64,000 nt of DNA from IMG/VR virus record IMGVR_UViG_3300005096_000005, positions 1 through 64,000 of that record; one strand, given 5' to 3'. The translations under genes were made by a program, and so were the position numbers. This stretch comes from a virus. The notes beneath the pieces are model-generated. The model saw only the letters and a list, made by a program, of their open reading frames with translations. It did not search any database and was not told the DNA's origin. Positions 1-64,000 of the stretch are shown one piece after another. Within the stretch, counting starts at the first letter, position 1. Each line of letters opens with the position of its first letter.

Positions 1-24
1 TATGTTCGAAATGAAGAAGGATAC

Positions 25-348
25 ATGGAAAACGTAGATACAGTATTCTTCCAGAATGACTGTGGTCCTCACTACGTCTGGACTTCCCTCGTTAACCATG
101 ACAACTTCTCTCCAGACTGTGAGATTATCGAGGAGGGGAAAGAGGGCGATGTACGATATGATGGAACGAACCTTGCAGAGTATATCGAAAGTGGAGCTGT
201 GTGTGAGAACTGCGGAGGTCCTCTCCTTACAGGATTAGACAATGAGACTTTGCAACCATGCGAAAACGAGTACTGTGACGGAGGAGAAGATCCTCTGGAC
301 AAGGAGCGACAGGAAGCTGAGGAAGACTATTATGAAGAGATAGAATGA
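25..348 (+). CDS. Acidic hypothetical protein with Cys pairs (possible Zn ribbon)
   Basis: ORF track; AAGG SD upstream; CENC and CENEYC motifs. Confidence 0.55.
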   Translation: MENVDTVFFQNDCGPHYVWTSLVNHDNFSPDCEIIEEGKEGDVRYDGTNLAEYIESGAVCENCGGPLLTGLDNETLQPCENEYCDGGEDPLDKERQEAEEDYYEEIE

Positions 349-646
349 AGAACCAAGACTCTATGTACTGGTCAGGAAGGATCTGCGTGGGTCTCAGCAG
401 GCTGTACAGGCAGGCCATGCAGTTGCTGAGTTCATGCTTGACAATCCTGGCTCGGAATGGAAGAATAACTACCTGATCTATCTGAACGTGAAAGATGAGA
501 TAGAATTGGGCGAGTGGATAGATAAACTCACCAGCCTTGGTGTCAGGTACAGCGTGTTTCGAGAACCTGACCTGGGACACCAGAAGACAGCAATTGCTGC
601 TGTTAACAGTAATGGATTATTCAAAGACTTAAAGTTGTTACGATGA
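332..646 (+). CDS. Peptidyl-tRNA hydrolase type 2 (Pth2)-like protein; probable start ATG 332 with in-frame TAG at 341-343
   Basis: Frame of ORF 434..646 extends upstream as NEEPRLYVLVRKDLRGSQQAVQAGHAVAEF...VFREPDLGHQKTAIA (Pth2 motifs YVLVRxDL, QxxHA, TA); GAGG SD precedes ATG 332. Confidence 0.75.
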
Positions 647-783
647 CCTCTACTTGCCAGTTCAAAGAGAAGTGCGCACAGGAGTAAGCTCCACAGGTAA
701 CTGGCAACCAGGCGGGCATCACGTGAAGCAGAACCTTCCTACTAATCGTTCTCGCTCCTTTATGGCCGTGGTGTTCGCCAACT

Positions 784-858
784 GACCTGTTAGCTCAGTG
801 GGAAGAGCCGGGCGCTCTAAACGCCTGTGTGTCGGGAGTTCGAATCTCTCACAGGTCA
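784..858 (+). tRNA. Amber suppressor tRNA (anticodon CTA)
   Basis: Cloverleaf GACCTGT/ACAGGTC; D stem GCTC/GAGC; anticodon arm GGGCG-CT CTA AA-CGCCT; T loop TTCGAAT. Confidence 0.85.
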
Positions 859-919
859 CTACCAGAAGGTAATATCCTAAACAAGTGGCCCTAATAGGAG
901 AAAAACACACTTTTTTCCT

Positions 920-1252
920 ATGGTGGCTAAAGAAGATGAAGGGAGTATGGCATCTGTGAAGAACACTGAGAATGAATCTACAGGAGACGAGGAGTATCTG
1001 GATGGCTCTATTAAGGAGCTCAACCTGTATAACCTGAGTAAGGGACATGAAAAGGAGAGACCTCTGTTCTTCGGACATCGCATCGCTAATGCGGATAACT
1101 CTGAAGGAGTTAAGTGCGCTCTATCGGTAGGTATTGGGGCATTCTCGAACTTCCTAAACGTCAGTATTCAAATGCCAGATGGCGAAGATGTCGATCGTAT
1201 GATCAGTATCAGCGAGCTTTTCGCAGCTGTTGCGGAGGTGGTGAACATATGA
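920..1252 (+). CDS. Hypothetical protein
   Basis: ORF track; stop overlaps next start (ATGA). Confidence 0.5.
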   Translation: MVAKEDEGSMASVKNTENESTGDEEYLDGSIKELNLYNLSKGHEKERPLFFGHRIANADNSEGVKCALSVGIGAFSNFLNVSIQMPDGEDVDRMISISELFAAVAEVVNI

Positions 1253-1695
1253 TAAAGTATGGACATGATTTTGACATGCGGGTGCTTAAGTACATTCACG
1301 ATCACCCGGAAGTAAAGACAAACGAGATAGTGGCTGCAGCCAATCGTTCCGGACTCGACGTCAACTACGGTAACATATATCGGTCATTGATGCGTCTCAA
1401 GAAAGAAAAGTATGCTATCATCAGGTATCAGATGGTAGACGATGGACGTGTCTCTACCAAGCGGCGGAAAGAGATACACTGTACAATCTCTGAACAGGGT
1501 AAAGAAGCTCTTGAGAGGTACAGGAATCGCGCACAACAGCTGGAGCTTCCACTTCAAATGTCCATAGCCCCCGAGAGTCAGGAACAGGGACAGGTTCATG
1601 TAACACGACGTTTCGGAGACATTCAGATCACTATCAGCGGAGACCTCCCCATCACTCACAGACTCTATGTGACACTGGAGCCGATAGCCCAATGA
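1249..1695 (+). CDS. Winged-helix DNA-binding protein (PadR/MarR-like N-terminus)
   Basis: VLKYI...TNEIV...YGNIYRSLMRLKKEKY...ISEQGKEAL wHTH pattern; GGAGG SD before ATG 1249. Confidence 0.6.
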   Translation: MIKYGHDFDMRVLKYIHDHPEVKTNEIVAAANRSGLDVNYGNIYRSLMRLKKEKYAIIRYQMVDDGRVSTKRRKEIHCTISEQGKEALERYRNRAQQLELPLQMSIAPESQEQGQVHVTRRFGDIQITISGDLPITHRLYVTLEPIAQ

Positions 1696-1958
1696 TACCG
1701 CCACATATACTTGAAACTCTTACGAATGCCAATCCGGAAGCTCAGCTTGTCGATGGATACGAGGAAGCGTTCATCGGCATTGCCTATCGTGTTGGTGAAA
1801 CGCCAATTGCTGCATACGATTATGGGAAGTGCATTCGGATACTGGCAGACAGAGAAGGCATGACTCCAGGTGAAGCAAAAGAGTTCTTTGAGTTCAATGT
1901 GACAGGCTCCTGGGTAGGTGAGGGAACTCCAGTTTTTGTAGAAGTGGAGGAAGAGTAG
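1692..1958 (+). CDS. Phage hypothetical protein
   Basis: DGYEEAFIGI...YDYGKCI...EFFEFNVTGSWVGEGTP resembles a family of small phage proteins (recollection). Confidence 0.6.
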   Translation: MIPPHILETLTNANPEAQLVDGYEEAFIGIAYRVGETPIAAYDYGKCIRILADREGMTPGEAKEFFEFNVTGSWVGEGTPVFVEVEEE

Positions 1959-1959
1959 G

Positions 1960-2232
1960 ATGGACAATGATCGACCGGTTAGAACAATTCAGGTAGAAAC
2001 CAGCAAACCAATTCTGTATTGTGAGCGCTGTGGGTCGGAGTATAGTGCCAACAAGGGTGACTACTTTGATGCCCCACCCGGACAGAAGCTTGTGTGTTGC
2101 GGAAAGCAACTTGTTCTGGCACGTCGCATCGTTTCGATAGATGTTCTGAAAGAAGGCCCGGTCCGGGTCAGAGAATTACCACAACTAATAGGGAGACCAA
2201 TAAATGACAGAAGAACTGAAAAGACCGATTAA
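1960..2232 (+). CDS. Zn-ribbon hypothetical protein
   Basis: CERC...CCG; AGGA SD. Confidence 0.5.
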   Translation: MDNDRPVRTIQVETSKPILYCERCGSEYSANKGDYFDAPPGQKLVCCGKQLVLARRIVSIDVLKEGPVRVRELPQLIGRPINDRRTEKTD

Positions 2233-2644
2233 AGAGAAGCTTATCGAGGTACTGAACGCAGATCTCGATGCACAGGAAGCCCAGATTGCGCTTTCCAGGA
2301 AGCGAGACGAGCTCCAGCAGCTTATGGAAGAGCAGAAAGTTGGTGTCATCGATGTTACTATGTTTAAACCGGATGGGATGCCGGATGTTACAGTCAGTGC
2401 CAGGCTCGATCCCGTCGTCAAGAGTGAAGTGGATGTTAACACTGTCGAGGAAACACTAACGGCTGAACAGAAGGCGCCCTTCACCAAGTTTAACATAACG
2501 ATAAGTAAGCTTGAGGGCGGACTCAAGAAAGGCACTTTCGGAAACGATGAGGAAGTCCTCAGAATCCTGCACGGATGCATAAAACGTATTCCCACCGGCA
2601 AGTCCAAGCTCGTTGTAAAAGGCATTCCAAAGGTAATGTCATGA
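2204..2644 (+). CDS. Hypothetical protein
   Basis: ORF track; GGGAG SD; coupled to next gene. Confidence 0.55.
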   Translation: MTEELKRPIKEKLIEVLNADLDAQEAQIALSRKRDELQQLMEEQKVGVIDVTMFKPDGMPDVTVSARLDPVVKSEVDVNTVEETLTAEQKAPFTKFNITISKLEGGLKKGTFGNDEEVLRILHGCIKRIPTGKSKLVVKGIPKVMS

Positions 2645-3126
2645 AACACGCTGAGTTCAGAGAGTTTGTACGGAAGATGATGTCGGAAGAGTTCAATATC
2701 CTTTGTACCAAAGGTGAGGACTACACACGTGGAGAGGACAATGCTCAGGCAAACTTCACCGGTATCGGCGAAGATATGGTTCCACTCCTGAAGAATGTTC
2801 TTTCACGGACGGTACTTTCTATCACCTTCGAAAAAGAAGACGGACAGAGAACAGTTGTCGACCTCGATGAATGTCACAAACTAGAAGTCACATACGACGA
2901 CTATGAGCTGACCAAACTCGCAACACTTTTTGCCTGGTTCGTCTACTTTAAGAAGCATCTTGATGCTATAATCAAGTACATCGTAACAGGTACCGTCGAG
3001 TCGGAAGGGTTAAGAGGAAGACTCCACGATATTGCAAACTACTCAAAGCTTCTCGGCGGTCTAATGATCGACTATGGAGACATACATGTCGAAGTCGAAG
3101 AAGAAAGCGCATCCACTGAGGGATGA
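2641..3126 (+). CDS. MazG-like / nucleotide-modification-associated all-alpha protein
   Basis: KGEDY...ANF...KHLDAI...SEGLRGRLHDIANY motif pattern. Confidence 0.55.
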   Translation: MKHAEFREFVRKMMSEEFNILCTKGEDYTRGEDNAQANFTGIGEDMVPLLKNVLSRTVLSITFEKEDGQRTVVDLDECHKLEVTYDDYELTKLATLFAWFVYFKKHLDAIIKYIVTGTVESEGLRGRLHDIANYSKLLGGLMIDYGDIHVEVEEESASTEG

Positions 3127-4033
3127 GATTCCAATTATGGCTGTACTCCATATGTACGGGGCGGATGAAAACCTTAAGCGGGTAGGGCCAAATGAATTCC
3201 GGTCAGTATGTCCTGTACATGCCAAGGCAGACAACGATACAGCTTTCGCAGTAAACGTCCAGACAAATCGAGCAACATGTTATACACATTGCGGTATGCT
3301 CACTACAATAGACCTGGTCATGCACTTTGACCAGCTGACAATGGCACAGGCATGCAAGAAGCTCCACCTGATGAAGCCCCAGCTATGCCGAATGGATGTA
3401 CCTCAGCCACAGGGTCCATCTCCCGATGTTGAAAAGCCGGAAGAGATTATTCCTCTCAGGTTTCTGCCACGTACAGTGCCCGCAACAGACTACCTTATGT
3501 CTCGTGGCATTACTGCAGAGACAGGATTGTTTTTCGGCTTCGGGATAGCTGTTAGAGGAAAGAGAAAAGGGTCACTTATTGTTCCAATTCATTGGGATGA
3601 TGGAACTCTGGTAGGCTATGCTCACAGGAAGCTTGCTGATGGCGAGCGATACAGAATGAGCTTTGGCACTCCCAGAAAGACTCTTATCTACAACATCTGG
3701 CGGCAGCCAAGAGGAATTCCTCTCATTATTACTGAAGGCTATATGGATGTGGCAAAGCTATATCAAGCCGGATATCCTAACGCTGTCGCAACATGTGGCA
3801 CGGCTATAACTCGAATGCAGGCTCAAAAGATTGACGAATGGGCTTCTTTCGCCTATCTTATGTATGACGCCGACAGCGCAGGAACCGACGGCGTAGTAGC
3901 TTTGAGCAAGTTACTGAAAGTTCGTCACCGGATTGTAACCCTCGCCATAGGAGATCCTGGAGCTCGCTCAGAAGAAGCCTTAAGGAAGATACTTCAGACT
4001 GTAGGTCTTAAACCATATGACACAGCAAATTGA
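3074..4033 (+). CDS. dnaG: DNA primase (CHC2 Zn finger + TOPRIM)
   Basis: CPVH...CYTHC; TEGYMDV; YDADSAG; DP motif. Confidence 0.9.
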   Translation: METYMSKSKKKAHPLRDEIPIMAVLHMYGADENLKRVGPNEFRSVCPVHAKADNDTAFAVNVQTNRATCYTHCGMLTTIDLVMHFDQLTMAQACKKLHLMKPQLCRMDVPQPQGPSPDVEKPEEIIPLRFLPRTVPATDYLMSRGITAETGLFFGFGIAVRGKRKGSLIVPIHWDDGTLVGYAHRKLADGERYRMSFGTPRKTLIYNIWRQPRGIPLIITEGYMDVAKLYQAGYPNAVATCGTAITRMQAQKIDEWASFAYLMYDADSAGTDGVVALSKLLKVRHRIVTLAIGDPGARSEEALRKILQTVGLKPYDTAN

Positions 4034-4265
4034 ACAACTGATTAGCAGAGTGCCCGTATCCAAACGGGAAGAGATAAGGATCAGGGGTATAGTGATCAAG
4101 GGCCTCTATCAGATCGATATAAGGAGGTTCTACTGGAAAGGACAGGAGGGTAAGTTCCTTGCGTCACGAAAAGGAATATCGATACCTGTTAGCCAGGTAG
4201 CATCGGTTATTCTGTCACTTCAACAGGCCCTGAACCCAGAGAAAGGACAAGAAAATGGCACGTGA
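4017..4265 (+). CDS. PC4/YdbC-like ssDNA-binding protein
   Basis: IDIRRFY...SRKGISIP signature. Confidence 0.75.
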   Translation: MTQQIEQLISRVPVSKREEIRIRGIVIKGLYQIDIRRFYWKGQEGKFLASRKGISIPVSQVASVILSLQQALNPEKGQENGT

Positions 4266-4506
4266 AAAAGGTATCAAAGAAGGAGCGGTCGAGGTTGCTG
4301 AAAGGATCCAGGAGGAAGGGATTATCCCCGGAGATTCCATACTGAAGAATGCAGACCTGGTCTGCGCTGCCGGTCATTGTTCGGAACCCGTCGAGAACGG
4401 CAACTCAATTACGTTCAAGTGTCTCGTAAGCCACACTATCACGTTCAACCGTGAAGTAGAGGTTACAATTGACGGACAGGACAATGTCTCCTACGAGAAT
4501 ATATGA
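4255..4506 (+). CDS. Hypothetical protein
   Basis: ORF track; AAGGA SD. Confidence 0.5.
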   Translation: MAREKGIKEGAVEVAERIQEEGIIPGDSILKNADLVCAAGHCSEPVENGNSITFKCLVSHTITFNREVEVTIDGQDNVSYENI

Positions 4507-6008
4507 TTCCAGCCGAGATGGTACATGCAGGTTTGCTGTATGTTCCTGAAAGGTATGTTCTCAAAGAAGCAATTGAACGGTACACAATGAGGAACCCGGC
4601 GTTTGCTCAGGCGGTCGCCAACTCTGGAAACAAGAATCCTGACATACCAAAAACCATTCAGGCTTACAAAGAACTGAAGGGGTATATAGGATTCCCTCCA
4701 TACTCAGAACCAAAGCTTCTGGCATCGGAAGAACTGCCAATCAGAGACCTCAGATCCCACGGAGAGGACTTTGAGTTTACCTTTCGGGAAGACAAAGCGG
4801 AGCTACGTCCTGACCTGGTCTCAGAACAGAGGCTGGCTGTCAAGAAGCTTCTGAACCGTGGTCATGGTATGCTCGTGGCCAAGCCCGGCCAGGGGAAGAC
4901 AAATACTTTTATCTGGCTGATGTCCAAGATCAAAAAGAGCACGATCATCTTCGTGCATACGTCTCAACTCCAGAAGCAATGGTTTCGAAGATTCACGGAG
5001 CCTGACCCAAAGATTGGGAATGTAGCATGGACAAACGTGACAAAAGAAGATATTGCTCTGCTTGGCGACGGAAAGAAGAAGTATAGCGGACAGCCTATTA
5101 TCATAGCGACTTTGCAGATGACAGGACGGTCCATCATCCATAACAAAGAAGTTATGCACAAAGTCGGCATGGCTATTGTCGATGAGTGTCATCATCTCAG
5201 CGCGGATACGTTTCATCCATGTATGGCAGCCTGCCGTGCCTTTCATAAGTTCGGAGCAACTGCCACTCCTTATAGGACTGATAAATTAGATAAGATATTC
5301 TATGACCATCTCGGTGGCATAGCTGCAGTCATGAGGAATGTATCTCTCACCCCAACTGTGAACATCTGGCCGTTCTATACTGGCGTAGATCTGGATGATT
5401 GTACAACAAAGACAGGGAAACCATTCCTTCCTGGAATGATCAATGTCTTGTGTGCCAGTGACACATACAATGACTTTATCCTTGGGTTAGCCCTTATGCG
5501 GCTGATGGAGGGCCACAAGGTAGTAATGATAAGTCATAGAGCTGACCATTGCGTAAAGATTGCAGCCAGAGTACGACAGGAAGGATATAAAGCCAACTTC
5601 ATTGTTGCATCGTACACTGGACCTGACGATAAGCCCAAGACGCTAAGTGTTAAGAAACGTGAGGCCAGGTATGACAATCAGTTTATAGCTGCAACCCCCG
5701 GATGTATGATAGAGGGAATAGATATTCCTGATATAAGTTGCGTACAATTCGTTACTCCGTTCGGTGCCAAGAACATGGTTGAACAGGGCTGTGGCCGTGC
5801 TCAACGTCACTTCCCCGGGAAGTTGGATCCGGTAATTGACGACGTTCTGCAGGAAGACCACAGGATGCTGGTAAACCTCGGGAACAAACGCCGCCGGCAC
5901 TACGGATCATTCCACTGGCCTGTTTATTATAGAGAAGGCTCTGGATATACGGTAGATCCTGTAGCCAGAGCAATGTCTCAGCACATCACAGCAGAAGAAG
6001 AATTCTAA
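4503..6008 (+). CDS. Superfamily 2 helicase (UvsW/ResIII-like)
   Basis: PGQGKT Walker A, DECHH, ATAT, EGIDIP, QGCGRAQR. Confidence 0.9.
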   Translation: MIPAEMVHAGLLYVPERYVLKEAIERYTMRNPAFAQAVANSGNKNPDIPKTIQAYKELKGYIGFPPYSEPKLLASEELPIRDLRSHGEDFEFTFREDKAELRPDLVSEQRLAVKKLLNRGHGMLVAKPGQGKTNTFIWLMSKIKKSTIIFVHTSQLQKQWFRRFTEPDPKIGNVAWTNVTKEDIALLGDGKKKYSGQPIIIATLQMTGRSIIHNKEVMHKVGMAIVDECHHLSADTFHPCMAACRAFHKFGATATPYRTDKLDKIFYDHLGGIAAVMRNVSLTPTVNIWPFYTGVDLDDCTTKTGKPFLPGMINVLCASDTYNDFILGLALMRLMEGHKVVMISHRADHCVKIAARVRQEGYKANFIVASYTGPDDKPKTLSVKKREARYDNQFIAATPGCMIEGIDIPDISCVQFVTPFGAKNMVEQGCGRAQRHFPGKLDPVIDDVLQEDHRMLVNLGNKRRRHYGSFHWPVYYREGSGYTVDPVARAMSQHITAEEEF

Positions 6009-6022
6009 TCCGGAGAGATACA

Positions 6023-6403
6023 ATGACAGAGAAGACTCGCGAGGCAACCGCTCGCTATATTAGGCATGTCCCGGCTAAAGCGTGGAAACAGTTATACCCC
6101 GATGATCCAACCCGCTCCGAGGGAACACAGACTGACCATACGCAGGTCGTCCTGGTCGAGGAATTCACCTGCCCATTTTGTAATTCCAGTATGTTGAAGG
6201 CTGTAACTATAGCCAAAGTCAGGCTCATTGATTCTCCTTTTGACCCTAACGAAGACTACAGTAAAGAGAAGATTGAGAAAGAGCAGAGACTGAGTCGATA
6301 TCTGGGTGTCAGATGTCTCAGTTGCAATAATATACTGGAGAATGCAAGGGATATACGAACGTTTCGTAAGGTTAAGGAACACAAACGGTTAGGCGCATTA
6401 TAA
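6023..6403 (+). CDS. Zn-ribbon hypothetical protein
   Basis: CPFC...CLSC; GGAG SD. Confidence 0.55.
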   Translation: MTEKTREATARYIRHVPAKAWKQLYPDDPTRSEGTQTDHTQVVLVEEFTCPFCNSSMLKAVTIAKVRLIDSPFDPNEDYSKEKIEKEQRLSRYLGVRCLSCNNILENARDIRTFRKVKEHKRLGAL

Positions 6404-6416
6404 CAAGGAGGCAGTA

Positions 6417-7862
6417 ATGGCATCAATTCTGGAAAAGATGGGCATGTATGGGCTCCAGTCTCAGGAAGACTTCCTGCTGGCCGGCATGTTGACAGGAGAC
6501 CCTGTGCTTCTGATAGGTACACATGGATCGGGGAAAACATACTTCTGCGAACTGGTAGCAAAAGTTCTCGGGGTTGACTACCAGTGTTATGACGCATCAA
6601 AAGCAATGTTCGAAGACACTCTGGGGTTCCCGAATCCCAAGAGTCTTGTTCAGGGCTCGGTAGACTATATTCCCACACCAATGAGCATCCTGCCAAAAGA
6701 GTTCGTCTTGATTGACGAGATCAGTAGAGCTCACGTGCAGATGCAGAACAAGTGGCTGGAGATTATCAGGTCCCGCCAGATCATGGGAGTAAAGTGCCGC
6801 CGCCTGCGCTGGGTATGGGCAGCCATGAATCCTCTCAGTTATGAAGGCGCTGTACCCCTTGACGAAGCTCTCGCCGGCAGGTTCAGTCTCATTATCATCA
6901 TGCCCGAAGCAAAAGATATGGAAGACGCGGATGCCCTGAGTGTTGTCATGAGCGAGAATGGTGACGATGCTCTGGCGATATCATCATGGGGCGGAATGAA
7001 GAACGAACGTCCATCACTTCCAACGAAAGACCTTAAAGAGCTGCTCGCACACGCGGGGAGCTGCTACAATAGCATAGTAAAAGAGAAGTCTGCAGCGATC
7101 AGCACATATACTGTCCGCCTGATGCGAGCGCTCAGCGAGAAGGGTGTAACCAACCTTGATGGAAGACGTCTCGGCATGATTCGCAGGAACATCATGAGTG
7201 TACTTGCTATACGCAGGGCCAAGAACTCTATAGAAAACGTCGAGAAGACAGTAAAGGAGACTATCCTGAAGAGTCTTCCTAACATAGCCACAGGCCATGA
7301 GATAAGCGCTACAGATGTCCTTACAGCTCACAATCTGGTGAAGGCATCCCTGAACGCAAAGCAGGATGTCAACTATACCATAATGATCGAGCGTGACATG
7401 TCCAGAAAGATATTCCTGGCTATGAACAATGCAAAGCATGTGAATCCGAATACGATGAAAGATATCGTTCAGGCTCTGGTAAGTGAGGACGAATACCTGC
7501 CAGTTGCTATAGCGCTGGCTCCAATTCTGCTTAAGTTCCCACACCACTTCGATATTGAGACGGTTACTCAGGTATCTCGTTGCGTTGCGGAGTTGAGCGG
7601 TCCTGAACAGTTCAACTTCATTCTGGACAAAGGATCCGTTCTTGCGCTCGAAGACTTCATGGCCATTGAAGCTGAATTCAAGAAGACTACTGTCGGAATT
7701 ATGGCGCTGAGACTTGCAGCTCACCTATCTTCAATGTCCGATAATCAGGATCTGATCTCATTCAATAACATTGCGCACGATTGCAAAGAGAAGATAGAAC
7801 ATGCGATATCAAGGTTCAGACCGCTATATGAGGCAATGAAGGCCGGGACATACACAGCATGA
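6417..7862 (+). CDS. MoxR-family AAA+ ATPase
   Basis: GTHGSGKT, LIDEISRA, AAMNP, LDEALAGRF. Confidence 0.9.
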   Translation: MASILEKMGMYGLQSQEDFLLAGMLTGDPVLLIGTHGSGKTYFCELVAKVLGVDYQCYDASKAMFEDTLGFPNPKSLVQGSVDYIPTPMSILPKEFVLIDEISRAHVQMQNKWLEIIRSRQIMGVKCRRLRWVWAAMNPLSYEGAVPLDEALAGRFSLIIIMPEAKDMEDADALSVVMSENGDDALAISSWGGMKNERPSLPTKDLKELLAHAGSCYNSIVKEKSAAISTYTVRLMRALSEKGVTNLDGRRLGMIRRNIMSVLAIRRAKNSIENVEKTVKETILKSLPNIATGHEISATDVLTAHNLVKASLNAKQDVNYTIMIERDMSRKIFLAMNNAKHVNPNTMKDIVQALVSEDEYLPVAIALAPILLKFPHHFDIETVTQVSRCVAELSGPEQFNFILDKGSVLALEDFMAIEAEFKKTTVGIMALRLAAHLSSMSDNQDLISFNNIAHDCKEKIEHAISRFRPLYEAMKAGTYTA

Positions 7863-9331
7863 GTAAACGACGCTCGATTACAGAGATATGTCAGGACGGA
7901 GACATAGAAGCACTGAAACTGGTGGTTATCCATCAGCTTCAGGGAGACTTCTTCCATCTGTCTCACTTTCTTGGTGTACACTCGTTCAGATTCAGCAATG
8001 ATATCGCAACAGCCTGTATCACCAAGGATAGAGACTGCTTGCTGAACCCTGAATTCATTATTAACAACGCGAATACACCTCAGAAGCTGACTATGGTAGT
8101 GTGTCACGAAGTTTATCACAAAGTCCTTAAACATATTGAGATCCCCTCCAACTATGTAGAGGATATTGCAATGGATGCTGTCATAAACGCTATGCTGTGT
8201 CAGGTTTTTCATGGTGGACGTTACTGGGCGTTCTTCAAGGACTATTACAGTCCCGATATCTTTCCAAACTTTATCCTCCGTCCGCATAGCAAGATGTCGA
8301 CAATGTCTTTTATGGACAAAAGGTATTACAGAGTTCTTTACTATAAGAAGGATGTAAACCATATTGATGAGGTGCATCATGACCCAAATGTTACAACGAA
8401 AAGAAACTGGGGCCTAACCTATGAGGACGTAGTAGATTGGCTATCCAGAATCAGTGAAGACCAGCTCGATGAAGCCCTCAAAAAGCTCGATGAACTGGAC
8501 GAGAGTAGTGGGGTCCCTCTGCCGGGTGGCAGCATTCTTATTGGAGACCATAAAGCTGGTAAGATCACAAGAACAGAAGAAGATGACATAGACGAGTTGT
8601 CTGATATCATTAAAGAGGCAGGCGAAAAAGTCAGGACTAAGTTCGCAGGCTCTGGTGAAACGCTCTTCGATGAGATGCTGGACCTCCTTGAGGCAAAGAA
8701 AAACTCGAAGTTGGCCGAAGCATTCGACAAAGCTCTGACGCAAAGTGTAACCAGTAAGGTAACAAGCACTATCCGGTCTGCCTTTCCTGATCTGCCTGAA
8801 CGGAGTGTGGTTCCGCTTGGCATAGGCCGCAAGGAAGTAGTAATGCTCGCGGCAGGATTCCTCCCGGTGTTCTGGAAGACTGTTGTCCCGGACATCAATA
8901 GTGGGGCAGTACATGTATATATAGACGTGTCGGGTTCCATGGGAGAATGGGTTAAGTGGTGCTATGAACTATGTCTCAGCCTTGCAGACTGGTTGCATGA
9001 ACCTGTCCACTTGTTCAGTAACAAGGTAGTGGACATATCGATACAACAGCTCAGGAGAGGAAAGGTGAGTACTACGTACGGCACTGACTTCGACTGTATT
9101 TGCGAGCATATGGTCGCAAACGACGTAAAGAAGACAGTCATCATAACTGACGGATATGCATCCATGTCCGCAGAGAACCAGAACATTCTAAAACAACAGG
9201 ACAGACACCTCTTCACAGCGTTCATTCCCAATCGCTGGGGTAGAAAGGTGGGAACAGATAATGCTCATGGGATTCTGAAAGAGATATCCTATAAGTACTG
9301 GGAGCTTACTGAAGAGGACAAGATTGTTTAA
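7859..9331 (+). CDS. Metallopeptidase-like (HExxH) + vWA domain protein (DUF2201-like), MoxR partner
   Basis: HEVYH; DVSGSM MIDAS, GTDF, ITDGY. Confidence 0.8.
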   Translation: MSKRRSITEICQDGDIEALKLVVIHQLQGDFFHLSHFLGVHSFRFSNDIATACITKDRDCLLNPEFIINNANTPQKLTMVVCHEVYHKVLKHIEIPSNYVEDIAMDAVINAMLCQVFHGGRYWAFFKDYYSPDIFPNFILRPHSKMSTMSFMDKRYYRVLYYKKDVNHIDEVHHDPNVTTKRNWGLTYEDVVDWLSRISEDQLDEALKKLDELDESSGVPLPGGSILIGDHKAGKITRTEEDDIDELSDIIKEAGEKVRTKFAGSGETLFDEMLDLLEAKKNSKLAEAFDKALTQSVTSKVTSTIRSAFPDLPERSVVPLGIGRKEVVMLAAGFLPVFWKTVVPDINSGAVHVYIDVSGSMGEWVKWCYELCLSLADWLHEPVHLFSNKVVDISIQQLRRGKVSTTYGTDFDCICEHMVANDVKKTVIITDGYASMSAENQNILKQQDRHLFTAFIPNRWGRKVGTDNAHGILKEISYKYWELTEEDKIV

Positions 9332-9351
9332 CATCCAGACGGAGGCGTAGT

Positions 9352-10689
9352 ATGATTCTAATCGATGGTATAACACCGATTCGGATAGTAGATGTACCAG
9401 GGTACAGGCTGAAAGCGGCGGTTACAAAGTCAATGGGGCAACCATTCCTGCTTGATCTAAGAGAAGTTATATCAAAGCGGATAACACCATTACAAGACGA
9501 CACTCAGGCCATAAGCAAGGCAGGGCTAAATGCTATCGAATCCGGTATAATGACCACTCTGACACCGGATAGTGACGAGGATGTATGTGTTGTGTGCTAT
9601 TATTATCCGGAGAATGATGACAGCGGGTTGCGCTCCTTGCTTATCGAACGGGCATGCCTTACTATAGGCCAGGGAATCGGTCAGCTCATTCACGGGTTCA
9701 ATGATCAGAGAAACTTTCTCTATGAATGTTTTCCGGAGCTGAGAGGAAAGATCCGAAGTGGTAGCAACCTACAGGGCGTAAACGCAGTGATTACAAGCCA
9801 GCAGAAGAAACTTGCTGTTCGGAAGTATCTGGCTACTCAAACAACAGAGATGCTGGCTTTGCAAGCAAAGATCGATTCAACCTCTCTCATCGCAGTAAGC
9901 AATGACTTTATAGAGGACAAAGTCGGTGTGGACTCTGAATTCCCATTGCTCAGGCCGGTTACTCTAATGGCATCGAACCAGAAGCCACTGTGTACTGGAT
10001 ATGTTGGCAGTCTCCAGGAACAGTCCTTCACTCATGTTGGCAACGTCCGTGTGTACTTTCCGGACCAGGCGTCCGAATACTATATCTGCATTATAGACAC
10101 TGGAGATGGCGCAGACGGCGGGGGTAGGTTCGACACGAGGGTTATCGAAAGTGTTGAAGAGGTAGAAGATGTCGTAAGGGAGTCTCATGGCGATGTTAAA
10201 CTCTATGCAAATGAGAACGTAAACGATATCGAGAGCCACTACCAGATGCCATCTTTTACAACGACTGTAGGCCGTGCTCAATGCAACTTCATTAAGTCCA
10301 GCAGCACTATTGTGGAAATGAAGGAGGTATGCAAAAGCCTCGGAATCGCCGGATACAGTGGGAAGGATAGAGATCAGCTCACTGAGATGATCGCAGAATT
10401 CCTTACTGTAAACTATGAGAACGAACAGACGCTTTATGGGAACTACATGACCAGGAAGGTATTCGTACGCAACGATGAGGGAAATGTTCCTGATATTGTT
10501 GGAAGAATAAGTGCCGATAGTGTGTATCTGGCAGACCGCGAGTGTATTATTCCAGAGGTCAAGTTGAACACGTGCTATGAGGTAGTAGACATCTTGAATC
10601 CATACGAGGCTGGCTTTCAATATGTGAGTGATGATTATGAGGAGGATTCCAGAAGACTTCGGGAGGCAAACAGACGTGCAACAGCATAA
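9352..10689 (+). CDS. Hypothetical protein with Rho-N-like helix-extension-helix motif
   Basis: TIVEMKEVCKSLGIAGYSGKDRDQL resembles Rho-N/HeH; GGAGG SD. Confidence 0.55.
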   Translation: MILIDGITPIRIVDVPGYRLKAAVTKSMGQPFLLDLREVISKRITPLQDDTQAISKAGLNAIESGIMTTLTPDSDEDVCVVCYYYPENDDSGLRSLLIERACLTIGQGIGQLIHGFNDQRNFLYECFPELRGKIRSGSNLQGVNAVITSQQKKLAVRKYLATQTTEMLALQAKIDSTSLIAVSNDFIEDKVGVDSEFPLLRPVTLMASNQKPLCTGYVGSLQEQSFTHVGNVRVYFPDQASEYYICIIDTGDGADGGGRFDTRVIESVEEVEDVVRESHGDVKLYANENVNDIESHYQMPSFTTTVGRAQCNFIKSSSTIVEMKEVCKSLGIAGYSGKDRDQLTEMIAEFLTVNYENEQTLYGNYMTRKVFVRNDEGNVPDIVGRISADSVYLADRECIIPEVKLNTCYEVVDILNPYEAGFQYVSDDYEEDSRRLREANRRATA

Positions 10690-10978
10690 CCTGATAAGGG
10701 CATTATTCGAGCTGGATGGGATAGATATTCCTGATTACATTGAAGGTCTTGGACAAGAAGATCGCCGGCACCTCTACCATATTGCTGTACAACAGGTTAT
10801 AATGGAGGTCCTGGTGTCTGCTGGTGTCACAACTCCACAGGGTTTATCCATGCAAATAGAATCAAAATTGATGGCTATTGCTACGGACCCGGAACTACTG
10901 GAAGAGGCACTGGCATCGACACTTATTATGCCTTATGAGGAGGACAACAATGGCGAAGAAACAAGTAGCCGAAAGTGA
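10628..10978 (+). CDS. Hypothetical protein
   Basis: ORF track; fills gap before recA. Confidence 0.45.
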   Translation: MMIMRRIPEDFGRQTDVQQHNLIRALFELDGIDIPDYIEGLGQEDRRHLYHIAVQQVIMEVLVSAGVTTPQGLSMQIESKLMAIATDPELLEEALASTLIMPYEEDNNGEETSSRK

Positions 10979-12332
10979 AACATCTGAGGTATCACAGGGC
11001 TCTGAGAATGCAAAGGAGTCTATCCTGATTGACAAGTACTCACCATCTGGATGTGAAACAGTTCGATCGATGCTACATCTGTCAACAGATCCTGGGTCAC
11101 CAGATGAGAAGACAGTAGTCCCTTCGGATAGTCCATCGGAAGCATCTCAAGAAGATGACAAAGTAAACGAGCCGACCAAGAAGAAAGCTCCTGCCAAAAA
11201 GAAGAAAGCTAAGAAGGCTAAGAAGACCAAGAAGAAGAAGGAACTCTCCAAGTCGGATAAGCTTCGCAAAGCTCTGATAAAAGAGCATGGCGCGGAGATT
11301 CTTATCAAGCCTGAAGAATATGATAAGGGAGCGATTCCAACAGGCAGTAGAATGCTGGACCTCTCGCTGGGAGAGCAGAGGGGATGGCCGAGAGGTCGTG
11401 TTGCTGAAGTCTATGGTCTCGAGCAGACAGCGAAAACAACCCTATGCCTGCATACAATGAAAGAAGCACAGGCTATGGACCTCGACATTGCGTTTGTCGA
11501 CCTGGAGAAGTTCGATCCGCCGTATGCCAGCAACATCGGAGTGGATGTGGATAAACTCTTCATCTTACGACCCAATGAGAGTTCGCAGATACTGGACACT
11601 GTTATCACTGCCGTACGGAATGGGGCCGACCTGGTCATCGTTGATTCTGTTGCAGCTCTGGCGCCCAAGAAAGAAAAGGAACAGAGCATCGAGAAAGACA
11701 CAGTGGGTATCGTAGCCAAGCAGATGAATAAAGCGCTCAGGAATCTTCTGGACATTACATTCGAAAAGTCTGCCGTCGTTCTCTTCATCAACCAGCTCCG
11801 ATCGGACATCGGCCTGTTTAGTGCAGGTTATGTAACCACAGGTGGACTGGGTCTGCGAGCATTCGGAAGTACCAGGATAGCAATGAAGCGGGCTCTGGCC
11901 ATTCGGGAGAAGAGAGAAGTAATATATGATGAACTCATGGATGAAAATGTCACCAAGATTACTCGCCGGAAAACAGACGCAACGAACTGGTATAAGATGC
12001 CTGAAGTTGGCAGCGGCGTCAAAGCCCATGTGTTCAAAAACAAAGTAGGCGTCCCAAAGAAAGTAGTTGAGCTGGACGTTCTGTTTGGAGTCGGCATCGA
12101 CCAGGAACTGGATACGTTTAAGCTCGGTGTCCACTTTGGAATAATCAAGACTGCAGGCTCCTGGTTCGGGTATCCCGGAGTAGAAGTCCAGGACGGCAAG
12201 GGTAAGACTACTATGCTGAAACTCCAGGACCAGTTCGATATGGTCGACTCCATTATCGAATATGGTAAATGGGATGAGTTCAAAAGGGAGGTAGACGAGG
12301 CATGGATGAACACTGGCACGGCCCGCCTGTAA
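10950..12332 (+). CDS. recA: RecA recombinase with long N-terminal extension
   Basis: IPTGSRMLDLSLG..GWPRGRVAEVYGLEQTAKTT; VIVDSVAAL; FINQLR; KNKVG; GSWF; GAGGAGG SD before ATG 10950. Confidence 0.9.
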   Translation: MAKKQVAESETSEVSQGSENAKESILIDKYSPSGCETVRSMLHLSTDPGSPDEKTVVPSDSPSEASQEDDKVNEPTKKKAPAKKKKAKKAKKTKKKKELSKSDKLRKALIKEHGAEILIKPEEYDKGAIPTGSRMLDLSLGEQRGWPRGRVAEVYGLEQTAKTTLCLHTMKEAQAMDLDIAFVDLEKFDPPYASNIGVDVDKLFILRPNESSQILDTVITAVRNGADLVIVDSVAALAPKKEKEQSIEKDTVGIVAKQMNKALRNLLDITFEKSAVVLFINQLRSDIGLFSAGYVTTGGLGLRAFGSTRIAMKRALAIREKREVIYDELMDENVTKITRRKTDATNWYKMPEVGSGVKAHVFKNKVGVPKKVVELDVLFGVGIDQELDTFKLGVHFGIIKTAGSWFGYPGVEVQDGKGKTTMLKLQDQFDMVDSIIEYGKWDEFKREVDEAWMNTGTARL

Positions 12333-12736
12333 TAGAGAAACACTACCCATTTGAATGTTCAGCAGTACGGGCAATGCTGCATCTTGCAGAGAATGCCGGA
12401 CCGTTTGATGGGAATGAGACGATGGCGATTCTGCGCCGTTCACTGATAGATCTCGTACATAATACGCTTCCGACTCACTGTTATGAAACTGGATGCGGAC
12501 TGCGAGATCTGAAGGACCCTCAAGCTTACGCAGACACTATCCAACAGACTGGAGAGATAAAGCCGAGACTGATCTTTGATCATGGCAATCCAAACTCCAG
12601 TGTTATGTTTGTTGGAGAAGGCCCCGGCATTGGAGAGCGTAACACTTACATCCCATTGGTCGGTGCACCCGAGGTTCAACAGAGCAGATGCGTGGAGTGT
12701 ACAAACTTTGAGACCTGCTTCAGGAACATACTATGA
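12302..12736 (+). CDS. Uracil-DNA glycosylase family 4, N-terminal half (split gene)
   Basis: HCYETGC; FDHGNPNSSVMFVGEGPG..E....PLVG = family-4 motif A. Confidence 0.75.
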   Translation: MDEHWHGPPVIEKHYPFECSAVRAMLHLAENAGPFDGNETMAILRRSLIDLVHNTLPTHCYETGCGLRDLKDPQAYADTIQQTGEIKPRLIFDHGNPNSSVMFVGEGPGIGERNTYIPLVGAPEVQQSRCVECTNFETCFRNIL

Positions 12737-13338
12737 AGAACAAAACGAACGTAGCGATGGCTGGCCTGCTGGGCTGGCCCGGAAAGATGTCTGCCAGAGA
12801 CAAAGGGATTTGTTATATGTCCCTGATGTATTCTCCATATGGTGATGTTGTCCTTCAGATAGCTGAACCTCTTGCTGTAGAACGCAGAGAAGCCAAAGGC
12901 TTTGCACCTCCAAAGGGTGTGAAAATGGTAGCAAACTTCCGTATTGACTTTCTGCAGAAGAATAAAGCTTACGGATGGTTCATGGATGAGAAGGACGGAC
13001 AGGAGATTGTAGTTCCCTGGCAGGAAGACTACTTCGGACACAATGTGAAGCTGCCAAAAACGGAGGATGGCCAGGTATATATTCCTCCGGAGATTGTGCA
13101 GCGCGCTCACGGTGTCCTGGAGGACTGGATAGAACTGGGGGGCAAGTTCCTGCCAGGTCATCTGAAAGAAGAAACACATTCGCTTGATTACAGGCGAATG
13201 AAAACCTATATTATGAGTCTTGGGAGGGCGTATGCCATCAATAAAGGGGGAGCAGCAGTTAAGAAGATTGATCGACGATCTTATGAGCAGGAGTCCTCAC
13301 GGCCTGATGACGAAGCCCTCGCTCAAGAAGATGGTTAG
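12733..13338 (+). CDS. Hypothetical protein inside split UDG
   Basis: ORF track; ATGA overlap; AGGA SD. Confidence 0.6.
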   Translation: MKNKTNVAMAGLLGWPGKMSARDKGICYMSLMYSPYGDVVLQIAEPLAVERREAKGFAPPKGVKMVANFRIDFLQKNKAYGWFMDEKDGQEIVVPWQEDYFGHNVKLPKTEDGQVYIPPEIVQRAHGVLEDWIELGGKFLPGHLKEETHSLDYRRMKTYIMSLGRAYAINKGGAAVKKIDRRSYEQESSRPDDEALAQEDG

Positions 13339-13630
13339 ACATTACATGCCACACCTTAGAGCAATTCCGTACAAGAATATGCTCAAGAAGAGAATCATTA
13401 TCAGTCTGGGCAAGGCAGTTGATGTAGAGTCCGGACAGAGAACAGAGCTCTTCACAAATGTGGAATGCGAAAAGGCGGCCAGGGCATGGTTAAACCACCA
13501 GGCACAGAACCTTAACCGTGACCAGGCTATTGAAGAAAGAAAGAAGGCACACTCGCATGTTCTTACAACCGACAACGTGTTGTCCTCACTTTACAAGAGC
13601 AACAGAGAGTCAGATACAGAAGAATCATGA
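13331..13630 (+). CDS. Hypothetical protein inside split UDG
   Basis: Frame of ORF 13220..13630; ATG 13331 overlaps the previous gene's end. Confidence 0.45.
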   Translation: MVRHYMPHLRAIPYKNMLKKRIIISLGKAVDVESGQRTELFTNVECEKAARAWLNHQAQNLNRDQAIEERKKAHSHVLTTDNVLSSLYKSNRESDTEES

Positions 13631-14108
13631 ACATCTGGCCCGTCAGGGCCTCGGTAACGCCGGAGACATATTCGATCGTCTGCTCAGTGCAGTTGGACTG
13701 GACAGGAATGAGGACTGTTTCATTACCAACATTACTCACTGTCGGCCAAGCCAGAACAGAACACCGACGATTAAAGAAACAACCAACTGCAGTTATGTCT
13801 TGATGTCAGAGATACAACTCATAAAGCCCAGTGTTATCTTCACTCTTGGCGGAGTTGCATCGTCATTCCTGTTAGGTAAACCCAAGGTGTATATGAAAAC
13901 TGACAACGGCAAACTGCTCAGAAACCAGCGTATCAGTGTTCTAACAGGAAAAGACACTCTAATCGTTCCGGTAGTTCACCCAGCCTATGTACTGAGAGCA
14001 AAAGATGAGCCGGAAAAGATGAGAGAAGGAAAAAGAATGATGGGTGATGCGGTAAGGGGAGGACTTCGTGCAATCAACCATCCAAAGCTGAAGGAGCGTG
14101 CACAATGA
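13518..14108 (+). CDS. Uracil-DNA glycosylase family 4, C-terminal half (split gene)
   Basis: GNAGDIFDRLL; FITNITHCRPSQNRTP...C; TLGGVA; HPAYVLR (motif B). Confidence 0.85.
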   Translation: MTRLLKKERRHTRMFLQPTTCCPHFTRATESQIQKNHEHLARQGLGNAGDIFDRLLSAVGLDRNEDCFITNITHCRPSQNRTPTIKETTNCSYVLMSEIQLIKPSVIFTLGGVASSFLLGKPKVYMKTDNGKLLRNQRISVLTGKDTLIVPVVHPAYVLRAKDEPEKMREGKRMMGDAVRGGLRAINHPKLKERAQ

Positions 14109-14527
14109 TAAAGAAAGTCGTCATGGCAGAAGGAAACGATAGCCAGGGGTTCACCTGGACTCGCCAGACCATTCAATCCTGCTGCAATAGGAACCTGGAT
14201 ACAGATCCTATAGACGTTAAACATCCCGCGGGAGATATCAATGATTTCGGGCAGCACATCACGGTAGGCCATGTAAGAATGCTCGAAAACAGGAACACAT
14301 ATATCATTGCTCATATTGAGATGATAGATCCAACGCCAGCGGGTTGTCCTGACATCACGTCAATTATGGAGCATGTAGTATTCAGAGCGATGCTCGACAG
14401 AGCGAACGTGGACCATAGAAAAGTCATTGGGAGTGCCCGTATCGCCTGCATCTTCGTTATACCGAAGGTGGCTGACGCACAATGTCAGTGCCGTATTCAC
14501 GATGACGCCCTAAAGGCACAGAAGTAG
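14105..14527 (+). CDS. Hypothetical protein
   Basis: ORF track; AAGGAG SD. Confidence 0.55.
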   Translation: MIKKVVMAEGNDSQGFTWTRQTIQSCCNRNLDTDPIDVKHPAGDINDFGQHITVGHVRMLENRNTYIIAHIEMIDPTPAGCPDITSIMEHVVFRAMLDRANVDHRKVIGSARIACIFVIPKVADAQCQCRIHDDALKAQK

Positions 14528-14571
14528 ACTTTTTTGCCGGGCAGATAACCTACCAGAAAAACTTTTTGCTC

Positions 14572-14605
14572 AGGGGGTTGACAGTTGCAACCCTCTGTGT
14601 ATAAT
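14572..14605 (+). promoter_or_regulatory. sigma70-type promoter with overlapping inverted repeat
   Basis: TTGACA (14578-83), 16-nt spacer, TATAAT (14600-05); AGGGGGTTG-N7-CAACCCTCT palindrome over the -35. Confidence 0.75.
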
Positions 14606-14655
14606 AATATGCAGATAGCCGATCAGGCGTGCATAGAAAAGAGAGGTGAAGCACA

Positions 14656-14856
14656 ATGTCAGGAACAAGAATAATTGTAAGAATGGAGCGGGAAACCAAA
14701 GAGCTCACTGTGAATCTCCCAACGGACTTCACTGACGAGGGTCTCAGGGAGATCATCGCCTCGGAACTTAATTGCGACACCGGTCGGCTGCAGCCTCTTA
14801 TCATCGAGCGAACACCGAATGGTATCACTCTTCGCGAGGAGGCACCGTTCGGATAA
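14656..14856 (+). CDS. Small ubiquitin-like protein candidate (66 aa, C-terminal ...APFG)
   Basis: GAGGTG SD; beta-beta-alpha-beta-beta pattern; free C-terminal Gly; ThiF/E1 gene in same region. Confidence 0.6.
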   Translation: MSGTRIIVRMERETKELTVNLPTDFTDEGLREIIASELNCDTGRLQPLIIERTPNGITLREEAPFG

Positions 14857-14863
14857 GCATAAC

Positions 14864-14944
14864 GGGTTGGCGCAGGGCGGCGCGAGTTTTCAGGGAAACC
14901 AGGGACACCTGAAGACTATCCGGGATCACGACCCGGGCAACCCA
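14864..14944 (+). ncRNA. tRNA-like RNA with extended anticodon arm, no canonical anticodon
   Basis: GGGTTG/CAACCC terminal stem; GCGC/GCGC D-like stem; 10-bp AGTTTTCAGG/CCTGAAGACT; CCGGG-7nt-CCCGG T-like arm. Confidence 0.55.
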
Positions 14945-14950
14945 CTTTCT

Positions 14951-15103
14951 GTCGCACACACGCAGTAAGCGTACAAACATTGGAGTTAGCTCAAGTGGTT
15001 GAGCATCAGCCTATTAAGCTGAAGGTTGCTGGTTCGAGCCCAGCACCCCAAACCAGTCCCGGGGGACATAAAACACCCATCCGCTTACTACACCAGGTGC
15101 GGC
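14951..15103 (+). ncRNA. Module RNA 1: hairpin module clamped around a complete tRNA
   Basis: GTCGCAC/GTGCGGC and AGTAAGCG/CGCTTACT pair across the tRNA; ACCAG/ACAC loop; GCGTACAAAC. Confidence 0.75.
14980..15055 (+). tRNA. tRNA with anticodon ATT (nominally Asn), encoded CCA
   Basis: TTGGAGT/ACCCCAA; TCAGC-CT ATT AA-GCTGA; TTCGAGC; A73; CCA. Confidence 0.75.
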
Positions 15104-15109
15104 ACACAC

Positions 15110-15262
15110 GCCCGCGTAGCTCAGCTGGCTAGAGCACCTCATAGTTTTCTTAGCTTTGAGCACCAGGTACGGTAAATCTCCGGAGACATCGTACATACGC
15201 CCCAGGCTTACAAACTTACCCTTAGGAGGGGGCGGTCGCAGGTTCGAATCCTGTCGCGGGCA
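15110..15262 (+). ncRNA. Module RNA 2: tRNA-like, module inserted in 5' strand of anticodon stem (residual anticodon TAG)
   Basis: GCCCGCG/CGCGGGC; GCTC/GAGC; module 15143-15216; CT TAG GA GGGGG; T arm GCAGG-TTCGAAT-CCTGT. Confidence 0.8.
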
Positions 15263-15270
15263 CTTAACAT

Positions 15271-15344
15271 TGCGAGGTAGAGCAGCAGGTCAGCTCGGAT
15301 GTCTCATAAGCATCAGGTCACGGGTTCGAATCCCGTCCTCGCAA
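15271..15344 (+). tRNA. tRNA-Met (CAT), initiator-like D arm
   Basis: TGCGAGG/CCTCGCA; GAGC/GCTC; GATGT-CT CAT AA-GCATC. Confidence 0.85.
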
Positions 15345-15433
15345 TAGAAACATCGGCAGTTAAAGGGAGGAAGAAAAGACCCGGAGACTGTGAACCTTGA
15401 TAAGTATATACCAGTCCAGTAATTGCTTTTTAT

Positions 15434-15586
15434 GGGCGTACATACACTGTTGGCTTACAAACCTACGTGGGTTCGAATCCCACTGTCTCCTCCATGGTTT
15501 CGACCCGGAGACATGGCCGAGCGGCTCAAGGCACTTGAATGCGGATCAAGCAATGTTTATTACAGCCAGCTCTACCAGGTACGCCC
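15434..15586 (+). ncRNA. Module RNA 3: circularly permuted tRNA-like RNA (anticodon GCG), YrlA-like topology
   Basis: Termini GGGCGTAC/GTACGCCC; T arm + TGTCTCC-T-CCA precede GGAGACA-D arm-anticodon arm. Confidence 0.8.
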
Positions 15587-15661
15587 CTTTGATGATAATA
15601 TCCCTACCATCCCGGATTGAAACGGATGGAGCCATCGCAGACGGCATGTAGTCTGCCATAT

Positions 15662-15813
15662 GTCCTCGTAGCTCAGCTGGAAGAGCGCTTAGTTGTAGTT
15701 TTGCTTACAGCACCAGGTATGGCGAATCTCCGGAGACGTCGTATAGAAGCTGGAAGCATACAAACATTCTCAATTGGTGAGAGAGGTCGGAGGTTCGAAT
15801 CCTCCCGAGGACG
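15662..15813 (+). ncRNA. Module RNA 4: tRNA-like, module at D-arm/anticodon-arm junction
   Basis: GTCCTCG/CGAGGAC; module ~15692-15765; TTCTC-AATTGGT-GAGAG; GGAGG-TTCGAAT-CCTCC. Confidence 0.8.
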
Positions 15814-15884
15814 TTTTCGAAGTGGTGTAGGTGAACCTAACTGCACAGAAGTCCTGTGTTGACAGAAGCCGCACCACTTCACAC

Positions 15885-16018
15885 GGACGAGGTAACTTCG
15901 TAGCTTGTTACACCCGGTACACTTCGGTGTACATACGTTAGAAGCTTACAAACCTGCGGGAAGGTTCCCGCATCAGCACTTAAAGCTGAAGTTTCCGGTT
16001 CAATTCCGGCCTCGTCCA
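15885..16018 (+). ncRNA. Module RNA 5: tRNA-like, module in D-arm region, loop ACTTAAA
   Basis: GGACGAGG/CCTCGTCC; module 15902-15953; TGCGGGAA/TTCCCGCA hairpin; TCAGC/GCTGA arm; CCGG-TTCAATT-CCGG. Confidence 0.75.
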
Positions 16019-16066
16019 CTCTCGTATATGCATTAGGTCCCGAGTACGACCATAAACTACTTATAT

Positions 16067-16201
16067 GCCCAGGAGCCTCGTGGGAGGCCACTGTTTACAG
16101 CTTGGTGCCCCTGATACGGTATCCGTATACCAGCAGGAAGCTTACAAACAACCGCAGTCTTCGGACGTGCGGCACGGAAAGTTCGACTCTTTCCCTGGGC
16201 G
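16067..16201 (+). ncRNA. Module RNA 6: tRNA-like, module replaces anticodon arm, long variable arm
   Basis: GCCCAGG/CCTGGGC; GCCTC/GAGGC; module 16092-16150; CCGCA..TTCG..TGCGG; GAAAG-TTCGACT-CTTTC. Confidence 0.75.
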
Positions 16202-16321
16202 CTTCAGATACAGGACAACTTTGCTGGCATAGTTGTACACAGAAGGTTCACGAGGGAGGGCCAGCGACCTCCGTGATTAAAGTACAGGTGAAACATACTG
16301 TCGCCTGAAGTATCTGCACCT

Positions 16322-16459
16322 GGGGAGGTAGCTCAGTTTAGTTTACACGCTTGATGCGCCCGGTACAGTTTACTGTACACCAGCTTTAGGCTTACAAACA
16401 CTGGTAAGAGCAAAAGTCTTGAAAACTTTGTGTCGTTGGTTCAATTCCAACCCTCCCCA
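16322..16459 (+). ncRNA. Module RNA 7: tRNA-like, module inserted in D loop (anticodon TGA, short variable loop)
   Basis: GGGGAGG/CCTCCCC; GCTC..module 16341-16399..GAGC; AAAGT-CT TGA AA-ACTTT; GTTGG-TTCAATT-CCAAC. Confidence 0.8.
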
Positions 16460-16603
16460 CTTTGCCAACTATCTGCAATAGTAATATTGCAATGTCAACT
16501 CGCTGACATAAAATAGGAGTGTGAACCAGGTACCTGGGGATCAGTCGCAGAGTAGGGCTAAGGCGCGGCACTGCGACGCACAAGTAAAAAGTGGGCGCCA
16601 GAC

Positions 16604-16676
16604 GGGTCCTTAGTTCAGCCGGGAGAACAGCAGCTTTGCAAGCTGAAGGTCCGGGGTTCAAGTCCCCGAGGATCCA
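16604..16676 (+). tRNA. tRNA-Ala (TGC)
   Basis: Cloverleaf, anticodon TGC, G3:U70. Confidence 0.9.
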
Positions 16677-16697
16677 TTCAATCAGTTTTAGCACTAT

Positions 16698-16773
16698 GGA
16701 CTATTAGGCTCAGCGGTAGAGCGCAGGTCCCGACGGGAAGCCTAAGTCCCTGGTTCGAATCCAGGATAGTCCA
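16698..16773 (+). ncRNA. tRNA-like RNA with aberrant anticodon arm
   Basis: GGACTAT/ATAGTCC, normal D and T arms; anticodon arm AGGTCCCGACGGGAAGCCT lacks a 7-nt loop. Confidence 0.65.
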
Positions 16774-16950
16774 CTATGGAAGTACTACCGTTCGCCATTG
16801 ATGAGGAAGGAGAGCCGATTGAACCTCGCAGGAGGCCGCCCAGGTCGTGGGTTAAGCCACCAATAACCCTCCGCAGAAGGGTTCCGAAATCGCCTCATGT
16901 CCCATCAGATGAGGCGCAACGAGTCCCTGAGGTAGCAAGGAGAGTTCAAG

Positions 16951-17241
16951 ATGCCAGTTCCCGAAATGACAACGGAAGTGCATTACGGCGTAGTGAAGAC
17001 ATGTAACCCTACAGTTGAGAAGTTAAGACATGCAGAAAGCCTGTGCTATAACTGCGAGAGGTTTAAGCCTGGCAAAGATCACAATTGTCCGGCTGCGAAT
17101 GACTTCTTCCAGGCAGGACAGAAGTGGCAGATATCCGTTATCATAACGCAATGTCCTACCGATATGTTCATCCCTGCAGAAGAGAACTATTATATTCTGC
17201 AAGAACAATCAGGAGACCCCTTTGGCCTGGATACGCCATAG
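16951..17241 (+). CDS. Cys-rich hypothetical protein
   Basis: AGGAG SD; CYNC...C...CP. Confidence 0.5.
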   Translation: MPVPEMTTEVHYGVVKTCNPTVEKLRHAESLCYNCERFKPGKDHNCPAANDFFQAGQKWQISVIITQCPTDMFIPAEENYYILQEQSGDPFGLDTP

Positions 17242-17244
17242 TAT

Positions 17245-17317
17245 AGGTCGGTAGCTCAACTGGTAGAGCGTCAGTCTCCAAAACTGAAGGTCGCAGGTTC
17301 GATTCCTGTCCGGCCTG
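17245..17317 (+). tRNA. tRNA-Trp (CCA)
   Basis: Cloverleaf, TCAGT-CT CCA AA-ACTGA, G73. Confidence 0.92.
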
Positions 17318-17610
17318 TTCCGTACTATGAGAGACAGCGATGTCAAAGTGGTGTGAAGCTCTTGAGATATATAGAAAGTCTCATCCTGACCTGAAACCGA
17401 TGGAAAGAGACCCGGGTTGCAATGTCTTTGCACCCAATGAATACACACGAGAACATGGCGTTACACAATGCCGAGGCTGTAGATGTTTTCTATATGCTCA
17501 CGGGAAACTTGATCCGTATAGTCAATTGATACATGATGTGATAAAGAAAAAGAGGGAGGATCCTGATTGGTCCTGGTGACTCAGGGGGTCCGGAAGATAA
17601 TGTAACAATT

Positions 17611-17685
17611 CGGGATGTAGGCCAGTCAGGTTAAGCCGCGCGGTTTGGGACCACGAGACCCTCAGTTCGAATCTGAGCATCCCGA
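17611..17685 (+). tRNA. tRNA-Pro (TGG)
   Basis: CGGGATG/CATCCCG, TT TGG GA. Confidence 0.88.
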
Positions 17686-17710
17686 CTTTAGGACAAGCAA
17701 ACTATCTATA

Positions 17711-17783
17711 GGGGTGGAAGCTCAATTGGACGAGCACCGGACTGTCGATTCGAAGGTTGCGGGTTCGAACCCCGTACACCCCG
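17711..17783 (+). tRNA. tRNA-Asp (GTC)
   Basis: Cloverleaf, CT GTC GA, G73. Confidence 0.85.
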
Positions 17784-18249
17784 TATGCCAACACTGACAT
17801 GTAAATGTGGAGCCCATATTACATGGAGAAAGAAACTCCGCTATAAGAGATGTCCGGCCTGCGCCAGACTCATCAATGCCTCCGTTGAAGACGAAGGAGT
17901 TATCGATCTTGTTGAGCTGCCAGATGGAACGTTCGGTTGTCCGGAGAGTGTGTGGGACGAACGCAAAAAGATTCTGGAGCTAATCAAAGAAGGAGAACAT
18001 AATGACAGACATTCTAACACTTGACATCTATGAACTGGAAGACCTTAGCATTATCTATGAAGCTCTTAAGAAAGATACGCCTCAGGGGATCAGTACATCT
18101 ACCATCACACTTTTTCGGGATCAGAAAGAACGACTTCACGTTAACATTACTTTAAAGCCAATAGATGAAGTAAAAACCGTAGCGCTCACAGTAAACATGC
18201 GAAAGGAAGGTGATGAAGATGGATGTTGACAAAGCTGAGAAGACGAGAC

Positions 18250-18322
18250 ACACGCGAAGCTCAACAGGATGAGCATCTGACTTTTAATCAGAAGGAAGTC
18301 GGTTCGAGTCCGACCGCGTGTA
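18250..18322 (+). tRNA. tRNA-Lys (TTT)
   Basis: TCTGA-CT TTT AA-TCAGA. Confidence 0.9.
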
Positions 18323-18338
18323 TTCGGAGGAAGTAATA

Positions 18339-18914
18339 ATGAGTATGGGACTGGAAGAAGCAAAAGAGTTGATGTGTAGAGCACATGAGTTGCAACTCCG
18401 AAAAGACGGAAGCCCCTTCTACACCCATCCTCTGGGTGTCCTTGATATCGCGCTTAATGAATGCCCATGGGACCCTGATGAAGAATATCAGATAGGTCTT
18501 TTGCTCCATGACATCATAGAAGATACCACCATGACAGAGAACGACCTCATCAGACACGGAGTGCCACTGAAGTCTGTTGGGTTTGTTATGCAGCTTACCA
18601 AGTACGAGAACCCAGAGCATGGGAGGTTTCAAAGGTATAGAGCAAAGCTCCTTAATTCGAGTCCTGAAGTAAGAGCTGGGAAGCTTTGTGATATGATCCA
18701 TAACTCAAGAAGCCTTTTACTTCTGCCTGATAACCTTAAAGATAAGAATACGTTTACACGTTTCATGATAGATAGATGTAACACATTCGGCAACGAACTA
18801 GCAGTCTCTCTGAACCAGTACAGAGGAATCTGGGCTACGGTGAAACTGTGGTGGCAGGTCAGCTTCGAAGAAGTTCTGGACAGACTTGAAGATGCCGGGT
18901 GGCCAAGCTGGTAA
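18339..18914 (+). CDS. HD-domain small alarmone hydrolase-like ((p)ppGpp hydrolase, SpoT/Mesh1 type)
   Basis: AHELQLRKDGSPFYTHP; LLHDIIEDT; KLCDMIHN; GGAGG SD. Confidence 0.8.
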   Translation: MSMGLEEAKELMCRAHELQLRKDGSPFYTHPLGVLDIALNECPWDPDEEYQIGLLLHDIIEDTTMTENDLIRHGVPLKSVGFVMQLTKYENPEHGRFQRYRAKLLNSSPEVRAGKLCDMIHNSRSLLLLPDNLKDKNTFTRFMIDRCNTFGNELAVSLNQYRGIWATVKLWWQVSFEEVLDRLEDAGWPSW

Positions 18915-18965
18915 GGCGCCGCACTGTTAATGCGGACAGCGCAGGTTCGAGTCCTGTCCCGGCAG
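18893..18965 (+). tRNA. tRNA-Asn (GTT)
   Basis: CCGCA-CT GTT AA-TGCGG, G73. Confidence 0.9.
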
Positions 18966-19286
18966 TACCTGAAAGGAGTTTTTCGGCATGAAAACAGAAC
19001 GAGAGGTAATTGATAAGATTCAAGCAAAGCTCAAAGAGATACACTCTCCTGACATGGAGCACATACAATTGATAGTGGATGCTACACTTGAAGTTCTGTG
19101 TGATAACCTCTGCCGTAAAGGGGACCTTGGATGTGCAAGGTGGTTCCGGGAGAAACCGGGATCATTCTTCACTTTCCAGGTGGGACCACGGGGTCTTAAT
19201 GATGGAGTTGCCACTCCTCGCCTCACTGGAGAATGGATAATCAGCCAGAATGGGCGCACAGCGTTTCGTGTCAGAGGTATAGAGTC

Positions 19287-19359
19287 GCCCTCGTAGCTCA
19301 GAGGATAGAGCTGTGGGCTACGAACCCACGAGTCGCAGGTTCGACTCCTGCCGAGGGCT
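19287..19359 (+). tRNA. tRNA-Arg (ACG)
   Basis: GTGGG-CT ACG AA-CCCAC. Confidence 0.9.
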
Positions 19360-19718
19360 TGAAAATGATAAGAACAGGAGATCAAGCATGGGGAAAGATG
19401 ACACCTTTAATGACCTCGAAGACAGTCTAAGCGAGAAGTGCAAAGAGTGCTTCGATGCGTGTGTAGACGAGTATGTAAACGGAGACTCTCCGCGCAGTCA
19501 GTGGTGTATCCTGGATGAGTGTGAATTCTACGAGGAACAAGAATGAGACGAACCGAACTGATAGCAAAACTAGTTGTCGCTGAGATGGAGCGCATGGATA
19601 GCCAATCTCTTGGAGCCATATTGCAGGAAGGATGTCGGGGCTTTGATAATATGAGCAACGAGGAACTTGTAGATGTTGCAAATGACATATATGATATGAA
19701 CATTAGACTGGAGGACAA

Positions 19719-19955
19719 ATGAAGACAGGAATATATGAACACTATAAGGGCGGGCTGTATGCAGTAATCGATACGGTCCTTAATGTAGACGAAGACGAAG
19801 CAGTAGAGTCTGTCATCTATGTCTCGTTAAATGAGGATAACTATGGACAGAAGTTTGTCCAGCGGGAGGACAGGTTCAGAGGCTCGATCTTCCCGGCGCA
19901 TACAGAGGAAAGGTTCAAGTTCATCTGCCCGCTTCCACCACAAATTGAGGTGTAA
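19719..19955 (+). CDS. DUF1653-family protein
   Basis: GIYEHYKGGLY...VIYVSL...ERF. Confidence 0.7.
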   Translation: MKTGIYEHYKGGLYAVIDTVLNVDEDEAVESVIYVSLNEDNYGQKFVQREDRFRGSIFPAHTEERFKFICPLPPQIEV

Positions 19956-19967
19956 AGACCAAAAGCT

Positions 19968-20041
19968 GCTCCCGTAGCTGAAACTGGCTATAGCGGCGCA
20001 CTTGTAATGCGTAGATATGGGTTCGATTCCCTTCGGGAGCT
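19968..20041 (+). tRNA. tRNA-Thr (TGT)
   Basis: GCGCA-CT TGT AA-TGCGT. Confidence 0.85.
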
Positions 20042-20494
20042 TTTTGTGGTACAATACCAGACTTAAAGGAGGTGTATCAGATGCGGGCGCAACTGAACTG
20101 CCCGGCCTGTAATAGTATGAGGGAACACAAAGTACTCGTCACAGGCAATGGCAGCAACATCGTAACGTGCCTCTGCTGCTTTACAACACGGAGCATAAAA
20201 GAGGCAGAGGTATGCCAGGGTAGCTCAGATAGTAAAGCTCCAGCTTCTGGCACTAAGAAAGGATAGAAGAATGAACGAAGTAGATATGGCAAGAAAGATG
20301 ATTCAGGAACTCGATGACGGTGTCGAAAACAATGACTTCGAAGTCAGCGACTGGGAGTGTGACTTTCTGGACAACCTCAGGGATCACCTGGAGACAGCAA
20401 ATCATCTGAGCGACGCTCAGTACAATAAGCTCGAAGAGATTCATAGAGCAAAGATATAAGGAGAGAACAGTATGGATATTGCAGAGATTGGATC

Positions 20495-20566
20495 GGGCGT
20501 GTAACTCAGCGGTAGAGTACGGCGCTGATAACGCCGGAGTCACTGGTTCAATTCCAGTCACGCCCA
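20495..20566 (+). tRNA. tRNA-Ile (GAT)
   Basis: CGGCG-CT GAT AA-CGCCG. Confidence 0.9.
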
Positions 20567-20592
20567 TTAGTACAAAGAAAGGAAGTAACAGT

Positions 20593-20796
20593 ATGGCAGA
20601 GAGCGGTACAGTAAAATGGTTCGATGGAGCAAAAGGTTTCGGCTTTATCGAACGCAGCGATGGCGAGGATGTCTTTGTGCATTACTCAGACATTCAGGCT
20701 CAGGGTTATAAGACTCTCGACGAAGGTCAACGAGTCTCCTTCGACATTGCAGAAGGACCCAAAGGGGACAAGGCTGTCAACGTCATTCCGATGTAA
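20593..20796 (+). CDS. csp: Cold-shock protein
   Basis: [15 protein letters not shown]...DVFVHYS...GQRVSF RNP1/RNP2. Confidence 0.95.
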
Positions 20797-20802
20797 GCAG
20801 CC

Positions 20803-20877
20803 GGGCCTTTAGCTCAGCCCGGTCAGAGCAGCGGACTCATAATCCGTAGGTCGGAGGTTCAAATCCTTCAAGGCCCA
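20803..20877 (+). tRNA. tRNA-CAT (Ile2-like or elongator Met)
   Basis: GGGCCTT/AAGGCCC; GCGGA-CT CAT AA-TCCGT. Confidence 0.85.
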
Positions 20878-21433
20878 CTATGTTATTCACAATAGGTAAA
20901 GAGAAACCCTACGACGAACTCCTTGTCAGACACGGAAGGTTAAGGAAGGGCATAGGCGGCTTTGCGTTCGTTAACAAAGCAGAAGCCCTCGAAGAGGCCA
21001 GGCGTCTGACTGCAGGAAAGAGTAAGATAGTGGGTCTTCCAAAAGGAGCGTACTCAGTATACCTGATGGAGGGTAACGTGGGCGATGTCATACCGCGCAA
21101 ACATACCGGGTCCGACTCTACATATCCAAGCCTAAAGTTCCCACGGAGGATAATCCGGAAGGTCAAGTGATTGGAAAGACTCCAATAAGTAATAGTCTTA
21201 TTGGAAGTTCAGTATCAAACTACCATTAAGGGTGGAGATAGAAGTGACATACAGTTGTTCAGATACAGTAATGGACCTGGCGAATAAAGTGTGCGGCCGG
21301 TGCCCATGCCTACAAGAATGCTCAGAACGGGAAAGCTCGGAAACACTGACAGCATGCATTATTGAATTGCTTGAGGATCATGTTGGGCTTCCGATAGAAT
21401 GGCCAGATACAAAAGAGATTCCCGAGACATAAA

Positions 21434-21506
21434 GCCCCGGTAGCTCAGCGGATAGAGCAGCCGGCTTCTACCCGGCGTGTCGGAGGTTCGATTCCTTCTC
21501 GGGGTA
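21434..21506 (+). tRNA. tRNA-Arg (TCT)
   Basis: GCCGG-CT TCT AC-CCGGC. Confidence 0.88.
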
Positions 21507-21688
21507 TGGAGGAACTATTATGACAAATACTTGTGCAAGAGGTATCCAGGACGGAGAGGGGCCGAACGCTCCTATCAGTTGCAGTGCCCTGACAGAGAAA
21601 GTTGACGATCAGAACATCCGGAAACCCTGTCCTTTCAGCAGAGATGGCAGAATCCAGCGGATGTGTGGCATGTATGAAAAGAAGTAAC

Positions 21689-21761
21689 GCGGTGGTAGCT
21701 CAATTGGCAGAGCGCTGGCCTTCCAAGCCAGAGGTTGCGGGTTCGAGGCCCGTCAACCGCT
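21689..21761 (+). tRNA. tRNA-Gly (TCC)
   Basis: CTGGC-CT TCC AA-GCCAG, U73. Confidence 0.9.
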
Positions 21762-21763
21762 AC

Positions 21764-22004
21764 GACATGTGGAAGTAGCTTAGAGCCAAACAACACGTGG
21801 ATGGCCCCTCGTTGTAAGACTGCAGTGTGCTACTCATATCACATGATACGGGATGGACCTGCAGCGTTCGAGTATGAAGCGTGGCTCCGCACAGGACAAA
21901 GGCTCAGTAAGACCTCGGGACGTCTCGAGTGTAATCGGAACACAGGGCCACCGATACCGAGGGAAGTTACCCAAACTACAACGGGCAACGTGCGGCCTCA
22001 TGTC
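21764..22004 (+). ncRNA. Unidentified structured RNA between two tRNA-Gly genes
   Basis: Terminal stem GACATGTGG/CCTCATGTC plus nested stems and possible pseudoknots. Confidence 0.55.
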
Positions 22005-22007
22005 AAA

Positions 22008-22080
22008 GCGGCGATAGCTCAACCGGTAGAGCACCAGTCTGCCAGTCTGGAGGCCGTGGGTTCGACTCCCACTCGTCGCT
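22008..22080 (+). tRNA. tRNA-Gly (GCC)
   Basis: Cloverleaf, CT GCC AG, U73. Confidence 0.88.
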
Positions 22081-22232
22081 CTATATTGAAGGGTCTGGTA
22101 ATATGAGTATCCTTATAAAGATATGTATCCTGTTATTCTGGATTCTGTCCTCGATTGCTATTTGGCGAGCGGTTGACAGCGTTACGTCCATACAAGAAGA
22201 GCAGGACACTTCAGATGACGCGAAACTTTAAT

Positions 22233-22304
22233 AGCCTCGTAGCCAAGAGGTAAGGCGTCGGGCTTTGGACTCGATATTCGCTGGTTCGAATCCAGCCGGG
22301 GCTT
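22233..22304 (+). tRNA. tRNA-Gln (TTG)
   Basis: TCGGG-CT TTG GA-CTCGA. Confidence 0.88.
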
Positions 22305-22662
22305 TGGAGAGAAACATGAGAGTCGACATTAAGGAGATACTAAGAGATCCTATCAAGAAACGTAAGCTATTCACAGGAGTAATCAGGTTTCTTCACTGGA
22401 TAGGGTCTGATTGTAGAGGCGAAATTACACAGGAGCAGGCCGAGGATATCTACGACCTGACGTTCGACGAGAAAGTCCCTGTCGACTTTCCTGCTCCTGT
22501 AGAATGGACAGCAAACACAGACATGAAGTTTACATCACACGAGCGACAACGTATAATAATGTCCTACAAATATAACAGGCCATGGGTATCCCATAGGCCA
22601 GATATAAAGGAGGTGAACCCAGATGGGAAGTGACTCCGGATCATCAGGAAGTTCGACAAGCA

Positions 22663-22752
22663 GGAGAGGCCAGCCGATAGATGGCGACGGCAGCGGTCTT
22701 GAAAACCGAAGGTCCTTAACAGGACGTGTGGGTTCGACCCCCACCCTCTCCG
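22663..22752 (+). tRNA. tRNA-Ser (TGA)
   Basis: CT TGA AA; long variable arm GTCCT-TAAC-AGGAC; G73. Confidence 0.88.
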
Positions 22753-22896
22753 CTACTTGTGAACATGACTGGGACTTCTGGCATGATATCTCTTTCGTAA
22801 CCCAGACAGACGGAAACATGGGCGTATGCGTAAAGATGATGTGCAAGAAGTGTGGCGTTACCAAACATACTAACCCATTGTGTGTTCACGCATAAA

Positions 22897-22983
22897 GGAA
22901 GGTTGACAGAGAGGTTAATCGTGCCTGATTGCTAATCAGTGCGTCGTGAAAGCGACACGGAGGTTCGAATCCTTCACCTTCCG
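22897..22983 (+). tRNA. tRNA-Ser (GCT)
   Basis: TT GCT AA; long variable arm; G73. Confidence 0.88.
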
Positions 22984-23029
22984 TTACCTACTACCAGGGA
23001 CGATAGGATCGTCCAGAAAGAGGTGACAC

Positions 23030-24553
23030 ATGACAGACATGTCAAGAGAAGAAAGAGATTACAGGACACAGATGCTTAATGCAGTCCTGGTTACACCCCA
23101 CAGAGATCGCAAAGGTACCAAGAAAGACACAAGTGCTCACCAGCATACCCGTGAGACATTACTCAGTTACCACAACGAACTCCTGCAGAATGACCCCCTT
23201 TTCTATGGGAAACTCGGATACTGGTATATGCAGAATGGAAGCATTCGGGATCACATGGAAGCCTTTGTAGGCAACATGTTCCTGAGTCCGGTTCCCGAGC
23301 ATCGTGACGCAGCTCACGTGATCGTATCGAAAGGAGATCAGTTTGCTCCTTACCAAATTCCCCGGCTTATTGACTTCGTCGAGAAGGATCAGGGTCGAAA
23401 CATGCCCCGTTGCATGAAAAAGGCCATCCATCGTTGGATCGATCAACTCGAATCAGACACAGCCAGGTTTGATGGTGCCGCATTACATGCTCGCAAGCAT
23501 CTGAAGTACGTTGCCAGAAAAACACGGAGCCACCTGTCTGAAAGGTCCAGGGGTATTCTCTTCACTAAAGAATATCCTGAAGGTTCAGTGTTCGAAGCAC
23601 TGAGACGCATGTCTAATGAGGACATGGAACCGCAGGAAGTCGCAGAGACTATCGTCAAGCATAAGATTCCGCTGAGGATAGCAGGTGCGTATATGAAAGC
23701 GGTTACACCTACTGTCCTCTGCGCAGTAGTTCATAATATGTCGTCCCAGGAACTCATCAACAACGTGGGCTGGCTGCAGGATCGCGGAGCCCTGGACAAT
23801 GAAGACCTCAAAGCTCTGGTCCAGGAAAAGCTGAAGAAGGCAAGGAAAGACAAAAACGTGGCCGCCATGAAAACAAGGACGGCTATCAGTACAGGTCGTG
23901 TCCATGACGAGAGTATCATGGAACAACTCCAGGAAGTAGGAGACGAACAGCTCAAAGCCAAAGGACGCATCCGCAGAGATACACTCCTGTCAATCGACAA
24001 GTCAGGATCAATGTACAATTCAATTCGCCTGGGAGTGGAGCTCGGGTCACTTATTGCCCAGTCACTGGAAGATGGCGCAGCGCTTTATGCGTTCGCGTTC
24101 GACACAGCTCCGTACGAGCTGGGCAACCCGGGGCCAAGAATGTCTGACTGGGAGAAGGCTCTCAAGTTCATCAAAGCAGGCGGAGGGACAGCATGCGGTG
24201 CTCCCACGACAGTCCTTACCAGGAAGGATATTATGGTAGAGAACATCGTCATCATATCTGATGGTGGTGACGGTTGCTCTCCGTTCTTCGACAACGCCTA
24301 CACAGAATACGTGAACAAGACCGGAGCAAAGCCTCTTGTCACGTTCATTGCTATCGATACTGCAGGCAATATACCGGGTAGACAGACACGTCTCGGGAAT
24401 GAGATCGAAGATCTGAAGATTGAACACAGAATCATCGACTTCAAAGGAGACAAGTACAGTCTTCCAGACGTCATTACCATCCTGTCCAGGCCGTCAATGT
24501 TTGATCTCGTTATGGAGATCATGGCTATCGAGCTGCCCAAACGTGCGGCATAA
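23030..24553 (+). CDS. Ro60/TROVE-like protein (helical N-terminal domain + C-terminal vWA)
   Basis: DPLFYGKLGYWY...IRD; MSSQELINNVGWL..RG; IDKSGSM MIDAS, GGTAC, ISDG; size and architecture like Ro60. Confidence 0.75.
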   Translation: MTDMSREERDYRTQMLNAVLVTPHRDRKGTKKDTSAHQHTRETLLSYHNELLQNDPLFYGKLGYWYMQNGSIRDHMEAFVGNMFLSPVPEHRDAAHVIVSKGDQFAPYQIPRLIDFVEKDQGRNMPRCMKKAIHRWIDQLESDTARFDGAALHARKHLKYVARKTRSHLSERSRGILFTKEYPEGSVFEALRRMSNEDMEPQEVAETIVKHKIPLRIAGAYMKAVTPTVLCAVVHNMSSQELINNVGWLQDRGALDNEDLKALVQEKLKKARKDKNVAAMKTRTAISTGRVHDESIMEQLQEVGDEQLKAKGRIRRDTLLSIDKSGSMYNSIRLGVELGSLIAQSLEDGAALYAFAFDTAPYELGNPGPRMSDWEKALKFIKAGGGTACGAPTTVLTRKDIMVENIVIISDGGDGCSPFFDNAYTEYVNKTGAKPLVTFIAIDTAGNIPGRQTRLGNEIEDLKIEHRIIDFKGDKYSLPDVITILSRPSMFDLVMEIMAIELPKRAA

Positions 24554-24993
24554 TGGCAAAGTGTCATATCTGTAATAACGAAGTACCTGGTGCCAGACAG
24601 GGAACTCGCTACTGCGAAGCCTGTAAGGCTCAGCATGCTATTGATATACTGGTGGCCCGGTCTGCGGACCGGGCTGCCTTACTTTACACGAATGGGACGC
24701 TCGACAGGATGCAGCGTCTCGGAGATCTTCTGATTACAGGTCAGAGTATGTCCGAGGCGGCGCGTCGCTTAAACATATCCAGAACACGTCTCTATGACTT
24801 CGTTGACACATATAATCTCACAGACTACGTGCACGTATGTCAGGCTATGGGAAAAACATCAAACCTCGATGTATCAAAAGAGATGGATATTACTCGTAGG
24901 GAGCTCCTCGCTTCAGCAATCAAGTGTGCGATTGAAGGTGACATGAATGGATATAGGAAGCCTGATGAGCAAGATGAAGGCGTTGGACCATGA
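24553..24993 (+). CDS. Zn-finger + HTH DNA-binding protein
   Basis: CHIC...YCEAC; SMSEAARRLNISRTRLY HTH. Confidence 0.65.
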   Translation: MAKCHICNNEVPGARQGTRYCEACKAQHAIDILVARSADRAALLYTNGTLDRMQRLGDLLITGQSMSEAARRLNISRTRLYDFVDTYNLTDYVHVCQAMGKTSNLDVSKEMDITRRELLASAIKCAIEGDMNGYRKPDEQDEGVGP

Positions 24994-25843
24994 TTTACTA
25001 ACCACAGAGTTCATTGCCCCATACATTGGAGGACCTATCATCACGCGTATCGCCGGCATCGTCTATACATTCAGCCCCTATAGAATGAGCAGAAACAGGA
25101 ATGCATATCCGTGGCCAAAAACAGACCATGGAATATTCCGGTGGAAACCTATAGATACCAAGCGAGCTATCGCGCAACCGACAGGCCGGCTGGCATACCA
25201 TGAGTATCGTAAGTTTCTTGAACACTTCCCTATTCTCAAGGTAATCGTGATCCGTCGCCATGAAGGACAGTGGCTTACAGTTCCATGGAATGCTGAAGAA
25301 GTCTATACACGTTTTGGTATCGGTGGAGTACTTCCTGTTTACCTGTGCGATAGAGTAGAGCGCTTTGATGTAGTTAACGTGGCGTTTACTCCGGAACTGA
25401 TCTATATGGACCGGGCGAGACTGAGCGCTGGCTGGTTGCGGGAACTGAAAAGAACATGCTCCGGAGAACAACTTCCCGCCGACCCATACAACGTCCCGGG
25501 ACTTCCTCCGGAAGGCAGAACAGCTCTTGACTATCTGCTGAAGCGAGATGAGGAGTTGAAGATAGCTCTTGAAGAGCAAAGAATAAGAACAGCTCTTGGC
25601 CACATGGATGCTGAACTTGTATCCTACATGGATCAGGGGCCAAATCAGCTCGTCGTTAGATGGAAGTACCGTGGCATTGAGTACCGTACAGTAGTACAAA
25701 AGGACAACCTGGAAGTTGTATCCGCAGGTATATGCCTGAGTGGTCAGGACCGTAAGTTTGATCTAACGTCAATCGTCTCTGTTATGCGGGAACGTCAGGA
25801 TAGATGGGGCGATGATCACTTTAATCAACACGATCTTTATTGA
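24947..25843 (+). CDS. Conserved hypothetical protein with C-terminal SAGICLSG motif (candidate E2-like)
   Basis: ORF track; GICL motif after beta-meander-like segment; adjacent to Ro-like gene. Confidence 0.55.
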   Translation: MDIGSLMSKMKALDHDLLTTEFIAPYIGGPIITRIAGIVYTFSPYRMSRNRNAYPWPKTDHGIFRWKPIDTKRAIAQPTGRLAYHEYRKFLEHFPILKVIVIRRHEGQWLTVPWNAEEVYTRFGIGGVLPVYLCDRVERFDVVNVAFTPELIYMDRARLSAGWLRELKRTCSGEQLPADPYNVPGLPPEGRTALDYLLKRDEELKIALEEQRIRTALGHMDAELVSYMDQGPNQLVVRWKYRGIEYRTVVQKDNLEVVSAGICLSGQDRKFDLTSIVSVMRERQDRWGDDHFNQHDLY

Positions 25844-25851
25844 GGAAACGT

Positions 25852-27024
25852 ATGGACCATAAACCGATTCATTACGAGAGAGTGATAAGAGATGCTGCGA
25901 TATTGGCTCCTGAGCTGGTGGAGGCAGGGATAAAACCTTTCTCATGGATGGACCCTGAAGTTAAAAGGGAATGCGAACGCTTTGGCGATGACCTCACATA
26001 CTTCAGGTACACTTACAAAGTAATTCAGCCGTTCGTAAGCAGGAACGCCCACATTGTGGCTACAATCATGAATACATTGTCCAAGTCACCAGGACTTGAT
26101 GAAGGCTGGATGATCACCCATCTAATGATGGAATATCATACCTATATGTTCAATAGGTTTGGCAGGCAGGTGTTCAGCATCATGCCCACACTCGCAAGGA
26201 TGCTTGTTGACACTGACCTCGATGTCGACACAGACCTTTTGAAGATGCCGCACCGGAGTATATATCTGACATTCCCGCCCGACCTGTTCAGGATATGGAA
26301 TCAGATGTCCGGGGTTCATAATGTAGAAGGTATCTATGTGTGTGAGGATCCCTGGGATATCGAAAAGGAATTTAAGAACCTGCGGACTGACACGAGTGTT
26401 GCAGAAAAGCTAAACGTAGAACAGAACCGCGTACTGAGGGTTCTACTGGTGGGATCCACCAATAATGATAACGCTCTGGATGATGCTCTGTTCCACTTCA
26501 GGGTAGATATTGGTCCGGGAACTCTGGGTCAGTACATTGAGAAAGTCACCGAGCTGGCTATGGAAATCATATCATCCTCACAGTTTGATAGTGTAAGAGG
26601 TAACAAGTCTCTATTAGAGATACAGCACATCTTCAGGTTTGTTGCAAACGTGCTACTGTATATAAGCTCTTCTCATCCTGACGTCACAAAGCAGTTTCCT
26701 GATAAGTTCAGGAAGGAGATGGAAAAGTGTAAACGTCTCGGAGGAGGAAAGTCCAGAAAAGGGAAGCGTGCAGCAGAACGTGCCCGGAGATATACCAGTA
26801 TCCCACGTATTGTTCTCGGGGCAAACATACCAAAAGATCATTACCAGCCAGGAACGGGTTCGAAAGTGTCCAAACGTTTCAAAGTAAAAGGACACTGGAG
26901 AACATACACAAGCATGCGTTATACCGAGGAAGTACGCGGTAAAACTGTATGGATTAAACCTTTCTATAAGGGACCCGAAATGGCCGACGAGCTTGACAGG
27001 CGATACAAGGTTGGTTCAGAATAG
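25852..27024 (+). CDS. Phage hypothetical protein (C-terminal VKGHWR...WIKPFYKG motif)
   Basis: ORF track; GAGG SD before ATG 25852. Confidence 0.65.
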   Translation: MDHKPIHYERVIRDAAILAPELVEAGIKPFSWMDPEVKRECERFGDDLTYFRYTYKVIQPFVSRNAHIVATIMNTLSKSPGLDEGWMITHLMMEYHTYMFNRFGRQVFSIMPTLARMLVDTDLDVDTDLLKMPHRSIYLTFPPDLFRIWNQMSGVHNVEGIYVCEDPWDIEKEFKNLRTDTSVAEKLNVEQNRVLRVLLVGSTNNDNALDDALFHFRVDIGPGTLGQYIEKVTELAMEIISSSQFDSVRGNKSLLEIQHIFRFVANVLLYISSSHPDVTKQFPDKFRKEMEKCKRLGGGKSRKGKRAAERARRYTSIPRIVLGANIPKDHYQPGTGSKVSKRFKVKGHWRTYTSMRYTEEVRGKTVWIKPFYKGPEMADELDRRYKVGSE

Positions 27025-27051
27025 TAGTCCACAATAAATAAAGGAGGCCAC

Positions 27052-27771
27052 ATGGACAACCAAGACAAGAGTATGGCAGAGGGATCCTTTGCCGAAGTAG
27101 AAGAAGTCAATCCGAAGGAAGTAGAAGGTGAAGTTCTAAGAATCGACGACATTGTGCAAACCCCCGAAGATGTTCAGCCGAATGACACAGCGGAAGGGCC
27201 GCTCACCGCGGAAGACATCCCCAAAACTGAAGCACAGAAACAGGCGGAAGAACACCTCAGGAAACTGGAAGAGGGCTTCAAAGCCCAGCTCGCAAAGATC
27301 GAAGAGGACCTGAATGCCAAGGTTTCAGCCGGTCAGATGCTACCCGAAGCAAGGGACATCATCCTGCGTGCCGAAAGGCTCAAGCTGGACAAAGACCTTT
27401 TGAATCGCGCAGGTGTCGTTCAGATCAGTTACAATATGGTCTGGAACATGATCCAGACCTTCTTCGAATTCAGTACACTGCTCGAAGGTGGTCGGGTTAA
27501 AGCTCTTCGCATGAACAATAACCCGATACAGGGAACCATCGATGTTCTGTTCTGTCACGGAGATCTGGAGCCTCTGGCAGAAGGCGAGACCCCGCCGTAC
27601 GTACAGATGCCACAGCTTGCATTCAACGACTTCCAGCTCCTCATGGCGATTCGGAAAAAGGATCCGAAGCTTATGCAGAATACATTGCGTGCCGCTGGAT
27701 GGATGAACATAAACGTCACCGACCACACTCCGAAGATCATCGTCCCAGGGAACCAGGGAGGCGGCCAGTAA
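27052..27771 (+). CDS. Hypothetical protein
   Basis: AAGGAGG SD; ORF track. Confidence 0.65.
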   Translation: MDNQDKSMAEGSFAEVEEVNPKEVEGEVLRIDDIVQTPEDVQPNDTAEGPLTAEDIPKTEAQKQAEEHLRKLEEGFKAQLAKIEEDLNAKVSAGQMLPEARDIILRAERLKLDKDLLNRAGVVQISYNMVWNMIQTFFEFSTLLEGGRVKALRMNNNPIQGTIDVLFCHGDLEPLAEGETPPYVQMPQLAFNDFQLLMAIRKKDPKLMQNTLRAAGWMNINVTDHTPKIIVPGNQGGGQ

Positions 27772-28904
27772 TGGGACACGAAGTCAAATGTGTAGTTACG
27801 GCCCTGGATGGCGTAAAGTTCCCAATGTATCCGATCAGTTCGAGGGACGCATTCAAGCTCAATAGAGACAGAAGCGAAGAAGAAATCCTTGCAGATCCAA
27901 GGATGGATCCGGTAACATTCAGATACATGACCCCCGAGGAAAAGATCGAACGGGCAGGCCGTATTTGCTACAATAGCGAAGACAGGATCTGCCTGGGCAG
28001 TGCGGAGAAGTTCGTCAGAGGTGTCATGAAACGTGGTCATGAATCTGTGATCGAACATGAAGGTATCTGCGTGGAAGTAGAAACCAACCTCATTACACTT
28101 CTTCGGTTTCTGACTGAATGTCCTGTACACTCATTCATTCAGGTAACTATAACCGGGATATCACAGATGGGACTGGTTGCAGCAATCCTGTCTGGAAACT
28201 TCCGGACGTGGAGAGATCACTTCCGCTGGGATCCAAAGAATCCAATTGCTTTTCAAGCAATGCAGCTTATCAGTGAGAAGACCCCACTGTTTTCGGAGTC
28301 AATTCCAGAAACAGCCTGCGGTGGTCCGGATGAGACTAAAGGAGCTGCTACCGTTACGTTCATAGGATTCACCTCCCAGATCGCGCTGGAAACACGTTTC
28401 AGTACAGAAACCAGAATGAAGCACGGTACCTTCACGGTAGTAGTCGATGGCGTCTCCAGAGCAATGACACACCAGTTCGTACGTCATCGCCCGGTCGCCT
28501 TCAGCCAACGTTCACAACGCTATTGTGGCGAGTCTGACTTCAACTACGTTGTCCCACCAGATGCAATGGGAGAACTGAAACTCAAGAACGCCGATCGTGT
28601 TGCAGCAGTAATGGATAGAGAACCTGATACGTTCACGTTCAGTGACTCTATGCAACTGATGGGACACTTTTACAGCAAACTGCAGGGGGCTGGTCTCAAG
28701 AATGAGGACGCCCGTTTTGTGCTTCCCAACGCATGCGAGACCAACATTGTAGCTACGGCAACGTTGAATCAGTGGCTGCACATGATCAACCTGCGGACAT
28801 CAAAACACGCTCAGTGGGAGATCCGGGAGGCGCACAGACAAATATGCCACTTGCTTAAAGAGCATTGTCCCGGGCTTCCCTTTGACTCGATAGAGTTTGA
28901 GTAA
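27771..28904 (+). CDS. thyX: FAD-dependent thymidylate synthase with internal duplication
   Basis: IERAGRICY..GHESVIEH; SRAMTHQFVRHRPVAFSQRSQRY; EDARFVLP; AQWEIR; GGAGG SD. Confidence 0.92.
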   Translation: MGHEVKCVVTALDGVKFPMYPISSRDAFKLNRDRSEEEILADPRMDPVTFRYMTPEEKIERAGRICYNSEDRICLGSAEKFVRGVMKRGHESVIEHEGICVEVETNLITLLRFLTECPVHSFIQVTITGISQMGLVAAILSGNFRTWRDHFRWDPKNPIAFQAMQLISEKTPLFSESIPETACGGPDETKGAATVTFIGFTSQIALETRFSTETRMKHGTFTVVVDGVSRAMTHQFVRHRPVAFSQRSQRYCGESDFNYVVPPDAMGELKLKNADRVAAVMDREPDTFTFSDSMQLMGHFYSKLQGAGLKNEDARFVLPNACETNIVATATLNQWLHMINLRTSKHAQWEIREAHRQICHLLKEHCPGLPFDSIEFE

Positions 28905-28992
28905 AGAGTTGTAAGCGCATATAATTAAGTACATGTCTGGACAAGCCGGGGAGGTTACAACCATAATCTCCTCGGCTTCCTCCTCTTAGGAG
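28897..28992 (+). promoter_or_regulatory. sigma70-type promoter and structured 5' leader of thiF-like gene
   Basis: TTGAGT-17-TATAAT (28897-28925); 15-bp hairpin 28943-28978; CTCCT-CTT-AGGAG hairpin over SD. Confidence 0.6.
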
Positions 28993-28998
28993 ACTGCA

Positions 28999-29640
28999 AT
29001 GTTTAACCATGAACGAGACTATCGCGGTACCGGAGCGGAAGAACGTATCAGCCGCCAGCGTATCGTAGTGATGGGTTGTGGAGCACTGGGTTCTGGAATC
29101 GCTATAACTCTTTGCCGTATGGGGTTCAGGTTTATCGACCTTGTAGACAATGGCAGAGTAGAAGATCAGAACCTTGGCACACAACAATATGATATGCGAG
29201 ACGTAGGAGCAATGAAGGTACACGCTCTCTGGCAAAAGCTATATGATATAGTCGGCGATGGCCCGGGAGAACTCAATGTCTTTACACAGGACATTACGAA
29301 GAAGCGCCTCAAAGTATCAGACCATACGGTTATCATCATAGACTGCTTTGATAATGCCGCAGCCAGAAGTACTATCGAAGACCGTTACTCTATGAATCCG
29401 ATCATCCACGCAGGAATGGGCGATGGACTGTCCGAAGTAACCTGGCATCCGAGGTATAAAGTACCTACTGATCCGCCAGGGACAGAGACAGACCAGTGTG
29501 AGTACCCGCTGTCAGCTACCCTGGTGCAGATGACGGTAGGTATGGTATGTGAGGCTATAACTCGACGTGTTATTGAAGGAAAGGAGTATGATCTCAGGTT
29601 TACCCTGGGCGACTTTAATATCTCTGCACAACAGTATTGA
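28999..29640 (+). CDS. ThiF/MoeB/E1-family adenylyltransferase
   Basis: GCGALGS; DNGRVEDQNLGTQ; DVGAMK; IIDCFDN; DQCEYP candidate catalytic Cys. Confidence 0.88.
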   Translation: MFNHERDYRGTGAEERISRQRIVVMGCGALGSGIAITLCRMGFRFIDLVDNGRVEDQNLGTQQYDMRDVGAMKVHALWQKLYDIVGDGPGELNVFTQDITKKRLKVSDHTVIIIDCFDNAAARSTIEDRYSMNPIIHAGMGDGLSEVTWHPRYKVPTDPPGTETDQCEYPLSATLVQMTVGMVCEAITRRVIEGKEYDLRFTLGDFNISAQQY

Positions 29641-29665
29641 CCACTATAGAATGTCCGCGTATAAT
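29637..29665 (+). promoter_or_regulatory. sigma70-type promoter
   Basis: TTGACC-17-TATAAT; inverted repeat TGTCCGC/GCGGACA flanks the -10. Confidence 0.65.
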
Positions 29666-29718
29666 ATCAATGCATCCGTACTGCGGACACTACTATTAGA
29701 ACAGAAAGGAGCACCGGT

Positions 29719-30399
29719 ATGTCACTTCAAAGAACTTGTGATGCACATGGTTGCAAACAGAACGATCCACAGAAGTTCAGTCAGAAAGGTCAGATCATTA
29801 TCCAGAAGACAACAGGAGCATTCCCCGAAGACAAAGCTAAAGCGAAAGTCATCGAAGAGCTCTATCTTGACCTGTGCGATGACTGCATAGGCAAGGAAAC
29901 CTTATCTCTTTTCAAGGAGCAGGTCCTCGCTCCTGGCGGAGGAAAGCAGGCTAAGCCTTCCAAGAGAGGTCCTGCAAAACAGACCGCCGCAACATCGACA
30001 ACCAAGAGTACAACCAAACCCGCAGCCAAAAGCGCAGTTCCGGCAACACCACCAGCAAGTGAACCCACTGAACAGCCTGCGCAAACTGTTCCCGGAAAAG
30101 AAGATGCGGAAGCTGGCGTTAACAATGGGAACAATTATGGAGAACCTGAGCCCAACGGCACTGTTAATGAAGTTCCTGCCGAAGCACCTGCTCCCACCCC
30201 AAATGCAGGTGGCAGTAATCCCAGTAACAGTGATTCTCCTATGGATCCGGGAGATGGAGCACAGAAACAAGCGCCGGATAACACAGCAAGCCTGGCGCCC
30301 ACAGCTGCCTCCCAACCGCAAGTTCAAGCTCCCGCCGAAGGTCCAGTTACGCCTTCCGGAAAAGTGCGGCCAGGGCAGAGGTTCCGCTTGCCAGGATAA
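29719..30399 (+). CDS. Zn-ribbon protein with long Pro/Ala/Thr-rich tail
   Basis: TCDAHGC...LDLCDDC; AAGGAG SD. Confidence 0.6.
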   Translation: MSLQRTCDAHGCKQNDPQKFSQKGQIIIQKTTGAFPEDKAKAKVIEELYLDLCDDCIGKETLSLFKEQVLAPGGGKQAKPSKRGPAKQTAATSTTKSTTKPAAKSAVPATPPASEPTEQPAQTVPGKEDAEAGVNNGNNYGEPEPNGTVNEVPAEAPAPTPNAGGSNPSNSDSPMDPGDGAQKQAPDNTASLAPTAASQPQVQAPAEGPVTPSGKVRPGQRFRLPG

Positions 30400-30416
30400 A
30401 CAGGAGGCAATAACAT

Positions 30417-32642
30417 ATGCTCTCGCAGAACGCAATAACGATTCTCGAAGCCAGATACCTGATGAAGAACGACAAGGGCAAGATCATCGAGAAGCCCGAC
30501 GAGCTCTTCATGCGGGTCGCTACAACAATCGCCCAGGCTGAAGCAGTCTGGGGAACCGACACAGACGTCGAAGAATGGACCAATGTATTCTACAGCATGA
30601 TGTCTTCTCTCGAGTTTCTTCCTAACTCGCCAACACTAATGAACGCAGGGACAGGCGCTGGAACATTGAGCGCCTGTTTCATCGTTCCTATCGATGATAC
30701 CATGAGCTCACATCTTGAGCCGGATAAGTTTGGTATCATGGATGCGGTAACTGCCGCGGCTCTGATTCAAAAGTTCGGAGGCGGCGTGGGCTTTGCTTTC
30801 AGCAGGCTTCGTGGAATCGGATCACCAATACGCACGACTCACGGGAAGGCGTGCGGCCCGGTGGGAGTTCTCCATGAGCTGAATGAAACAGCTAACCTGG
30901 TAACACAGGGCGGCAAACGGAAAGGCGCAAACATGGGCGTCCTCCGAGTAGACCATCCTGATATCGTCAAGTTCATCAACTGCAAGAAGAAACATGGAGT
31001 ACTGATGAACTTTAACATCAGTGTAGGAATTACTGATGAGTTTATGCAGGCTGTTGTGGACTCAGACAAGCTGAAGCTCAGGCAGCCCCATACAGGAGAG
31101 ATCTCGGAAGAGATCGACGCCAGGCAGCTCTACGATGACATCGTAAAGTTGATGCACGCCAATGGTGAGCCAGGGGTTATATTCCTTGACACCATCAATA
31201 AAGCCAATGTAGTTCCGCACATGGGCGATATAGAGGGTACGAATCCGTGCGGAGAGATCCCGCTGCTTCCCTTCGAAAGCTGTAACCTGGGCAATATCAA
31301 TCTTGCACTTCATGTCACAGCTGATATGGATGACGTGGATTGGGCAAAGCTGGAAGAGACAGTAACCAATGCCACAAGGTTCATGGACAATGTGATAGAA
31401 GCTAACTCATTCCCGATGCCTCAGATCGAAGAGGCCACAAAGGCCACAAGAAAGATCGGTCTCGGGGTCTGTGGATTTGCAGACATGCTCAGTATGCTTG
31501 ACATTCCATACGATAGCCCAAAAGGTATTCGAATGGCCAGAAGGGTGATGGAGTTCGTACGCAAACGTGCCCACAAGGCCAGCGAGGACCTTGCGGAAGT
31601 TCGTGGACCGTTCCCGGCGTTCAAAAAGAACCGGCGAATCAGGAAGCCACGCAGAAACTCAACGCTCACAAGCTGTAATCCCACAGGCAGCATCAGCAAA
31701 ATTATGGGAGTGAGCGCCGGCATTGAGCCTCATTTTGGAATAGCCTTCGAAGCTCATATACTGGATGGAGAGACTCTCAGGTTCGTAGCCCACAGTCTCA
31801 GCAGAAAGATCGATGTAACAGATGCAGTCATGGATGCTATTATCGAAAAAGGTGGCTCGGTCAGGGGCGTCAATCTCATTCCGAAAAGCATCCAGAAAGT
31901 GTTTCCTATTGCCGAAGAGGTGTCTCCAGAATGGCATATCAAGATGCAAGCTGCATTCCAGGAGCATACAGACAATGCGGTAAGCAAAACCATCAATCTT
32001 CCAACGACTGCAACAGTTGCAGAGATGAAGGATATTATATCGTCAGCATATCTGGAAGGCTGCAAAGGTCTTACAGTGTATCGCATGGGCTCCAGACCGG
32101 AGCAGGTTATCCAGCTTCCGAATGGACAGCTTGCACTCCCAGAGGACCTCTGGGTCAAACCTCTGCGAAGACCGAAGGAAACAATCGGCAAGACAAGGAA
32201 GTTCAAAGTCGGACAGTGTGGCGTACTATACGTTACTGTCAACAGAGACCCTAAAACAAGTGAGATTGTAGAGATATTCGCTCAACCATCATCCGAAGAT
32301 GGTGGTTGCCAGAGCACGATAAACGCTCTGAACAAGATGACAAGTCTTATGCTCAGATGCAAAGTAAAGCCTGAATATGTTGCCAAGAAGCTTCGTGTCC
32401 AGGCATGTCATGCATGCGGTACAGGAACAGGAGCTGATGCAAGGAGTTGCCCTGATGCTATGTATCGTATGCTTATCCAGGAATTGGGTGCAGAAAACGA
32501 GGGCTATAGACTGACAGCACAAAGACCGTACTCAGCACCGCCGCCGGAGTGTCCCGCATGTGGTAAAGGAGTTCTTTCCATTCGCAAGGGAGTGACATGC
32601 AGGAAGTGCAATGTCTGCGGTTATGAAACATGTGGCGGATAA
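30417..32642 (+). CDS. nrdJ: Class II (B12-dependent) ribonucleotide reductase with C-terminal TSCPD-like/Zn domain
   Basis: PNSPTLMNAG; LSACF; TNPCGE; ESCNLG; PTGSIS; SKTIN; KGLTVYR; SCPD. Confidence 0.93.
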   Translation: MLSQNAITILEARYLMKNDKGKIIEKPDELFMRVATTIAQAEAVWGTDTDVEEWTNVFYSMMSSLEFLPNSPTLMNAGTGAGTLSACFIVPIDDTMSSHLEPDKFGIMDAVTAAALIQKFGGGVGFAFSRLRGIGSPIRTTHGKACGPVGVLHELNETANLVTQGGKRKGANMGVLRVDHPDIVKFINCKKKHGVLMNFNISVGITDEFMQAVVDSDKLKLRQPHTGEISEEIDARQLYDDIVKLMHANGEPGVIFLDTINKANVVPHMGDIEGTNPCGEIPLLPFESCNLGNINLALHVTADMDDVDWAKLEETVTNATRFMDNVIEANSFPMPQIEEATKATRKIGLGVCGFADMLSMLDIPYDSPKGIRMARRVMEFVRKRAHKASEDLAEVRGPFPAFKKNRRIRKPRRNSTLTSCNPTGSISKIMGVSAGIEPHFGIAFEAHILDGETLRFVAHSLSRKIDVTDAVMDAIIEKGGSVRGVNLIPKSIQKVFPIAEEVSPEWHIKMQAAFQEHTDNAVSKTINLPTTATVAEMKDIISSAYLEGCKGLTVYRMGSRPEQVIQLPNGQLALPEDLWVKPLRRPKETIGKTRKFKVGQCGVLYVTVNRDPKTSEIVEIFAQPSSEDGGCQSTINALNKMTSLMLRCKVKPEYVAKKLRVQACHACGTGTGADARSCPDAMYRMLIQELGAENEGYRLTAQRPYSAPPPECPACGKGVLSIRKGVTCRKCNVCGYETCGG

Positions 32643-32668
32643 CTATATAGTAATGGAGGTGAGTAAAA

Positions 32669-32941
32669 ATGCCAGCAATCCTTGCAATTATGCCAGCACT
32701 GGCTGTGCTCTTATGGATTGGAATCGAGATGCCAAAAAAGTGGCGTCGCAAGTTCTTCAAGTTTCCAGTATTCGTGAGTAGCAGTGCGTTTGCTCTTACT
32801 ATAGGTGCAATTGGAAGAGGTGTTCTTGGTCCGATGACCGGGTTCATCGCAGAACTGATCCTGTTTCCGGGACTGTGGTTTATCAGGAAGTGTACTGTCG
32901 CAGGAGAAAAAAGGGAGGCCAAGCGTGTTAAACAAAGATGA
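32669..32941 (+). CDS. Small membrane protein
   Basis: GGAGGTG SD; hydrophobic segments. Confidence 0.55.
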   Translation: MPAILAIMPALAVLLWIGIEMPKKWRRKFFKFPVFVSSSAFALTIGAIGRGVLGPMTGFIAELILFPGLWFIRKCTVAGEKREAKRVKQR

Positions 32942-33138
32942 GCAGGTACAGAAGAATGTATGGCCCAAGGACAAAGATGACGTAGGCCCTCCCTGTATGC
33001 AATGCGGTAACGACCACACCGTGTTGTATACTCATCCGGATGGACTACAGGAGTATCTCTGTCCAAAGTGTGAACGTCCCAAAGAGACGATACCACCCAT
33101 ATCTATAGAAACAACCGAAGACGAGGAGGTAACAGCTG

Positions 33139-33858
33139 ATGCCGCTGGGCGAAGGAATGAGCAAGGAAGAATGGGAGGACAAGATGTGCAAGTTCTTCCA
33201 CAGACTGCTGAGGGGATGCCCTCTCCAGGTGGATCCGATGAGAGTGGGAGTCCGAATCAAGTATCTCATGGAGGACACGACGTACGCGGAGTGGGAGACT
33301 CAGGCAGTCAATCAGGAATTCGACAAGCAGATAGAACAGTTCCTGAAGATAGGACTGCCCCCGGAGGACCCGAAGGAACGCCGGAAATGGGAAGCGGACA
33401 GACGGAAGAAGCGTGACCGGTGGGAAGCTGCAATGCGGAGCGGTTCCGGCGCGAAGTGTCCAGCTTGCGGAGGTTGGGATACTGTCCGTATCGAGCCAAA
33501 GGACCTGCCCAAGAACAAGCTGACCACATTCCTGTCCACATATAAAGACTATCTGGTCTGTAAGGACTGTGGAACCAGGACGATGTACGACTCAGAAGAG
33601 CTGGAGTTCGTTCATAATACGGAGATCATATTCCTTGCAGATATACTGTCCAGACCGTTCAGCCATAACGGAAAGATCTTCCGGATGCGTCATCCGGATG
33701 TTTACGTCGTGAAGGTCCAGGGTCAGCATGACCAGTGGAAGCAGGAAGAAGTACGACGTATGATCCAAGTGATGTTTACAGAGGAGATTGTTCCATTATG
33801 GACAACAGCGAGCGAACATTCATTCCTGGAGAAACTGAAGGAGCTGAGCACAAGGTAA
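33139..33858 (+). CDS. Zn-ribbon hypothetical protein
   Basis: GGAGGT SD; CPAC...CKDC. Confidence 0.6.
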   Translation: MPLGEGMSKEEWEDKMCKFFHRLLRGCPLQVDPMRVGVRIKYLMEDTTYAEWETQAVNQEFDKQIEQFLKIGLPPEDPKERRKWEADRRKKRDRWEAAMRSGSGAKCPACGGWDTVRIEPKDLPKNKLTTFLSTYKDYLVCKDCGTRTMYDSEELEFVHNTEIIFLADILSRPFSHNGKIFRMRHPDVYVVKVQGQHDQWKQEEVRRMIQVMFTEEIVPLWTTASEHSFLEKLKELSTR

Positions 33859-34745
33859 TCCCCGCTACCCAGTTCCTGGAAGAGGCAGAACGCATCGACC
33901 GGGACTGGGGGTTTCGAAAGCCTGATAACCTGGAAGTTATCTCTACAGGAATCCCGAGTCTTGATGAACAGCTTAGAATTGGCGGCATCCCTCGTGGGTA
34001 TATTACGGAAATAGTTGGCGGGCCAGCCGCAGGCAAGAGCGTGCTGACATGGCACATCATCACAGAAGCATGTAAGGCAGATGTCGGATGGGATGGTTGT
34101 GCTCTTATCATGGACACAGATAGATCCCTTGCTGTCAAGTACATGGAGGCCATTGGTGTCTCTTTCGATAAGACCACCATTGTTAGAGCCAAAAGTATTA
34201 CGCAGGTTCATGAAGTCCTTAATATAGCAGTATCCAATGGGATCGACCTGGTGATTCTGGACTCTCTGGCGGCATTGCCTGAGGCCAGTAAATTTGCACC
34301 GTGGGACCTGGCCACTATTCTTGACATTACACATCAATCAGAAACAGCTGTTGTCATAACGAACCAATATCGGACATATAATGGAAGACAACGCCCCATG
34401 TATGAAGAATACCTTGAGATCATTGCTCCGATATCCATTGACATTAAGATGAGAGAATCGATCCTGAGGAATGGAGATGTTATCGGACACGAGGCAGATC
34501 TATGCGTCACAAGAAACAGGTTTGCATTCTCTTCGCCACAGATAAAGTGCCGACTAATATATGGTGAGGGAATTGATCTTGTAGATTCATGGATAGACAC
34601 CCAGCTTCACGCGGGAACGATTATACAGCGTGGAGGCGGGTGGTATGAGTGTAATAACAGACAGTTTCATGGCCGCGCAGCCCTGCGTGATGCAATAATA
34701 AGAGCAAGTATGGATAGAGGTGACTCCAATTATACATCTACATAA
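33798..34745 (+). CDS. Second RecA-family ATPase (divergent paralog)
   Basis: ISTGIPSLDEQLRIGGIPRGYITEIVGGPAAGKS; VILDSLAAL; TNQYR; YGEGID; GGWY. Confidence 0.85.
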   Translation: MDNSERTFIPGETEGAEHKVIPATQFLEEAERIDRDWGFRKPDNLEVISTGIPSLDEQLRIGGIPRGYITEIVGGPAAGKSVLTWHIITEACKADVGWDGCALIMDTDRSLAVKYMEAIGVSFDKTTIVRAKSITQVHEVLNIAVSNGIDLVILDSLAALPEASKFAPWDLATILDITHQSETAVVITNQYRTYNGRQRPMYEEYLEIIAPISIDIKMRESILRNGDVIGHEADLCVTRNRFAFSSPQIKCRLIYGEGIDLVDSWIDTQLHAGTIIQRGGGWYECNNRQFHGRAALRDAIIRASMDRGDSNYTST

Positions 34746-37700
34746 CCACAGCGTTTACTCTGCAAACGATGCTCTCTGTACGCCTGGAGAGCTGGTAAAG
34801 AAAGCAGTAGAGCTCAAGATGCCGGCAGTTGCACTAACTGAGCACGGTACCATGTTCAGTATCCCTGAACTGGTAAATGAATGCAAAAAGGTCAATAAAG
34901 CTGCTCAAGAAGCAGGTAGCCCACCAGTCATCAGACCTATCATTGGTCTGGAAGCATACCTGACAACGTCTCCGATCCTTCGTATAATGGGAAAAGAGAA
35001 GCCAAACGTCAAACAGGATAGTGGCCATATAACGCTCCTCGCTATGAATGAGGAAGGGTACGCCAATCTGGTCCGTCTGGCAACCCTTGGGTTTAAAGAC
35101 AATGTATACAATACCCGTCCCAGAATAGATATATACGACCTTGCACGGCACAGTGAAGGTGTGCTGTGCATGACGGGGTGTATGTACAGCTGGCTGAACA
35201 TCTGGATCACAAGGCACTTCTGGATGCTCAGAGATACTATGGACATGACCCAGCCCGAGTGGCAACTTATCGATCAGTTCAGTCCATTCTACAACATGGA
35301 CGCTGATGTATGGGAAGATCGGTTCGGCAATAAGTATACCGACCAATACCTGCAGACAGTGCTTCGTAACTTCAGAGTCTTGAAAGCAATATTCGGGGAC
35401 AATCTGTACATAGAACTGCAGTATCATGGATTCTTCGCTCAGCGTCTGCAGTCACAGTTCTGGCTTGAGAGTTTCCCGACAGAGAAGTTCGTGGCCACTA
35501 ATGATGTTCACTATATCGAACAGCGAGACTGGGATGCCTGGGACTTCCTTACGAGGATCCGGTGGAGAGGTCTGGATAGAACATATTACAACGAGCCGAT
35601 GGGAAGCAACACCACCGACTCTATTAAAGGGAACGCCTACTTCAAAACCAGAGAAGAGATGGCTGCCGGAGGGTTCGGCAATGAAGCATTAGACATGACA
35701 TACGAGATCATGGACAAATGCCAGTTCGACCTCAAACAGGACAGAAGTCTGTTTCCGTCAGTTGATATGAAAACAAAGGCAGAAATGGACACGGCCGGTG
35801 GCGCTATCGAGTATCTGCGCAGTCTTTGCAAGCAATCTCCAAACTATAAACCGGAGTACGACAAACGAATTGAGTTTGAGCTGGATGTTATCGGAGAGAT
35901 GGGCTATCCAGAATACTTCGTCATTGTCCGTAATCTGGTAAGTTTCGCAGTATCTATTGGCGCCACTCCCGGGCCAGGACGTGGAAGTGTGGGTGGCAGC
36001 ATTGTCGCATATCTGCTTGGAATCCACAATGCCAATCCAATAGAAGCAGGTCTGAAGTTCTTCAGATTCCTGAACAAAGAAAGAATCTCGATGCCAGATA
36101 TTGACCTGGACTTTCCGAAGGAGAAGCGTCAGGCGATCATCCAATATCTTATTGATACATATGGCACAGACCGCGTGTGCAATATTGGGACCGCCAGCAG
36201 AAACCAGGCCAAGGGCTGTATACAGGACTTCGGCCGTATTGCCGGAATCGACAAGCCTCGTATCGATGCGTTCAATGCGACTCTTGATGATGGGATGACA
36301 TTTGCCATTATGAAGGATGAGGGCGACAAAAAGATATCCCAGCTCAAAAGTCTGCTCGAGGAGAGTACAGATCTTCCTGAAAGCTATACTGCAGACGACA
36401 GACTTCGTCTCCTGGAAACAGCAGAAGGATCTATCAGGAGTTACGGAAAGCATGCCAGTGGCATTGTGGTATGCAGTCGACCATTAGATGGAGTCCTTCC
36501 ACTGTTCAGAAACAAGCTTGATGATCCACTTTGCACTCAGTATGACATGAATGCACTGGACGATCTTGGCTTCTGCAAGATTGATGTCCTGGGACTGAAA
36601 CAGATGGATGTCCTGAATGAATGTTTCCAACGGCTTGGTATCGATAGGAACCAGGTCGATATGAATGATCAGGACGCCCTTGATCTTATCAACGAAGCAA
36701 ACACGATCGGACTGTTCCAGCTTGGTACCCCCAGCTTTATCAAGATCATCAAGGCAGGTTTCCGCTGTCACAATATAATGGACATAACTGCTCTGAATGC
36801 TCTCAACCGGCCAGGCCCCAAAGACTACAAGGATGAACGGGGCATGACAATGATAGATCATTATGTCCAGAGGCAAACAGGAAACGAAGATGTAGAGTTC
36901 CTTCATCCAGCACTCAGGCCAATTCTTGGCGACACGTTCGGAGTTATGATATATCAAGAACAGATTATGATGATAGCCCGACAGATTGCCGGTTACAGGA
37001 TCGGAGAAGCGGATGATCTCAGAAAGTTCTGTGGCAAGAAACTTACGGAGAACATGACGCCAGAGCAGAAAGAAGAAGTCACAGCCCCAAAGAGAAACAA
37101 GTTTGTTCAGGGGTGTATGAGTAACGCGATTCCTCAGCAGGTAGCTGAGACCTTATGGAAACAGATCGAAACTTTCGGTAGATATGGGTTCAACAAGAGC
37201 CATAGTTACTTCTATGCAATGCTGGCAATGTGGGGAGCATGGCTCAAGGCTCATTACCCTACAACATTCCTTGGAGCCTGCCTCAAGTACGAGGACAAAG
37301 AAGAGAACCGGATCAAGCTTATCGATGATATCCGGAAACATTCAAGGGGTCTGGAACTTGCCAATCCCCACATCAATATCTCGAGCACTTATGTGGAATG
37401 GGATGAGGACGCCAAGCGGATATACCTCGGCCTGTCTGATGTTAAACAGGTGGCAACAGGAGTCGCGGAAGCTCTCGTGTCTGAACGTATGCTGAACGGT
37501 CCATTCGTCAGCTTACCGGAAATGGTGTCCCGCTTGAATACCTACTGTACTGAACGGGGAGAACACATGCCGGATAAGGGAAGCATGGCCAGACTGGCAC
37601 TGGTAGGCGCGTTCAACGACCTGGTGCCCGGACCTGAAGAAGGTCGCAGTGAGTATGCCTGCAGCCTATTGACAAGTGAACGGCTCCCAGAGAAGTTCCA

Positions 37701-38364
37701 GCTTGATGTATCTAAGCGTTCAACCAGAAAGACAAAGAAGCCGACAGTATACATAGAGAACTTCGTCGATAGACACGAAAGCGCATGGGTCAGGCTTATG
37801 GATCTCGGCATAAACATCAATAGGGAGGGTCTGCTGGCTGCAGTCCGCGCCAACAAGAACAGAAAAGCACAGGCTGATCTGTTCGAGATAGCAAAGACAT
37901 GGGATCCAGTAGCGGTTCTTGACGATCCGGATGGACAGGCTCTCTTCGCATCGACAGAACAACAGCTTTTTGGCTATGATCCTACAAGAAGGTCAGTGGA
38001 GAACTTCGACGTCCCAGCCAAGTGGCGGCAGATCTCTATGCCTATTGAGCAGGCAGTCCTGGAGGTAGTATCAGGATGGAGCAGGAAAGATTGTATAGTG
38101 ACGATTGGGATTGTTGGTCATAAGATTGACATGAGAGAAACCAGCCGCGGCACGCCGATGCTTGAGTTCTATCTCGAGAACTCAGTAGCCGAGACCAGAT
38201 GTGCGTTCTACGGAGACACAGAAAAGCGTGCCAGACTTGCAAAGATCATCGCTCCAGGCGAGATCGTGGCTGTTAAAGGATGGCCGCGCCCAACTTACTT
38301 TGCTATAGAGTCCATTAAGAAAGCGATAAACATATCGCGAAAAGTCAAAGCTATGGAGGCATAA
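34720..38364 (+). CDS. dnaE: DNA polymerase III alpha subunit
   Basis: HLHNHSVYS PHP; GPGRGSVGGS; MPDIDLDF; KHASG; KIDVLGL; YQEQIM; YGFNKSH. Confidence 0.96.
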   Translation: MTPIIHLHNHSVYSANDALCTPGELVKKAVELKMPAVALTEHGTMFSIPELVNECKKVNKAAQEAGSPPVIRPIIGLEAYLTTSPILRIMGKEKPNVKQDSGHITLLAMNEEGYANLVRLATLGFKDNVYNTRPRIDIYDLARHSEGVLCMTGCMYSWLNIWITRHFWMLRDTMDMTQPEWQLIDQFSPFYNMDADVWEDRFGNKYTDQYLQTVLRNFRVLKAIFGDNLYIELQYHGFFAQRLQSQFWLESFPTEKFVATNDVHYIEQRDWDAWDFLTRIRWRGLDRTYYNEPMGSNTTDSIKGNAYFKTREEMAAGGFGNEALDMTYEIMDKCQFDLKQDRSLFPSVDMKTKAEMDTAGGAIEYLRSLCKQSPNYKPEYDKRIEFELDVIGEMGYPEYFVIVRNLVSFAVSIGATPGPGRGSVGGSIVAYLLGIHNANPIEAGLKFFRFLNKERISMPDIDLDFPKEKRQAIIQYLIDTYGTDRVCNIGTASRNQAKGCIQDFGRIAGIDKPRIDAFNATLDDGMTFAIMKDEGDKKISQLKSLLEESTDLPESYTADDRLRLLETAEGSIRSYGKHASGIVVCSRPLDGVLPLFRNKLDDPLCTQYDMNALDDLGFCKIDVLGLKQMDVLNECFQRLGIDRNQVDMNDQDALDLINEANTIGLFQLGTPSFIKIIKAGFRCHNIMDITALNALNRPGPKDYKDERGMTMIDHYVQRQTGNEDVEFLHPALRPILGDTFGVMIYQEQIMMIARQIAGYRIGEADDLRKFCGKKLTENMTPEQKEEVTAPKRNKFVQGCMSNAIPQQVAETLWKQIETFGRYGFNKSHSYFYAMLAMWGAWLKAHYPTTFLGACLKYEDKEENRIKLIDDIRKHSRGLELANPHINISSTYVEWDEDAKRIYLGLSDVKQVATGVAEALVSERMLNGPFVSLPEMVSRLNTYCTERGEHMPDKGSMARLALVGAFNDLVPGPEEGRSEYACSLLTSERLPEKFQLDVSKRSTRKTKKPTVYIENFVDRHESAWVRLMDLGININREGLLAAVRANKNRKAQADLFEIAKTWDPVAVLDDPDGQALFASTEQQLFGYDPTRRSVENFDVPAKWRQISMPIEQAVLEVVSGWSRKDCIVTIGIVGHKIDMRETSRGTPMLEFYLENSVAETRCAFYGDTEKRARLAKIIAPGEIVAVKGWPRPTYFAIESIKKAINISRKVKAMEA

Positions 38365-38365
38365 T

Positions 38366-38722
38366 ATGATTGATGTCAGATCGATCAACAAAGCACTACA
38401 GGGTACATCAAACCCTGAAGAAGTACTCGCTCTAACCAGGAAGACGATCCTGTTAGTGGGTCGCTCATTCCACCCAACAGACCCCGTTAACCCGATAGAG
38501 CGTGCTGTGTATAACACAGTAGCGAAAGACAGGTTCGACGACCTTATCAAGGAGCTGGAAGCTTGTGAAGCGCTCTGTGAGATCTTCAAGGCCAACCCGG
38601 ACAGGACGTCAATCGAAACTGTCGGCGACGAGTATGAATTCCTTCCCAAAGAAACGATCTCAAAGCTCGTACAGTTGGTAGCTGACACTGTCAAAGGGAT
38701 CCGTGCAGCATATCGGATCTGA
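38366..38722 (+). CDS. Hypothetical protein
   Basis: GGAGG SD; ORF track. Confidence 0.55.
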   Translation: MIDVRSINKALQGTSNPEEVLALTRKTILLVGRSFHPTDPVNPIERAVYNTVAKDRFDDLIKELEACEALCEIFKANPDRTSIETVGDEYEFLPKETISKLVQLVADTVKGIRAAYRI

Positions 38723-38730
38723 GGTGACCT

Positions 38731-39243
38731 ATGGCAAAAACACCACTCGTTTTATGTGAAGGAGCGTCTCCCGCACAGGCCCTAAAGCGTGAAGAGGAAT
38801 GGTACAGAGACATTGTAAAACCTCTTGCGGATCGATGGGAGCCCAAGATGTGCGCCATCAAGGTACCAGAAAAGCCGACACAGGCAGACCGGCAAAGAGC
38901 AGCATTCCAAATGGACCTTGTGTATGGAGACGTTGTTATTGAACTCCGGAAGGCCAAAGCAGTTATAGGCAAACTGGAAGAAGGCATCAAGTACAGAAAG
39001 GCTTATCACAAGAGGAGTGCTCGTGGTAAGACTGCAACGGAAAAGGATGGCGAAGCTATGCTGGAAGTAGCAAAGGAGGAACTTCCAGATGCGTTATTCG
39101 CAGCACAGGCAAAGTACAACTACGTCAGAGGCGTGGAAAACAGACTGTTATGGAAAAGGGACATGCTCAGGCTGGGTGACGAAAGACTTTCATTCGGTCG
39201 TCGGACTCCTTCTCCTGCTACTCCTGACCACTTTCGCAAGTAA
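38731..39243 (+). CDS. Coiled-coil protein, possibly UvsY-like recombination mediator
   Basis: GAGGTG SD; helical with KTATEKD motif; replication context. Confidence 0.4.
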   Translation: MAKTPLVLCEGASPAQALKREEEWYRDIVKPLADRWEPKMCAIKVPEKPTQADRQRAAFQMDLVYGDVVIELRKAKAVIGKLEEGIKYRKAYHKRSARGKTATEKDGEAMLEVAKEELPDALFAAQAKYNYVRGVENRLLWKRDMLRLGDERLSFGRRTPSPATPDHFRK

Positions 39244-40831
39244 TTGTGGTGGAGGAGGTAGCTCTAACGCGATTGCCTCGCAAGTACAGCAAGAAGAACA
39301 GACGGCAATCACAGCAGCACCCGCAGGGAGGATAGCACATGACACCGTCGCCGGATACGATTATGCCGAAGGACAGTATATGGTCAAAGCCAAAGAAGCC
39401 GACCTGGCAGGATTGTCCATTATTGGACGAAACACAGTCCTCGGCATGTTTCAAGTTCAAGCCGATAATGCCAGTGTGTTCTCCAACAGAAACGTCGAGT
39501 TCGCAGAGCCGAACATCATACGGCAGCGAGTCACAAATTATAGCGAGCCCTTCGAAGGAACTGAGGCGCGCCTATACATCGATACTCCGGTACTATCCCG
39601 GATTGCTATCATCGATACTGCTGTCAAAAGCACGCCGGACACAGCAGACATCAAGTCGGTTTCGTTCATTGGAATCCCGGATACAGAAGAGCATGGAACA
39701 CATGTCGCCGGAATTATCACAGCAGACTCCAACGACTACGGCATCACGGGGTCGGTTCCAAACGTTCGAGCGATCAATCTTGTGGTATGTAACACATACG
39801 GGTGTCCTATATCCGCGGTCAGCGCGGCAATCACTTATGCCGCTCACAATGGATTCGATGTCGTTAATCTTAGCCTGGGAGGGTGGGGAAGTACTCAGTC
39901 CGAACGAGCTGCTATTGACTACGCTACCGCCCATGGAGTTCTCATCGTGGCTGCAGCAGGGAACGACGGAGCAAACGCTTCAGGGTTCTATCCATGCGCT
40001 TACACCGAAGTCGTCTGTGTTGGTGCCGTTGATTATCTCGGTCAACGAGCTAGTTTCTCTAACTACGGACCTGCCGTTGATCTTTACGCTCCCGGGGTTA
40101 ACATCGTATCTCTTGGAACCGAAACGTCAACAGTCGCAATGTCCGGAACCTCAATGGCAGCCCCATTCGTCACTGCAGCAGCAGCTCTCTGCAGAGATCG
40201 TGAGGAAACACTTGACAATGCCAGGACAAGATTGCTATCATCATACAGCTCAGCCTCGGGGCTCAGGGTCATTGACTTTAGCAAAATCGATGGAATCTCA
40301 GAAGCAGATCCACCGGACACAATAATATCGAGCGCGTATGGTGAATCATCATACGTCTATATCGGAGAGTCAATTGGGATTTGGATTAACTACAGGGCGA
40401 CACCGGATACGGCATCTATCGAGATCCCATGTGGAAGCGTCTCAGTTAGTGTCTGGCCAAACAGATTTATATGGGATACCACAGGATGTACAGCAGGAAT
40501 CGCAAGCCTCACGGCGGTTGCGTCCTCAAGTAGTACAACCCACCGTTACCCATTCACCGTTGAAGTCAGAAACAAGGAAGGCATGCCAGACCCACCGTCC
40601 GAAGTAACATTCACTGTTCATGGAACTGTCGCAAGAGACGGTTTGCTGGCAGCAGGAGTTCACATACAGGTAATCGTAAACAGCTCAGTCCTATATACAG
40701 CTACCAGTTTGTCTGATGGCTCGTTTAGTGTCAGTGTCTCTAACTTTCCAATAGGAACGCCCATCCTGGTTGGCGCTGTAAGTAGTGATGGAGAAGGATA
40801 TACCACGAGTTTTGAGGTTGAAGATGAGTAA
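39176..40831 (+). CDS. Subtilisin-like (S8) serine protease, probable lipoprotein
   Basis: Signal LLLLLLLTTFASNC-GGGG; IIDTAV, HGTHVAG, AAGND, SGTSMA; Ig-like C-terminus; GTG start inferred. Confidence 0.85.
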   Translation: MTKDFHSVVGLLLLLLLTTFASNCGGGGSSNAIASQVQQEEQTAITAAPAGRIAHDTVAGYDYAEGQYMVKAKEADLAGLSIIGRNTVLGMFQVQADNASVFSNRNVEFAEPNIIRQRVTNYSEPFEGTEARLYIDTPVLSRIAIIDTAVKSTPDTADIKSVSFIGIPDTEEHGTHVAGIITADSNDYGITGSVPNVRAINLVVCNTYGCPISAVSAAITYAAHNGFDVVNLSLGGWGSTQSERAAIDYATAHGVLIVAAAGNDGANASGFYPCAYTEVVCVGAVDYLGQRASFSNYGPAVDLYAPGVNIVSLGTETSTVAMSGTSMAAPFVTAAAALCRDREETLDNARTRLLSSYSSASGLRVIDFSKIDGISEADPPDTIISSAYGESSYVYIGESIGIWINYRATPDTASIEIPCGSVSVSVWPNRFIWDTTGCTAGIASLTAVASSSSTTHRYPFTVEVRNKEGMPDPPSEVTFTVHGTVARDGLLAAGVHIQVIVNSSVLYTATSLSDGSFSVSVSNFPIGTPILVGAVSSDGEGYTTSFEVEDE

Positions 40832-41288
40832 AAAGGATCTGGGACTTGAGCATCTGGTAGAAAGCGATATAGAAGGCCGATATCAGCCTGGCAGTGGATG
40901 TTTATGGTTCGCAAAAGGAGACGTCAGGAACGACACATTCCTTGTTGAGTGCAAAGCATCAAATAGTGGAGTTATCCGGGTTAAGATTGACTGGATACAT
41001 ACAATCAGAAGATACGCGAAGAGGGAGAACAGGGATTGGGTATTAGCGATCGCGCCAACCCGTACGTATACTGATAGATACTGTGTGGTAGTAGAAGAGA
41101 ATGCTATGGATGACACACAGCCATTACCAGTATCCTGGAGAGATAGCAATACGAAAAGCTTCACGGTAACCAGTCAAACGATGCCGGAATTACATACACC
41201 AGAGAAAGTCCGTGACCTGGTACCAACACTGATTGTCATGGACAGAGAGGACTTTATCGTGTGGAACAATGTACGAACAAAGAGTTAA
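40824..41288 (+). CDS. PD-(D/E)xK nuclease, Hjc-like resolvase
   Basis: QPGSG...KGDV...LVECK. Confidence 0.65.
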   Translation: MSKKDLGLEHLVESDIEGRYQPGSGCLWFAKGDVRNDTFLVECKASNSGVIRVKIDWIHTIRRYAKRENRDWVLAIAPTRTYTDRYCVVVEENAMDDTQPLPVSWRDSNTKSFTVTSQTMPELHTPEKVRDLVPTLIVMDREDFIVWNNVRTKS

Positions 41289-41631
41289 GCATTAAGGCTC
41301 AGAGAGTTGCTGTAGTCATTGAAAAAGCTATAGCAGAGCTGGAAGTTGTTGATGCGGCATGGAAGGAGTTCCAGAGAAGAACACGCGGACTGGCAGTTAT
41401 GCAGCCGGAGCTACTTGGACAGCCAGTTAATGTGTTGACAAATACAATGGACCGCTTCTATTCGCTCATATCAGGACAGAGTACTCACCCGGAAGTGAAA
41501 GTCCTGAACGTGACAGGAGAATCCTCACCGCAGTCAGCAGCTCAGATCGTAGTGGCGCAGAAGCGAAGGGGCGAGATTATCAGCACGCTTATGGACACAT
41601 ACATAGACAGTATGATATAAAAGGAGGACAC

Positions 41632-42657
41632 ATGGACCTGAAAAGTATTAAAACAGCACTGGAAGCCCCGTTTCCAGCCGAAGCAGTGCACTGGAAACCT
41701 CAGGCTACAAATTATCAGAAAGGTACCGGACTTGCCGTCGCCTTCGCAGATCCAAGGTGCTATGAAGACAGACTGAACTATGTCTGTCCGAATGACTGGT
41801 CGATGGAGATCAGCCTGACTCACTATGCGTTTCCGATACAGAAACAAAACAAGAAAGGTGAATGGTACTGGACTATAGTGGGAACTGTAATGGCTACGTG
41901 TAGCCTGACCATTTGCGGTGTTACAAGAACCAGTACCGGCGAATCCCCGGCAGACGACCAGAATGCGGCAACATCCGCAGAAGCTCAAGCCTTCAAGAGA
42001 GCCTGCGTCAAATTCGGACTGGGTCGATACTTCTACAACTTCCCAAAAGTGTGGAAACAAATGGAACAGGGATGTAGAGCATTCACACAGCAGTCACTGA
42101 ATGAGCTTGCAGGAATAGCCCAACAGGCAATTCAGACATGGCAACAGGCTCAGAATAATCAGGTTCCCCCACCTCCGCTCCCGGAACCTGCACCAGTAAC
42201 GACAGAACCGCCAGTTCAGCCACCGGCACAACCACCGGCCCAGCCAGCAGCTCCGCCGGTTCAGCAGCAACCAGCTCAACAACCTCCCGTGCAGGCACCA
42301 GTGCAGCCGCCCGCACAGACACCGGCACAGGCGCCACCACAACAGCCACCAGTTACAACAGCAGGACCACACATCCCAGCTCAAGAAGGTCCGTGGCAGC
42401 GACCGGAGCACATGCACTTGACCGAAGAGCAAAAGGGAAACATGAAAGCCTTAAAAGCCCGCATGGGATGTAGCGACAACTCCGAGCTGGACTACTACGT
42501 CAAACAGTGGATGCCGGACGCCGAGCTTAAACTCAAAGAGCTTGGAGCACCACTCGGAACGCCACTGTTTAAGGCAATTATGCGCGATAATGTAGAAGCG
42601 TTCATTGCCTTCATGGACGACTATCTTAACAACCAGAACAGTGGAGGAGACTTCTAA
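41632..42657 (+). CDS. Rad52/22-family single-strand annealing protein with Pro/Gln linker
   Basis: LEAPFP; YEDRLN; SAEAQAFKRACVKFGLGRYFY. Confidence 0.85.
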   Translation: MDLKSIKTALEAPFPAEAVHWKPQATNYQKGTGLAVAFADPRCYEDRLNYVCPNDWSMEISLTHYAFPIQKQNKKGEWYWTIVGTVMATCSLTICGVTRTSTGESPADDQNAATSAEAQAFKRACVKFGLGRYFYNFPKVWKQMEQGCRAFTQQSLNELAGIAQQAIQTWQQAQNNQVPPPPLPEPAPVTTEPPVQPPAQPPAQPAAPPVQQQPAQQPPVQAPVQPPAQTPAQAPPQQPPVTTAGPHIPAQEGPWQRPEHMHLTEEQKGNMKALKARMGCSDNSELDYYVKQWMPDAELKLKELGAPLGTPLFKAIMRDNVEAFIAFMDDYLNNQNSGGDF

Positions 42658-43001
42658 TGCCAAGCGTACTTGGGATGACAGTCACTACGACCACAGCCTC
42701 CATATATATGAAGGCAAAGGCGAAGTATGGGGAGACTGCTCTCAAGGAGGCAAAGCGAATAGCGGAATCTGACGCAGTTCCTGAGTTTAGGACGACTACA
42801 GACAAAGTAAAGTACATGTGCAGAATCGCTGCGAATGTTAGGGCAGGGTGCGAGGTTATCAAGGAGGATGCGTTTCATTCAATTAGAGAGATGCAGCGTT
42901 CTACGATACCACGCATGCCTGCCTGGCTTCTTGAGCGCCACATGTCGGTAGATGACACTATTAGAAGGATCGAAGGAGCACTGAATGGCACAGAAAGATA
43001 G
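42657..43001 (+). CDS. Hypothetical protein
   Basis: GGAGG SD; coupled to neighbours. Confidence 0.5.
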   Translation: MPSVLGMTVTTTTASIYMKAKAKYGETALKEAKRIAESDAVPEFRTTTDKVKYMCRIAANVRAGCEVIKEDAFHSIREMQRSTIPRMPAWLLERHMSVDDTIRRIEGALNGTER

Positions 43002-44367
43002 CGAGTGGGGGTTGCTATGCTGTATAGTTAAAGATCCATCTATAGTTGCAGAGTGCGAGATGGCGGGCCTCGCAGAATGTGACTTCTTCTCCCCACTTTA
43101 CAGATACCTGTATGCTCGCATGTTCAAGCTGTATACAGACGGCTCCAAAACCATTGATGAAGTATCTCTCAGAACAAGCTGTGATGCGGGACTGGATGTT
43201 CTTTTGCGTTCCGAACAGGTAGAGAAGAACCGCCTGTTTACAGCCATGTTTACAAACCATGTATCACCGAGTAATGCGTCTGCATTCATTGATGATATTA
43301 TGGAACTGTCAATGCAGGCAGCCATAAATGAAAAGCTGAACGACTTTAACAGGGACAGAAACAACAACCTTATCATCACATCCGAACAGTTGATCACTGG
43401 AATGGAAGACGTCCTGCAGGGCGCGTACCAGCGTTTGACCTCAGAGCGCCCAACTGTAATTGGTGGTGGTTCCAACCTATTCGAACAGGTTCGATCGAGA
43501 GAACCTGCTCAGCTTACCGGACTGGCAACCCCATGGCCTACCCTGAACCATAAGATATCGGGACTTGGACCCGGTACAATTATGCTATGGGTCAGTCCTA
43601 CCGGTACAGGTAAGACAACATCCATGATCAATCTTATGAACAAGATTGCTATTACAGACAAGATACCAGCATTGTTCATAGGCACAGAGATGAATTACGA
43701 AGAGATAATGCTAAGGTCTCTGGCATGTCGCGCCGGTGTTAAAGAGAGAGACCTGCGCCTGAACCAGAATTGGCAAACAAGTGCTAAAACGGTTGAACAG
43801 GTCAGGAAGGCGTGCTATGATATGGATAGCACCGACACGTACCACTATCTGTGTATGCCGGAGTTCTCACTCTCTAAGATCAGAGGCCACGCGATCCGGA
43901 TGCAGATGAGGTATGGTATCAAGCTCCTCATATTCGACTACGTCAGCGAACCCGAGGACGCCGATACCAAGAGCAGGAAGGAGTGGCAAAACCTATCATC
44001 CTTCGTATGGCGAATGAAGGGCCTTGCTATAAAGCTCAATATCCCAATTGTAATTGTTGGTCAGACACCAATCATCACGGCCAGGGACTACATGACGCTC
44101 GACGATATTGCAATGGCAAAGTATATGAGCTTCCACTGCGACAATATCATCGGTGTCATCAACAAGAACTCAAACACACTGGCTTCGGAGAAAGCGTTGA
44201 ACATACAGAACATCGGTAACCAGAAGATGTACATCCTCAAAGCAAGACATGGTGGCGAGGAAGCTGGAAGCTCCGGCCATCGCTATATCAATATGAATTA
44301 TGAACGTCCTATACTCAGAATAACAGAAGGTTTGTTTCCACCAGATCAAAGGCAGGGCAAGAAATGA
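42985..44367 (+). CDS. dnaB: Replicative DNA helicase
   Basis: N-terminal SEWGLL..DFF; PTGTGKT; TEM; IFDY; KARHG. Confidence 0.88.
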   Translation: MAQKDSEWGLLCCIVKDPSIVAECEMAGLAECDFFSPLYRYLYARMFKLYTDGSKTIDEVSLRTSCDAGLDVLLRSEQVEKNRLFTAMFTNHVSPSNASAFIDDIMELSMQAAINEKLNDFNRDRNNNLIITSEQLITGMEDVLQGAYQRLTSERPTVIGGGSNLFEQVRSREPAQLTGLATPWPTLNHKISGLGPGTIMLWVSPTGTGKTTSMINLMNKIAITDKIPALFIGTEMNYEEIMLRSLACRAGVKERDLRLNQNWQTSAKTVEQVRKACYDMDSTDTYHYLCMPEFSLSKIRGHAIRMQMRYGIKLLIFDYVSEPEDADTKSRKEWQNLSSFVWRMKGLAIKLNIPIVIVGQTPIITARDYMTLDDIAMAKYMSFHCDNIIGVINKNSNTLASEKALNIQNIGNQKMYILKARHGGEEAGSSGHRYINMNYERPILRITEGLFPPDQRQGKK

Positions 44368-44374
44368 GGACAAG

Positions 44375-44794
44375 ATGAGATTCACACCAGTGATGGCATT
44401 CGATGAGGTCAACGGAAGATGGAAAACGATAGGCGTATTCGCCGTCAATATCCATGGTATTGCCATCGTCAAGATCAACAAACGGGACCCACTTGTTGTA
44501 TCTACTCCCGCATATAGATCAATTGAAGAGGTCTATAACAAAGAGTTCGAAGAGGGAGAAGTAACATACTACAACAGGCCGCCCGGAGAGAATATGAGCG
44601 AGATTGTACATCTTAGTACGTCTGATGCTCAGTTCCTCGAAAAGTATGGAGAGCAACTAGAACAGCAGCGTAAGTTCCTCAGGCTTGGAGAGATCCGCGC
44701 AATTAAGTCGGAGAATATTACCGAGCACATGGACAGGCTGCTTCAGGAGGTAATACAAGATGGAGCTGGATCCGAGACAGCCACTAGCGGGTGA
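44375..44794 (+). CDS. Hypothetical protein
   Basis: GAGG SD; ORF track. Confidence 0.55.
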   Translation: MRFTPVMAFDEVNGRWKTIGVFAVNIHGIAIVKINKRDPLVVSTPAYRSIEEVYNKEFEEGEVTYYNRPPGENMSEIVHLSTSDAQFLEKYGEQLEQQRKFLRLGEIRAIKSENITEHMDRLLQEVIQDGAGSETATSG

Positions 44795-45416
44795 TATATG
44801 GGACACATCTATTCCGGCAACAGCAGTTCATAGTATCACAGACACAGACCTATTACAAAGAGCTGAAGTTAGAATCAGCAGACATCCAGACTGGAATGGA
44901 TACTTCGTACTCCCATTGTACAAGATGTATCGTATTGAAACACAGGAAGATCGTGAAACGGTCATAAGAATCGAAGGGCCAAACTACCTCACTGAAGAAG
45001 ATACCGGGAACATTATAATTGACCATATAGGCGTCATCGGCGTCCAGTCCCAGGACATGTCGCTCATCCATACGAAGGATGTATTACCACAGCGTCATCT
45101 GTATGGTGCACATCTTTTCGACCCATTCAAAGGATATGCAGTAGTGACTAACAATCCTATGGACGCCATTCTTCTGATGTCCGTAGGAATAGAGAACGTT
45201 CTGGCTGCAATGCAGAAAGAATTATCGCCAGCACAGATATTGTGGTTGTCTAACCATGCCAGGCGTGGTATTATTCTTGTGAATACCGAGGCTCCGGATG
45301 AGATTCTCAAGACAGTACCCCTGTATAGGGAACCGATGCCTCTGGACATAACAAAGAAGGTTCGGCCAAAGCCGGCCGGGTTACAACAAAGAGTCATGGA
45401 GGTGACTAATGGCTGA
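44760..45416 (+). CDS. Degenerate primase/TOPRIM-like protein
   Basis: RHLYG...VVTNNPMDAILLMSVGIENVLA..KELSPAQ matches the DnaG core pattern without the catalytic EG/DxD. Confidence 0.5.
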   Translation: MELDPRQPLAGDIWDTSIPATAVHSITDTDLLQRAEVRISRHPDWNGYFVLPLYKMYRIETQEDRETVIRIEGPNYLTEEDTGNIIIDHIGVIGVQSQDMSLIHTKDVLPQRHLYGAHLFDPFKGYAVVTNNPMDAILLMSVGIENVLAAMQKELSPAQILWLSNHARRGIILVNTEAPDEILKTVPLYREPMPLDITKKVRPKPAGLQQRVMEVTNG

Positions 45417-45945
45417 TGACAAAATGTATCAGGCACTAATGGAAAGGCAGGCCGATCTTGCAATAAACGGCCCCAAAATCGATCAGTGCCCAATCTGCGG
45501 CGGAGCTACAGGTCGACTCCCCTGGCAGACAAAGGAAGGTCTATTCGAACAGATATACGGGTACCATTACTCGTGTGCCAAACAGGCAGATGCGTCCCAG
45601 TATCTGGAGTTCGAAAAAGACTGGAACAAACTGCAGGAGATTGAAGCGAAAAAGAAAGGGAAACTGGCACCGCAGGCAGGTTCAGCAGGGGCAAAGATTC
45701 AACAGGCAGTAAGGCGTCGCCTGGAAGAAGAAGCGGGAAGAGCAGGTCATCCAAACAAGAGGGTCCAGCCTTCGCCGGCACAGAAGGACGCCCCAGCTAC
45801 GCAGCCAACTGCAGAACAACCAGCATCGGAATCCACGCCGGTGTCGGAAACTGAAGAGCAGAGGGCAAACAAAGTGGACGACGAACTCTCAACTCTCAAA
45901 GATGAGAATAAAGAGGACGGCGAAAAAACAAGAGAGAAGGAATAA
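45409..45945 (+). CDS. Zn-binding hypothetical protein with disordered tail
   Basis: GGAGGTG SD; CPIC...HYSC. Confidence 0.55.
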   Translation: MADDKMYQALMERQADLAINGPKIDQCPICGGATGRLPWQTKEGLFEQIYGYHYSCAKQADASQYLEFEKDWNKLQEIEAKKKGKLAPQAGSAGAKIQQAVRRRLEEEAGRAGHPNKRVQPSPAQKDAPATQPTAEQPASESTPVSETEEQRANKVDDELSTLKDENKEDGEKTREKE

Positions 45946-45951
45946 CCTGGT

Positions 45952-46857
45952 ATGAACATTCTGGATCTGGTGGATGCAAACCTCGTCGAGCGAGAAGTGA
46001 AACGGCGGGAAGAGAGACTCAAAACCCAGAGGGAAGGGTTCTTCTGGCCATCGGAATGTTCCGTTCTTTACTATCCAGTCCCGGGAGACAATTCCATTGT
46101 AGACCCTATCGGGAGTTGTCGACGGAAAGTCTTCTGGCGCTGGATGAAAGAACCATGGACTAATCCATTGCATCCCGGCTCAATCAGAGTCATGACTATG
46201 GGAAAGGTAATTGAACAGCAGGAGCTGGATTGGTACTTTGAGTTCGGCATGGGTATTGCCAGGAACTTCAAGTTTCAGAATGCTCATCTCCGAATATCTG
46301 GAGAGGGAGACGCTCTTGTTTATGACCCCAATGCCGGTATCGTCGGTGTGGAAATCAAGAGCTTCTATGGCTACTATGCCCAGAAAGAAATCATGGGCAC
46401 AAGAAGCTCTCCCGGTTTCCCACGTCTGGATAACCTGCTACAGGTCATGTACTACCTGTTAGTCACTAAAATCCCACAATGGCGTATTGTCTACATCACC
46501 AGAGAGCACTTTGACCATCGCCAGTTTGCTATCGGACTGGACGAACACGGTTACGCAATTGTTGAGGATCGTGATAAGGACTTCAGTACGGTGTTCAAAG
46601 GTTTCTCAGTTCATGACTCAGTTCGAAGAATGCAGGAACTGTACGAGATGATAGCCAGGAAGCAACTCCCTCCCAGGGAGCTATTTGAAGTCTATCCCGC
46701 GGACGAGATCGAAAAGAGGTTCGCAAATGGACTCATCTCGAAAACCAGATACAACGACTGGAAAAAGTCCAGTGGAGAAAAAACTGTTGGAGACTGGCAA
46801 TGCAATCCCAAGTACTGTAATTGGTACTCGCTCTGCCAGCAGTCGTCGGCGTCGTAA
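45952..46857 (+). CDS. Cas4-like PD-(D/E)xK exonuclease
   Basis: PSE..GSCRRK; SGEGD; VEIKS; QVMYY; C-x4-C-x5-C C-terminus. Confidence 0.75.
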   Translation: MNILDLVDANLVEREVKRREERLKTQREGFFWPSECSVLYYPVPGDNSIVDPIGSCRRKVFWRWMKEPWTNPLHPGSIRVMTMGKVIEQQELDWYFEFGMGIARNFKFQNAHLRISGEGDALVYDPNAGIVGVEIKSFYGYYAQKEIMGTRSSPGFPRLDNLLQVMYYLLVTKIPQWRIVYITREHFDHRQFAIGLDEHGYAIVEDRDKDFSTVFKGFSVHDSVRRMQELYEMIARKQLPPRELFEVYPADEIEKRFANGLISKTRYNDWKKSSGEKTVGDWQCNPKYCNWYSLCQQSSAS

Positions 46858-47214
46858 GAAGGCTCAGTATCAGCCGGTTACTACAGTAGAAGAGATTCTG
46901 AAACAGTTAATGAGTTTCAGAAACGGTGTACAGGATCTCGTTCATACAATGCTGTTTACGGGGCTTGATCCAAACAGTAACGCAAAGACAATGAAGACTC
47001 ACGTACGTGCTGCTGCGCGGCAGGAGAGCACGTTTCGAAAGCAGGTGTTTGCACTCTATAATAATGAGGTCGACCAGATTATGAGGTCGCTCAGAGCCTT
47101 CAGCGCAGTAGCTCCTTGCGAAAAGTGCAATTGCACTGGTAAACTGGGACAACTCGATGGTCCTCCAAAGCGTTGTCCAGTATGTAAAGGAACTGGTTGG
47201 GAACCATTGGTCTA

Positions 47215-48015
47215 ATGGCCAGGACAGTTATCTTCAAACCATACCATGTGTTTGCATTTAACAGGTGCCCAATCCTGGCGTACATGAATGTCGATCTGAC
47301 ACCACCATACGCCAGATGTCTGAGAACAGCGTTACTGGACATTGCCAGAGGATACGCTAAAGATCCAGACTCTCCTCCATCTATGATGTACTATCTGAAT
47401 GAGTTCGATAAAGAGTGGAGAGTTGCAGATGGTGCACTGAAGACCTATGAACCAAGCAGGAAGGAGAAGCTCGCCAGCGGTGCTATGAGGCGTCTGGCTA
47501 CATGGTATGGCGACCTGGCTGTATGCAGAGACCAGCCACTGAAGATCCCGAAACTTGTGGGTGTAAACTCCATAAAGTTTCTTGGAACGTTCTACGAGCG
47601 CTCCGGAGAGTCATATCACCTGTACATAGATATCCCCCTGGATGTAATTCTTCATGACGACACGCTATTGAGCATGGGGGTCTATGGCGTTGGAGGTAGT
47701 CGCATCAATCCGTACATGACTCCATTGGCCATGCCACACGCATGGGCCACGCTCGTCTGGCACGCAGAGCACAGGTTACGAGACATGAGCCGGATTAAGC
47801 GGGTTATCAATATGTCTATTAAAGCGATTGATGGCCTGGAAAACTCTCTCAGGTATTATCTCAGAGGAATCCATAATGTACTGTCTGGTCCAATAATTGC
47901 CGGCCGATTCGCAACTACATGCAAACGATGCAATCGCTGCAATGGTAACTACTTCATAGAAACAGAAGGTGAAAATGGTTATGGAAAAGAGAAAGAGACC
48001 CAGGGTAATAATTGA
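47215..48015 (+). CDS. Hypothetical protein, possibly degenerate PD-(D/E)xK fold
   Basis: FNRCP at N-terminus; CKRCNRC at C-terminus. Confidence 0.45.
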   Translation: MARTVIFKPYHVFAFNRCPILAYMNVDLTPPYARCLRTALLDIARGYAKDPDSPPSMMYYLNEFDKEWRVADGALKTYEPSRKEKLASGAMRRLATWYGDLAVCRDQPLKIPKLVGVNSIKFLGTFYERSGESYHLYIDIPLDVILHDDTLLSMGVYGVGGSRINPYMTPLAMPHAWATLVWHAEHRLRDMSRIKRVINMSIKAIDGLENSLRYYLRGIHNVLSGPIIAGRFATTCKRCNRCNGNYFIETEGENGYGKEKETQGNN

Positions 48016-48269
48016 TGGACAGGTAATCCGGTCTGAGTTCCAGGATATAGATTCCAGCGATGACAATATGGAAGTCGTTGAGATAGGAATGGAAGACCTG
48101 ATTACAGATGATGGGTCTGATGGGCAGGACCTGGTCGATATGACAACTGGAAAGACTGTCATTAAAGAGCGTGGTGGGAAACTAATTGTAAACGAAAGCC
48201 TCGGCATTATTGGGGGTGTAAAGAACGCCCCTGGTAGAAAGGCAATCTACCGGCTTGGAGAGGAAGAGG

Positions 48270-48908
48270 ATGGCAAAACAAGGATCAGGAAAACCAAAGT
48301 CAAAAGCGGCAAAGAAAAGAGCAAGAAAAGCAGCAGAGCTGAAGGTAAAAAAGAGAAGTAAGAATCCATTCCTCATACTTGCGTTTGACACCGCATCACA
48401 TAATACTGGGTTTGCAGCTCGGATGAGTCATGACATCCTGATCCCCGGCCTTGAAACGTCCATTACATATGCAAACCTGCAGACCGAAAGCACTCACCTG
48501 GAGGTCAGATGCGGAAATATATATACAGAAGCCAAAGGTATATTCAACTACTTCCAACAGTGGAAGAATGACCACAACTACCAGGTTGTTGTAGTCATGG
48601 AACAGCCATTCAATAAGCGCTTTGTCGCTGTTTATGCAGCCTTACGGTGCGTACAGATAGCCGTTGCGTGTGCAGCCCACCAATATGAGTTCCCTATAAG
48701 ATACGTCACTCCAAATCAGTCACGAGCGGCATTGGATCTGCCGGCAGGAGCGGATAAAGCAGATATCCGTATGAAGATTCTAAAGAGATACAGTTCAACA
48801 GACTCGTCACTGGAATCTGCTGATGACAATATAACAGACGCAATAGCAATAGCTGATGCATTTGCTGCAGGATACTGTACTAATAAATCTATAAGGAGGA
48901 TTCGCTAA
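48270..48908 (+). CDS. ruvC: RuvC-like Holliday junction resolvase
   Basis: ILAFDTASHNTG; VVMEQP; ADK; DNITDAIAIA. Confidence 0.8.
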   Translation: MAKQGSGKPKSKAAKKRARKAAELKVKKRSKNPFLILAFDTASHNTGFAARMSHDILIPGLETSITYANLQTESTHLEVRCGNIYTEAKGIFNYFQQWKNDHNYQVVVVMEQPFNKRFVAVYAALRCVQIAVACAAHQYEFPIRYVTPNQSRAALDLPAGADKADIRMKILKRYSSTDSSLESADDNITDAIAIADAFAAGYCTNKSIRRIR

Positions 48909-49387
48909 TGGTACTACTATGTCCAATACTATGTGACAAGAACAACGGACAGAGAATGACTATTCTCATCAAGAGAGATAAGCCCGACTGGCAGAGAGGA
49001 AAGATGAACCTTCCAGGAGGACGGATTCGGGAAGACGAGGCTCCGTGGGTTGCTGCAAGCCGTGAGTTTCTGGAACACACTGGTATTGCAGTAGATCCCG
49101 GGGAACTCACCTACGTAGGAGCCATCACGAATACACTTTCTCTACGTCCTGAGTCCCTTGACAGGCCCGTATTCGTCTATACCGTTCGTCTGTCCGAAGA
49201 CGTTATCGACCAGCTTGCAGATGAGAAAGTAATGAAGACATGGTGTGGCGAGATTGTAGATGCCCTATGTCATCCGGACTTGATTCCCGATCTCACGTTC
49301 ATTATCCCAAGATGCATGGAGAGACTTGCCGGCTGGAACGAACGCTGCTCTCACACAATAGCAGGCAGCATGCAAGCTAAAAAGTAA
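48908..49387 (+). CDS. Nudix hydrolase
   Basis: NLPGGRIREDEAPWVAASREFLEHTGI Nudix box (one E replaced by H). Confidence 0.8.
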   Translation: MVLLCPILCDKNNGQRMTILIKRDKPDWQRGKMNLPGGRIREDEAPWVAASREFLEHTGIAVDPGELTYVGAITNTLSLRPESLDRPVFVYTVRLSEDVIDQLADEKVMKTWCGEIVDALCHPDLIPDLTFIIPRCMERLAGWNERCSHTIAGSMQAKK

Positions 49388-49397
49388 AGGAGACATC

Positions 49398-50627
49398 ATG
49401 ACAGAATTGTTTGAACTTCCACGTCTGTATGGTGAGGGAAGTAAAGGGACTACAAAGGAATGGGAGATAAGTGTGGTACCTGTTATGAGCCCTGACGGCG
49501 ACTACGGAGAGATCCACACCGAGTATGGCTCAACTGGAGCCAGAATGCAGACAACCGTCAAGGTTATCAAAGAAGGTAAGAACATCGGGAAGGCCAACGA
49601 AACAACCCCGTTCGAACAGGCTTGTAAGGAAGCCCAGTCAGCCTGGACCAAGAAAAAGAAGAAGGGGTACAGAGAGTCCATTGAAGATCTGCGGAACATG
49701 GTAACCGCGGCCGACATGACTTCTAAAGGCGCATCAGGCATTGAGAGTGGTAAGGCAATCCTTCCAATGCTGGCACATCCATTCAACAAGAGAAAGCACA
49801 ATATTGTATGGCCAGCATTCGCTCAAGCAAAGATCGATGGCCACCGGGCGTATGGTACAGACGGAGCCTTACTAAGCAGGGGCGGCGATCCGGTACCGAG
49901 TCTGCCGAACCTACCACACATTCAACGTGACCTGGACCGTCTTGCCAAGCTCCTGCCCGATGGAACATGGTATGATGGTGAGCTGTATACCAATGATCTC
50001 CCATTCGAGGAATTGGGCGGACACATACGCAGAGCGAAACTGAAGCAAGAGGCAATGGAATATCTGCCCCTTATTAAGTTTTACGTATTCGACTTATTCA
50101 ATCCAAAAGACCTCTCCTGGACATTTGAGGATAGGTTCAATCTTCTGGCCGCACAATGGGACTCATGGAAGCTCAAAAACATTATTCTTGTACCGATTAA
50201 CCTGGTGCATAATGAAGAAGAGTTACGTGCTTTCCATGACATGTGTGTACAAGCTGGCTATGAAGGGGCCGTCATCCGCAATGCTTTGGGGACCTATGCA
50301 ATAGGTCATCATTCTGCCGATACTCAGAAGTTCAAAGAGTTCCAGGACGATGAGTTCCCAATCATCGACTTCAAGGAGGGAACCGGCAAAGACGCCGGCA
50401 CAGTTATCTGGGTATGTAACACTAAGGTAAAAGGCTCTGCCGGTGGCGTGGAAGTTGTGCCCCACTTTGATGTTCGCCCTGTGGGATCTCATGAATACCG
50501 GGCAAGACTGTTTCAGGACGGTGAGAGCTTCATAGGTAAGAACCTTACAGTTCGTTACCAGAACCTGACAGAATACGGTATTCCACGCTTCCCGGTCGGT
50601 CGCGCGATCAGAGAAAAAGGAGAATGA
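49398..50627 (+). CDS. lig: ATP-dependent DNA ligase with WGR-like N-terminus
   Basis: PMLA; KIDGHR; DGELY; FYVFD; YEGAVIR; KFK; PRFP. Confidence 0.92.
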   Translation: MTELFELPRLYGEGSKGTTKEWEISVVPVMSPDGDYGEIHTEYGSTGARMQTTVKVIKEGKNIGKANETTPFEQACKEAQSAWTKKKKKGYRESIEDLRNMVTAADMTSKGASGIESGKAILPMLAHPFNKRKHNIVWPAFAQAKIDGHRAYGTDGALLSRGGDPVPSLPNLPHIQRDLDRLAKLLPDGTWYDGELYTNDLPFEELGGHIRRAKLKQEAMEYLPLIKFYVFDLFNPKDLSWTFEDRFNLLAAQWDSWKLKNIILVPINLVHNEEELRAFHDMCVQAGYEGAVIRNALGTYAIGHHSADTQKFKEFQDDEFPIIDFKEGTGKDAGTVIWVCNTKVKGSAGGVEVVPHFDVRPVGSHEYRARLFQDGESFIGKNLTVRYQNLTEYGIPRFPVGRAIREKGE

Positions 50628-51163
50628 CCATGAAGAATGAGCTTCCCATGGGGACTTTCACACACAACAAAGGCATCCATCTATATATGTATATAGTGTC
50701 GGATAGTGAGCCCTGTGGCGTTTTCGCAATCAGATTGAGTGAAACGGTTCCAATGAGTAAAGTACTCAAGTCATTGGATACTCCTTTTGTCTCACTCTAT
50801 AAGCTCTCCCATCTAACACATGAAGGACTGGAGAAGATGCTCAACATTGTATCGACACAGTATCATAGCGAGATGCTCAGAGCTGGCACTTACGGACATA
50901 AAACCCCCAAAGGACTTGTTCCAAAAACGGGTGTTTGTATTGGAGTAAGATACTCTGATTCCACAACAGGAACGACCGGAAGCGGGCGAATGATCCAGGT
51001 CCAGGGAGTTGACAAGGTCGACAATGTTAGGTTGAAGATCCGCGACGCCATTGATGACCTTTGCGACAGCATTGTAGAAGATGCAACAGACTGGAACTAT
51101 AGACTCGCCAGAGAGAACAAAATAACCAAGCCCTCAAAGCGAGCAAAGAAGACTACTGAATAG
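50624..51163 (+). CDS. Hypothetical protein
   Basis: AAGGAG SD; ORF track. Confidence 0.55.
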   Translation: MTMKNELPMGTFTHNKGIHLYMYIVSDSEPCGVFAIRLSETVPMSKVLKSLDTPFVSLYKLSHLTHEGLEKMLNIVSTQYHSEMLRAGTYGHKTPKGLVPKTGVCIGVRYSDSTTGTTGSGRMIQVQGVDKVDNVRLKIRDAIDDLCDSIVEDATDWNYRLARENKITKPSKRAKKTTE

Positions 51164-51177
51164 AAAGGAGGATAGAC

Positions 51178-51465
51178 ATGAACAGATGTCAGATATGTGT
51201 GCCCCAGGAAGTAATTCTGACAGCCCTCAAAAACATCGGCTATAGCCTTGCGGGTGATACGTGTGTATGCGGTGCCGAATTCAGTTCTAAAGACAATTCA
51301 ATCTGGCTTGAGTTGGAAGGAGAGATGAAGCGAGAAGTGGCCATAGAGTTCCCGACAATACAACAACTCAGAGAAACGGACAGTCACCTTCAAGAGCTGA
51401 AGAACCCAATACCGACAATCAGAATCATTCCTCTGGACGAAGACGGCCACCCGACCGACCCATAA
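51178..51465 (+). CDS. Zn-ribbon hypothetical protein
   Basis: GGAGG SD; CQIC...CVC. Confidence 0.5.
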   Translation: MNRCQICVPQEVILTALKNIGYSLAGDTCVCGAEFSSKDNSIWLELEGEMKREVAIEFPTIQQLRETDSHLQELKNPIPTIRIIPLDEDGHPTDP

Positions 51466-51772
51466 GTCCTTTCAATACATCTCCACCTTCTGGAGCCACA
51501 GCTTTATCTCTCTCTGCCGTAACACTATGATTGACACTGGGTGGTACCACGACCGCATTCGTAAGCGCGGGCTTGGTCCACTCTGGTGTCTTCTTTTGTG
51601 GAGATAAGGTGTTCGCCCGGCTCACATTTCCTACCTCTGCATTCTGTGCTACGACCTGTGAGAGCAGACGTACATCCGGTGTTTTCCTCATACAATACCC
51701 CAGTTTAATTACACCATAAGCAATCACACACAGTGCCCCTGTACTTATAATTGAACAGAGGTCCTGTATCAC
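51425..51772 (-). CDS. Small membrane-anchored protein
   Basis: N-terminal TM segment; coupled to actin-like gene. Confidence 0.5.
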   Translation of the reverse strand: MIQDLCSIISTGALCVIAYGVIKLGYCMRKTPDVRLLSQVVAQNAEVGNVSRANTLSPQKKTPEWTKPALTNAVVVPPSVNHSVTAERDKAVAPEGGDVLKGLMGRSGGRLRPEE

Positions 51773-52926
51773 GGCTTGCCTCCTGCCGGATGGAACCCGG
51801 AAGGTATTGGAGGGAGCTCTGTCTGTTGAGGCTCTTGTTGTGGAGCCTCTTTTTGTGGCTCATCGCCACTCCCAGCCTTGTCGGCACTGGGTTCGGTCAC
51901 CTGTTCCGGCTGTTTTGCCGGAGACGAGGTTTCATCTTCATCAGAAGATGCCTCTGCATGCAGTAGAGCACCCTTTGCGACCGCATACAATGGATCCTGT
52001 ACATGAAACACATCTCCGATAGGTATAGGGAATCCTACAGCCTTAAAACGCTCCTCAAAACGCTTCACAAACCCCGGAACCATAGATGTGCCCCCAGCTA
52101 TAGCGATCTGCAGAGGCTCCTTAACCCGTGGTGGACGCTCGAGTGTATCAAACGCTGCCTTGATATTCTTGGCTGTGGCATCAATCAAGCTGTTATAAGC
52201 CGACTCAATCTGCCACAGTCCGTCACGTCCAATATTGTTGTTATCCAGAGAGAACTCATTCTCCTTCATATCTGTTATCTCTGCCCTGGAAAACCCGGAG
52301 GCATCTGCAGCAACCTGGTCTACCCAATCTCCAGACTGTTGCATACTAAAGGAGAACAGCTCATCTGCCAGGAATGAGAAGCTGACATTGACCATACCTC
52401 CGCCAAAGCTGATACCTATCCCTGTGAATCTGGACTTAGCAAGGGCAGAGAGTACGACACAATAGCCTTCGTGTACGGTATCCACAGTCCAGCCGAGCTC
52501 GCGCAGGATCTGTAGGAGCACGTCTTTGTGGTGGTCGATAAGGTACTCACAGTCGATAGTGGGAGCCGGTATACTGAGTGTGCAATTACCTCTACCCTTA
52601 CTGGCAACAGACTCCACGATAGCGCGCAACATAGGGTACGCATCCCGCTCCTTCTTATTAAGAATGCCTCTACTCAAAGGCCTCCGCACATCCATGGAGG
52701 TCGGATTGCTATTCGCGTACTCCAGGGCGGAATCACCAACCAGGGCAATTTGGCCATCTTCCCATGGAATCCAATCTATATTGGGATCCTGAGTAAGCAT
52801 CTGCCTGTTAAACTTTGTTCCTTTAATGAGCACAAAACAGTTTCGTTTGCGTGTAATCTCAACATCACGTTGAGCACGCCTGGCGCCTACCACGAACATT
52901 GTGCCACAGTCCATTCCAAGATTCAC
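51769..52926 (-). CDS. Actin-fold ATPase (MreB/ParM/FtsA-like)
   Basis: GMDCGT phosphate 1; RPLSRG; ISFGGG phosphate 2; AGGTS adenosine; DPLYAVAKGA. Confidence 0.8.
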   Translation of the reverse strand: MNLGMDCGTMFVVGARRAQRDVEITRKRNCFVLIKGTKFNRQMLTQDPNIDWIPWEDGQIALVGDSALEYANSNPTSMDVRRPLSRGILNKKERDAYPMLRAIVESVASKGRGNCTLSIPAPTIDCEYLIDHHKDVLLQILRELGWTVDTVHEGYCVVLSALAKSRFTGIGISFGGGMVNVSFSFLADELFSFSMQQSGDWVDQVAADASGFSRAEITDMKENEFSLDNNNIGRDGLWQIESAYNSLIDATAKNIKAAFDTLERPPRVKEPLQIAIAGGTSMVPGFVKRFEERFKAVGFPIPIGDVFHVQDPLYAVAKGALLHAEASSDEDETSSPAKQPEQVTEPSADKAGSGDEPQKEAPQQEPQQTELPPIPSGFHPAGGKP

Positions 52927-53195
52927 TGGGCACCTCCCTGCTGCCCCACGGCCTGTATCATACGTCGCGTTATCTCTGCCTGCGTCCGCTTGGCAGCAAA
53001 CACAGAACCGAGCTTAAGTTTTTGCATAGACATTGCAAACTCAAGCAGGGAATGCACGTCTTCTAATGGGACACCATCCTCGGTTTGGGTAATCCCACTA
53101 AAAGTAAAGCCACCATTCGGATGCCTCTGATAATTGATAGTAATAGTGTGATCCACCGGCTTTGGTACTTCCTTCTTTGTTGCTCTTTTTGCCAT
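52923..53195 (-). CDS. Hypothetical protein
   Basis: AAGGAGG SD; coupled to actin-like gene. Confidence 0.6.
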   Translation of the reverse strand: MAKRATKKEVPKPVDHTITINYQRHPNGGFTFSGITQTEDGVPLEDVHSLLEFAMSMQKLKLGSVFAAKRTQAEITRRMIQAVGQQGGAQ

Positions 53196-53210
53196 AACTG
53201 CCTCCTTAAC

Positions 53211-55295
53211 TTATTCGACGACGATCTTCTTAAAAGACGGGGTAGCGCTATTGTCGAAACGTTTGATCGTTCCCGTCATATCGTCAGTCCTCACCCCAAA
53301 AACAACCTCAATACGCCCGTCTCCTTTATCCACCACATCCGCAAATCGCGGTTCAGTAGCAGGATCTGGATTAAACAGAGCGTACTTATTATTGACCCAG
53401 GACGAGGTCTTGTCTCTTATCTCTTCCATCACAGCAGCCGTTGCAGGATCGAACTCAATCTGAAAACTGCCGGTAGGCTTATACTCTCTGTGATATACTC
53501 CTATATGCATGGCTCCCATCATAACATTGCGACCAGTGGCTATCTCGGGCGTATAGTCAGCCACAAACACCAGACGCAAGAAGTTTAACTCTGTCCTCTT
53601 TACGTGGAGCTCAAGCATCCCCGCATTCCAAAAGATGTTCGGTCCTACCCCCAGAATAGTGTCAGGGTCGCCACCGGTAGTACTCAGGTTGTAAGGACCA
53701 AACTTTGGACTATACGGAACAGGTGTGTCGGGGCTATATGTACCGCCCACCCCGGCATCCATGCGAAACTGTCTGCCCATACCGTCAAGGCCGAATGGTT
53801 CTCCGGTGGAATACCGGACGTCTACAAGATGCATCCGGAACAGCGGAAGTGGATGTATCTGTATTGTGTTCATAAACATGTTTGAGTTAATATCCTGCGG
53901 TAGTTCGATATCATACAGGACCAGTACATGCGACGTTTGCACATCATTATCAAACGGTCTAAGCACAGGCCCATTAAGGTCAGTAACGGGAACAAGGTAC
54001 CATGCTGGCGTTGTTGGGTCTCCGTCCATAGCAAAGAGTGGATCAGTCTGTTCAAACACAGTTTGGATGTCCGCCGACGAGAGCTCCGGACTCACAACAG
54101 AGGCATCCTGCCTGGCAAGTACAGCGTCCTCAAGAATCTTCGAAAGATTGAATGGATTACCAGACCTGAACGGATCATAGTATCTATACTCATTACCATT
54201 GGTATCCTGAAGCGTCTCACCATGAATCCGGAATATCCTGGTGCTCACCTTTAAAGAGTCTGGCACCAACACTTTATCCGTCCCTCTCATCAATGCCTTG
54301 TCTCTCTCAGACTTGTATGGCAAAGTAATCTGTCCGTATGTGGGGTCGTGATGACAATTAGCTGAGTTTGTGAGCAAGCGATACATCGCATTATGTGTGA
54401 CCGGCCCCAGCCTTCCGGATGTAGCAGTCCAAACCCCGCTTGAGGTATGAAAGTCCACGATTACTTGCTCGGAAGGAGAATTAAGTGATACGTTTCCGCC
54501 CTGAGGGACAACAGTCATGTATCCGAGAAACTGCTCAGATCCATTATGCAATACAAGATTGTAACCTGTAGCAATAATATTCTTGGAGCGGTCAAAGAAG
54601 TAGAGAAAGACCGGGGTAGCACTGTCGTTTCCGGTTGCTACTTGCTGGTAAGATTCAACCCTACCAAGATAAAGATCGTTTTGTAATGACACACGAATCA
54701 GGGTCTCATTAGTTGCATGATCTTCATGAAACAAGAAACGATCCTCCGCCTGCTCATAATGGAAGGTTGTCAGATTGGTGGGAAGGGTACCAGCATCAGT
54801 CATGACAACCCAACCATTCGCAACATCCCAGTATTCAACCTGGAAAGGCGCCGCCTTGAATAGTGGTGTGACTGCAAGGTCTGCATAATCTATCCCTCCC
54901 ACATTCACAGTGCTGCCCAGATTTGCAAGAGCGTGCAAAAGACTGAACCTGCATTCATCTATGCCTTCAATTGTCTGGTAATCAGGCGGAAGTTGTATGA
55001 TTGCGAATGATGAACCGGATTGAGCATGTGACGTAACGGTATCAACCGGCGCAGTAAATGGATTTGTAACCCCGGAAAACGAGAGGGATTCGACCATTCC
55101 CTGAAGACTGTCCAGTTGTCCCCCAATCGTATCTTCTATCTGTTTGCTCTTTACCAGTAGTCCCGCATTGAAAGAGTACAATTCTGCCAGGTCTCTGGCC
55201 ACGTTCTCAATAAACTTATTAAGGTCTCCAGACGCAGCAATACCACGATACCTGGTCTTTATTCCTTTTGTTGTAATGTTTACCTGGTTATTCAT
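53211..55295 (-). CDS. Probable virion structural protein
   Basis: 694 aa, beta-rich, in tightly coupled minus-strand operon. Confidence 0.6.
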   Translation of the reverse strand: MNNQVNITTKGIKTRYRGIAASGDLNKFIENVARDLAELYSFNAGLLVKSKQIEDTIGGQLDSLQGMVESLSFSGVTNPFTAPVDTVTSHAQSGSSFAIIQLPPDYQTIEGIDECRFSLLHALANLGSTVNVGGIDYADLAVTPLFKAAPFQVEYWDVANGWVVMTDAGTLPTNLTTFHYEQAEDRFLFHEDHATNETLIRVSLQNDLYLGRVESYQQVATGNDSATPVFLYFFDRSKNIIATGYNLVLHNGSEQFLGYMTVVPQGGNVSLNSPSEQVIVDFHTSSGVWTATSGRLGPVTHNAMYRLLTNSANCHHDPTYGQITLPYKSERDKALMRGTDKVLVPDSLKVSTRIFRIHGETLQDTNGNEYRYYDPFRSGNPFNLSKILEDAVLARQDASVVSPELSSADIQTVFEQTDPLFAMDGDPTTPAWYLVPVTDLNGPVLRPFDNDVQTSHVLVLYDIELPQDINSNMFMNTIQIHPLPLFRMHLVDVRYSTGEPFGLDGMGRQFRMDAGVGGTYSPDTPVPYSPKFGPYNLSTTGGDPDTILGVGPNIFWNAGMLELHVKRTELNFLRLVFVADYTPEIATGRNVMMGAMHIGVYHREYKPTGSFQIEFDPATAAVMEEIRDKTSSWVNNKYALFNPDPATEPRFADVVDKGDGRIEVVFGVRTDDMTGTIKRFDNSATPSFKKIVVE

Positions 55296-56311
55296 ACAAT
55301 CCCCCTCTGTATCCGGAGATGCTCAACGGTACTGTAAAGCTTTCTTAACTTCTCATTCATTCCCTCTGTGGTATCTTGAATGTTTTGCATAGCCTGATTA
55401 GAACCTCTCGCAAGCACTTCATCGATATCGTGAGTTATCTCCCCTGACATAGCAAGTTGTTTCCAACTCTCTCTGGGTCCACGGAACCTGTGGTTCCTAC
55501 GCTTCAACTGAATGTCGTCATTGGGATAATACCGGCTGGACGGTGGGTAGACAACAACGGAATCTTCTACAATAACGCTACAATTGCCTATTAAATCCAC
55601 CACGTATCCATATATGGTGACATCATTCCCTATATTGGTAAAGTACTCTGTTGCACCAAGCTTCCACAAAACAGGAACATACCCGCTCATTGTATTGTCG
55701 ATTCTGGCAATAGTGGAATGGTCAAAGTTCTCTCTCAGCCACCAATCCACCTGTGGTTGTGCAATGTATTCCATCCAGACGTCGGGCGGAATACTCTTGA
55801 GATCCGGTCCCGGTGCAGTAAACCGTACGAAGTCTATATCATCGAAAGTCATGTACCACTCTTTAGAATTGTACCATCTTTCCAGCCCGCTCCATGCAGT
55901 ATGTGGAAGTGGACGATCGTTATACTCAGGACTACCGGGTATGGCTACGTGCTGGTCACGTAAAGCCTCCAGCGCTTCCTTATCCGTAGAAAGAAAAGCG
56001 TACATCAATGGAGGAATCACATCCGGATTGATACCATCCGGCTCAGCGGTCAAAGTTACTGTTAGATCACGACTCTCAGCCTTGCCGGAACCATTATTGA
56101 TAATAAGCTGCGGCACCCACATACATTGCTCAATAACATTGATAACAATCGCATCATCTATAGTTATCAAATTCTCTGACAGATCAGTCAGAGCAACTGT
56201 AACGGTTACGTCAGAGCCGGCAGATGATAAAGTCAAATCAATGGAACGTGTCCGCTGATTCAGGACATACATGATAGGTATAAGGTTGCCATCAATTACC
56301 TGATAAAGCAT
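55292..56311 (-). CDS. Probable virion structural protein
   Basis: 339 aa; coupled start/stop. Confidence 0.55.
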   Translation of the reverse strand: MLYQVIDGNLIPIMYVLNQRTRSIDLTLSSAGSDVTVTVALTDLSENLITIDDAIVINVIEQCMWVPQLIINNGSGKAESRDLTVTLTAEPDGINPDVIPPLMYAFLSTDKEALEALRDQHVAIPGSPEYNDRPLPHTAWSGLERWYNSKEWYMTFDDIDFVRFTAPGPDLKSIPPDVWMEYIAQPQVDWWLRENFDHSTIARIDNTMSGYVPVLWKLGATEYFTNIGNDVTIYGYVVDLIGNCSVIVEDSVVVYPPSSRYYPNDDIQLKRRNHRFRGPRESWKQLAMSGEITHDIDEVLARGSNQAMQNIQDTTEGMNEKLRKLYSTVEHLRIQRGIV

Positions 56312-58572
56312 TAAACACTTACTCCCATCTGGAATAATTCCCGATCATAGAAAACAAACGTAAGCTCGTCGTTCTCAACGTTGCCACCTGCGGCAATGAT
56401 ATCATTATAATGCATAAGATAAGTTCCAGCATCCATTGCAGCAACAAAAGTGGCCGACGGCATACCAATAACCACAACCTTATACCTGTGATTGTGTTCT
56501 GGTGTTCCTGTATAATACATCAACCAAACGTCATTGCCCAGAGACGAGGGCACAAAACCGCTCGAGCCGGGAACGCCGATATCAATATACATCTCAGCCC
56601 TGTCCAGTACAGAAGGAGAAGTGTTCTTATGTGGGTACACAACGGCAATAGGCCCAACCTCTACTGGAGTATCTCCATCTACCCCCAGATCATATATCTG
56701 TATGAGCGGAATGTACCTGCACCCAGCTCCTTCCACCAGCGAACGACATAGGGTTAAACGAGTCTCCATGGCCGTAAAACTGCCCATATCACGACCAAAA
56801 ACAGGATCACGTAAAGATACCTCGGTGGCCACGTTTCCATTCTCTCCGCCCCATGGTGTAAAGTAAGACTCTACCCACATACTATACATATCACGCCCCG
56901 GCGTAGAGTCCCAGCACCTGGCCCTGATATAAAGAAGCTGCTGAGGCAGTTCGCCAATAGCGGGCACAGTAAGGGTCGCGACCTGCAAGTTGGCATACCC
57001 ACCAACCCCTCCATCCCAATAACCGGGGGCCACTCTCTGGTTGTACGATCTAATGATGTTTGTAAACCCCGCATCCGTGGCTATCTCTACGTGATAGAAC
57101 AGTGATGTGACTGGCGCAGACACTTGCTCGGAAACTACCTTGATGATCGGCGTTCCGTCCTCTGTTGTTGCATTACGCGCTGGACGAAGCAGAACAGGTG
57201 GATCGGGTGGTGCGGTAATAGCAAACGGACCAAAGAACTCGTACGGAGAGTACAGATTGTACAGAGTATTGGGATCCATGAACGCAACCTGGTCACCATC
57301 CCAGGCAGCTACACGAGCAAGTACGTTTGAATGCTGCCCGGACGGAGTATTCCATGTCTGTGTTGTACTGTCCGGACTGCCTGTCACGTCCATAGGAATC
57401 CACTGTGCATACTCGACTTCCATTACAGCCCCCATATCCGGGGACTCGATGACCCGAATTGTATCCCAGGCTTCGAGATACTCATATTCTACACCGTTCG
57501 TCCATAACACAGAGTCAACACGCACGTTGATGATACGCCAGCCAGGCGGTACTCGTATATATTCATCGGACGGCTGTTTAGAGAAGGTGTATAAACTCTG
57601 CCATCCTGACGTCGGTGTATCATAATCTATTAGATACCACCAATGATACTCTACGTTGTTTCCTTCAGGGTCAGTTGCAGGCTCACATTCAATAGGAACA
57701 GCTTCATCTGCAGGGACATCCCCATCTGGAAGTACCAGGCCGGGCACTACATCAAATCTGGACCTGCGATTGGCTTCGCCGACATCAGCCATTAGAGTAT
57801 CAAAGTACGCTCCGGGTTGTAGAAGGGCTTTGTAATAGTACCTGTCAGCTGTCGCAATATCATCGTCAGTAACAGCCCTTAAATCTCGCAGGTTTGTTTG
57901 GAACGACATACGGTCCCCCACGTTACCTCCGTGGTGGCTGAGGTCTGCAACATTATGAAACAAGATATAAAGGTTGTCTTCAAGATACATTGAGCTATTG
58001 TGGATCTCAACATCCGTAACCCATGTCTGCCCTCCGTCGTTTGACCACTTGAACCTGGACATATCAGTCGTGTCGTCTGTACCACTATACGTTAACTCAA
58101 TAATATAATGTCTGTAATCAGTCTGTTCGGGAATCCTGATAGCCCAATTAGAAGAACCCCAGAAGTCTTCATATCCATCAAAGGGCCATAAAGTAGGACC
58201 AAACTTAAGATCGCCAGTGATATTGTAGTCCTCATAAGTGGCATCAAATACGGCGGTAGGATCTCCGAGATTAGGGTCAAACAGATGATTGGTAGACCTG
58301 TGTAGTTCCAGCTCCTTCGCATACAATCCATCAAACGGCATATCTACATACGCCTTATGAATAGGAAACCCGCCAATCTCATATACCTGATGGACACGAC
58401 CTCCTGGCGGAGACACAAACGCCACAGTTCCAAGAAGAGAACTCGTTCCCCGTGGCGATGTCGGCATCTCAGTCTCGAATTGCACATGAGCAAAGATGTC
58501 AGTTTCACTTTGGGTATCAACCTGCTGATTGATAGTCTGAAACTGAATTGTCGCGACGAATTCTGCTATCAT
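56311..58572 (-). CDS. Probable virion protein with Ig/FN3-like domains
   Basis: ATDPEGNNVEY, PPDPPVLLRP..TP, YHVEIATDAGF, YIRAR FN3/Ig-like motifs. Confidence 0.6.
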   Translation of the reverse strand: MIAEFVATIQFQTINQQVDTQSETDIFAHVQFETEMPTSPRGTSSLLGTVAFVSPPGGRVHQVYEIGGFPIHKAYVDMPFDGLYAKELELHRSTNHLFDPNLGDPTAVFDATYEDYNITGDLKFGPTLWPFDGYEDFWGSSNWAIRIPEQTDYRHYIIELTYSGTDDTTDMSRFKWSNDGGQTWVTDVEIHNSSMYLEDNLYILFHNVADLSHHGGNVGDRMSFQTNLRDLRAVTDDDIATADRYYYKALLQPGAYFDTLMADVGEANRRSRFDVVPGLVLPDGDVPADEAVPIECEPATDPEGNNVEYHWWYLIDYDTPTSGWQSLYTFSKQPSDEYIRVPPGWRIINVRVDSVLWTNGVEYEYLEAWDTIRVIESPDMGAVMEVEYAQWIPMDVTGSPDSTTQTWNTPSGQHSNVLARVAAWDGDQVAFMDPNTLYNLYSPYEFFGPFAITAPPDPPVLLRPARNATTEDGTPIIKVVSEQVSAPVTSLFYHVEIATDAGFTNIIRSYNQRVAPGYWDGGVGGYANLQVATLTVPAIGELPQQLLYIRARCWDSTPGRDMYSMWVESYFTPWGGENGNVATEVSLRDPVFGRDMGSFTAMETRLTLCRSLVEGAGCRYIPLIQIYDLGVDGDTPVEVGPIAVVYPHKNTSPSVLDRAEMYIDIGVPGSSGFVPSSLGNDVWLMYYTGTPEHNHRYKVVVIGMPSATFVAAMDAGTYLMHYNDIIAAGGNVENDELTFVFYDRELFQMGVSV

Positions 58573-60689
58573 TCAATTACCACCTTAAACTTCCATCTTG
58601 TACGATACATCTTAGTGAGGTTTGGACTGCCATCAAGTGTCGTCCTGACATAGAAAAAGATATCCTGTCCTGGGCCGGGCCTCTGTCCTACGGTCGCACC
58701 TATTAGTTCCACCCCATTAGGATCACTTGCGTCCTGTTGTTTCCATCTCAAAGCACCACCATCAATACTTCCGGCCATTGTTCCATACCAGTTTGTCAGA
58801 GCCGCATCACCAGGAGTACCCTGGTCGGGGACATTTGTGTTACTGTCCACATCAGGACAAAAGATAATTGTATCAATATCAGGATGATCGCGATCCATAA
58901 TGAGAGCTTTACATGATGTGATGGTTCCATCGCTCGTGTTTCTTACATGGATACGCATTACATCCCCAGCAGTACCCATTGGGGTCATACCGACAGGAAT
59001 GACCTCTCCAGACCGCGGCATACCTACCGAGAAGTGCCACTTATCACCAGCAACACCTCCAGTTGCAGAGGAAAACGCTATTGACACGCCATCACTTAAA
59101 ACAATGGGTGCAGTAGAAACACTCACAGGACCATTCCAGGTAGCTTCGTCATCGTTTGACCACTGGAATGTGTTCGGGGTAGTTGCTCCGTCGACAATCT
59201 CGATCGTAAAGTTCTTCTGTTCATTGTTTGGATAGGCCGCATCGAACTCACTGTCATCAATGGTGAACGTGAGAGTCCCAGAATTCCCGTTGATCTTTCC
59301 AATTGCCGGATACTCTGTTGCAGGACGCGCTGTAGCAAGCGACGCCTGGCCAGGCTGCATCTCTACTTTGACTTTGTGGATGACAATATCAGAAGATCCT
59401 GCGTTTGTTATTCTGATACTCTTAAAAGCGGGGTAATCGTCTGCATTTAAGAAGAGCGCTTTCTTGATGCTTGGATAAACAATTCGGCGAGCTCTGTTTG
59501 TCCATCCTGTGTATGTGATTCCATAATCATGATGGTCCGGAACATCATCAACACTGTTATAACGTGTTAACGGCCAATCCAGATACCAGAGAGACCCATT
59601 CGTTTGTAGAATGGTAGGATACATAGCGCCGCTAAACGGATGATCCCCCACTACAATAGGAGTGCTCCACTGGCCAATCCCCTCACCGAATGCTGTCTGA
59701 AACTCTACCTGCAAATGGTTAGCAGACCGTGTGGCGTCATCATTTTGTGAACGACAGGCATCGTCGGTGACGATATCCACATACAACACCGGCCGATCAG
59801 TAGAGTCTCCTGTCAAGTCCACGACAATGTACTCACCAGACGGAAGAGTAACTTGTTCAGGATCTGATTCATTGTCTTTTGTAAGATTGGCAAGAACATC
59901 AGTCCCATTCCCAAGGACGACTCCACCAGAAGCTGTAGCACCGTTTGCCGCCTTTGCAAGGTCATTCTCGTCATAATCGAATACACCGAATTCCCCAAGG
60001 AGTATGCTCCCATTAAGATCTCCAGCAGTCCCGATTATATGTTCTTCAGTCACATACAAGCTTCTGAGGTAATACGGGAGATCTGCCCACATTGCATGGT
60101 TATCATGAGCCGGTAGATGGAACATAACTGTTCCTGTAGTTCCGTCCGGGTGGAATACGGCACCGAATATCCCGTGCTCATCACAGACATGTACAGCCTC
60201 ACACGTTTGCGCAATATAAGGAGACGGGTCGAATATCCTTAAAGGGAAAAGCCTGCTGGAGCCAGTGGTATCGATCATACTGTTGTAATTGGCCTGCCCA
60301 ACAGCCTCACCAGCTCTCGTGTATGCAGAAAATCCAATGTTACTCCAGTTCACTTCGCCAATAGCCGGAAGATTTGCCTGCGGTATCATATACAACCCAC
60401 TTACCCATCTGGATGTCCCCTTGGAGTACTGGACCACTGTAAACGGGAGTTTGAGAGGGAACGGAGTGAGTGGTGCGGTCGGCAGGTAATTAGTATACCC
60501 GCCATAGACTACCAGCCCGTCCTTTCCGATGTAGAAACCATTGCTGCCAAACTTTAAGTCGATCGGCCCTGCATGTATTCCCTCTGCAGGAGGACTGTCG
60601 TCCTTATTGAAAGCGTTCTGAAGTGTGGTATCGGCAAAGAACGGTCTCTCTCTAAAGTTTGCAAATGCTCGTTTCCATCCTATTGGCAT
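58569..60689 (-). CDS. Probable virion/tail-associated protein
   Basis: 706 aa, beta-rich; FQWSNDDEATW motif shared with neighbour (FKWSNDGGQTW). Confidence 0.55.
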   Translation of the reverse strand: MPIGWKRAFANFRERPFFADTTLQNAFNKDDSPPAEGIHAGPIDLKFGSNGFYIGKDGLVVYGGYTNYLPTAPLTPFPLKLPFTVVQYSKGTSRWVSGLYMIPQANLPAIGEVNWSNIGFSAYTRAGEAVGQANYNSMIDTTGSSRLFPLRIFDPSPYIAQTCEAVHVCDEHGIFGAVFHPDGTTGTVMFHLPAHDNHAMWADLPYYLRSLYVTEEHIIGTAGDLNGSILLGEFGVFDYDENDLAKAANGATASGGVVLGNGTDVLANLTKDNESDPEQVTLPSGEYIVVDLTGDSTDRPVLYVDIVTDDACRSQNDDATRSANHLQVEFQTAFGEGIGQWSTPIVVGDHPFSGAMYPTILQTNGSLWYLDWPLTRYNSVDDVPDHHDYGITYTGWTNRARRIVYPSIKKALFLNADDYPAFKSIRITNAGSSDIVIHKVKVEMQPGQASLATARPATEYPAIGKINGNSGTLTFTIDDSEFDAAYPNNEQKNFTIEIVDGATTPNTFQWSNDDEATWNGPVSVSTAPIVLSDGVSIAFSSATGGVAGDKWHFSVGMPRSGEVIPVGMTPMGTAGDVMRIHVRNTSDGTITSCKALIMDRDHPDIDTIIFCPDVDSNTNVPDQGTPGDAALTNWYGTMAGSIDGGALRWKQQDASDPNGVELIGATVGQRPGPGQDIFFYVRTTLDGSPNLTKMYRTRWKFKVVIE

Positions 60690-60690
60690 G

Positions 60691-61950
60691 TTAATCTCCC
60701 TCCACTGTTACATCGACGTCAATGTCGTCAATAATTCCTCTCGTATATACTCTTCCTGTATGTTGATCCACTTTCATATTCTCTGTGCTGGACGTTACAG
60801 TTGCGACGATCCTGAGCTCACGTATATGTTTCACAATCGTTAATGGTATTGTGGATATATTGCCCCCAGTATCTGTTACAGCAATTATGACTGAATTGTC
60901 ACCTTCAGACAACTGAGCCAACATAGTATCATCAGCGAGAAGCATGATATCCACCGCTCCCGTGTCTATTCCTTTGCCATGAACAGGATCAATAATAGTA
61001 TGCCAGGTTGGGCCTTCTGTGACAACAGTGGTGGGAACGCTCGGGAGCGGATCGTATGCTATCTGTGGATCAAATATCAGACAGCTCATGTTCCATGGTC
61101 CAAGATTCGCTCTCCACCTGACGCCTGGTTGAGTCACGTCTGCCTCATTCGCGATATCTCCTACAACAATACTGTATATGGAAACTGTTAGAGATATCTT
61201 GAACAGTTTACGGTGATCAGATACATATCCACAAAACAGTTCGTTGCCTGTTACTGCGAACTTTGGACGGCGCGGAAGTGAGTTCGGGTCTTCGGCAGAA
61301 ACCTTTGGGGTGGTATCGGCAAGCTGGAACAGCTCGGCGGTTGTTGTATTCGGATCGTAATTTAGTGGTGGTGCATACCGTGAAAGGGCCGGCAAAGCCT
61401 GTGCGGAGTTTACCCTGCGCCACACAATTATATCATAGTCAGTCCCATTATCTACCCGCAGAACAAAGTACTTGATCTCCTTTGTAGCGGACGATACAAA
61501 CGGAGGAATCGTCAATCGCACAATGTCGAGTGGGGCAGTGTTTTCTACTACCAGGTTCAATACATCCCGCCCCGCCTCTGAAGAGTAATCATGAATGACC
61601 TGGGGTGTAAACCTTCGGGTGCTATCGCCAGTAACGGCAGTCCACGGCCATGCGGTATCCAGGGTAATACCACTGCCGTAGTGCGCCTCATCTCCGTAGA
61701 AACCCTCTCCAAGTAAATAAGTCGCTCCACCCAATTCGAAGACGCCAGGGGATGTTTCAACTCCACTCTCAAAAGGAGCTTCATCATCAGTTGGTTCAAA
61801 CTGAAGTGCGAATATCTTGAAGGAAGCAGAAGCCAGTCCAACACCAAAAAGGCGAAGAGTCATTCCAGAGAAGACTTCCAGCAACCTATCACTATACGTG
61901 TCCGTCATCTCCAGAGCGGAGAAGTATATGTTTATATTGGTCGAAGCCAT
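60691..61950 (-). CDS. Probable virion structural protein
   Basis: 419 aa; C-terminal Ig-like GDNSVIIAVTDTGGN. Confidence 0.55.
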   Translation of the reverse strand: MASTNINIYFSALEMTDTYSDRLLEVFSGMTLRLFGVGLASASFKIFALQFEPTDDEAPFESGVETSPGVFELGGATYLLGEGFYGDEAHYGSGITLDTAWPWTAVTGDSTRRFTPQVIHDYSSEAGRDVLNLVVENTAPLDIVRLTIPPFVSSATKEIKYFVLRVDNGTDYDIIVWRRVNSAQALPALSRYAPPLNYDPNTTTAELFQLADTTPKVSAEDPNSLPRRPKFAVTGNELFCGYVSDHRKLFKISLTVSIYSIVVGDIANEADVTQPGVRWRANLGPWNMSCLIFDPQIAYDPLPSVPTTVVTEGPTWHTIIDPVHGKGIDTGAVDIMLLADDTMLAQLSEGDNSVIIAVTDTGGNISTIPLTIVKHIRELRIVATVTSSTENMKVDQHTGRVYTRGIIDDIDVDVTVEGD

Positions 61951-64000
61951 TACAGTGTAAACCTCAAAGTAAAGCTATTGATGGACGGGAGCTCCGAACC
62001 ATGCTTCAATCTGGCCCATAACCGTACATCCTTTACAAGCCTTTCAACCTTATCATACTCTATCCGGCACTTTGTTGTCATCGGGGTAGTGGACTCAGGC
62101 CGGCGCGGATCTTCGGGCGCAGCCACGGGTATCCGCGTGAGAGGAAAACGCATATACGGATGATTCAAAAACACATTGGCAGTACGTGACCCGGTGCTGT
62201 ACTCAGTAGAACGGATGGATGCCCTGTCATAATCTGGAGCAATCTTATTAGACAGTTTGCTGTGTGGTACAATAATTCTGTATAACTTGACATCTGCTTC
62301 TGTCTCCGCCCCAGCCATAAAGAAATCGCCATCCTGCCTCTGAAGATATGTAAAATCTCTCCAGTTCGTACCATCATACACAGACAGGGCAAGATTACAC
62401 TTCAGATACTTCATCTGGTCATATACACTCTCTGAAAATGTTGGCGACTTTACTCCCGTATCTACATACATCACTATGTAATTGATTCCAGACCTTGGAA
62501 TGATAGATCCGGAATATTCCCATGCATTCAATGTACTATTGTACGCCCTGCTAAGTTTGACTTTGACAGTATCTATTCCCTTTACCTGCCCGGCTACAGC
62601 TTCAAGAGAATGTACCTCAAAGATAATGTTTGGATAATCATCTCGGCCTATGACGTCAACCTCATTAACAGTCATAAGAATACGTATGTCGTACGTTTCC
62701 TGTGTGTAGGTTTGAGGATCACGATATAACACAGTACTGAACTTGAATCGGTGAAACATCTCGAGACGCATCACATCGACATCTACAGACAAAGGCATCT
62801 GATCCAATTCGAGGAACGCTGTATGTGCAATATCCAGGTCAACAGCGTATGGTCCTGTGATATACCGACCATGCACAAGTGACACATCGTGATAGTCCAC
62901 CCTCCAAAGGTTGACTCCGGTTGTGAGCAGAAGAGAGCCGTCCATAACATCGGTATCTGTAATATCTTCACTAAGAGAGCTGATATTGTCAGATTCCATA
63001 TCAACCTCATACGCATCTATGTGGGTAAGCGATCCAAGCACAACCGGATCCCCCTGACCGGCGCTATCCAGAGGTGTTATAGGGAGCCAGCCAGACTCTT
63101 CTATAATCGAATCACTACCGGTTTGTTCGTATCGAATGTCAGCATACCAGTCGATGTCGCCTTCGCTTTCTGTTTCAATGGATAACCTGCCAACCTTGTT
63201 TGTAGACTCCAGAGGTATCCACTCTGTATACAGATCAGACTCTGTTTTGGTTCGATCAAGGTACATCGAAATGTTCACAACAATGAGGTAGAACTGAAAC
63301 AGTTCATTCGTCCTGGTAGCGTCCCATGTCTTGAGAAGAAAGCGAGCCTTCCTTACTTTCCTGGCACTGAACCTCCACTCGGTTGTCTCTCTTGTCGTGT
63401 TTAACCCGTGAAAGAACTCTTCGTTCTCATCGTTTACAGTTGTAAGCCCTATCTGAAAATTGTTCTTGCTCCTCGCGTCAATCTGAATCCGAGACAGATC
63501 TACTTCTGCCGGCAACGTAATATCGACAGCCCATTCGATAGGTCCATCAGAATCTTTAGTTACAATAGCTCCCCAGTAGTCGTTTACGAGATCGTTCAGC
63601 ATAGCTGACTCATTGCTACTGCCCTCCATCGCTTTAAACTCGACTTCTGATACGCCTTTGCCTTCAAACGTCTCCTGAACGGTCACCTGAATGTCCACAT
63701 CGGAAGCATCTCCAAAGTAAATCTTACTTCCTTCGCCTTCCGAACCCAAACGTACAACCCGAAAGCGAGTATCTACTTCTGCTGTAGTATTGACTGTGTC
63801 TATTCTGCTGAGGTCTGCAAAATCTTCTTTGATGTTTTCCAACATACCGGTTGTACGGTCATGGACCAGAAGTATGCTGTCAATGTCTCTGCGTATCGTA
63901 TGGACTTGACGGACAAGGCCATCGAGCTGGACGTGGTTGTACTGGAAGTTACGTATCACCTCCACTGCGCCCTTTCGAGCCTGCTCAAATAGAAGGTCCA
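61950..64000 (-). CDS. Probable virion structural protein, 5'-truncated by window edge
   Basis: ORF 61950..63965; frame stays open to position 64000. Confidence 0.6.
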   Translation of the reverse strand, partial: DLLFEQARKGAVEVIRNFQYNHVQLDGLVRQVHTIRRDIDSILLVHDRTTGMLENIKEDFADLSRIDTVNTTAEVDTRFRVVRLGSEGEGSKIYFGDASDVDIQVTVQETFEGKGVSEVEFKAMEGSSNESAMLNDLVNDYWGAIVTKDSDGPIEWAVDITLPAEVDLSRIQIDARSKNNFQIGLTTVNDENEEFFHGLNTTRETTEWRFSARKVRKARFLLKTWDATRTNELFQFYLIVVNISMYLDRTKTESDLYTEWIPLESTNKVGRLSIETESEGDIDWYADIRYEQTGSDSIIEESGWLPITPLDSAGQGDPVVLGSLTHIDAYEVDMESDNISSLSEDITDTDVMDGSLLLTTGVNLWRVDYHDVSLVHGRYITGPYAVDLDIAHTAFLELDQMPLSVDVDVMRLEMFHRFKFSTVLYRDPQTYTQETYDIRILMTVNEVDVIGRDDYPNIIFEVHSLEAVAGQVKGIDTVKVKLSRAYNSTLNAWEYSGSIIPRSGINYIVMYVDTGVKSPTFSESVYDQMKYLKCNLALSVYDGTNWRDFTYLQRQDGDFFMAGAETEADVKLYRIIVPHSKLSNKIAPDYDRASIRSTEYSTGSRTANVFLNHPYMRFPLTRIPVAAPEDPRRPESTTPMTTKCRIEYDKVERLVKDVRLWARLKHGSELPSINSFTLRFTL

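Follow-up and report, generated by a model that had tools for sequence, protein, structure and literature searches.

In a phage with the standard genetic code, a gene for a protein similar to the peptidyl-tRNA hydrolase Pth2 probably starts at ATG 332, three codons ahead of an in-frame UAG, and appears to need read-through of that codon by a neighboring tRNA with the anticodon CUA (tRNA(CUA)). (Positions refer to the window, which is the whole stretch of 64,000 nucleotides that we analyzed; it comprises positions 1 to 64,000 of the 170-kb virus record IMGVR_UViG_3300005096_000005 from IMG/VR.) The initial annotation of this DNA, which was made from the sequence alone, had inferred that expression of the Pth2 gene needs UAG suppression. 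Our analysis supports this: 61 of 130 distinct relatives of the gene are gated by a TAG, a Shine-Dalgarno (SD) motif precedes the leader ATG, the frame beyond the TAG is, judging from its substitutions, under purifying selection, and a tRNA(CUA) is present in 94 of the 130 loci.

If this reading is correct, the ribosome would initiate at ATG 332 and would reach the UAG after three codons. Without a tRNA that reads UAG, RF1 would release the tripeptide and the enzyme would not be made. Once tRNA(CUA) was made and charged, an amino acid (possibly glutamine) would be inserted at the UAG and the 104-residue protein with the Pth2 fold would be completed. Gene and tRNA would then be the two parts of a conserved module in a phage that otherwise uses the standard code: the early amber codon would be the lock, and the tRNA would be its key. 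We infer that the tRNA is expressed, that it is charged, and that it suppresses UAG. The locus contains these features:

Positions 319 to 325, plus strand: Shine-Dalgarno-like GAGGAAG (GAGG core at 319-322), 9 nt ahead of ATG 332, from reading the sequence.
Positions 332 to 343, plus strand: leader ATG AAG AGA and the in-frame amber TAG (341-343, which is codon 4), from the sequence; relatives have the same architecture.
Positions 344 to 646, plus strand: main part of the Pth2-like protein (NEEPRLYVLVRKDL...KLLR), up to and including the TGA stop (644-646), from profiles, an AF2 model, and Foldseek.
Positions 784 to 858, plus strand: tRNA with anticodon CUA (817-819), loop CUCUAAA, and discriminator A, from ARAGORN and Rfam RF00005.
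Positions 25 to 348, plus strand: upstream ORF of 107 amino acids that belongs to no family and whose 3' end overlaps the leader, from the ORF and gene model; given for context only.

The SD motif GAGG and the leader are as the initial annotation had described them (ATG 332, then AAG AGA TAG). The letters of the leader and gate region, as assembled in 300-400 of the record, are ...ATGAAGAGATAGAATGAAG..., and the base on the 3' side of the TAG is A. After the TAG at 341-343, the frame continues with AAT GAA GAA CCA AGA CTC TAT GTA CTG and stays open until the TGA at 644-646. This frame, through the TAG, is the single open frame for the protein with the Pth2 fold. Past the TAG, a canonical in-frame start first appears 30 codons further on, at ATG 434. 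Pfam PTH2 aligns from its profile position 3 onward with the read-through protein from residue 10 onward, which is the L of RLYVLV, and the conserved N-terminus thus lies upstream of ATG 434, just as had been claimed. (The database entry for the gene, P0002, is a 70-amino-acid truncation.) The upstream ORF terminates with GAA TGA, and its TGA at 346-348 shares bases with an ATG at 345 that is out of frame and that opens a frame of 43 amino acids, which does not look coding. As for the SD motif, one of GGAG, GAGG, or AGGA is found at -20 to -4 for 64% of the predicted genes of the record, as compared to 12% of random positions. The locus has every element by which we recognized a gated module: an SD with an ATG, 1-5 codons, and TAG (here, the TAG is codon 4); a (K/R)LYV core within 2-5 codons of the TAG (here, 4 codons); an intact body; and a tRNA(CUA) on the same strand. 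The tRNA had been placed 140 nt downstream, and it starts 138 nt past the Pth2 stop.

The read-through protein resembles Pth2 in its predicted structure, and its sequence match to Pth2 is borderline in Pfam. Pfam's PTH2 (PF01981) aligns to residues 10-79 with 22.9 bits (E = 1e-4), which is just under the cut-off of 23, and some of the relatives carry a precomputed match to PF01981. The body also matches PHROG 3668 (annotated as "hydrolase") and PHROG 1866, and the family profile matches solved Pth2 structures with E values of 3.6e-5 and 3e-4. An AF2 model of the protein (mean pLDDT of 93.3, pTM of 0.85) has the alpha/beta fold of Pth2, and the 13 best matches from Foldseek in the PDB were all Pth2 or Pth2-like (2zv3, 1q7s, 1xty, 3erj, 1wn2, and 1rlk; TM of 0.70-0.76, probability of 1.00).

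Archaeal and eukaryotic Pth2/PTRH2 (PF01981) have the same fold as the phage protein (TM of about 0.74 to 2zv3, 1q7s, and 1xty), and a VQxxHA motif and a conserved Thr are common to both; in the phage family, the conserved elements are VQxGHA and Thr86. In contrast to these proteins, the phage protein is shorter, with about 95-104 amino acids, and its Pfam score falls just below the cut-off. The catalytic residues of archaeal Pth2 are the Lys of a GK motif and the Asp of a DAG motif. In HMMER alignments, this Lys is not conserved in the phage family, which has Q, S, or Y in its place. An acid is kept: where archaeal Pth2 has the Asp of DAG, the phage family has an invariant Glu, Glu78 of EPD. 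The phage protein presumably hydrolyzes peptidyl-tRNA or aminoacyl-tRNA. PTH2 genes have been noted in jumbo phages (Iyer et al. 2021, PMC7824862), and in the literature on Pth2 and on the PTH2 genes of jumbo phages we did not find a report of an in-frame stop or of a link to a suppressor tRNA.

The putative suppressor tRNA was identified by both ARAGORN (anticodon cta, at 784-859) and Rfam (RF00005 at 784-858, a full-length match to the model that scored 54.9 bits, where the gathering score is 29). It folds into a canonical cloverleaf whose acceptor stem is 7 bp long, and it carries U33 and A37; the 170-kb record contains no other suppressor tRNA. Among 589 phage tRNAs, its nearest neighbors are other CUA tRNAs that are linked to Pth2-like genes. 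We found no terminator-like site on the plus strand between 646 and 784, and the scan for promoters and terminators gave nothing decisive. The 76 CUA tRNAs that are linked to Pth2-like genes differ in their acceptor stems and also in their discriminator, for which we counted 33 with A, 18 with U, 18 with G, and 7 with C; because of this variety, the identity elements are not informative about the amino acid. The tRNA possibly inserts glutamine: one of the relatives (L073) has an internal TAG at a position where 4 of 5 close relatives have Gln, and this one aligned position is the sole basis for glutamine.

The initial annotation had suggested aligning homologous loci to see whether the TAG is conserved, and in our comparison of 130 distinct relatives, the in-frame stop was TAG and rarely TAA: besides the 61 TAG-gated sequences there were 2 with TAA, none with TGA, and 62 that are ungated. 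In about 53 of the TAG-gated relatives, the TAG follows a short ATG leader and is codon 3-6; 11 have an internal TAG, and some have both. (An early stop after a short ATG leader is found in L002, L009-14, L028, L073-L101, and most of L103-L180.) The family has the N-terminal pattern M-x(1-3)-LYVLVR. The architecture at our locus is matched by L002, L013, L009-12, and about 50 other distinct relatives; in L028, which reads M P Y TAG, then 4 codons, and then RLYVLV, even the spacing is identical. In nine relatives, an SD lies 6-9 nt before the leader ATG. The internal TAGs lie at about 9 different positions (in L003, L016, L020, L027, L038, L041, L051, L065, and L073). On the family tree, there were at least 15 changes between the gated and ungated states, and the design recurs in dozens of distant phages from many independent lineages. 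Comparisons of the coding sequences past the conserved TAG gave dN/dS of 0.03-0.14 (dS is saturated), which indicates strong purifying selection on this frame. Furthermore, of the 31 gate contexts that we examined, 28 have a purine directly 3' of the stop; according to work from 1983 by Bossi and by Miller and Albertini, a purine at this position reportedly favors amber suppression. A megablast search of 50,697 phage records for a near-identical genome, in which the TAG at 341-343 could be checked, returned none.

Where the loci have a tRNA(CUA), it lies at a median distance of 289 nt from the gene, and it is within 50 nt in 35 of them. For 14 TAG-gated loci, we saw no suppressor tRNA within a distance of 3-10 kb. 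The neighboring tRNA is also kept by the ungated relatives, which make up about half of the total, and therefore the linkage is to the gene family and not to the gate. Co-variation of the gate with the presence of the tRNA was not shown when we controlled for phylogeny, as there were only 3 supported independent pairs. The two TAA cases bear on the match between stop and anticodon. One of them (L014) has a tRNA(UUA) in place of the CUA tRNA, and its C-terminus looks degraded; the other has no tRNA within 10 kb. The single evaluable case of TAA with UUA is suggestive of covariation between stop and anticodon, but it is not proof.

The same design is found in a cultured phage. In Acinetobacter phage ME3 (vB_AbaM_ME3, KU935715), the gene begins with ATG ACT TAG ATT, and an annotated CUA tRNA lies about 420 nt upstream of it; the annotated coding sequence begins at an internal GTG. 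In XacN1, Xoo-sp13, RAS14, and Hallingskeid, the Pth2-like domain is inside a longer coding sequence, and no gate is apparent within the annotated coding sequence. (In the first three of these, the domain is at the C-terminus of the longer protein.) RaK2 and Myrna have a short stand-alone Pth2-like coding sequence, and the match lies inside the annotated coding sequence with no gate apparent there.

There are other ways in which translation of this protein might begin. The mini-ORF ATG-AAG-AGA-TAG could terminate normally and be followed by re-initiation, or by a non-AUG start, just past the stop, with no need for suppression. Many relatives do have ATT, ATA, or GTT, which are near-cognate starts, directly after the stop, and the gated loci without a nearby suppressor tRNA would also fit. 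However, the codons that follow the TAG at our locus offer no usable start before the conserved first strand, and a non-AUG start would leave the position of the SD unexplained. Neither version accounts for the preference for TAG over TAA and TGA, for the internal TAGs in mid-gene, or for the tight linkage to CUA tRNAs, and we consider this explanation to be unlikely. It is very unlikely that the gene is simply broken or misassembled, with its true start at ATG 345 (in an ATGA overlap) and a 1-nt indel in AAGAACC from a sequencing error or in a pseudogene. ATGA overlaps are common at gene junctions, and restoring one base would give M-K-x-P-R-L-Y-V-L-V, which is a typical N-terminus for this family. 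But ATG 345 has no GGAG, GAGG, or AGGA upstream, while ATG 332 does have such a motif; an ATG with 2-5 codons and then an in-frame TAG is found in about 50 distinct relatives, including the one with identical spacing; and the body of the gene is intact. (An A before the TGA is expected by chance 1 time in 4.) We rejected the start at ATG 345 with an indel, along with the pseudogene reading, given the lack of an SD at 345, the recurring design, and the intact body. The initial annotation had also raised a programmed +1 frameshift at GAA-TGA (343-348), which would fuse the 107-amino-acid product of the upstream ORF to the Pth2-like domain. A shift at this site does enter the Pth2 frame, and a C-terminal location for the domain has its precedents in XacN1, Xoo-sp13, and RAS14. 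Nevertheless, the relatives do not bear this out: they have stand-alone leaders of 2-5 codons that are bounded by upstream stops. Because the relatives with an early stop have in-frame stops directly before the leader ATG, they have no ORF to shift from. Also, the upstream ORF belongs to no family and is not conserved beside the gene, re-pairing from GAA to AAU would be poor, and the tRNA(CUA) would be left unexplained. A frameshift is extremely unlikely.

Alternatively, the TAG in the Pth2-like gene might be one of many, if the phage has ordinary recoding similar to code 15 and TAG is a sense codon in late genes that are missing from the record. The record is 78% complete, so recoded genes could sit in the remaining 22% or so, and TAG is the rarest of its predicted stops (77 TAA, 60 TGA, and 15 TAG, or 15 of 152). 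Also, phage recoding with suppressor tRNAs is well documented, and Lak phages in which TAG is recoded carry relatives of the Pth2-like gene. But the 170-kb record is 93% coding under table 11 (with a simple gene model), 15 of its genes end in a real TAG stop, and it contains no other convincing gene with an in-frame TAG, the large virion genes included. We searched the record for clients of read-through by considering extensions of TAG-terminated genes, coding segments flanked by TAG, gaps in the gene model, and the leader pattern. (Most of the raw matches in this search were antisense shadows of real genes.) Across the genome, an SD with an ATG, 1-6 codons, a stop, and then a coding ORF without a nearby start was found only at position 332. 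In short, the record has neither the many genes with in-frame TAG nor the low coding density under table 11 that characterize code 15. The relatives give a similar picture: in the 20-kb neighborhoods of 42 gated relatives, there was no TAG-specific gain in ORF cover, and in L016-19, the genes that flank the Pth2-like gene end in TAG themselves. We therefore view recoding of this type as quite unlikely, and the initial annotation was correct that the phage is not globally recoded. We found no release-factor domain (PF00472) in the record. An efficient suppressor would have a cost for this phage, as 15 of its own genes end in TAG.

The proposed read-through of UAG by tRNA(CUA) can be compared to several known systems. 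Phages with recoded stop codons and suppressor tRNAs, in which TAG encodes Gln ("code 15"), have been described among crAss-like phages, Lak phages, and others (Borges et al., bioRxiv 10.1101/2021.08.26.457843; Peters et al., PMC9523058). As has been proposed for those phages, in-frame TAGs would be read here by a tRNA(CUA) that the phage encodes, and the genes that carry them would be expressed only once the suppressor is active. In those phages, however, recoding affects many genes of the late, structural, and lysis classes, and code 11 yields a low coding density; our record has a density of 93% and one small gene with an in-frame TAG, beside the tRNA. Peptidyl-tRNA hydrolase is not mentioned in the preprint of Borges et al. 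(bioRxiv 10.1101/2021.08.26.457843).

The gene also resembles prfB, which encodes RF2: both have an early in-frame stop in the gene for a termination or recycling factor, so that the output depends on how the stop is decoded. In prfB, however, the early stop is a UGA that is passed by a +1 frameshift and that senses the gene's own product, whereas here a dedicated tRNA would bypass the stop in frame. In minigenes of the lambda bar type, the translation of ORFs of two or three codons releases peptidyl-tRNA and becomes toxic if Pth is in short supply. In form, AUG-AAG-AGA-UAG is such a minigene ahead of a Pth-like gene, but this is only a resemblance. The Xanthomonas phage XacN1 is a standard-code jumbo phage with two CUA tRNAs, whose authors considered read-through of 18 amber stops and found no target (PMC5852040). 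Like our phage, XacN1 is a large standard-code phage with CUA tRNAs and a Pth2-like gene, but in XacN1 this domain makes up the C-terminus of ORF364, and no gate is apparent within that coding sequence. We found no published description of an amber-gated Pth2 gene with a tRNA(CUA).

As to why a phage would couple this gene to this tRNA, we favor the view that the coupling ties the output of the hydrolase to the activity of the suppressor. The hydrolase could clear peptidyl-tRNA or stalled products that arise from read-through; alternatively, it could meter the suppressor itself. The loop might act as a switch or as a feedback sensor of suppressor versus RF1 activity, as the initial annotation had suggested. 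It is also conceivable, if doubtful, that the Pth2-like protein acts on the suppressor tRNA, either by hydrolyzing its peptidyl or aminoacyl form or by recycling it after drop-off at the UAG, which would create a closed, self-referential loop that meters UAG read-through in the infected cell. If so, stop-codon suppression would be under the control of a portable homeostat with two parts, whose logic is analogous to the autoregulation of RF2, and the very presence of amber suppressors in standard-code phages would be explained.

Suppressor tRNAs of phages are known as tools for genome-wide recoding, and their retention in phages with the standard code has been a puzzle. The answer that we propose is that a dedicated tRNA unlocks one adjacent gene for translation recycling by way of a very early amber codon. 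Gene callers never see an amber codon that is so early. Because a leader of 2-5 codons is never annotated, screens for read-through such as that in XacN1 would miss this class of candidate targets. Many of the small genes beside CUA tRNAs that are described as "truncated" or "hypothetical" are probably gated Pth2-like genes of full length. Should the design be confirmed, it would represent a natural translational lock and key for a single gene; it might be an evolutionary stepping stone to a change of the genetic code, and it could provide a compact orthogonal switch for synthetic biology.

The initial annotation had described a Pth2 gene behind an in-frame TAG with an amber-suppressor-type tRNA beside it, and this observation as a whole (SD, ATG 332 and TAG, the Pth2-like frame, and the nearby CUA tRNA) is confirmed. 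The window covers nucleotides 1 to 64,000 of a linear IMG/VR virus record (170,138 bp, with an estimated completeness of 78%), and the locus is arranged as follows.

Features of the Pth2-like locus in the window
25-348, + strand: upstream ORF, ending GAA TGA; the TGA overlaps ATG 345
319-322, + strand: GAGG (SD), with 9 nt between GAGG and ATG 332
332-334 (ATG) to 341-343 (TAG), + strand: leader, ATG AAG AGA TAG
after the TAG, + strand: Pth2-like body, AAT GAA GAA CCA AGA CTC TAT GTA CTG GTC AGG AAG GAT CTG ..., open to TGA 644-646
784-858, same strand as the Pth2-like gene: canonical tRNA, anticodon CUA (ARAGORN; Rfam tRNA 54.9 bits, gathering score 29)

If the TAG is taken as a residue, the frame gives a 104-aa protein, MKR-x-NEEPRLYVLVRKDL...QAVQAGHAVA... 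Pfam PTH2 aligns from the L of RLYVLV onwards (profile position 3), which puts the conserved first strand upstream of ATG 434, as originally noticed. ATG 434, 30 codons downstream, is the earliest canonical start past the TAG; ATG 345 is in the wrong frame relative to the body. The sole public protein-database product of this gene (P0002) is truncated, at 70 aa.

The tRNA begins 138 nt past the Pth2-like stop, and we found no terminator-like site between the two. The Pth2-like gene and this tRNA share a strand and are separated by a short spacer without a terminator, which makes co-transcription probable. No other suppressor tRNA occurs in the record, and the genes most similar to this one are other CUA tRNAs linked to Pth2-like genes. 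The 18 other tRNAs lie at 15-23 kb. (The first of that array, at 14980-15055, is called by ARAGORN as a tRNA-Asn whose anticodon, AUU, is unusual.)

We consider it likely that the in-frame stop, or gate, is read through in a tRNA-dependent manner. Translation would begin at ATG 332 and meet UAG at codon 4. If only RF1 acted there, the ribosome would release a tripeptide, which costs almost nothing; if charged tRNA(CUA) were present, it would go on and make the Pth2-fold protein.

A TAG at homologous loci was the suggested check on this idea. We collected 179 loci from IMG/VR and from protein-database contigs, examined the reading frame in and around the conserved core (which starts with K/R-LYV), and merged identical cores, which left 130 distinct sequences. 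An in-frame TAG is present in 61 of the 130, TAA in 2, and TGA in none; 62 are ungated and 5 are unclear. The usual homologue has about 95-100 aa and opens with M-x(1-3)-LYVLVR. In 53 of the TAG-gated sequences the stop is early (ATG, 1-5 codons, TAG, and 2-5 codons before the core), and one relative (L028, 56% identical) has the exact architecture of the window: M P Y TAG, four codons, RLYVLV. In 11 sequences the TAG is internal, at about nine positions, and some carry both kinds. Several truncated database entries end at an in-frame TAG, with the conserved FxEPD...TA.A...L.LL part running on beyond. The TAG is at core codon 66 in the P0075 lineage (23 contigs) and at core codon 63 in the P0076 lineage; at both sets of loci, neighbouring genes terminate in TAG. 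On a FastTree tree of the 130 sequences, the gated or ungated state changes at least 15 times, which is a rough lower bound given weak support from a protein of about 100 aa.

In one early-TAG clade, dN/dS downstream of the stop is 0.03-0.14, with synonymous sites saturated and the TAG kept, which argues that the gated genes of this clade are not pseudogenes. Where the host uses SD motifs, one lies 6-9 nt before the leader ATG (in the window and in L013, L028, L076, L077, L089, L092, L096, L097, and L100); across the full record, 64% of genes have the motif, versus 12% of random positions. Of 31 gate contexts that we examined, 28 have a purine after the stop (A in 18, G in 10), and classical context studies found that a purine after UAG favours amber suppression. 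T is the commonest base after true stops in the full record. Around 42 gated relatives, the 20-kb neighbourhood showed no TAG-specific gain in long-ORF cover versus a TGA control, so the gate appears to sit in locally standard-code DNA.

The rest of the phage bears out the original view that this is not global recoding. Using a codon-usage gene model trained on the record's long ORFs, we predicted 152 genes under table 11, which together span 93% of the record and stop at TAA (77), TGA (60), or TAG (15). Extending past the 15 TAG stops gives only short, non-coding-looking tails, except at one TAG TAG junction. Besides the Pth2 locus, the only TAG-split coding frames across the record are antisense shadows of real genes, and a genome-wide scan for an SD, ATG, 1-6 codons, a stop, and a coding ORF without a nearby start returned position 332 only. 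The record encodes no release-factor domain. It is quite unlikely that ordinary genome-wide recoding is hidden in the missing 22% of the genome. At the exceptional junction, the gene at 25840-27024 ends in tandem TAG TAG, and immediately afterwards come the SD (AAAGGAGG) and the in-frame ATG 27052 with which the next gene starts (window 27022-27060). Neither protein has a Pfam family; in a suppressor-carrying phage, the double amber stop may be a safeguard against their fusion.

Re-initiation or a non-AUG start after the mini-ORF is an unlikely explanation: there is no near-cognate start after the stop in the window, and it would leave the TAG-only bias, the internal TAGs, and the tRNA unexplained. 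A start at ATG 345 combined with an indel, or a pseudogene, is very improbable, as neither agrees with the repeated occurrence of the in-frame design or with where the SD lies. The +1 frameshift at the upstream ORF's GAA-TGA, originally offered as an alternative, is hardly credible, as there are relatives without any ORF to shift from.

Returning to tRNA-dependent read-through, a tRNA(CUA) lies within the fetched locus for 94 of the 130 cores, on the same strand in all but a few, at a median of 289 nt from the Pth2-like gene (35 are within 50 nt). It is often the sole tRNA in 20 kb, and CUA far outnumbers every other anticodon at these loci (90 versus 41 for the next). Two different tRNA(CUA) genes lie near the Pth2-like gene in L077, L087, L096, L100, L102, L121, L153, L167, L174, and others. 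Ungated genes retain the tRNA too, so it is linked to the gene family and not to the gate alone; with phylogenetic control, there were 3 supported independent pairs, too few to show co-variation of gate and tRNA. Only two relatives are TAA-gated. L014 (3001-3300) has a tRNA(UUA) 1.5 kb downstream (4794-4868) and no CUA tRNA; its C-terminal third no longer resembles the family, and the gene may be decaying. L082 (10001-10336) is intact, with no tRNA within 10 kb. L092 is TAG-gated with only a tRNA(UUA), which should read UAG too, by wobble. These cases (L014 and L092) are suggestive of covariation between stop and anticodon, at very small numbers.

Among 76 Pth2-linked tRNA(CUA) genes, 53 retain the anticodon loop CUCUAAA, while acceptor stems vary and the discriminator is A in 33, U in 18, G in 18, and C in 7. 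This variation is too great to point to one amino acid; such freedom would be odd if one synthetase charged them all. L073, L075, L113, and L114 (IMGVR_UViG_3300021077_000115 and 3300046653_000093) have two in-frame TAGs, at codon 3 and core codon 24. Close relatives have Gln at the second site (4/5 for L073), a thin hint of a CAG origin and of reading as Gln.

The protein matches PHROGs 1866 and 3668 ("hydrolase"), and a profile of 81 relatives matches solved Pth2 chains (24bt, E = 3.6e-5; 2zv3, E = 3e-4). An AlphaFold model from the 81-relative alignment has a mean pLDDT of 93.3, and its top PDB matches are all Pth2 (TM 0.70-0.76): 2zv3 (M. jannaschii), 1q7s (human Bit1/PTRH2), 1xty (S. solfataricus), 3erj, 1wn2, and 1rlk. 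The predicted fold is therefore that of Pth2. V25, Q26, H29, W43, E78, and T86 are invariant in the phage family. In archaeal Pth2, the catalytic residues are the Lys of the GK motif and the Asp of DAG; in HMMER alignments, the phage proteins have Q/S/Y opposite that Lys and the invariant Glu of EPD opposite the Asp. We call the protein Pth2-like and its hydrolase activity putative. In L087-L094, XacN1 ORF364 (L181 961-1800), Xoo-sp13 (L183 961-1803), and RAS14 (L184 2015-2800), the domain makes up the last third of a 260-280 aa protein whose N-terminal part is uncharacterised.

In a feed-forward scheme, the enzyme would be made only while the suppressor is active and would clear peptidyl-tRNA or stalled products from read-through of host and phage TAG stops. 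In a feedback scheme, it would act on the suppressor tRNA itself and meter suppression. Both fit, and we have no strong preference. Ungated lineages also keep the pair, a point in favour of the protein and the tRNA being direct functional partners.

Of the published frameworks that our literature search found, the nearest is the recoding of stop codons by suppressor tRNAs of phages; the preprint of Borges et al. mentions neither Pth nor any hydrolase. Iyer et al. list the PTH2 of jumbo phages as a putative ribosome-rescue factor and do not describe the stop or the tRNA link. The XacN1 paper sought targets for that phage's CUA tRNAs and explicitly found none. We found nothing closer than these. 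The logic resembles prfB autoregulation.

A cultured phage, Acinetobacter phage vB_AbaM_ME3 (KU935715), makes the idea directly testable. Its Pth2-like gene (L185 2469-2806; ~166598-166935 of KU935715, reverse strand) reads ATG ACT TAG ATT CAT GAA AAT AAA AAA CAT ACT TAT GTG TTT GTT AGA AGA GAT, and some 420 nt upstream is a gene annotated as "tRNA-OTHER, anticodon CTA" (ME3_tRNA4). In the database entry, CDS ME3_195 begins at an internal GTG, 12 codons into the frame, and this start is probably mis-annotated. The genome note mentions four tRNAs and nothing on suppression. As an interpretation, the amber gate of the Pth2-like gene is well supported by comparison, and it would be suppressor-tRNA-dependent translation shrunk to one gene, as a lock and key, in a phage with the standard code.

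Follow-up and report, generated by a model that had tools for sequence, protein, structure and literature searches.

Analysis of a 64,000-nt stretch of viral DNA (hereafter the window; positions 1-64,000 of the 170-kb IMG/VR phage record IMGVR_UViG_3300005096_000005, 78% complete) suggests that, on balance, this giant phage probably encodes a version of a conserved module in which a Ro60-like ribonucleoprotein is coupled to a minimal ubiquitin-like protein (Ubl) cascade. The set in the window comprises a Ubl, seven RNAs that share a conserved "clamp," a Ro60-like protein, an OB-fold protein with an invariant cysteine (here, the Cys protein), and a ThiF-type E1 enzyme (Table 1). It is a real system: many bacteria and other jumbo phages have the same genes clustered as tight operons. 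The set is apparently widespread and undescribed; no paper describing it was found in the literature. The original prediction had listed a promoter, a 66-aa open reading frame, seven RNAs, and three larger proteins, all of which were found where it placed them, and its reading of these parts as a Ubl-E1-Ro60-RNA system is partly supported overall, through the fold of the small protein, the co-occurrence of the genes, and the association of the RNAs with the Ro-like gene. A further promoter claimed for the E1 gene has candidates at 28897 and 28938, but these reach merely 10/12 matches. Counting against the coupled-module reading, the parts of the system in this phage are dispersed across 15 kb, with 18 ordinary tRNA genes and several unrelated genes (an HTH protein, ThyX, and others) intervening.

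Table 1. Features of the gene set and its surroundings in the window. RNAs are labeled E1 to E7.
Feature	Coordinates	Strand	Details
Sigma-70-type promoter	14578..14605	+	TTGACA-16-TATAAT, 12/12; heads Ubl gene and RNA array
66-aa Ubl (predicted beta-grasp), family c3	14656..14856	+	Ends ...APFG, terminal Gly66; BLAST and predicted structure
RNA E1, bacterial topology	14951..15106	+	5' half-clamp 14951-14978 and 3' half-clamp 15083-15102, paired with each other in the MFE fold; payload, tRNA-like body 14980-15055 (anticodon loop CUAUUAA, CCA encoded) plus hairpin
RNA E2, tRNA-like body	15110..15262	+	Closed clamp hairpin 15153-15215 at anticodon-arm position, followed by small V-arm-like hairpin
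RNA E3, circularly permuted tRNA-like RNA	15434..15590	+	RNA ends (GGGCGTAC/GTACGCCC) close clamp; order is T arm, 3' acceptor strand, CCA, then 5' acceptor strand, D arm, anticodon arm
RNA E4, tRNA-like body	15662..15813	+	Clamp hairpin 15703-15765 at anticodon-arm position; Rfam tRNA match, 42.8 bits, 92-nt insertion
RNA E5, tRNA-like body	15885..16018	+	Clamp hairpin 15903-15953 separates acceptor stem from D arm; acceptor 8 bp, T stem 4 bp, D stem 6 bp; anticodon loop ACUUAAA
RNA E6, tRNA-like body	16067..16201	+	Clamp hairpin 16100-16149 at anticodon-arm position; long V-arm hairpin
RNA E7, tRNA-like body	16322..16459	+	Clamp hairpin 16349-16399 within D loop; anticodon loop CUUGAAA; partial Rfam tRNA match, 28.8 bits
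Ordinary tRNA array	16604..22983	+	Between clamp RNAs and Ro60-like gene; ARAGORN, Rfam; context
Divergent Ro60-like TROVE/vWA protein, 507 aa, family c0	23030..24553	+	MIDAS motif DKSGS; phrog_850
146-aa HTH protein	24553..24993	+	Weak HTH_28 match, 9.5e-5, under Pfam cut-off
298-aa OB-fold/Cys protein, family c1	24947..25843	+	Invariant C-terminal Cys263 in SAGICLSGxDRxFDL
Minimal ThiF-type E1 enzyme, 213 aa, family c2	28999..29640	+	PF00899, 6.9e-22

The four proteins and the clamp RNA family are inherited together in phages and in several bacterial phyla. Jumbo phages L120, L122, L124, L125, and L126 carry the tight order Ubl-RNAs-Ro-like-Cys protein-(JAB)-E1, and Ro-like-(c22)-Cys protein-E1 is the order in bacterial metagenome-assembled genomes placed in Chthonomonadaceae, Acidobacteriota, and Clostridia. 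Across 121 sampled cyanobacterial genomes, families c0, c1, c2, and c3 have identical presence/absence, all occurring in the same 10. These operons and profiles confirm both that the genes co-occur in other genomes and the statement, made with the original prediction, that similar gene sets exist in other organisms. The Cys-protein family is present in 38 bacterial and 17 viral loci; for Ro-like loci with no adjoining Cys-protein gene, the gene was found elsewhere in the same genome (5/5 genomes). The proposed link between the RNA module and the Ro-like gene also holds: around the Ro-like gene of 80 bacterial loci, the 10-mer clamp motif occurs 264 times on the same strand and 8 times on the opposite strand, and a 23-nt pattern for the 5' half of the clamp was found in 10/10 protein-positive cyanobacterial genomes versus 2/111 others, with a single hit each (backward control, 0). 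Bacterial loci also have L7/L12 and EF-Ts paralogues, an RNA ligase, and Tpt1 as neighbors, which speaks for the coupled module.

The 66-aa protein had been predicted to be a Gly-ended beta-grasp protein, and a predicted structure (AF2 pLDDT, 88) lends this moderate support. Its best structural match is MoaD (VIA Z, 6.9; rmsd, 2.6; 65 residues aligned), and other VIA matches include SAMP1 and the bacterial Ubl 8tyz_B, with every Z below 8; nearly all top Foldseek matches are Ubl or PB1 domains, but at E ≥ 0.04. BLAST places the protein in a 45-member family with the ending RPEAV[YF]G, in which R60 and G66 are invariant and G66 is terminal in most members, with 1 to 4 additional residues in a few phage members. 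The penultimate residue is Tyr or Phe, giving a single-Gly rather than a Gly-Gly end; this, together with the sulfur carrier MoaD as the nearest structure, counts against the coupled-module reading. The E1 enzyme has the Rossmann-type adenylation-domain hallmarks, namely GxGxxG and the catalytic Asp, Arg, and Lys, and its family invariants are G26, G28, and G31 of that motif, D50, K73, D118, R123, and C167. Its best NCBIfam matches are ThiS adenylyltransferases, all under cut-off, and in sequence it weakly matches Cap2 and the ThiF-type PDB entry 9egb. The Cys protein (AF2 pLDDT, 87) was not recognized in Pfam and PDB profile searches; its sole assigned fold is an OB fold at residues 82-160 (Z, 7.4), and a layout of helix, four strands, Cys loop, and helix is also seen. 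Family invariants are P25, G261, C263, L264, and D268. It lacks an HPN motif, and fold and profile searches, whose results were dominated by the OB domain, showed no E2/UBC domain; Cys263 is a candidate thioester carrier. No JAB/JAMM gene was found in the 78%-complete phage record with PF14464 and a family profile; a JAMM peptidase with an invariant E..HxH..S..D motif is present in most phage relatives and also in Chloroflexota relatives.

A sulfur-carrier role, which we rank as the main rival to an RNA-programmed E3 and consider fairly unlikely, would make the Ubl a thiocarboxylate carrier in a sulfur relay or RNA thiolation pathway, as in ThiS/ThiF, MoaD/MoeB, TtuB/TtuC, and Urm1/Uba4, with the invariant OB-fold cysteine handing sulfur on to tRNA or else to the tRNA-like RNAs that the Ro60-like protein holds. 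The MoaD match of the Ubl and the sub-cut-off ThiS adenylyltransferase matches of the E1 enzyme are in keeping with this, as are the position of the system amid tRNA and tRNA-like genes, the compatibility of an OB fold with RNA binding, and the fact that JAMM peptidases go with sulfur-carrier Ubls (CysO/Mec+) and that TtuB and Urm1 function in tRNA thiolation. Clustering of conserved neighbors, however, showed no PP-loop thiouridylase, rhodanese, or cysteine desulfurase; the Ubl family ends in [YF]G rather than GG, rRNA mimics are also among the RNA payloads, and the GICLSG motif presumably resembles E2 active sites. Like prokaryotic Ubl systems that are minimal or lack an E2 (archaeal SAMP/UbaA/JAMM, Thermus TtuB/TtuC/JAMM, and CysO/MoeZ/Mec+), the set pairs a short beta-grasp protein ending in Gly with a ThiF-type E1 of ~210 aa, has relatives that encode a JAMM peptidase, and, as for TtuB, is tied to tRNA biology. 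It differs in its single terminal Gly, in having no thiouridylase partner that we could see, in the additional OB-fold/Cys protein, and in having a Ro60-like protein and putative bait RNAs as obligatory companions.

The 507-aa protein had been identified as a TROVE/vWA protein; its kinship with Ro60 stands, but a Pfam TROVE match was not obtained, the protein being, unlike Ro60, too divergent for that model. It aligns over residues 45-387 with the Ro60 of phage phiLo (PDB 9l5y/9kop; phmmer E, 4.8e-6), and against the PDB its family profile retrieves Ro60 structures exclusively, aligning with the vWA domains of human, Xenopus, Deinococcus, and phage Ro60. The MIDAS of the vWA domain, in IDKSGSM, has D323, S325, S327, T387, and D411 invariant in 34 homologues, and some homologues match PF25045 "Ro60 vWA" (1.9e-7). 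The clamp RNAs could tether the Ro60-like ring to a ligase, Tpt1, and exonucleases as a scaffold for RNA repair or quality control, with the Ubl cascade merely regulatory. Precedents are the Ro60-Y RNA-PNPase particle, in which Y RNA tethers Rsr to PNPase, and the rsr-yrlBA-rtcBA arrangement (PMC4201824, PMC12135203), and Iyer et al. (2021) portrayed the TROVE proteins of phages as platforms for RNA repair that have a tRNA-like partner (PMC7824862); in addition, genes for RNA ligase (PF09414) and Tpt1/KptA (PF01885) occur in a subset of cyanobacterial loci. We nonetheless regard this scaffold as quite unlikely: the ligase is present in 8/80 and Tpt1 in 6/80 bacterial loci, with the ligase also in one viral locus, and PF09414 was not found in the phage record, whereas the Ubl, the Cys protein, and the E1 enzyme match the Ro-like phyletic profile exactly, and payloads that copy intact functional rRNA sites are left unexplained.

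The RNAs were originally described as seven tRNA-like RNAs sharing one hairpin module. The module is shared by all seven: GC[TGA]TACAAAC occurs seven times from 14969 to 16390, always on the + strand, and six of these copies match GCWTACAAAC (0.19 expected). A closed hairpin, on the other hand, is formed in five only (E2 and E4 to E7), where it is grafted into tRNA bodies at differing positions; in RNAs E1 and E3 the two halves of the module flank the payload and the ends of the RNA close the clamp, which is the bacterial topology. The clamp consists of a helix P1, a conserved internal loop, a helix P2, and a TTACA(A/T)AC junction, and it encloses a variable payload. Both helices covary; across 249 unique clamp instances, pairing at the outer P1 positions is 78-88% versus 44-54% when shuffled, and hairpin-type modules (n = 17) have a covariation score of 0.379 versus 0.179, reached in 0/500 shuffles, with low values for slid controls. 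Bacterial payloads include tRNA-like bodies and copies of the 23S sarcin-ricin loop with the GTPase-associated center (five RNAs match E. coli 23S 2653-2665 plus 1062-1088) and of H69-H71 (12 RNAs match E. coli 23S 1909-1941); payloads gave 32 HSPs against 23S and 2 in the reversed control. Several phage clamp RNAs are devoid of an anticodon arm or show unnatural anticodons (AUU and UUA), and it is therefore unlikely that they act in decoding. That the clamps interrupt genuine tRNA genes as introns or mobile insertions and are spliced out to yield working tRNAs (suppressors included) in the manner of archaeal bulge-helix-bulge introns and permuted tRNA genes, is very improbable, for although they occupy several cloverleaf positions, one gene is permuted, RNA E7 minus its insert has a normal D loop, and the basal GTTT/AAAC helix bears a 3-nt TAC bulge, this bulge lies distal on the 3' strand, by inspection the mirror image of the h-H-B/B-H-h arrangement of a bulge-helix-bulge (two 3-nt bulges on opposite strands around a 4-bp helix), excision would leave E2, E4, and E6 without an anticodon arm, the conserved internal loop and covarying helices resemble a binding site, bacterial clamps close off free-standing RNAs whose payload is rRNA-like or very short, and no RNA ligase (PF09414) was found in the phage record.

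As in Ro60 (Rsr)/Y RNA systems (YrlA/YrlB, Deinococcus Yrn1-PNPase, and Thermus phage phiLo Ro60 with Yrl1/2; PMC4201824, PMC12135203), a gene for a TROVE/vWA-type protein adjoins several small RNAs in which a conserved stem with an internal loop stands next to a tRNA-like domain, and in the bacterial clamp RNAs and phage RNAs E1 and E3 this stem is closed by the RNA ends, as in YrlA. The Ro-binding motif of Y RNAs, GNCGAAN0-1G (PMC4201824), is by contrast not part of the clamp, GNCGAA being present in 1/7 window RNAs, where it occupies an apical loop, and in 5/249 clamp instances; Rfam searches at E ≤ 1 gave solely tRNA-clan and chance matches and no Y RNA model. Also unlike Y RNAs, the payloads form a diversified library that includes copies of rRNA sites, the phage clamp hairpins are grafted into tRNA bodies with free acceptor ends, and the Ro60-like protein is strictly co-inherited with the Ubl, the E1 enzyme, and the Cys protein.

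From the co-inheritance and the predicted folds we infer how a coupled Ro60-like/Ubl module might work. Besides the points already weighed against such a module, the lack of a Pfam TROVE match, of GNCGAA in the clamp, of a recognized UBC fold in the Cys protein, and of a JAB gene in the 78%-complete record speaks against it. The Ro60-like protein would dock on the invariant clamp, much as Ro60 docks on the conserved Y RNA helix, and in the resulting particle the payloads may be presented, as decoys or as baits, to factors that bind or attack the RNAs of translation. The E1 enzyme would adenylate Gly66 of the Ubl, which could then travel via a cysteine (C167 of the E1 enzyme, Cys263 of the OB-fold protein, or both) to a protein that the particle binds or contains; the JAMM peptidase of relatives might trim or remove it. 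Phage tRNAs can substitute for those cut by host anticodon nucleases, for example against PARIS or PrrC. The clamp RNAs are likewise tRNA-shaped and lie alongside a large tRNA array, plausibly directed against tRNA-targeting host defenses, and differ from such arrays in bearing a putative protein-docking clamp; the likely purpose in the phage would be counter-defense, protecting its large tRNA supply and translation from anticodon nucleases and related effectors. Taken to its furthest, the module would be an RNA-programmed tagging machine, a tentative and rather improbable reading: a toxin, nuclease, or modifying enzyme engaging a decoy (of a tRNA or, for the bacterial RNAs, of H69 or the sarcin-ricin loop plus GTPase center) would be marked with the Ubl by the E1 enzyme and the OB-fold/Cys protein on the Ro60-like ring. 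If so, the payload library would be an exchangeable specificity set, used for defense in bacteria and counter-defense in phages.

The known Ubl defense systems, Bil (BilABCD), CBASS Cap2/Cap3, and the Bub operons (bioRxiv 10.1101/2023.09.26.559546; 10.1101/2024.11.21.623953), follow a similar gene logic of E1, cysteine carrier, JAB, and Ubl in patchy, conflict-type loci. The present set differs from them in that it has no recognizable UBC E2 domain, its E1 enzyme carries no fused E2, it comprises RNAs along with a Ro60-like protein, and phages carry it too. A shortened 4-nt clamp loop is common to the window phage and its closest relative, whose Ro-like protein is 54% identical, which suggests that the RNA and the protein may co-vary. 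The closest relative also has a 149-aa open reading frame at the position equivalent to that of the 146-aa HTH protein (L035-L037 gene order).

The four proteins of the predicted system, a Ro60-like protein (c0), an OB-fold/Cys protein (c1), a ThiF-type E1 enzyme (c2), and a small ubiquitin-like protein (Ubl; c3), are co-inherited with one another and with a family of structured RNAs. Homologues of the Ro60-like protein number in the hundreds, at 36 to 54% identity, in cyanobacteria, Planctomycetota, Armatimonadota, Chloroflexota, and others, as well as on phage contigs. A search for related loci with the single Ro-like protein returned none, whereas alignment-based scans succeeded; 80 bacterial loci were taken of at least 573 confirmed, plus 52 viral loci. 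Clustering of the surrounding ORFs gave four recurrent families, c0 to c3: c1 lies within the flanks of 38 bacterial and 17 viral loci, c2 of 34 and 16, and c3 (66 aa, ending in RPEAV[YF]G), to which the small ORF of the window belongs, of 35 and 10. Other jumbo phages (e.g., loci L126, L125, L120, L122, and L124) show the order c3, RNAs, c0, c1, JAB, c2, and bacterial MAGs of other phyla the order c0-(c22)-c1-c2, where c22 is an extra gene family. The additional JAB gene of the relatives (c11) encodes a JAMM peptidase in which E..HTH..S..D is invariant; no JAB gene was found in the phage record, which is 78% complete.

Among 121 evenly sampled cyanobacterial genomes, with c2 counted at an E value of ≤1e-40, c0, c1, c2, and c3 share one distribution: each is present in an identical set of 10 genomes and absent from the 111 others. 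Five genomes have c1 away from c0, and in each (5/5) it is a single copy elsewhere in the genome. These identical profiles, together with the single-copy c1 genes, bear out the gene co-occurrence on which the original prediction hinged. The RNAs have much the same distribution: a 23-nt pattern of the 5' half was found in 10/10 protein-positive genomes and, as single hits, in 2 of the 111 others, and its backward reading gave 0.

The phage record is 170 kb long (completeness estimate, 78%), and the window is its first 64 kb. ORFs of 507, 298, and 213 aa lie where they had been predicted, as do a promoter of the 12/12 consensus type and a 66-aa protein ending in Gly, and the 213-aa protein is indeed a ThiF enzyme (PF00899, 6.9e-22). 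A long tRNA array on one strand covers approximately 14.9 to 23.0 kb (ARAGORN/Rfam calls), and 3' of it lie ThyX and ribonucleotide reductase, both of nucleotide metabolism. Since tRNA fragments were the sole megablast matches of this region in phage GenBank, the phage belongs to an uncultivated lineage.

Positions of features in the window, elsewhere in the phage genome (G000:C1), and in related loci (L numbers, position after the colon)
Feature	Position	Detail
Promoter, perfect consensus	14578-14605	TTGACA-16-TATAAT
Ubl (c3), 66 codons	14656-14856	C-terminal end ...APFG
RNAs E1 to E7	14951-16459	+ strand
10-mer GC[TGA]TACAAAC, 7 copies	14969-16390	all on + strand
Bait with CUAUUAA loop	14980-15055	also closest relative L036:~127-190 and Calothrix L033:8204-8275
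RNA E5	15885-16018	
tRNA called by Rfam	16698-16773	46.8 bits
Promoter, sigma-70 consensus	22529-22557	11/12
Ro60-like protein (c0)	23030-24553	507 aa
OB-fold/Cys protein (c1)	24947-25843	298 aa
ThyX	27699-28904	
ThiF-type E1 enzyme (c2)	28999-29640	213 aa
Promoter, sigma-70 consensus	29637-29665	11/12
Eighth GCTTACAAAC	G000:C1:72663-72672	outside the window
AcrVA2-like gene (PF26125)	L035:11237-12397; L036/L037	closest relative phage
Sarcin-ricin loop (SRL) payloads, bacterial relatives	L039:1406, L040:4249, L045:444, L045:13086, L106:10312	SRL plus GTPase-associated center; L040:4249, SRL only
H69-H71 payloads, bacterial relatives	L046:2842, L074:5914, L082:5041, and others	
Recurrent payload class ...GGTGCG...CGCTGCAAGCCTGA..ATAGCAGGC...	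L039:7211, L046:4057, L040:7802, L067:2483, L085:1339, L104:3411	

Pfam did not recognize the 507-aa protein. It matches the structure of the Ro60 homologue of Thermus phage phiLo (9l5y/9kop, 4.8e-6, residues 45 to 387) and phrog_850 ("RNA-binding protein"), and a profile of 34 homologues searched against the PDB found Ro60 structures only (phage, human, Deinococcus, and Xenopus); the MIDAS residues of its vWA domain are invariant. The ThiF-type E1 enzyme keeps GxGxxG, D50, K73, D118, and R123, and its C167 is invariant. The Ubl is modeled (pLDDT 88) as beta-beta-alpha-beta-beta, and nearly all of its top Foldseek matches, at weak E values, are ubiquitin-like or PB1 domains. For c1, no usable match came from Pfam, NCBIfam, PHROGs, PDB profiles, or the protein atlas. 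In its model (pLDDT 87), residues 82 to 160 form an OB fold (Z of 7.4 to eIF5A, followed by IF1, S17, and proteasomal OB rings), and the C-terminal part runs from a long helix through four strands to a loop carrying invariant Cys263 (SAGICLSGxDRxFDL) and on to another helix. This layout and motif are reminiscent of the UBC core (G-x-ICL-D/S), but no search supports the likeness and the HPN motif is absent. Kinship of c1 with ARPP was rejected (hhalign probability, 0.1%), and complex prediction for the Cys protein and the Ubl, run without controls, gave no answer (score, 0.00).

MFE folds and inspection place one module, the clamp, in all seven tRNA-shaped RNAs of the window: two helices, P2 (GC-N7 with its partner strand N7-GC) and P1, are separated by a small internal loop, with TTACAAAC as the junction. 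The shared module that had been predicted for them therefore holds in 7/7, whereas its description as a hairpin is correct for E2, E4, E5, E6, and E7 and not for RNAs E1 and E3, in which the clamp is split around the variable part it frames, the payload. The closed hairpin is grafted into a tRNA-shaped body at the anticodon-arm position (E2, E4, and E6), in the interval between acceptor stem and D arm (E5), or within the D loop (E7). In RNA E1, clamp halves lie on both sides of a complete tRNA-like body with anticodon loop CUAUUAA, a fold that replaced our reading of a module confined to the 5' leader; in RNA E3, the halves enclose a tRNA in circular permutation, with a hairpin closing its acceptor end. 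Because the halves flank the payload in both, the RNA ends would form P1. Six of the seven 10-mer copies match GCWTACAAAC, against 0.19 expected, and an eighth copy lies elsewhere in the phage genome. In RNA E5, the acceptor stem is 8 bp, the T stem 4 bp, and the D stem 6 bp long, and the anticodon loop is ACUUAAA (UUA); this is a tRNA-Sec/allo-tRNA-like shape with an ochre-reading anticodon. The tRNA-Asn-like bait with the unnatural CUAUUAA loop (A34 in place of G/Q34) is kept in the closest relative and in Calothrix; it may imitate a QUN-family tRNA in a form that cannot be cleaved or modified.

Rfam, at gathering thresholds and at an E value of ≤1, returned only tRNA-clan and chance matches for the window and Calothrix RNAs. 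The Ro-binding motif known from YrlA RNAs, GNCGAA (PMC4201824), is not a clamp feature, occurring in 1/7 window RNAs (apical loop) and 5/249 clamp instances. An exact-pattern scan of IMG/VR for the window module gave 25 loci with one pattern match each and no tRNA gene within ~2.5 kb of any, which is consistent with chance.

Clamp RNAs are also present in bacteria, with the layout P1 5' strand - CCYRAC - N7GC - TTACAYAC - payload - GC N7 - ACTT - P1 3' strand. The motif GC[ATG]TACANAC was found in 72/80 bacterial loci, mostly ≤3 kb upstream of c0, and 264 times on the c0 strand versus 8 times on the opposite strand. In 249 unique clamp instances, which were located solely by their conserved loops, the outer positions of P1 pair in 78 to 88% of cases, compared with 44 to 54% when partners are shuffled, using ≤6 pair types; the same tendency is seen in the middle of P2. 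Seventeen hairpin-type phage modules (5 from the window) gave 76.9% versus 64.4% paired cells and covariation scores of 0.379 versus 0.179, with neither value reached in 500 shuffles and slid controls down to 35 to 50%. Where other lineages have CCYRAC, the clamp loop is shortened to 4 nt (AYAC/AGAC) both here and in the closest relative phage (L035/L036), whose Ro-like protein is 54% identical; across these two lineages, the shared loop hints at RNA-protein covariation.

Many of the payloads resemble translation RNAs. A T-loop is present in 156 of the 249, and ARAGORN called 76 tRNAs with many anticodons, including the unnatural AUU, AAA, ACA, AUA, UUA, and CUA. Five payloads match E. coli 23S rRNA 2653 to 2665, the SRL, 4 of which also match 1062 to 1088 (GTPase-associated center), and 12 match 1909 to 1941 (H69-H71). 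The rRNA likeness emerged only when short-word BLAST was run on a single rRNA operon and checked with reversed sequences (32 HSPs versus 2 with payloads reversed); two bacterial payloads compared by blastn with all E. coli genomes gave no match at an E value of ≤0.01. Cyanobacterial loci also contain an RNA ligase (PF09414), Tpt1/KptA, a GNAT, an AAA ATPase, and L7/L12 and EF-Ts paralogues, the paralogues being in the same loci as the rRNA-like payloads. The recurrent payload class in the table could not be matched with a known RNA.

We lean, by a modest degree, toward a Ro60-like particle with decoy RNAs and a Ubl cascade. In such a particle, the Ro60-like protein would bind the clamp, the payloads would mimic translation RNAs as decoys or baits, and the ThiF-type E1 enzyme would activate Gly66 of the Ubl, which would pass via C167 and/or Cys263 onto a protein of the particle; the phage might use the gene set against tRNA-directed host defenses. 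The more specific proposal of the original prediction, an RNA-programmed E3, seems to us improbable. Chief among the alternatives is a sulfur-carrier role: VIA placed MoaD first for the Ubl (Z of 6.9, rmsd of 2.6, 65 residues), then other MoaD proteins, SAMP1, ISG15, and a bacterial Ubl, and we consider this role unlikely. A classical repair-scaffold role appears slightly more doubtful again; no PF09414 counterpart of the RNA ligase of the cyanobacterial loci was found in the phage record (78% complete). Intron or mobile-insert readings are very improbable, the intron/BHB-splicing reading of the modules having been abandoned because bacterial clamp RNAs exist.

Full-text literature on Ro60/Y RNA, prokaryotic Ubl systems (Bil, Bub, and CBASS), and jumbo-phage surveys, a coverage outside which Burroughs and Aravind 2016 (RNA repair systems) falls, describes no Ro60-like protein coupled to a Ubl cascade; one Asgard virus has both Ro60 and ThiF genes in a preprint that lists them but draws no link between the two. 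Three findings are new here: the phyletic profiles coincide, bacterial and phage clamps are related by permutation, and some payloads copy rRNA sites and have L12/EF-Ts genes as neighbors. If functional, the coupling would join Ro60/Y RNA surveillance and ubiquitin-like modification, fields separate so far, in both bacteria and the viruses that infect them. The sites copied by the payloads are the very ones hit by ribotoxins and anticodon nucleases, which points to a decoy-based layer of defense and counterdefense around translation. Ro60 biology would gain a tractable new model with a clear set of genetic partners, and the RNAs would show how nature displays RNA modules on tRNA scaffolds.

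Several further features of the region were observed. One of the two additional promoters lies inside the tRNA array, ~470 bp upstream of the Ro60-like gene, and the other directly after the ThiF gene. The Rfam-called tRNA, which ARAGORN does not call, has an oversized anticodon loop in the alignment. ThyX carries an N-terminal extension of ~235 aa without a family match, its best Thy1 stretch, one of two matched, being residues 236 to 391. In the closest relative phage, the AcrVA2-like gene separates the Ro60-like block from the ThiF gene, and the ribonucleotide reductase (L035 and L036/L037) bears an intein.

What the first reader, a model, noticed from the sequence alone, without database searches (positions are those of the whole stretch)
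14951..16459. One covarying hairpin module grafted onto seven tRNA scaffolds, each at a different cloverleaf position
Seen: GC(T/G/A)TACAAAC occurs 7 times (14969, 15206, 15453, 15756, 15944, 16140, 16390). Each copy belongs to the same fold: a basal GTTT/AAAC stem (clear in most copies), a TAC bulge, an AGCTT/AAGCT-type stem, and a 5x4 internal loop (NCCNG opposite ATAC/ACAC/ACCA/AGAA). The apical stems change sequence but keep pairing: GTACGGT/ATCGTAC, GTACGCCC/GGGCGTAC, GTATGGCG/CGTCGTAT, GTACAC/GTGTAC, ATACGG/CCGTAT, GTACAG/CTGTAC, GTGCGGC/GTCGCAC. Attachment sites are the tRNA termini, the anticodon stem 5' strand, the variable loop (permuted), the D/anticodon junction, the D-arm region, in place of the anticodon arm, and the D loop. 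Inference: a constant protein-binding handle (Y-RNA-like) that presents different tRNA surfaces. Alternatively, a new small tRNA intron class removed by a dedicated enzyme.
Basis: seen in the sequence. Interest (0 to 1): 0.92.

Follow-up and report, generated by a model that had tools for sequence, protein, structure and literature searches.

The report
Ro60-like protein's RNA handle on tRNAs
Seven tRNA-shaped RNAs of a large phage carry one conserved, co-varying hairpin that travels everywhere (phages and cyanobacteria) with a gene for a Ro60-like ring protein, so it is most likely that protein's binding handle: an undescribed relative of the Ro60/Y-RNA particle.

Summary
GCDTACAAAC occurs 7 times on one strand at 14969-16390 (0.26 expected). 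Covariation supports it.

The window is the start of a 170-kb phage record. The modules open a tRNA array that ends at a 507-aa gene (23030-24553) whose model matches Ro60 structures.

Related phage contigs carry 3 to about 25 modules upstream of their homologue. In 80 bacterial loci, a model built only from phage copies gave 89 hits, 88 on the gene's strand and 85 upstream. In 121 sampled cyanobacterial genomes, module and protein occur in the same 10.

A cut-down copy sits in the leader of the protein's mRNA at the ribosome-binding site, with lineage-specific loop letters. That suggests autoregulation.

Best reading (about 0.6): a retained binding handle for the Ro60-like protein on tRNA(-like) bodies, a new Y-RNA-like class. 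It is not YrlA and not in Rfam. An intron or processing signal is not excluded (about 0.2). Binding, transcription and processing are untested.

This scan met the same family before on other DNA (e1-1919706).

The parts
14578..14605 (+). Sigma-70-type promoter (TTGACA, 16 nt, TATAAT; 12 of 12) upstream of a 66-aa ORF (14656-14856) and the module array. Likely start of the transcript.
   Evidence: consensus scan only
14951..14978 (+). M1, 3' half of an 'open' module: GTCGCAC, ACAC, GCAG, T, AAGCG, TAC, AAAC.
   Evidence: pairs with 15082-15103
14980..15055 (+). M1 body: complete tRNA (anticodon loop CUAUUAA) with an encoded CCA (15053-15055), enclosed by the two module halves.
15082..15103 (+). 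M1, 5' half of the module: CGCTT, A, CTAC, ACCAG, GTGCGGC.
15110..15263 (+). M2 unit: tRNA body (anticodon loop CUUAGGA) with the hairpin module at 15144-15215 interrupting the 5' strand of the anticodon stem.
   Evidence: R2 62.9 bits
15434..15462 (+). M3, 3' half of an open module.
15463..15554 (+). M3 body: circularly permuted class-II-like tRNA. Order: T arm, acceptor 3' strand, T73, CCA, a 12-nt linker, acceptor 5' strand, D arm, anticodon arm (loop AUGCGGA). The module takes the place of the variable arm.
15555..15586 (+). M3, 5' half of the module (GTTT ... ACCAG GTACGCCC).
15662..15813 (+). M4 unit: tRNA body (Rfam tRNA 42.8 bits with a 92-nt insertion) with the module at 15698-15765 in the 5' strand of the anticodon stem. 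Paralogue of M2.
   Evidence: 59.6 bits
15885..16018 (+). M5 unit: tRNA-like body with an 8-bp acceptor, a 6-bp D stem and a 4-bp T stem (loop ACUUAAA). The module at 15900-15953 lies between the acceptor and D stems.
   Evidence: (70.4 bits)
16067..16201 (+). M6 unit: acceptor, D-like hairpin, module at 16093-16149 in place of the anticodon arm, UUCG-capped extra arm, T arm. It has no anticodon.
   Evidence: 61.7 bits; same design in L010:1-190 and in cyanobacteria
16322..16459 (+). M7 unit: class-I tRNA body (loop CUUGAAA) with the module at 16336-16399 in the D loop.
   Evidence: (64.4 bits)
22988..23023 (+). Mini-module in the leader of the Ro60-like gene: CTACT, ACCAG, GGACGAT, agg, ATCGTCC, AGAA, AGAGG. 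It has the same internal-loop letters as M2 and M4, and its outer helix contains the Shine-Dalgarno sequence 7 nt before the ATG.
   Evidence: MFE -15.6 kcal/mol, z = -3.0; homologous elements found by the model in L016 and L018
23030..24553 (+). 507-aa Ro60-like protein (TROVE HEAT-repeat ring plus vWA domain), the proposed partner of the module.

Best explanation
The module is the binding handle of the phage's Ro60-like ring protein (23030-24553). The seven module-bearing RNAs are that protein's partner RNAs, a new class analogous to Y RNAs such as YrlA.

Proposed course of events:
1. The array is transcribed from the promoter at 14578 (inferred).
2. Host RNase P and RNase Z cut at the tRNA-shaped parts (inferred).
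3. Each unit keeps a roughly 50-nt handle (P2, P3, 5x4 internal loop, P4). The handle projects from a tRNA or tRNA-like body at a site that mostly leaves the L-shape intact: the D loop, variable region, anticodon arm or termini.
4. The protein recognises the internal loop and apical helix (inferred).
5. The tRNA part acts as a stable, correctly processed scaffold and/or as the effector end that engages tRNA-binding factors, as proposed for YrlA.
6. A minimal copy of the site in the protein's own leader encloses the Shine-Dalgarno sequence. Surplus protein would then shut off its own translation (inferred).

Shown here: the fold, its covariation, the Ro60 fold of the protein, and the genomic linkage. 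Not shown: binding, retention of the module in the mature RNA, and the biological role.
For: 1. The protein is Ro60-like.
- phmmer to Thermus phage phiLo Ro60 (9L5Y/9KOP) gives E 4.8e-6 over aa 45-387.
- The AlphaFold model has pLDDT 86.
- Its 13 best PDB matches are all Ro60/Rsr chains over the full length, TM 0.58-0.66.

2. Linkage in phages.
- The closest homologue (54% identity) lies on contigs with 3 modules 3.4-4 kb upstream on the same strand.
- Homologues at about 40% identity lie on contigs with roughly 15-25 modules in the 5 kb upstream.

3. Linkage in bacteria.
- A model built only from phage copies gave 89 hits in 80 loci of the homologue. Of these, 88 are on the gene's strand and 85 are upstream.
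- In three whole genomes of 7.7-9.5 Mb, every hit with E < 0.01 lies in that locus.
- In 121 sampled cyanobacterial genomes, RNA and protein are found in the same 10 and in none of the other 111. My arithmetic puts the hypergeometric chance near 1e-14.

4. The mini-module sits at the protein's ribosome-binding site in the window and in L016 and L018, where the model finds it at E 1e-4 to 3e-4. Its loop letters match those of each lineage's own modules. A module-like motif lies within 170 nt upstream in at least 33 of 72 bacterial loci, against 0 in two controls.

5. The module can replace a whole arm. It replaces the anticodon arm in M6, L010 and cyanobacteria, and takes the place of most of the D arm in L016:8049-8167, where the D stem is the module's own basal GTTT/AAAC helix. 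Removing it from these units would not give a tRNA.

6. Open forms (M1, M3) have the Y-RNA topology, in which sequences on either side of the tRNA body (the RNA's ends, if it is processed there) pair to form the site. M3 is permuted like YrlA.

7. CCA is encoded only in M1 and M3 among about 25 tRNA(-like) genes. From established knowledge, an encoded CCA blocks RNase Z, which would keep the downstream module half attached.
Against: - No binding, expression or processing data exist, and no sequencing run could be listed.
- The module array is 6.5-8 kb from the gene, with ordinary tRNAs in between. That is farther than the 4 kb typical of YrlA.
- The most conserved letters (AGCTT/AAGCT and TACAAAC) are absent from the mini-module. 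They may serve another factor, or a processing step.
- In the relatives L016 and L018, most tRNA bodies with ordinary anticodon loops carry the module. If those phages need these tRNAs for decoding, the module must be removed or tolerated.
- Deleting GTTT...AAAC from M7 restores a textbook D loop.
Confidence: 0.6

Rival explanations
1. The module is an intron-like or processing element. An endonuclease, either unknown or recruited by the Ro60-like protein, cuts at its base. Hairpin forms are then spliced out, open forms release a tRNA (M1) or circularise a permuted one (M3), and a ligase such as host RtcB joins the ends. This would be a bacterial and phage counterpart of the archaeal bulge-helix-bulge system.
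For: - Insertion at many cloverleaf positions, permuted genes and flanking 'processing stems' are exactly the repertoire of archaeal BHB elements (PMC3978253, PMC4090602; listed, not read; the BHB definition used here is from my own knowledge).
- Removing 16336-16399 gives M7 a canonical D loop.
- Removing 15895-15955 gives M5 a callable tRNA.
- M2 and M4 both regain a 5-bp anticodon stem across the insertion.
- In L016:8315-8388 and in M1, the module halves flank a complete tRNA ending in ACCA.
- In L016 and L018, few tRNA bodies are uninterrupted.
Against: - There is no 3-nt bulge / 4-bp helix / 3-nt bulge geometry.
- The junctions that would restore a tRNA lie at different distances from the conserved core (0 nt in M7, 3-4 nt in M2, 5-8 nt in M4), so no single cutting rule fits.
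- No EndA and no RtcB was found in the phage record.
- In M6, L010 unit 1, the cyanobacterial units and L016:8049-8167, the module replaces an arm.
- In cyanobacteria, which have full tRNA sets elsewhere, the element occurs only beside the Ro60-like gene.
Confidence: 0.2
2. Both hold. The handle marks precursors, and the Ro60-like ring acts as a chaperone or quality-control platform. Terminal handles (M1-type, leader and trailer) are removed by RNase P and 3' exonucleases. Internal handles stay.
For: - Ro60/Rsr is known to bind misfolded or precursor RNAs and to assist 3' exonucleolytic maturation (10.1101/312249, read).
- M. smegmatis YrlA is cut by RNase P and receives CCA.
- Acceptor-type units start with AAAC as tRNA positions 1-4, so RNase P would cut right after TAC.
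Against: Purely inferential. It does not explain why internal insertions are so common.
Confidence: 0.12
3. The module is a small self-cleaving ribozyme, or a selfish mobile DNA insertion with no RNA-protein role.
For: Its size is 50-70 nt, it has conserved internal loops, and it has many copies at varied sites.
Against: - No ribozyme family of Rfam 15 matches, even at E up to 10.
- There are no target-site duplications or terminal repeats.
- The strand is constant, G-U pairs and covariation point to RNA, and co-occurrence with one protein family is strict.
Confidence: 0.05

Closest known systems
Bacterial and phage Ro60 (Rsr) with YrlA-type Y RNAs (Chen et al. 2014, PMC4201824; Wang et al. 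2018, 10.1101/312249; Rfam RF02553)
   Same: - A Ro60-fold protein gene has small RNAs nearby on the same strand.
- The RNAs are modular: a protein-binding helix plus a tRNA-like domain with D and T arms.
- A permuted tRNA topology with sequences flanking the tRNA body pairing to form the site (M3, M1).
- Phage-borne examples exist.
   Different: - There is no GNCGAAN0-1G motif, and YrlA scores only E about 5.
- The site is a 5x4 internal loop between helices, followed by AAGCT-TACAAAC.
- It is usually a closed hairpin inserted into the tRNA rather than the terminal stem.
- It sits at up to six different cloverleaf positions.
- Many bodies keep an anticodon loop and an open acceptor end.
- There are 7 to about 25 copies per genome rather than 1-2.
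- The protein is not recognised by Pfam TROVE.
Thermus phage phiLo Ro60 with Yrl1 and Yrl2 (PMC12135203; PDB 9KOP, 9L5Y)
   Same: It is the closest solved relative by sequence. The partner RNAs are encoded upstream of the phage gene.
   Different: Yrl1 and Yrl2 were identified by a CGAA motif in a large internal bulge and are not tRNA fusions. Identity between the proteins is about 16% in the structural alignment.
Archaeal bulge-helix-bulge tRNA introns, split and permuted tRNA genes (PMC3978253, PMC4090602)
   Same: One small RNA motif is found at many tRNA positions, flanking whole RNAs and joining permuted halves.
   Different: The BHB geometry is absent. No splicing endonuclease or RtcB was found in the phage. 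The hosts are bacterial. Splicing has not been shown.
Engineered 'tRNA scaffold' for expressing recombinant RNA (from my own knowledge; no paper read here)
   Same: An RNA of interest is grafted in place of the anticodon arm of a tRNA, so that cellular tRNA enzymes process and stabilise it. M6 and the cyanobacterial units have this design.
   Different: The engineered version is artificial. Here the arrangement is natural and uses further insertion sites.

Membership tests
Ro60 / TROVE protein family (partner protein) | HEAT-repeat ring followed by a vWA domain, as in solved Ro60 structures | tested here: met
   Model pLDDT 86. The top 13 PDB matches are all Ro60/Rsr over the full length, TM 0.58-0.66, probability 1.00.
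Ro60 / TROVE protein family (partner protein) | Sequence match to the Pfam TROVE model (PF05731) | tested here: not met
   No Pfam hit at E up to 10 apart from noise. phmmer to phage phiLo Ro60 gives E 4.8e-6. Some homologues carry a faint PF25045 vWA_Ro60 hit.
YrlA (Rfam RF02553) / Y RNA | Match to the YrlA covariance model | tested here: not met
   Best score 16.5 bits against a gathering score of 69, E about 5.
YrlA (Rfam RF02553) / Y RNA | GNCGAAN0-1G (or GGUCCGA) Ro-binding motif in the 5' strand of the stem | tested here: not met
   No occurrence in 14900-16500. Motif definition from PMC4201824.
YrlA (Rfam RF02553) / Y RNA | Encoded near the Ro60 gene on the same strand (within 4 kb in Chen et al.) | tested here: inconclusive
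   The strand is the same. The distance is 6.5-8 kb in the window, but 4 kb or less in L010, L016, L018 and most bacterial loci.
YrlA (Rfam RF02553) / Y RNA | tRNA-like domain with D and T arms joined to the protein-binding helix | tested here: met
   Rfam tRNA and ARAGORN matches, plus reading of all seven units.
YrlA (Rfam RF02553) / Y RNA | Bound by Ro60 in vivo or in vitro | not testable with these tools
   There is only indirect support: co-occurrence and the leader copy.
Archaeal-type BHB tRNA intron | Two 3-nt bulges on opposite strands separated by a 4-bp helix, with the cut sites in the bulges | tested here: not met
   The base of the module is GTTT / x / P2 ... P2' / TAC / AAAC. The unpaired bases face each other rather than being offset by 4 bp.
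Archaeal-type BHB tRNA intron | Splicing endonuclease (EndA) and RtcB-type ligase available | tested here: not met
   PF01974 and PF01139 gave no match in the 170-kb record, which is 78% complete. The host is unknown, and a host RtcB is possible.
Known self-cleaving ribozymes (Rfam) | Match to any ribozyme covariance model | tested here: not met
   Only tRNA-clan and chance-level hits at E up to 10 in 14800-16900.

The most novel reading that the evidence does not exclude
The handle marks real, chargeable phage tRNAs as well as permuted and arm-swapped ones. The Ro60-like ring, with the neighbouring ubiquitin-like/E1/JAB genes, would form a protein-guided system that matures, splices or circularises them, or shields them from host tRNA-cleaving defences. 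That would be the first tRNA 'cut-and-join' or tRNA-guarding machinery of bacterial viruses, functionally parallel to the archaeal BHB system.
Probability: 0.15. Interest if true: 0.92.

Novelty: new variant of a known kind. Interest (0 to 1): 0.78.

Why it matters
What Ro60 and its Y RNAs do is still poorly understood. The only bacterial RNA partners with a defined family are YrlA and its relatives.

This report defines a second, large family. At least 432 species-representative bacterial genomes carry the protein, as do several lineages of large phages. The family has a different RNA recognition element. It co-occurs with its protein in all 121 sampled genomes. It appears to have a feedback site in the protein's own mRNA leader, and its handle is grafted onto tRNAs at many positions.

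This gives three things: a functional lead for a widespread 'hypothetical vWA protein'; a natural set of tRNA-scaffolded RNAs; and cultured cyanobacteria in which Ro60/Y-RNA biology, permuted tRNAs and phage tRNA arrays can be studied together.

Tried and rejected
- Strict module patterns in IMG/VR: no hit.
- The same pattern in metagenome contigs: one hit (L009) with no tRNA and no apical pairing, taken as chance.
- RecA-based search for related viral contigs: none.
- blastn of the region against GenBank phages: only tRNA-Met-level matches.
- Sequencing runs: none was listed, and no RNA holder was listed, so expression and junctions could not be examined.
- YrlA and all ribozyme families of Rfam: no match.
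- RtcB and EndA in the phage record: none found; the record is 78% complete.
- Systematic deletion of the module with ARAGORN scoring. It was not discriminating for M2, M4 and M6, because a tRNA is called for hundreds of boundary pairs with many anticodons. It was informative only for M7 (always UGA) and M5 (two boundary pairs).
- Covariation in the 51 bacterial copies is weak because they are nearly invariant. Support for the fold rests on the phage copies.
- The cyanobacterial L-array paper (PMC8421152) does not describe this element.
- I first supposed that in L016 a module's two halves flank a 271-aa ORF. I dropped this: the element before the Ro60-like gene is a complete mini-hairpin, not a lone 5' half.
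Full report
**What is in the window.**
The window is the first 64 kb of a 170,138-bp IMG/VR virus record estimated 78% complete. Its genes are those of a large tailed phage: DNA polymerase, helicase, ribonucleotide reductase, RecA and ThyX. Between about 14.9 and 23.0 kb lies a tRNA array, all on the + strand. ARAGORN finds 19 tRNAs and Rfam finds 19. The finding covers the first 1.5 kb of that array.

**The observation.**
GCDTACAAAC occurs seven times in the window, all on the + strand at the stated positions. Shuffles expect 0.26. The one further copy in the genome (72663) lies in coding sequence and lacks the fold.

Reading the sequence, every copy belongs to one architecture:
- a basal GTTT/AAAC helix P1 (absent in M1 and M5);
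- unpaired bases, with TAC on the 3' side;
- a 5-bp P2 of the AGCTT/AAGCT type;
- a 5x4 internal loop (NCCNG opposite ANMM);
- an apical helix P4 of 6-8 bp with a variable loop.

Five copies are closed hairpins (M2, M4, M5, M6, M7). Two are 'open' (M1, M3): the 3' half lies upstream and the 5' half downstream of a tRNA body.

On an alignment of the five hairpins plus three from a related phage, 92.5% of cells pair against 73.4% in shuffles. Thirteen of 15 pairs change on both sides. The covariation score is 0.707 against 0.306 (0 of 500 shuffles), and slid controls reach 0.16 at most. Seventeen copies from two more distant phages give 90.6% against 72.1%, 12 of 15 pairs, and 0.595 against 0.233. 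G-U pairs occur in the stems, so the structure is selected in the RNA of the + strand.

**The attachment sites.**
- M1: the module halves flank a complete tRNA with an encoded CCA (14980-15055).
- M2 and M4: these are paralogues. The module interrupts the 5' strand of an anticodon stem that is complementary across the insertion (cctc|c with ggggg; ct|ctc with gagag).
- M3: a circularly permuted class-II-like tRNA. The order is T arm, acceptor 3' strand, T73, CCA, a 12-nt linker, acceptor 5' strand, D arm, anticodon arm. The module stands where the variable arm would be.
- M5: the module lies between the acceptor and D stems of a body with an 8-bp acceptor, a 6-bp D stem and a 4-bp T stem.
- M6: the module replaces the anticodon arm. 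This RNA has no anticodon.
- M7: the module lies in the D loop. Deleting 16336-16399 leaves a textbook D loop.

CCA is encoded only in M1 and M3 among about 25 tRNA(-like) genes of the array.

**The partner gene.**
The array ends at a 507-aa ORF (23030-24553). It has no Pfam match. It hits phrog_850 'RNA-binding protein' and, by phmmer, the Ro60 homologue of Thermus phage phiLo (9L5Y/9KOP, E 4.8e-6 over aa 45-387; paper PMC12135203). An AlphaFold model built on 20 homologues has mean pLDDT 86. Its 13 best PDB matches are all Ro60/Rsr chains (human, Xenopus, Deinococcus, phiLo), aligned over the full length with TM 0.58-0.66. vWA domains follow far behind. It is therefore a divergent Ro60-fold protein: a TROVE ring plus a vWA domain.

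**Relatives.**
The protein family is large.
- The closest homologue (54% identity) lies on groundwater phage contigs that are syntenic with the window. In the 4 kb upstream, on the same strand, are three modules in three of the same design types: in place of the anticodon arm, in the D loop, and at the acceptor/D junction. Their P2 and P4 sequences are changed with compensation, and the GTTT...TACAAAC ends are kept.
- Contigs of 40%-identical homologues (L016, L018) hold roughly 15-25 copies each in the 5 kb upstream of the gene. All are on its strand, with consensus AGCTT-N4-5-AACTT-GGAC...GTCC-CCTAC-N4-6-AAGCT-TACAAAC.

In L016 and L018 the commonest form is a hairpin in the D loop of otherwise ordinary tRNA bodies. 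Often the D stem itself is the gttt/AAAC helix. Open forms enclose one of three things:
- a whole tRNA that begins with AAAC and ends GTTT-A-CCA;
- a permuted tRNA with its acceptor stem closed by a tetraloop;
- only 21-44 nt.

**Bacteria.**
A profile of the protein finds 432 relatives among species-representative genomes. Most are filamentous cyanobacteria, with some Chloroflexota, Planctomycetota, Armatimonadota and others. Eighty loci were kept.

The covariance model built only from phage copies gives 89 hits at E up to 1 in these 0.93 Mb. Of these, 88 are on the strand of the gene and 85 are upstream of it, in 53 of the 80 loci. The bacterial copies are again fused to tRNA-like parts. One example is a class-II tRNA-like body with the module in place of the anticodon arm, followed by a second module whose ACAUAC tail is the 5' acceptor strand of a tRNA.

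A model rebuilt from the bacterial copies was run over three whole genomes of 7.7-9.5 Mb. All hits with E < 0.01 fell in the locus of the gene. In a sample of 121 cyanobacterial genomes, the RNA (E up to 0.001) is found in 10 and the protein (E up to 1e-20) in 10. They are the same 10 genomes. In all 10 at least one RNA hit lies 0.2-3.5 kb upstream on the same contig and strand. By my arithmetic the chance of that overlap is about 1e-14. No Rfam family other than tRNA matches in the window or in six related loci.

**A copy in the protein's own leader.**
Directly before the ATG of the Ro60-like gene the window reads CTACT-ACCAG-GGACGAT-agg-ATCGTCC-AGAA-AGAGG. This has the internal-loop letters of M2 and M4 around a new P4. 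Its outer helix contains the Shine-Dalgarno sequence. RNAfold gives this structure as the minimum, -15.6 kcal/mol, z = -3.0.

In L016 and L018 the corresponding place holds AAACTT-GGACNN...NNGTCC-CC(A/C)AC, which are the loop letters of those lineages. The phage model finds both elements on its own at E 1e-4 to 3e-4.

In at least 33 of 72 bacterial loci, a module-like 5' loop plus helix lies within 170 nt of the start. Two controls gave 0. This element is often followed by CCTCC facing the AGGAGG of the gene.

A binding-site mimic at the ribosome-binding site is the classic layout of translational autoregulation by RNA-binding proteins. This is established knowledge; it is an inference here. 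I take it as the best available evidence that the protein recognises the internal loop and P4.

**Interpretation.**
Taken together, the module is most likely the handle by which this Ro60-like protein holds a family of tRNA-borne RNAs, a new class analogous to Y RNAs.

The comparison with YrlA is close in logic:
- both have a modular RNA with a tRNA-like domain;
- both include a permuted topology;
- both have the gene nearby on the same strand;
- both have phage examples.

It fails on every sequence criterion: the YrlA model scores E about 5, and there is no GNCGAAN0-1G motif. It also differs in that the handle is usually an internal hairpin, sits at several cloverleaf positions, and is present in 7 to about 25 copies.

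**Retained or removed?**
I favour retention of the module in the mature RNA for four reasons.
- In several units it replaces an arm.
- The sites used mostly leave the tRNA core free.
- CCA, an anti-determinant of RNase Z (established knowledge), is encoded exactly where the 3' end must stay joined to a module half.
- In cyanobacteria the element exists only beside the gene.

The intron or processing reading is not excluded. In L016 and L018 most tRNA bodies with normal anticodon loops carry the module, and M7, M5, M2 and M4 would become ordinary cloverleaves on excision. Against it:
- there is no bulge-helix-bulge geometry;
- the junctions needed differ from unit to unit;
- neither EndA nor RtcB is present in the phage record.

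A mixed model also remains open, in which terminal handles are trimmed and internal ones kept.

**Literature and earlier notes.**
I found no paper describing this element. The jumbo-phage survey only notes that a few phages carry a TROVE protein with a tRNA-like partner.

Earlier notes of this scan reported the same protein family with handle-bearing tRNA-like RNAs in another huge phage, cyanobacteria and planctomycetes (e1-1919706). My searches reached the same linkage independently. They add the quantified co-occurrence, the leader copy and the catalogue of attachment types.

Noticed in passing
window 14578-14856: A perfect sigma-70 consensus promoter (12 of 12) precedes a 66-aa ORF with no Pfam match, directly before the module array. 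Another first-stage note reads this ORF as a ubiquitin-like protein ending in Gly. ThiF/E1 (28999-29640) lies downstream, and JAB and ThiF genes accompany the homologues in L016 and L018.
   Followed up: partly
window 15053-15055 and 15492-15494: CCA is encoded only in the two open or permuted units (M1, M3) among about 25 tRNA(-like) genes of the array. The same holds for acceptor-type units in L016 (8386-8389) and L018 (about 7227).
   Followed up: partly
window 15174-15187, 15724-15737, 15380-15392, 15505-15515: The apical loops of M2 and M4 share the palindrome TCTCCGGAGA. CCGGAGAC also recurs twice between units. Unexplained.
   Followed up: no
L010:2112-2360: The related phage has three tRNAs of 76-78 nt with Leu anticodons (CAG, GAG, UAA) and 5-6-nt variable loops. 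They are class-I bodies where bacteria use class II. M2 (UAG) and M7 (UGA) in the window are of the same odd kind.
   Followed up: no
contig of P0019 (no DNA held), 4-7 kb downstream of its Ro60-like gene: A 917-aa product hits major vault protein families (Vault_3, MVP_shoulder) beside a ThiF gene. So a TROVE-type protein and a vault-shell-like protein are on one phage-sized contig.
   Followed up: no
L016:7463-7479 versus L018:7969-7985: These orthologous acceptor-type units have identical anticodon stems (TCACC/GGTGA) but different anticodons (UUC versus CGC). The loop is therefore free to change.
   Followed up: no
L016:4816-4870, 8187-8260; L018:8270-8345: Stand-alone modules occur with the order reversed: 3' half, 21-44 nt, then 5' half. 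The 5' halves of open forms are typically followed by a T run.
   Followed up: partly
L025, L027, L077, L092, L101 and others, 60-140 nt before position 6001: The cyanobacterial leaders of the Ro60-like gene hold a module-like 5' half and helix, followed by CUGCCUCCUC. This could pair with the AGGAGG of the gene, as an anti-Shine-Dalgarno arrangement.
   Followed up: partly
window 784-859: An amber-suppressor-type tRNA (anticodon CUA) lies far from the main array.
   Followed up: no
window 16698-16773: Rfam calls a tRNA (46.8 bits) with a 10-nt insertion in the anticodon loop. ARAGORN does not call it.
   Followed up: no
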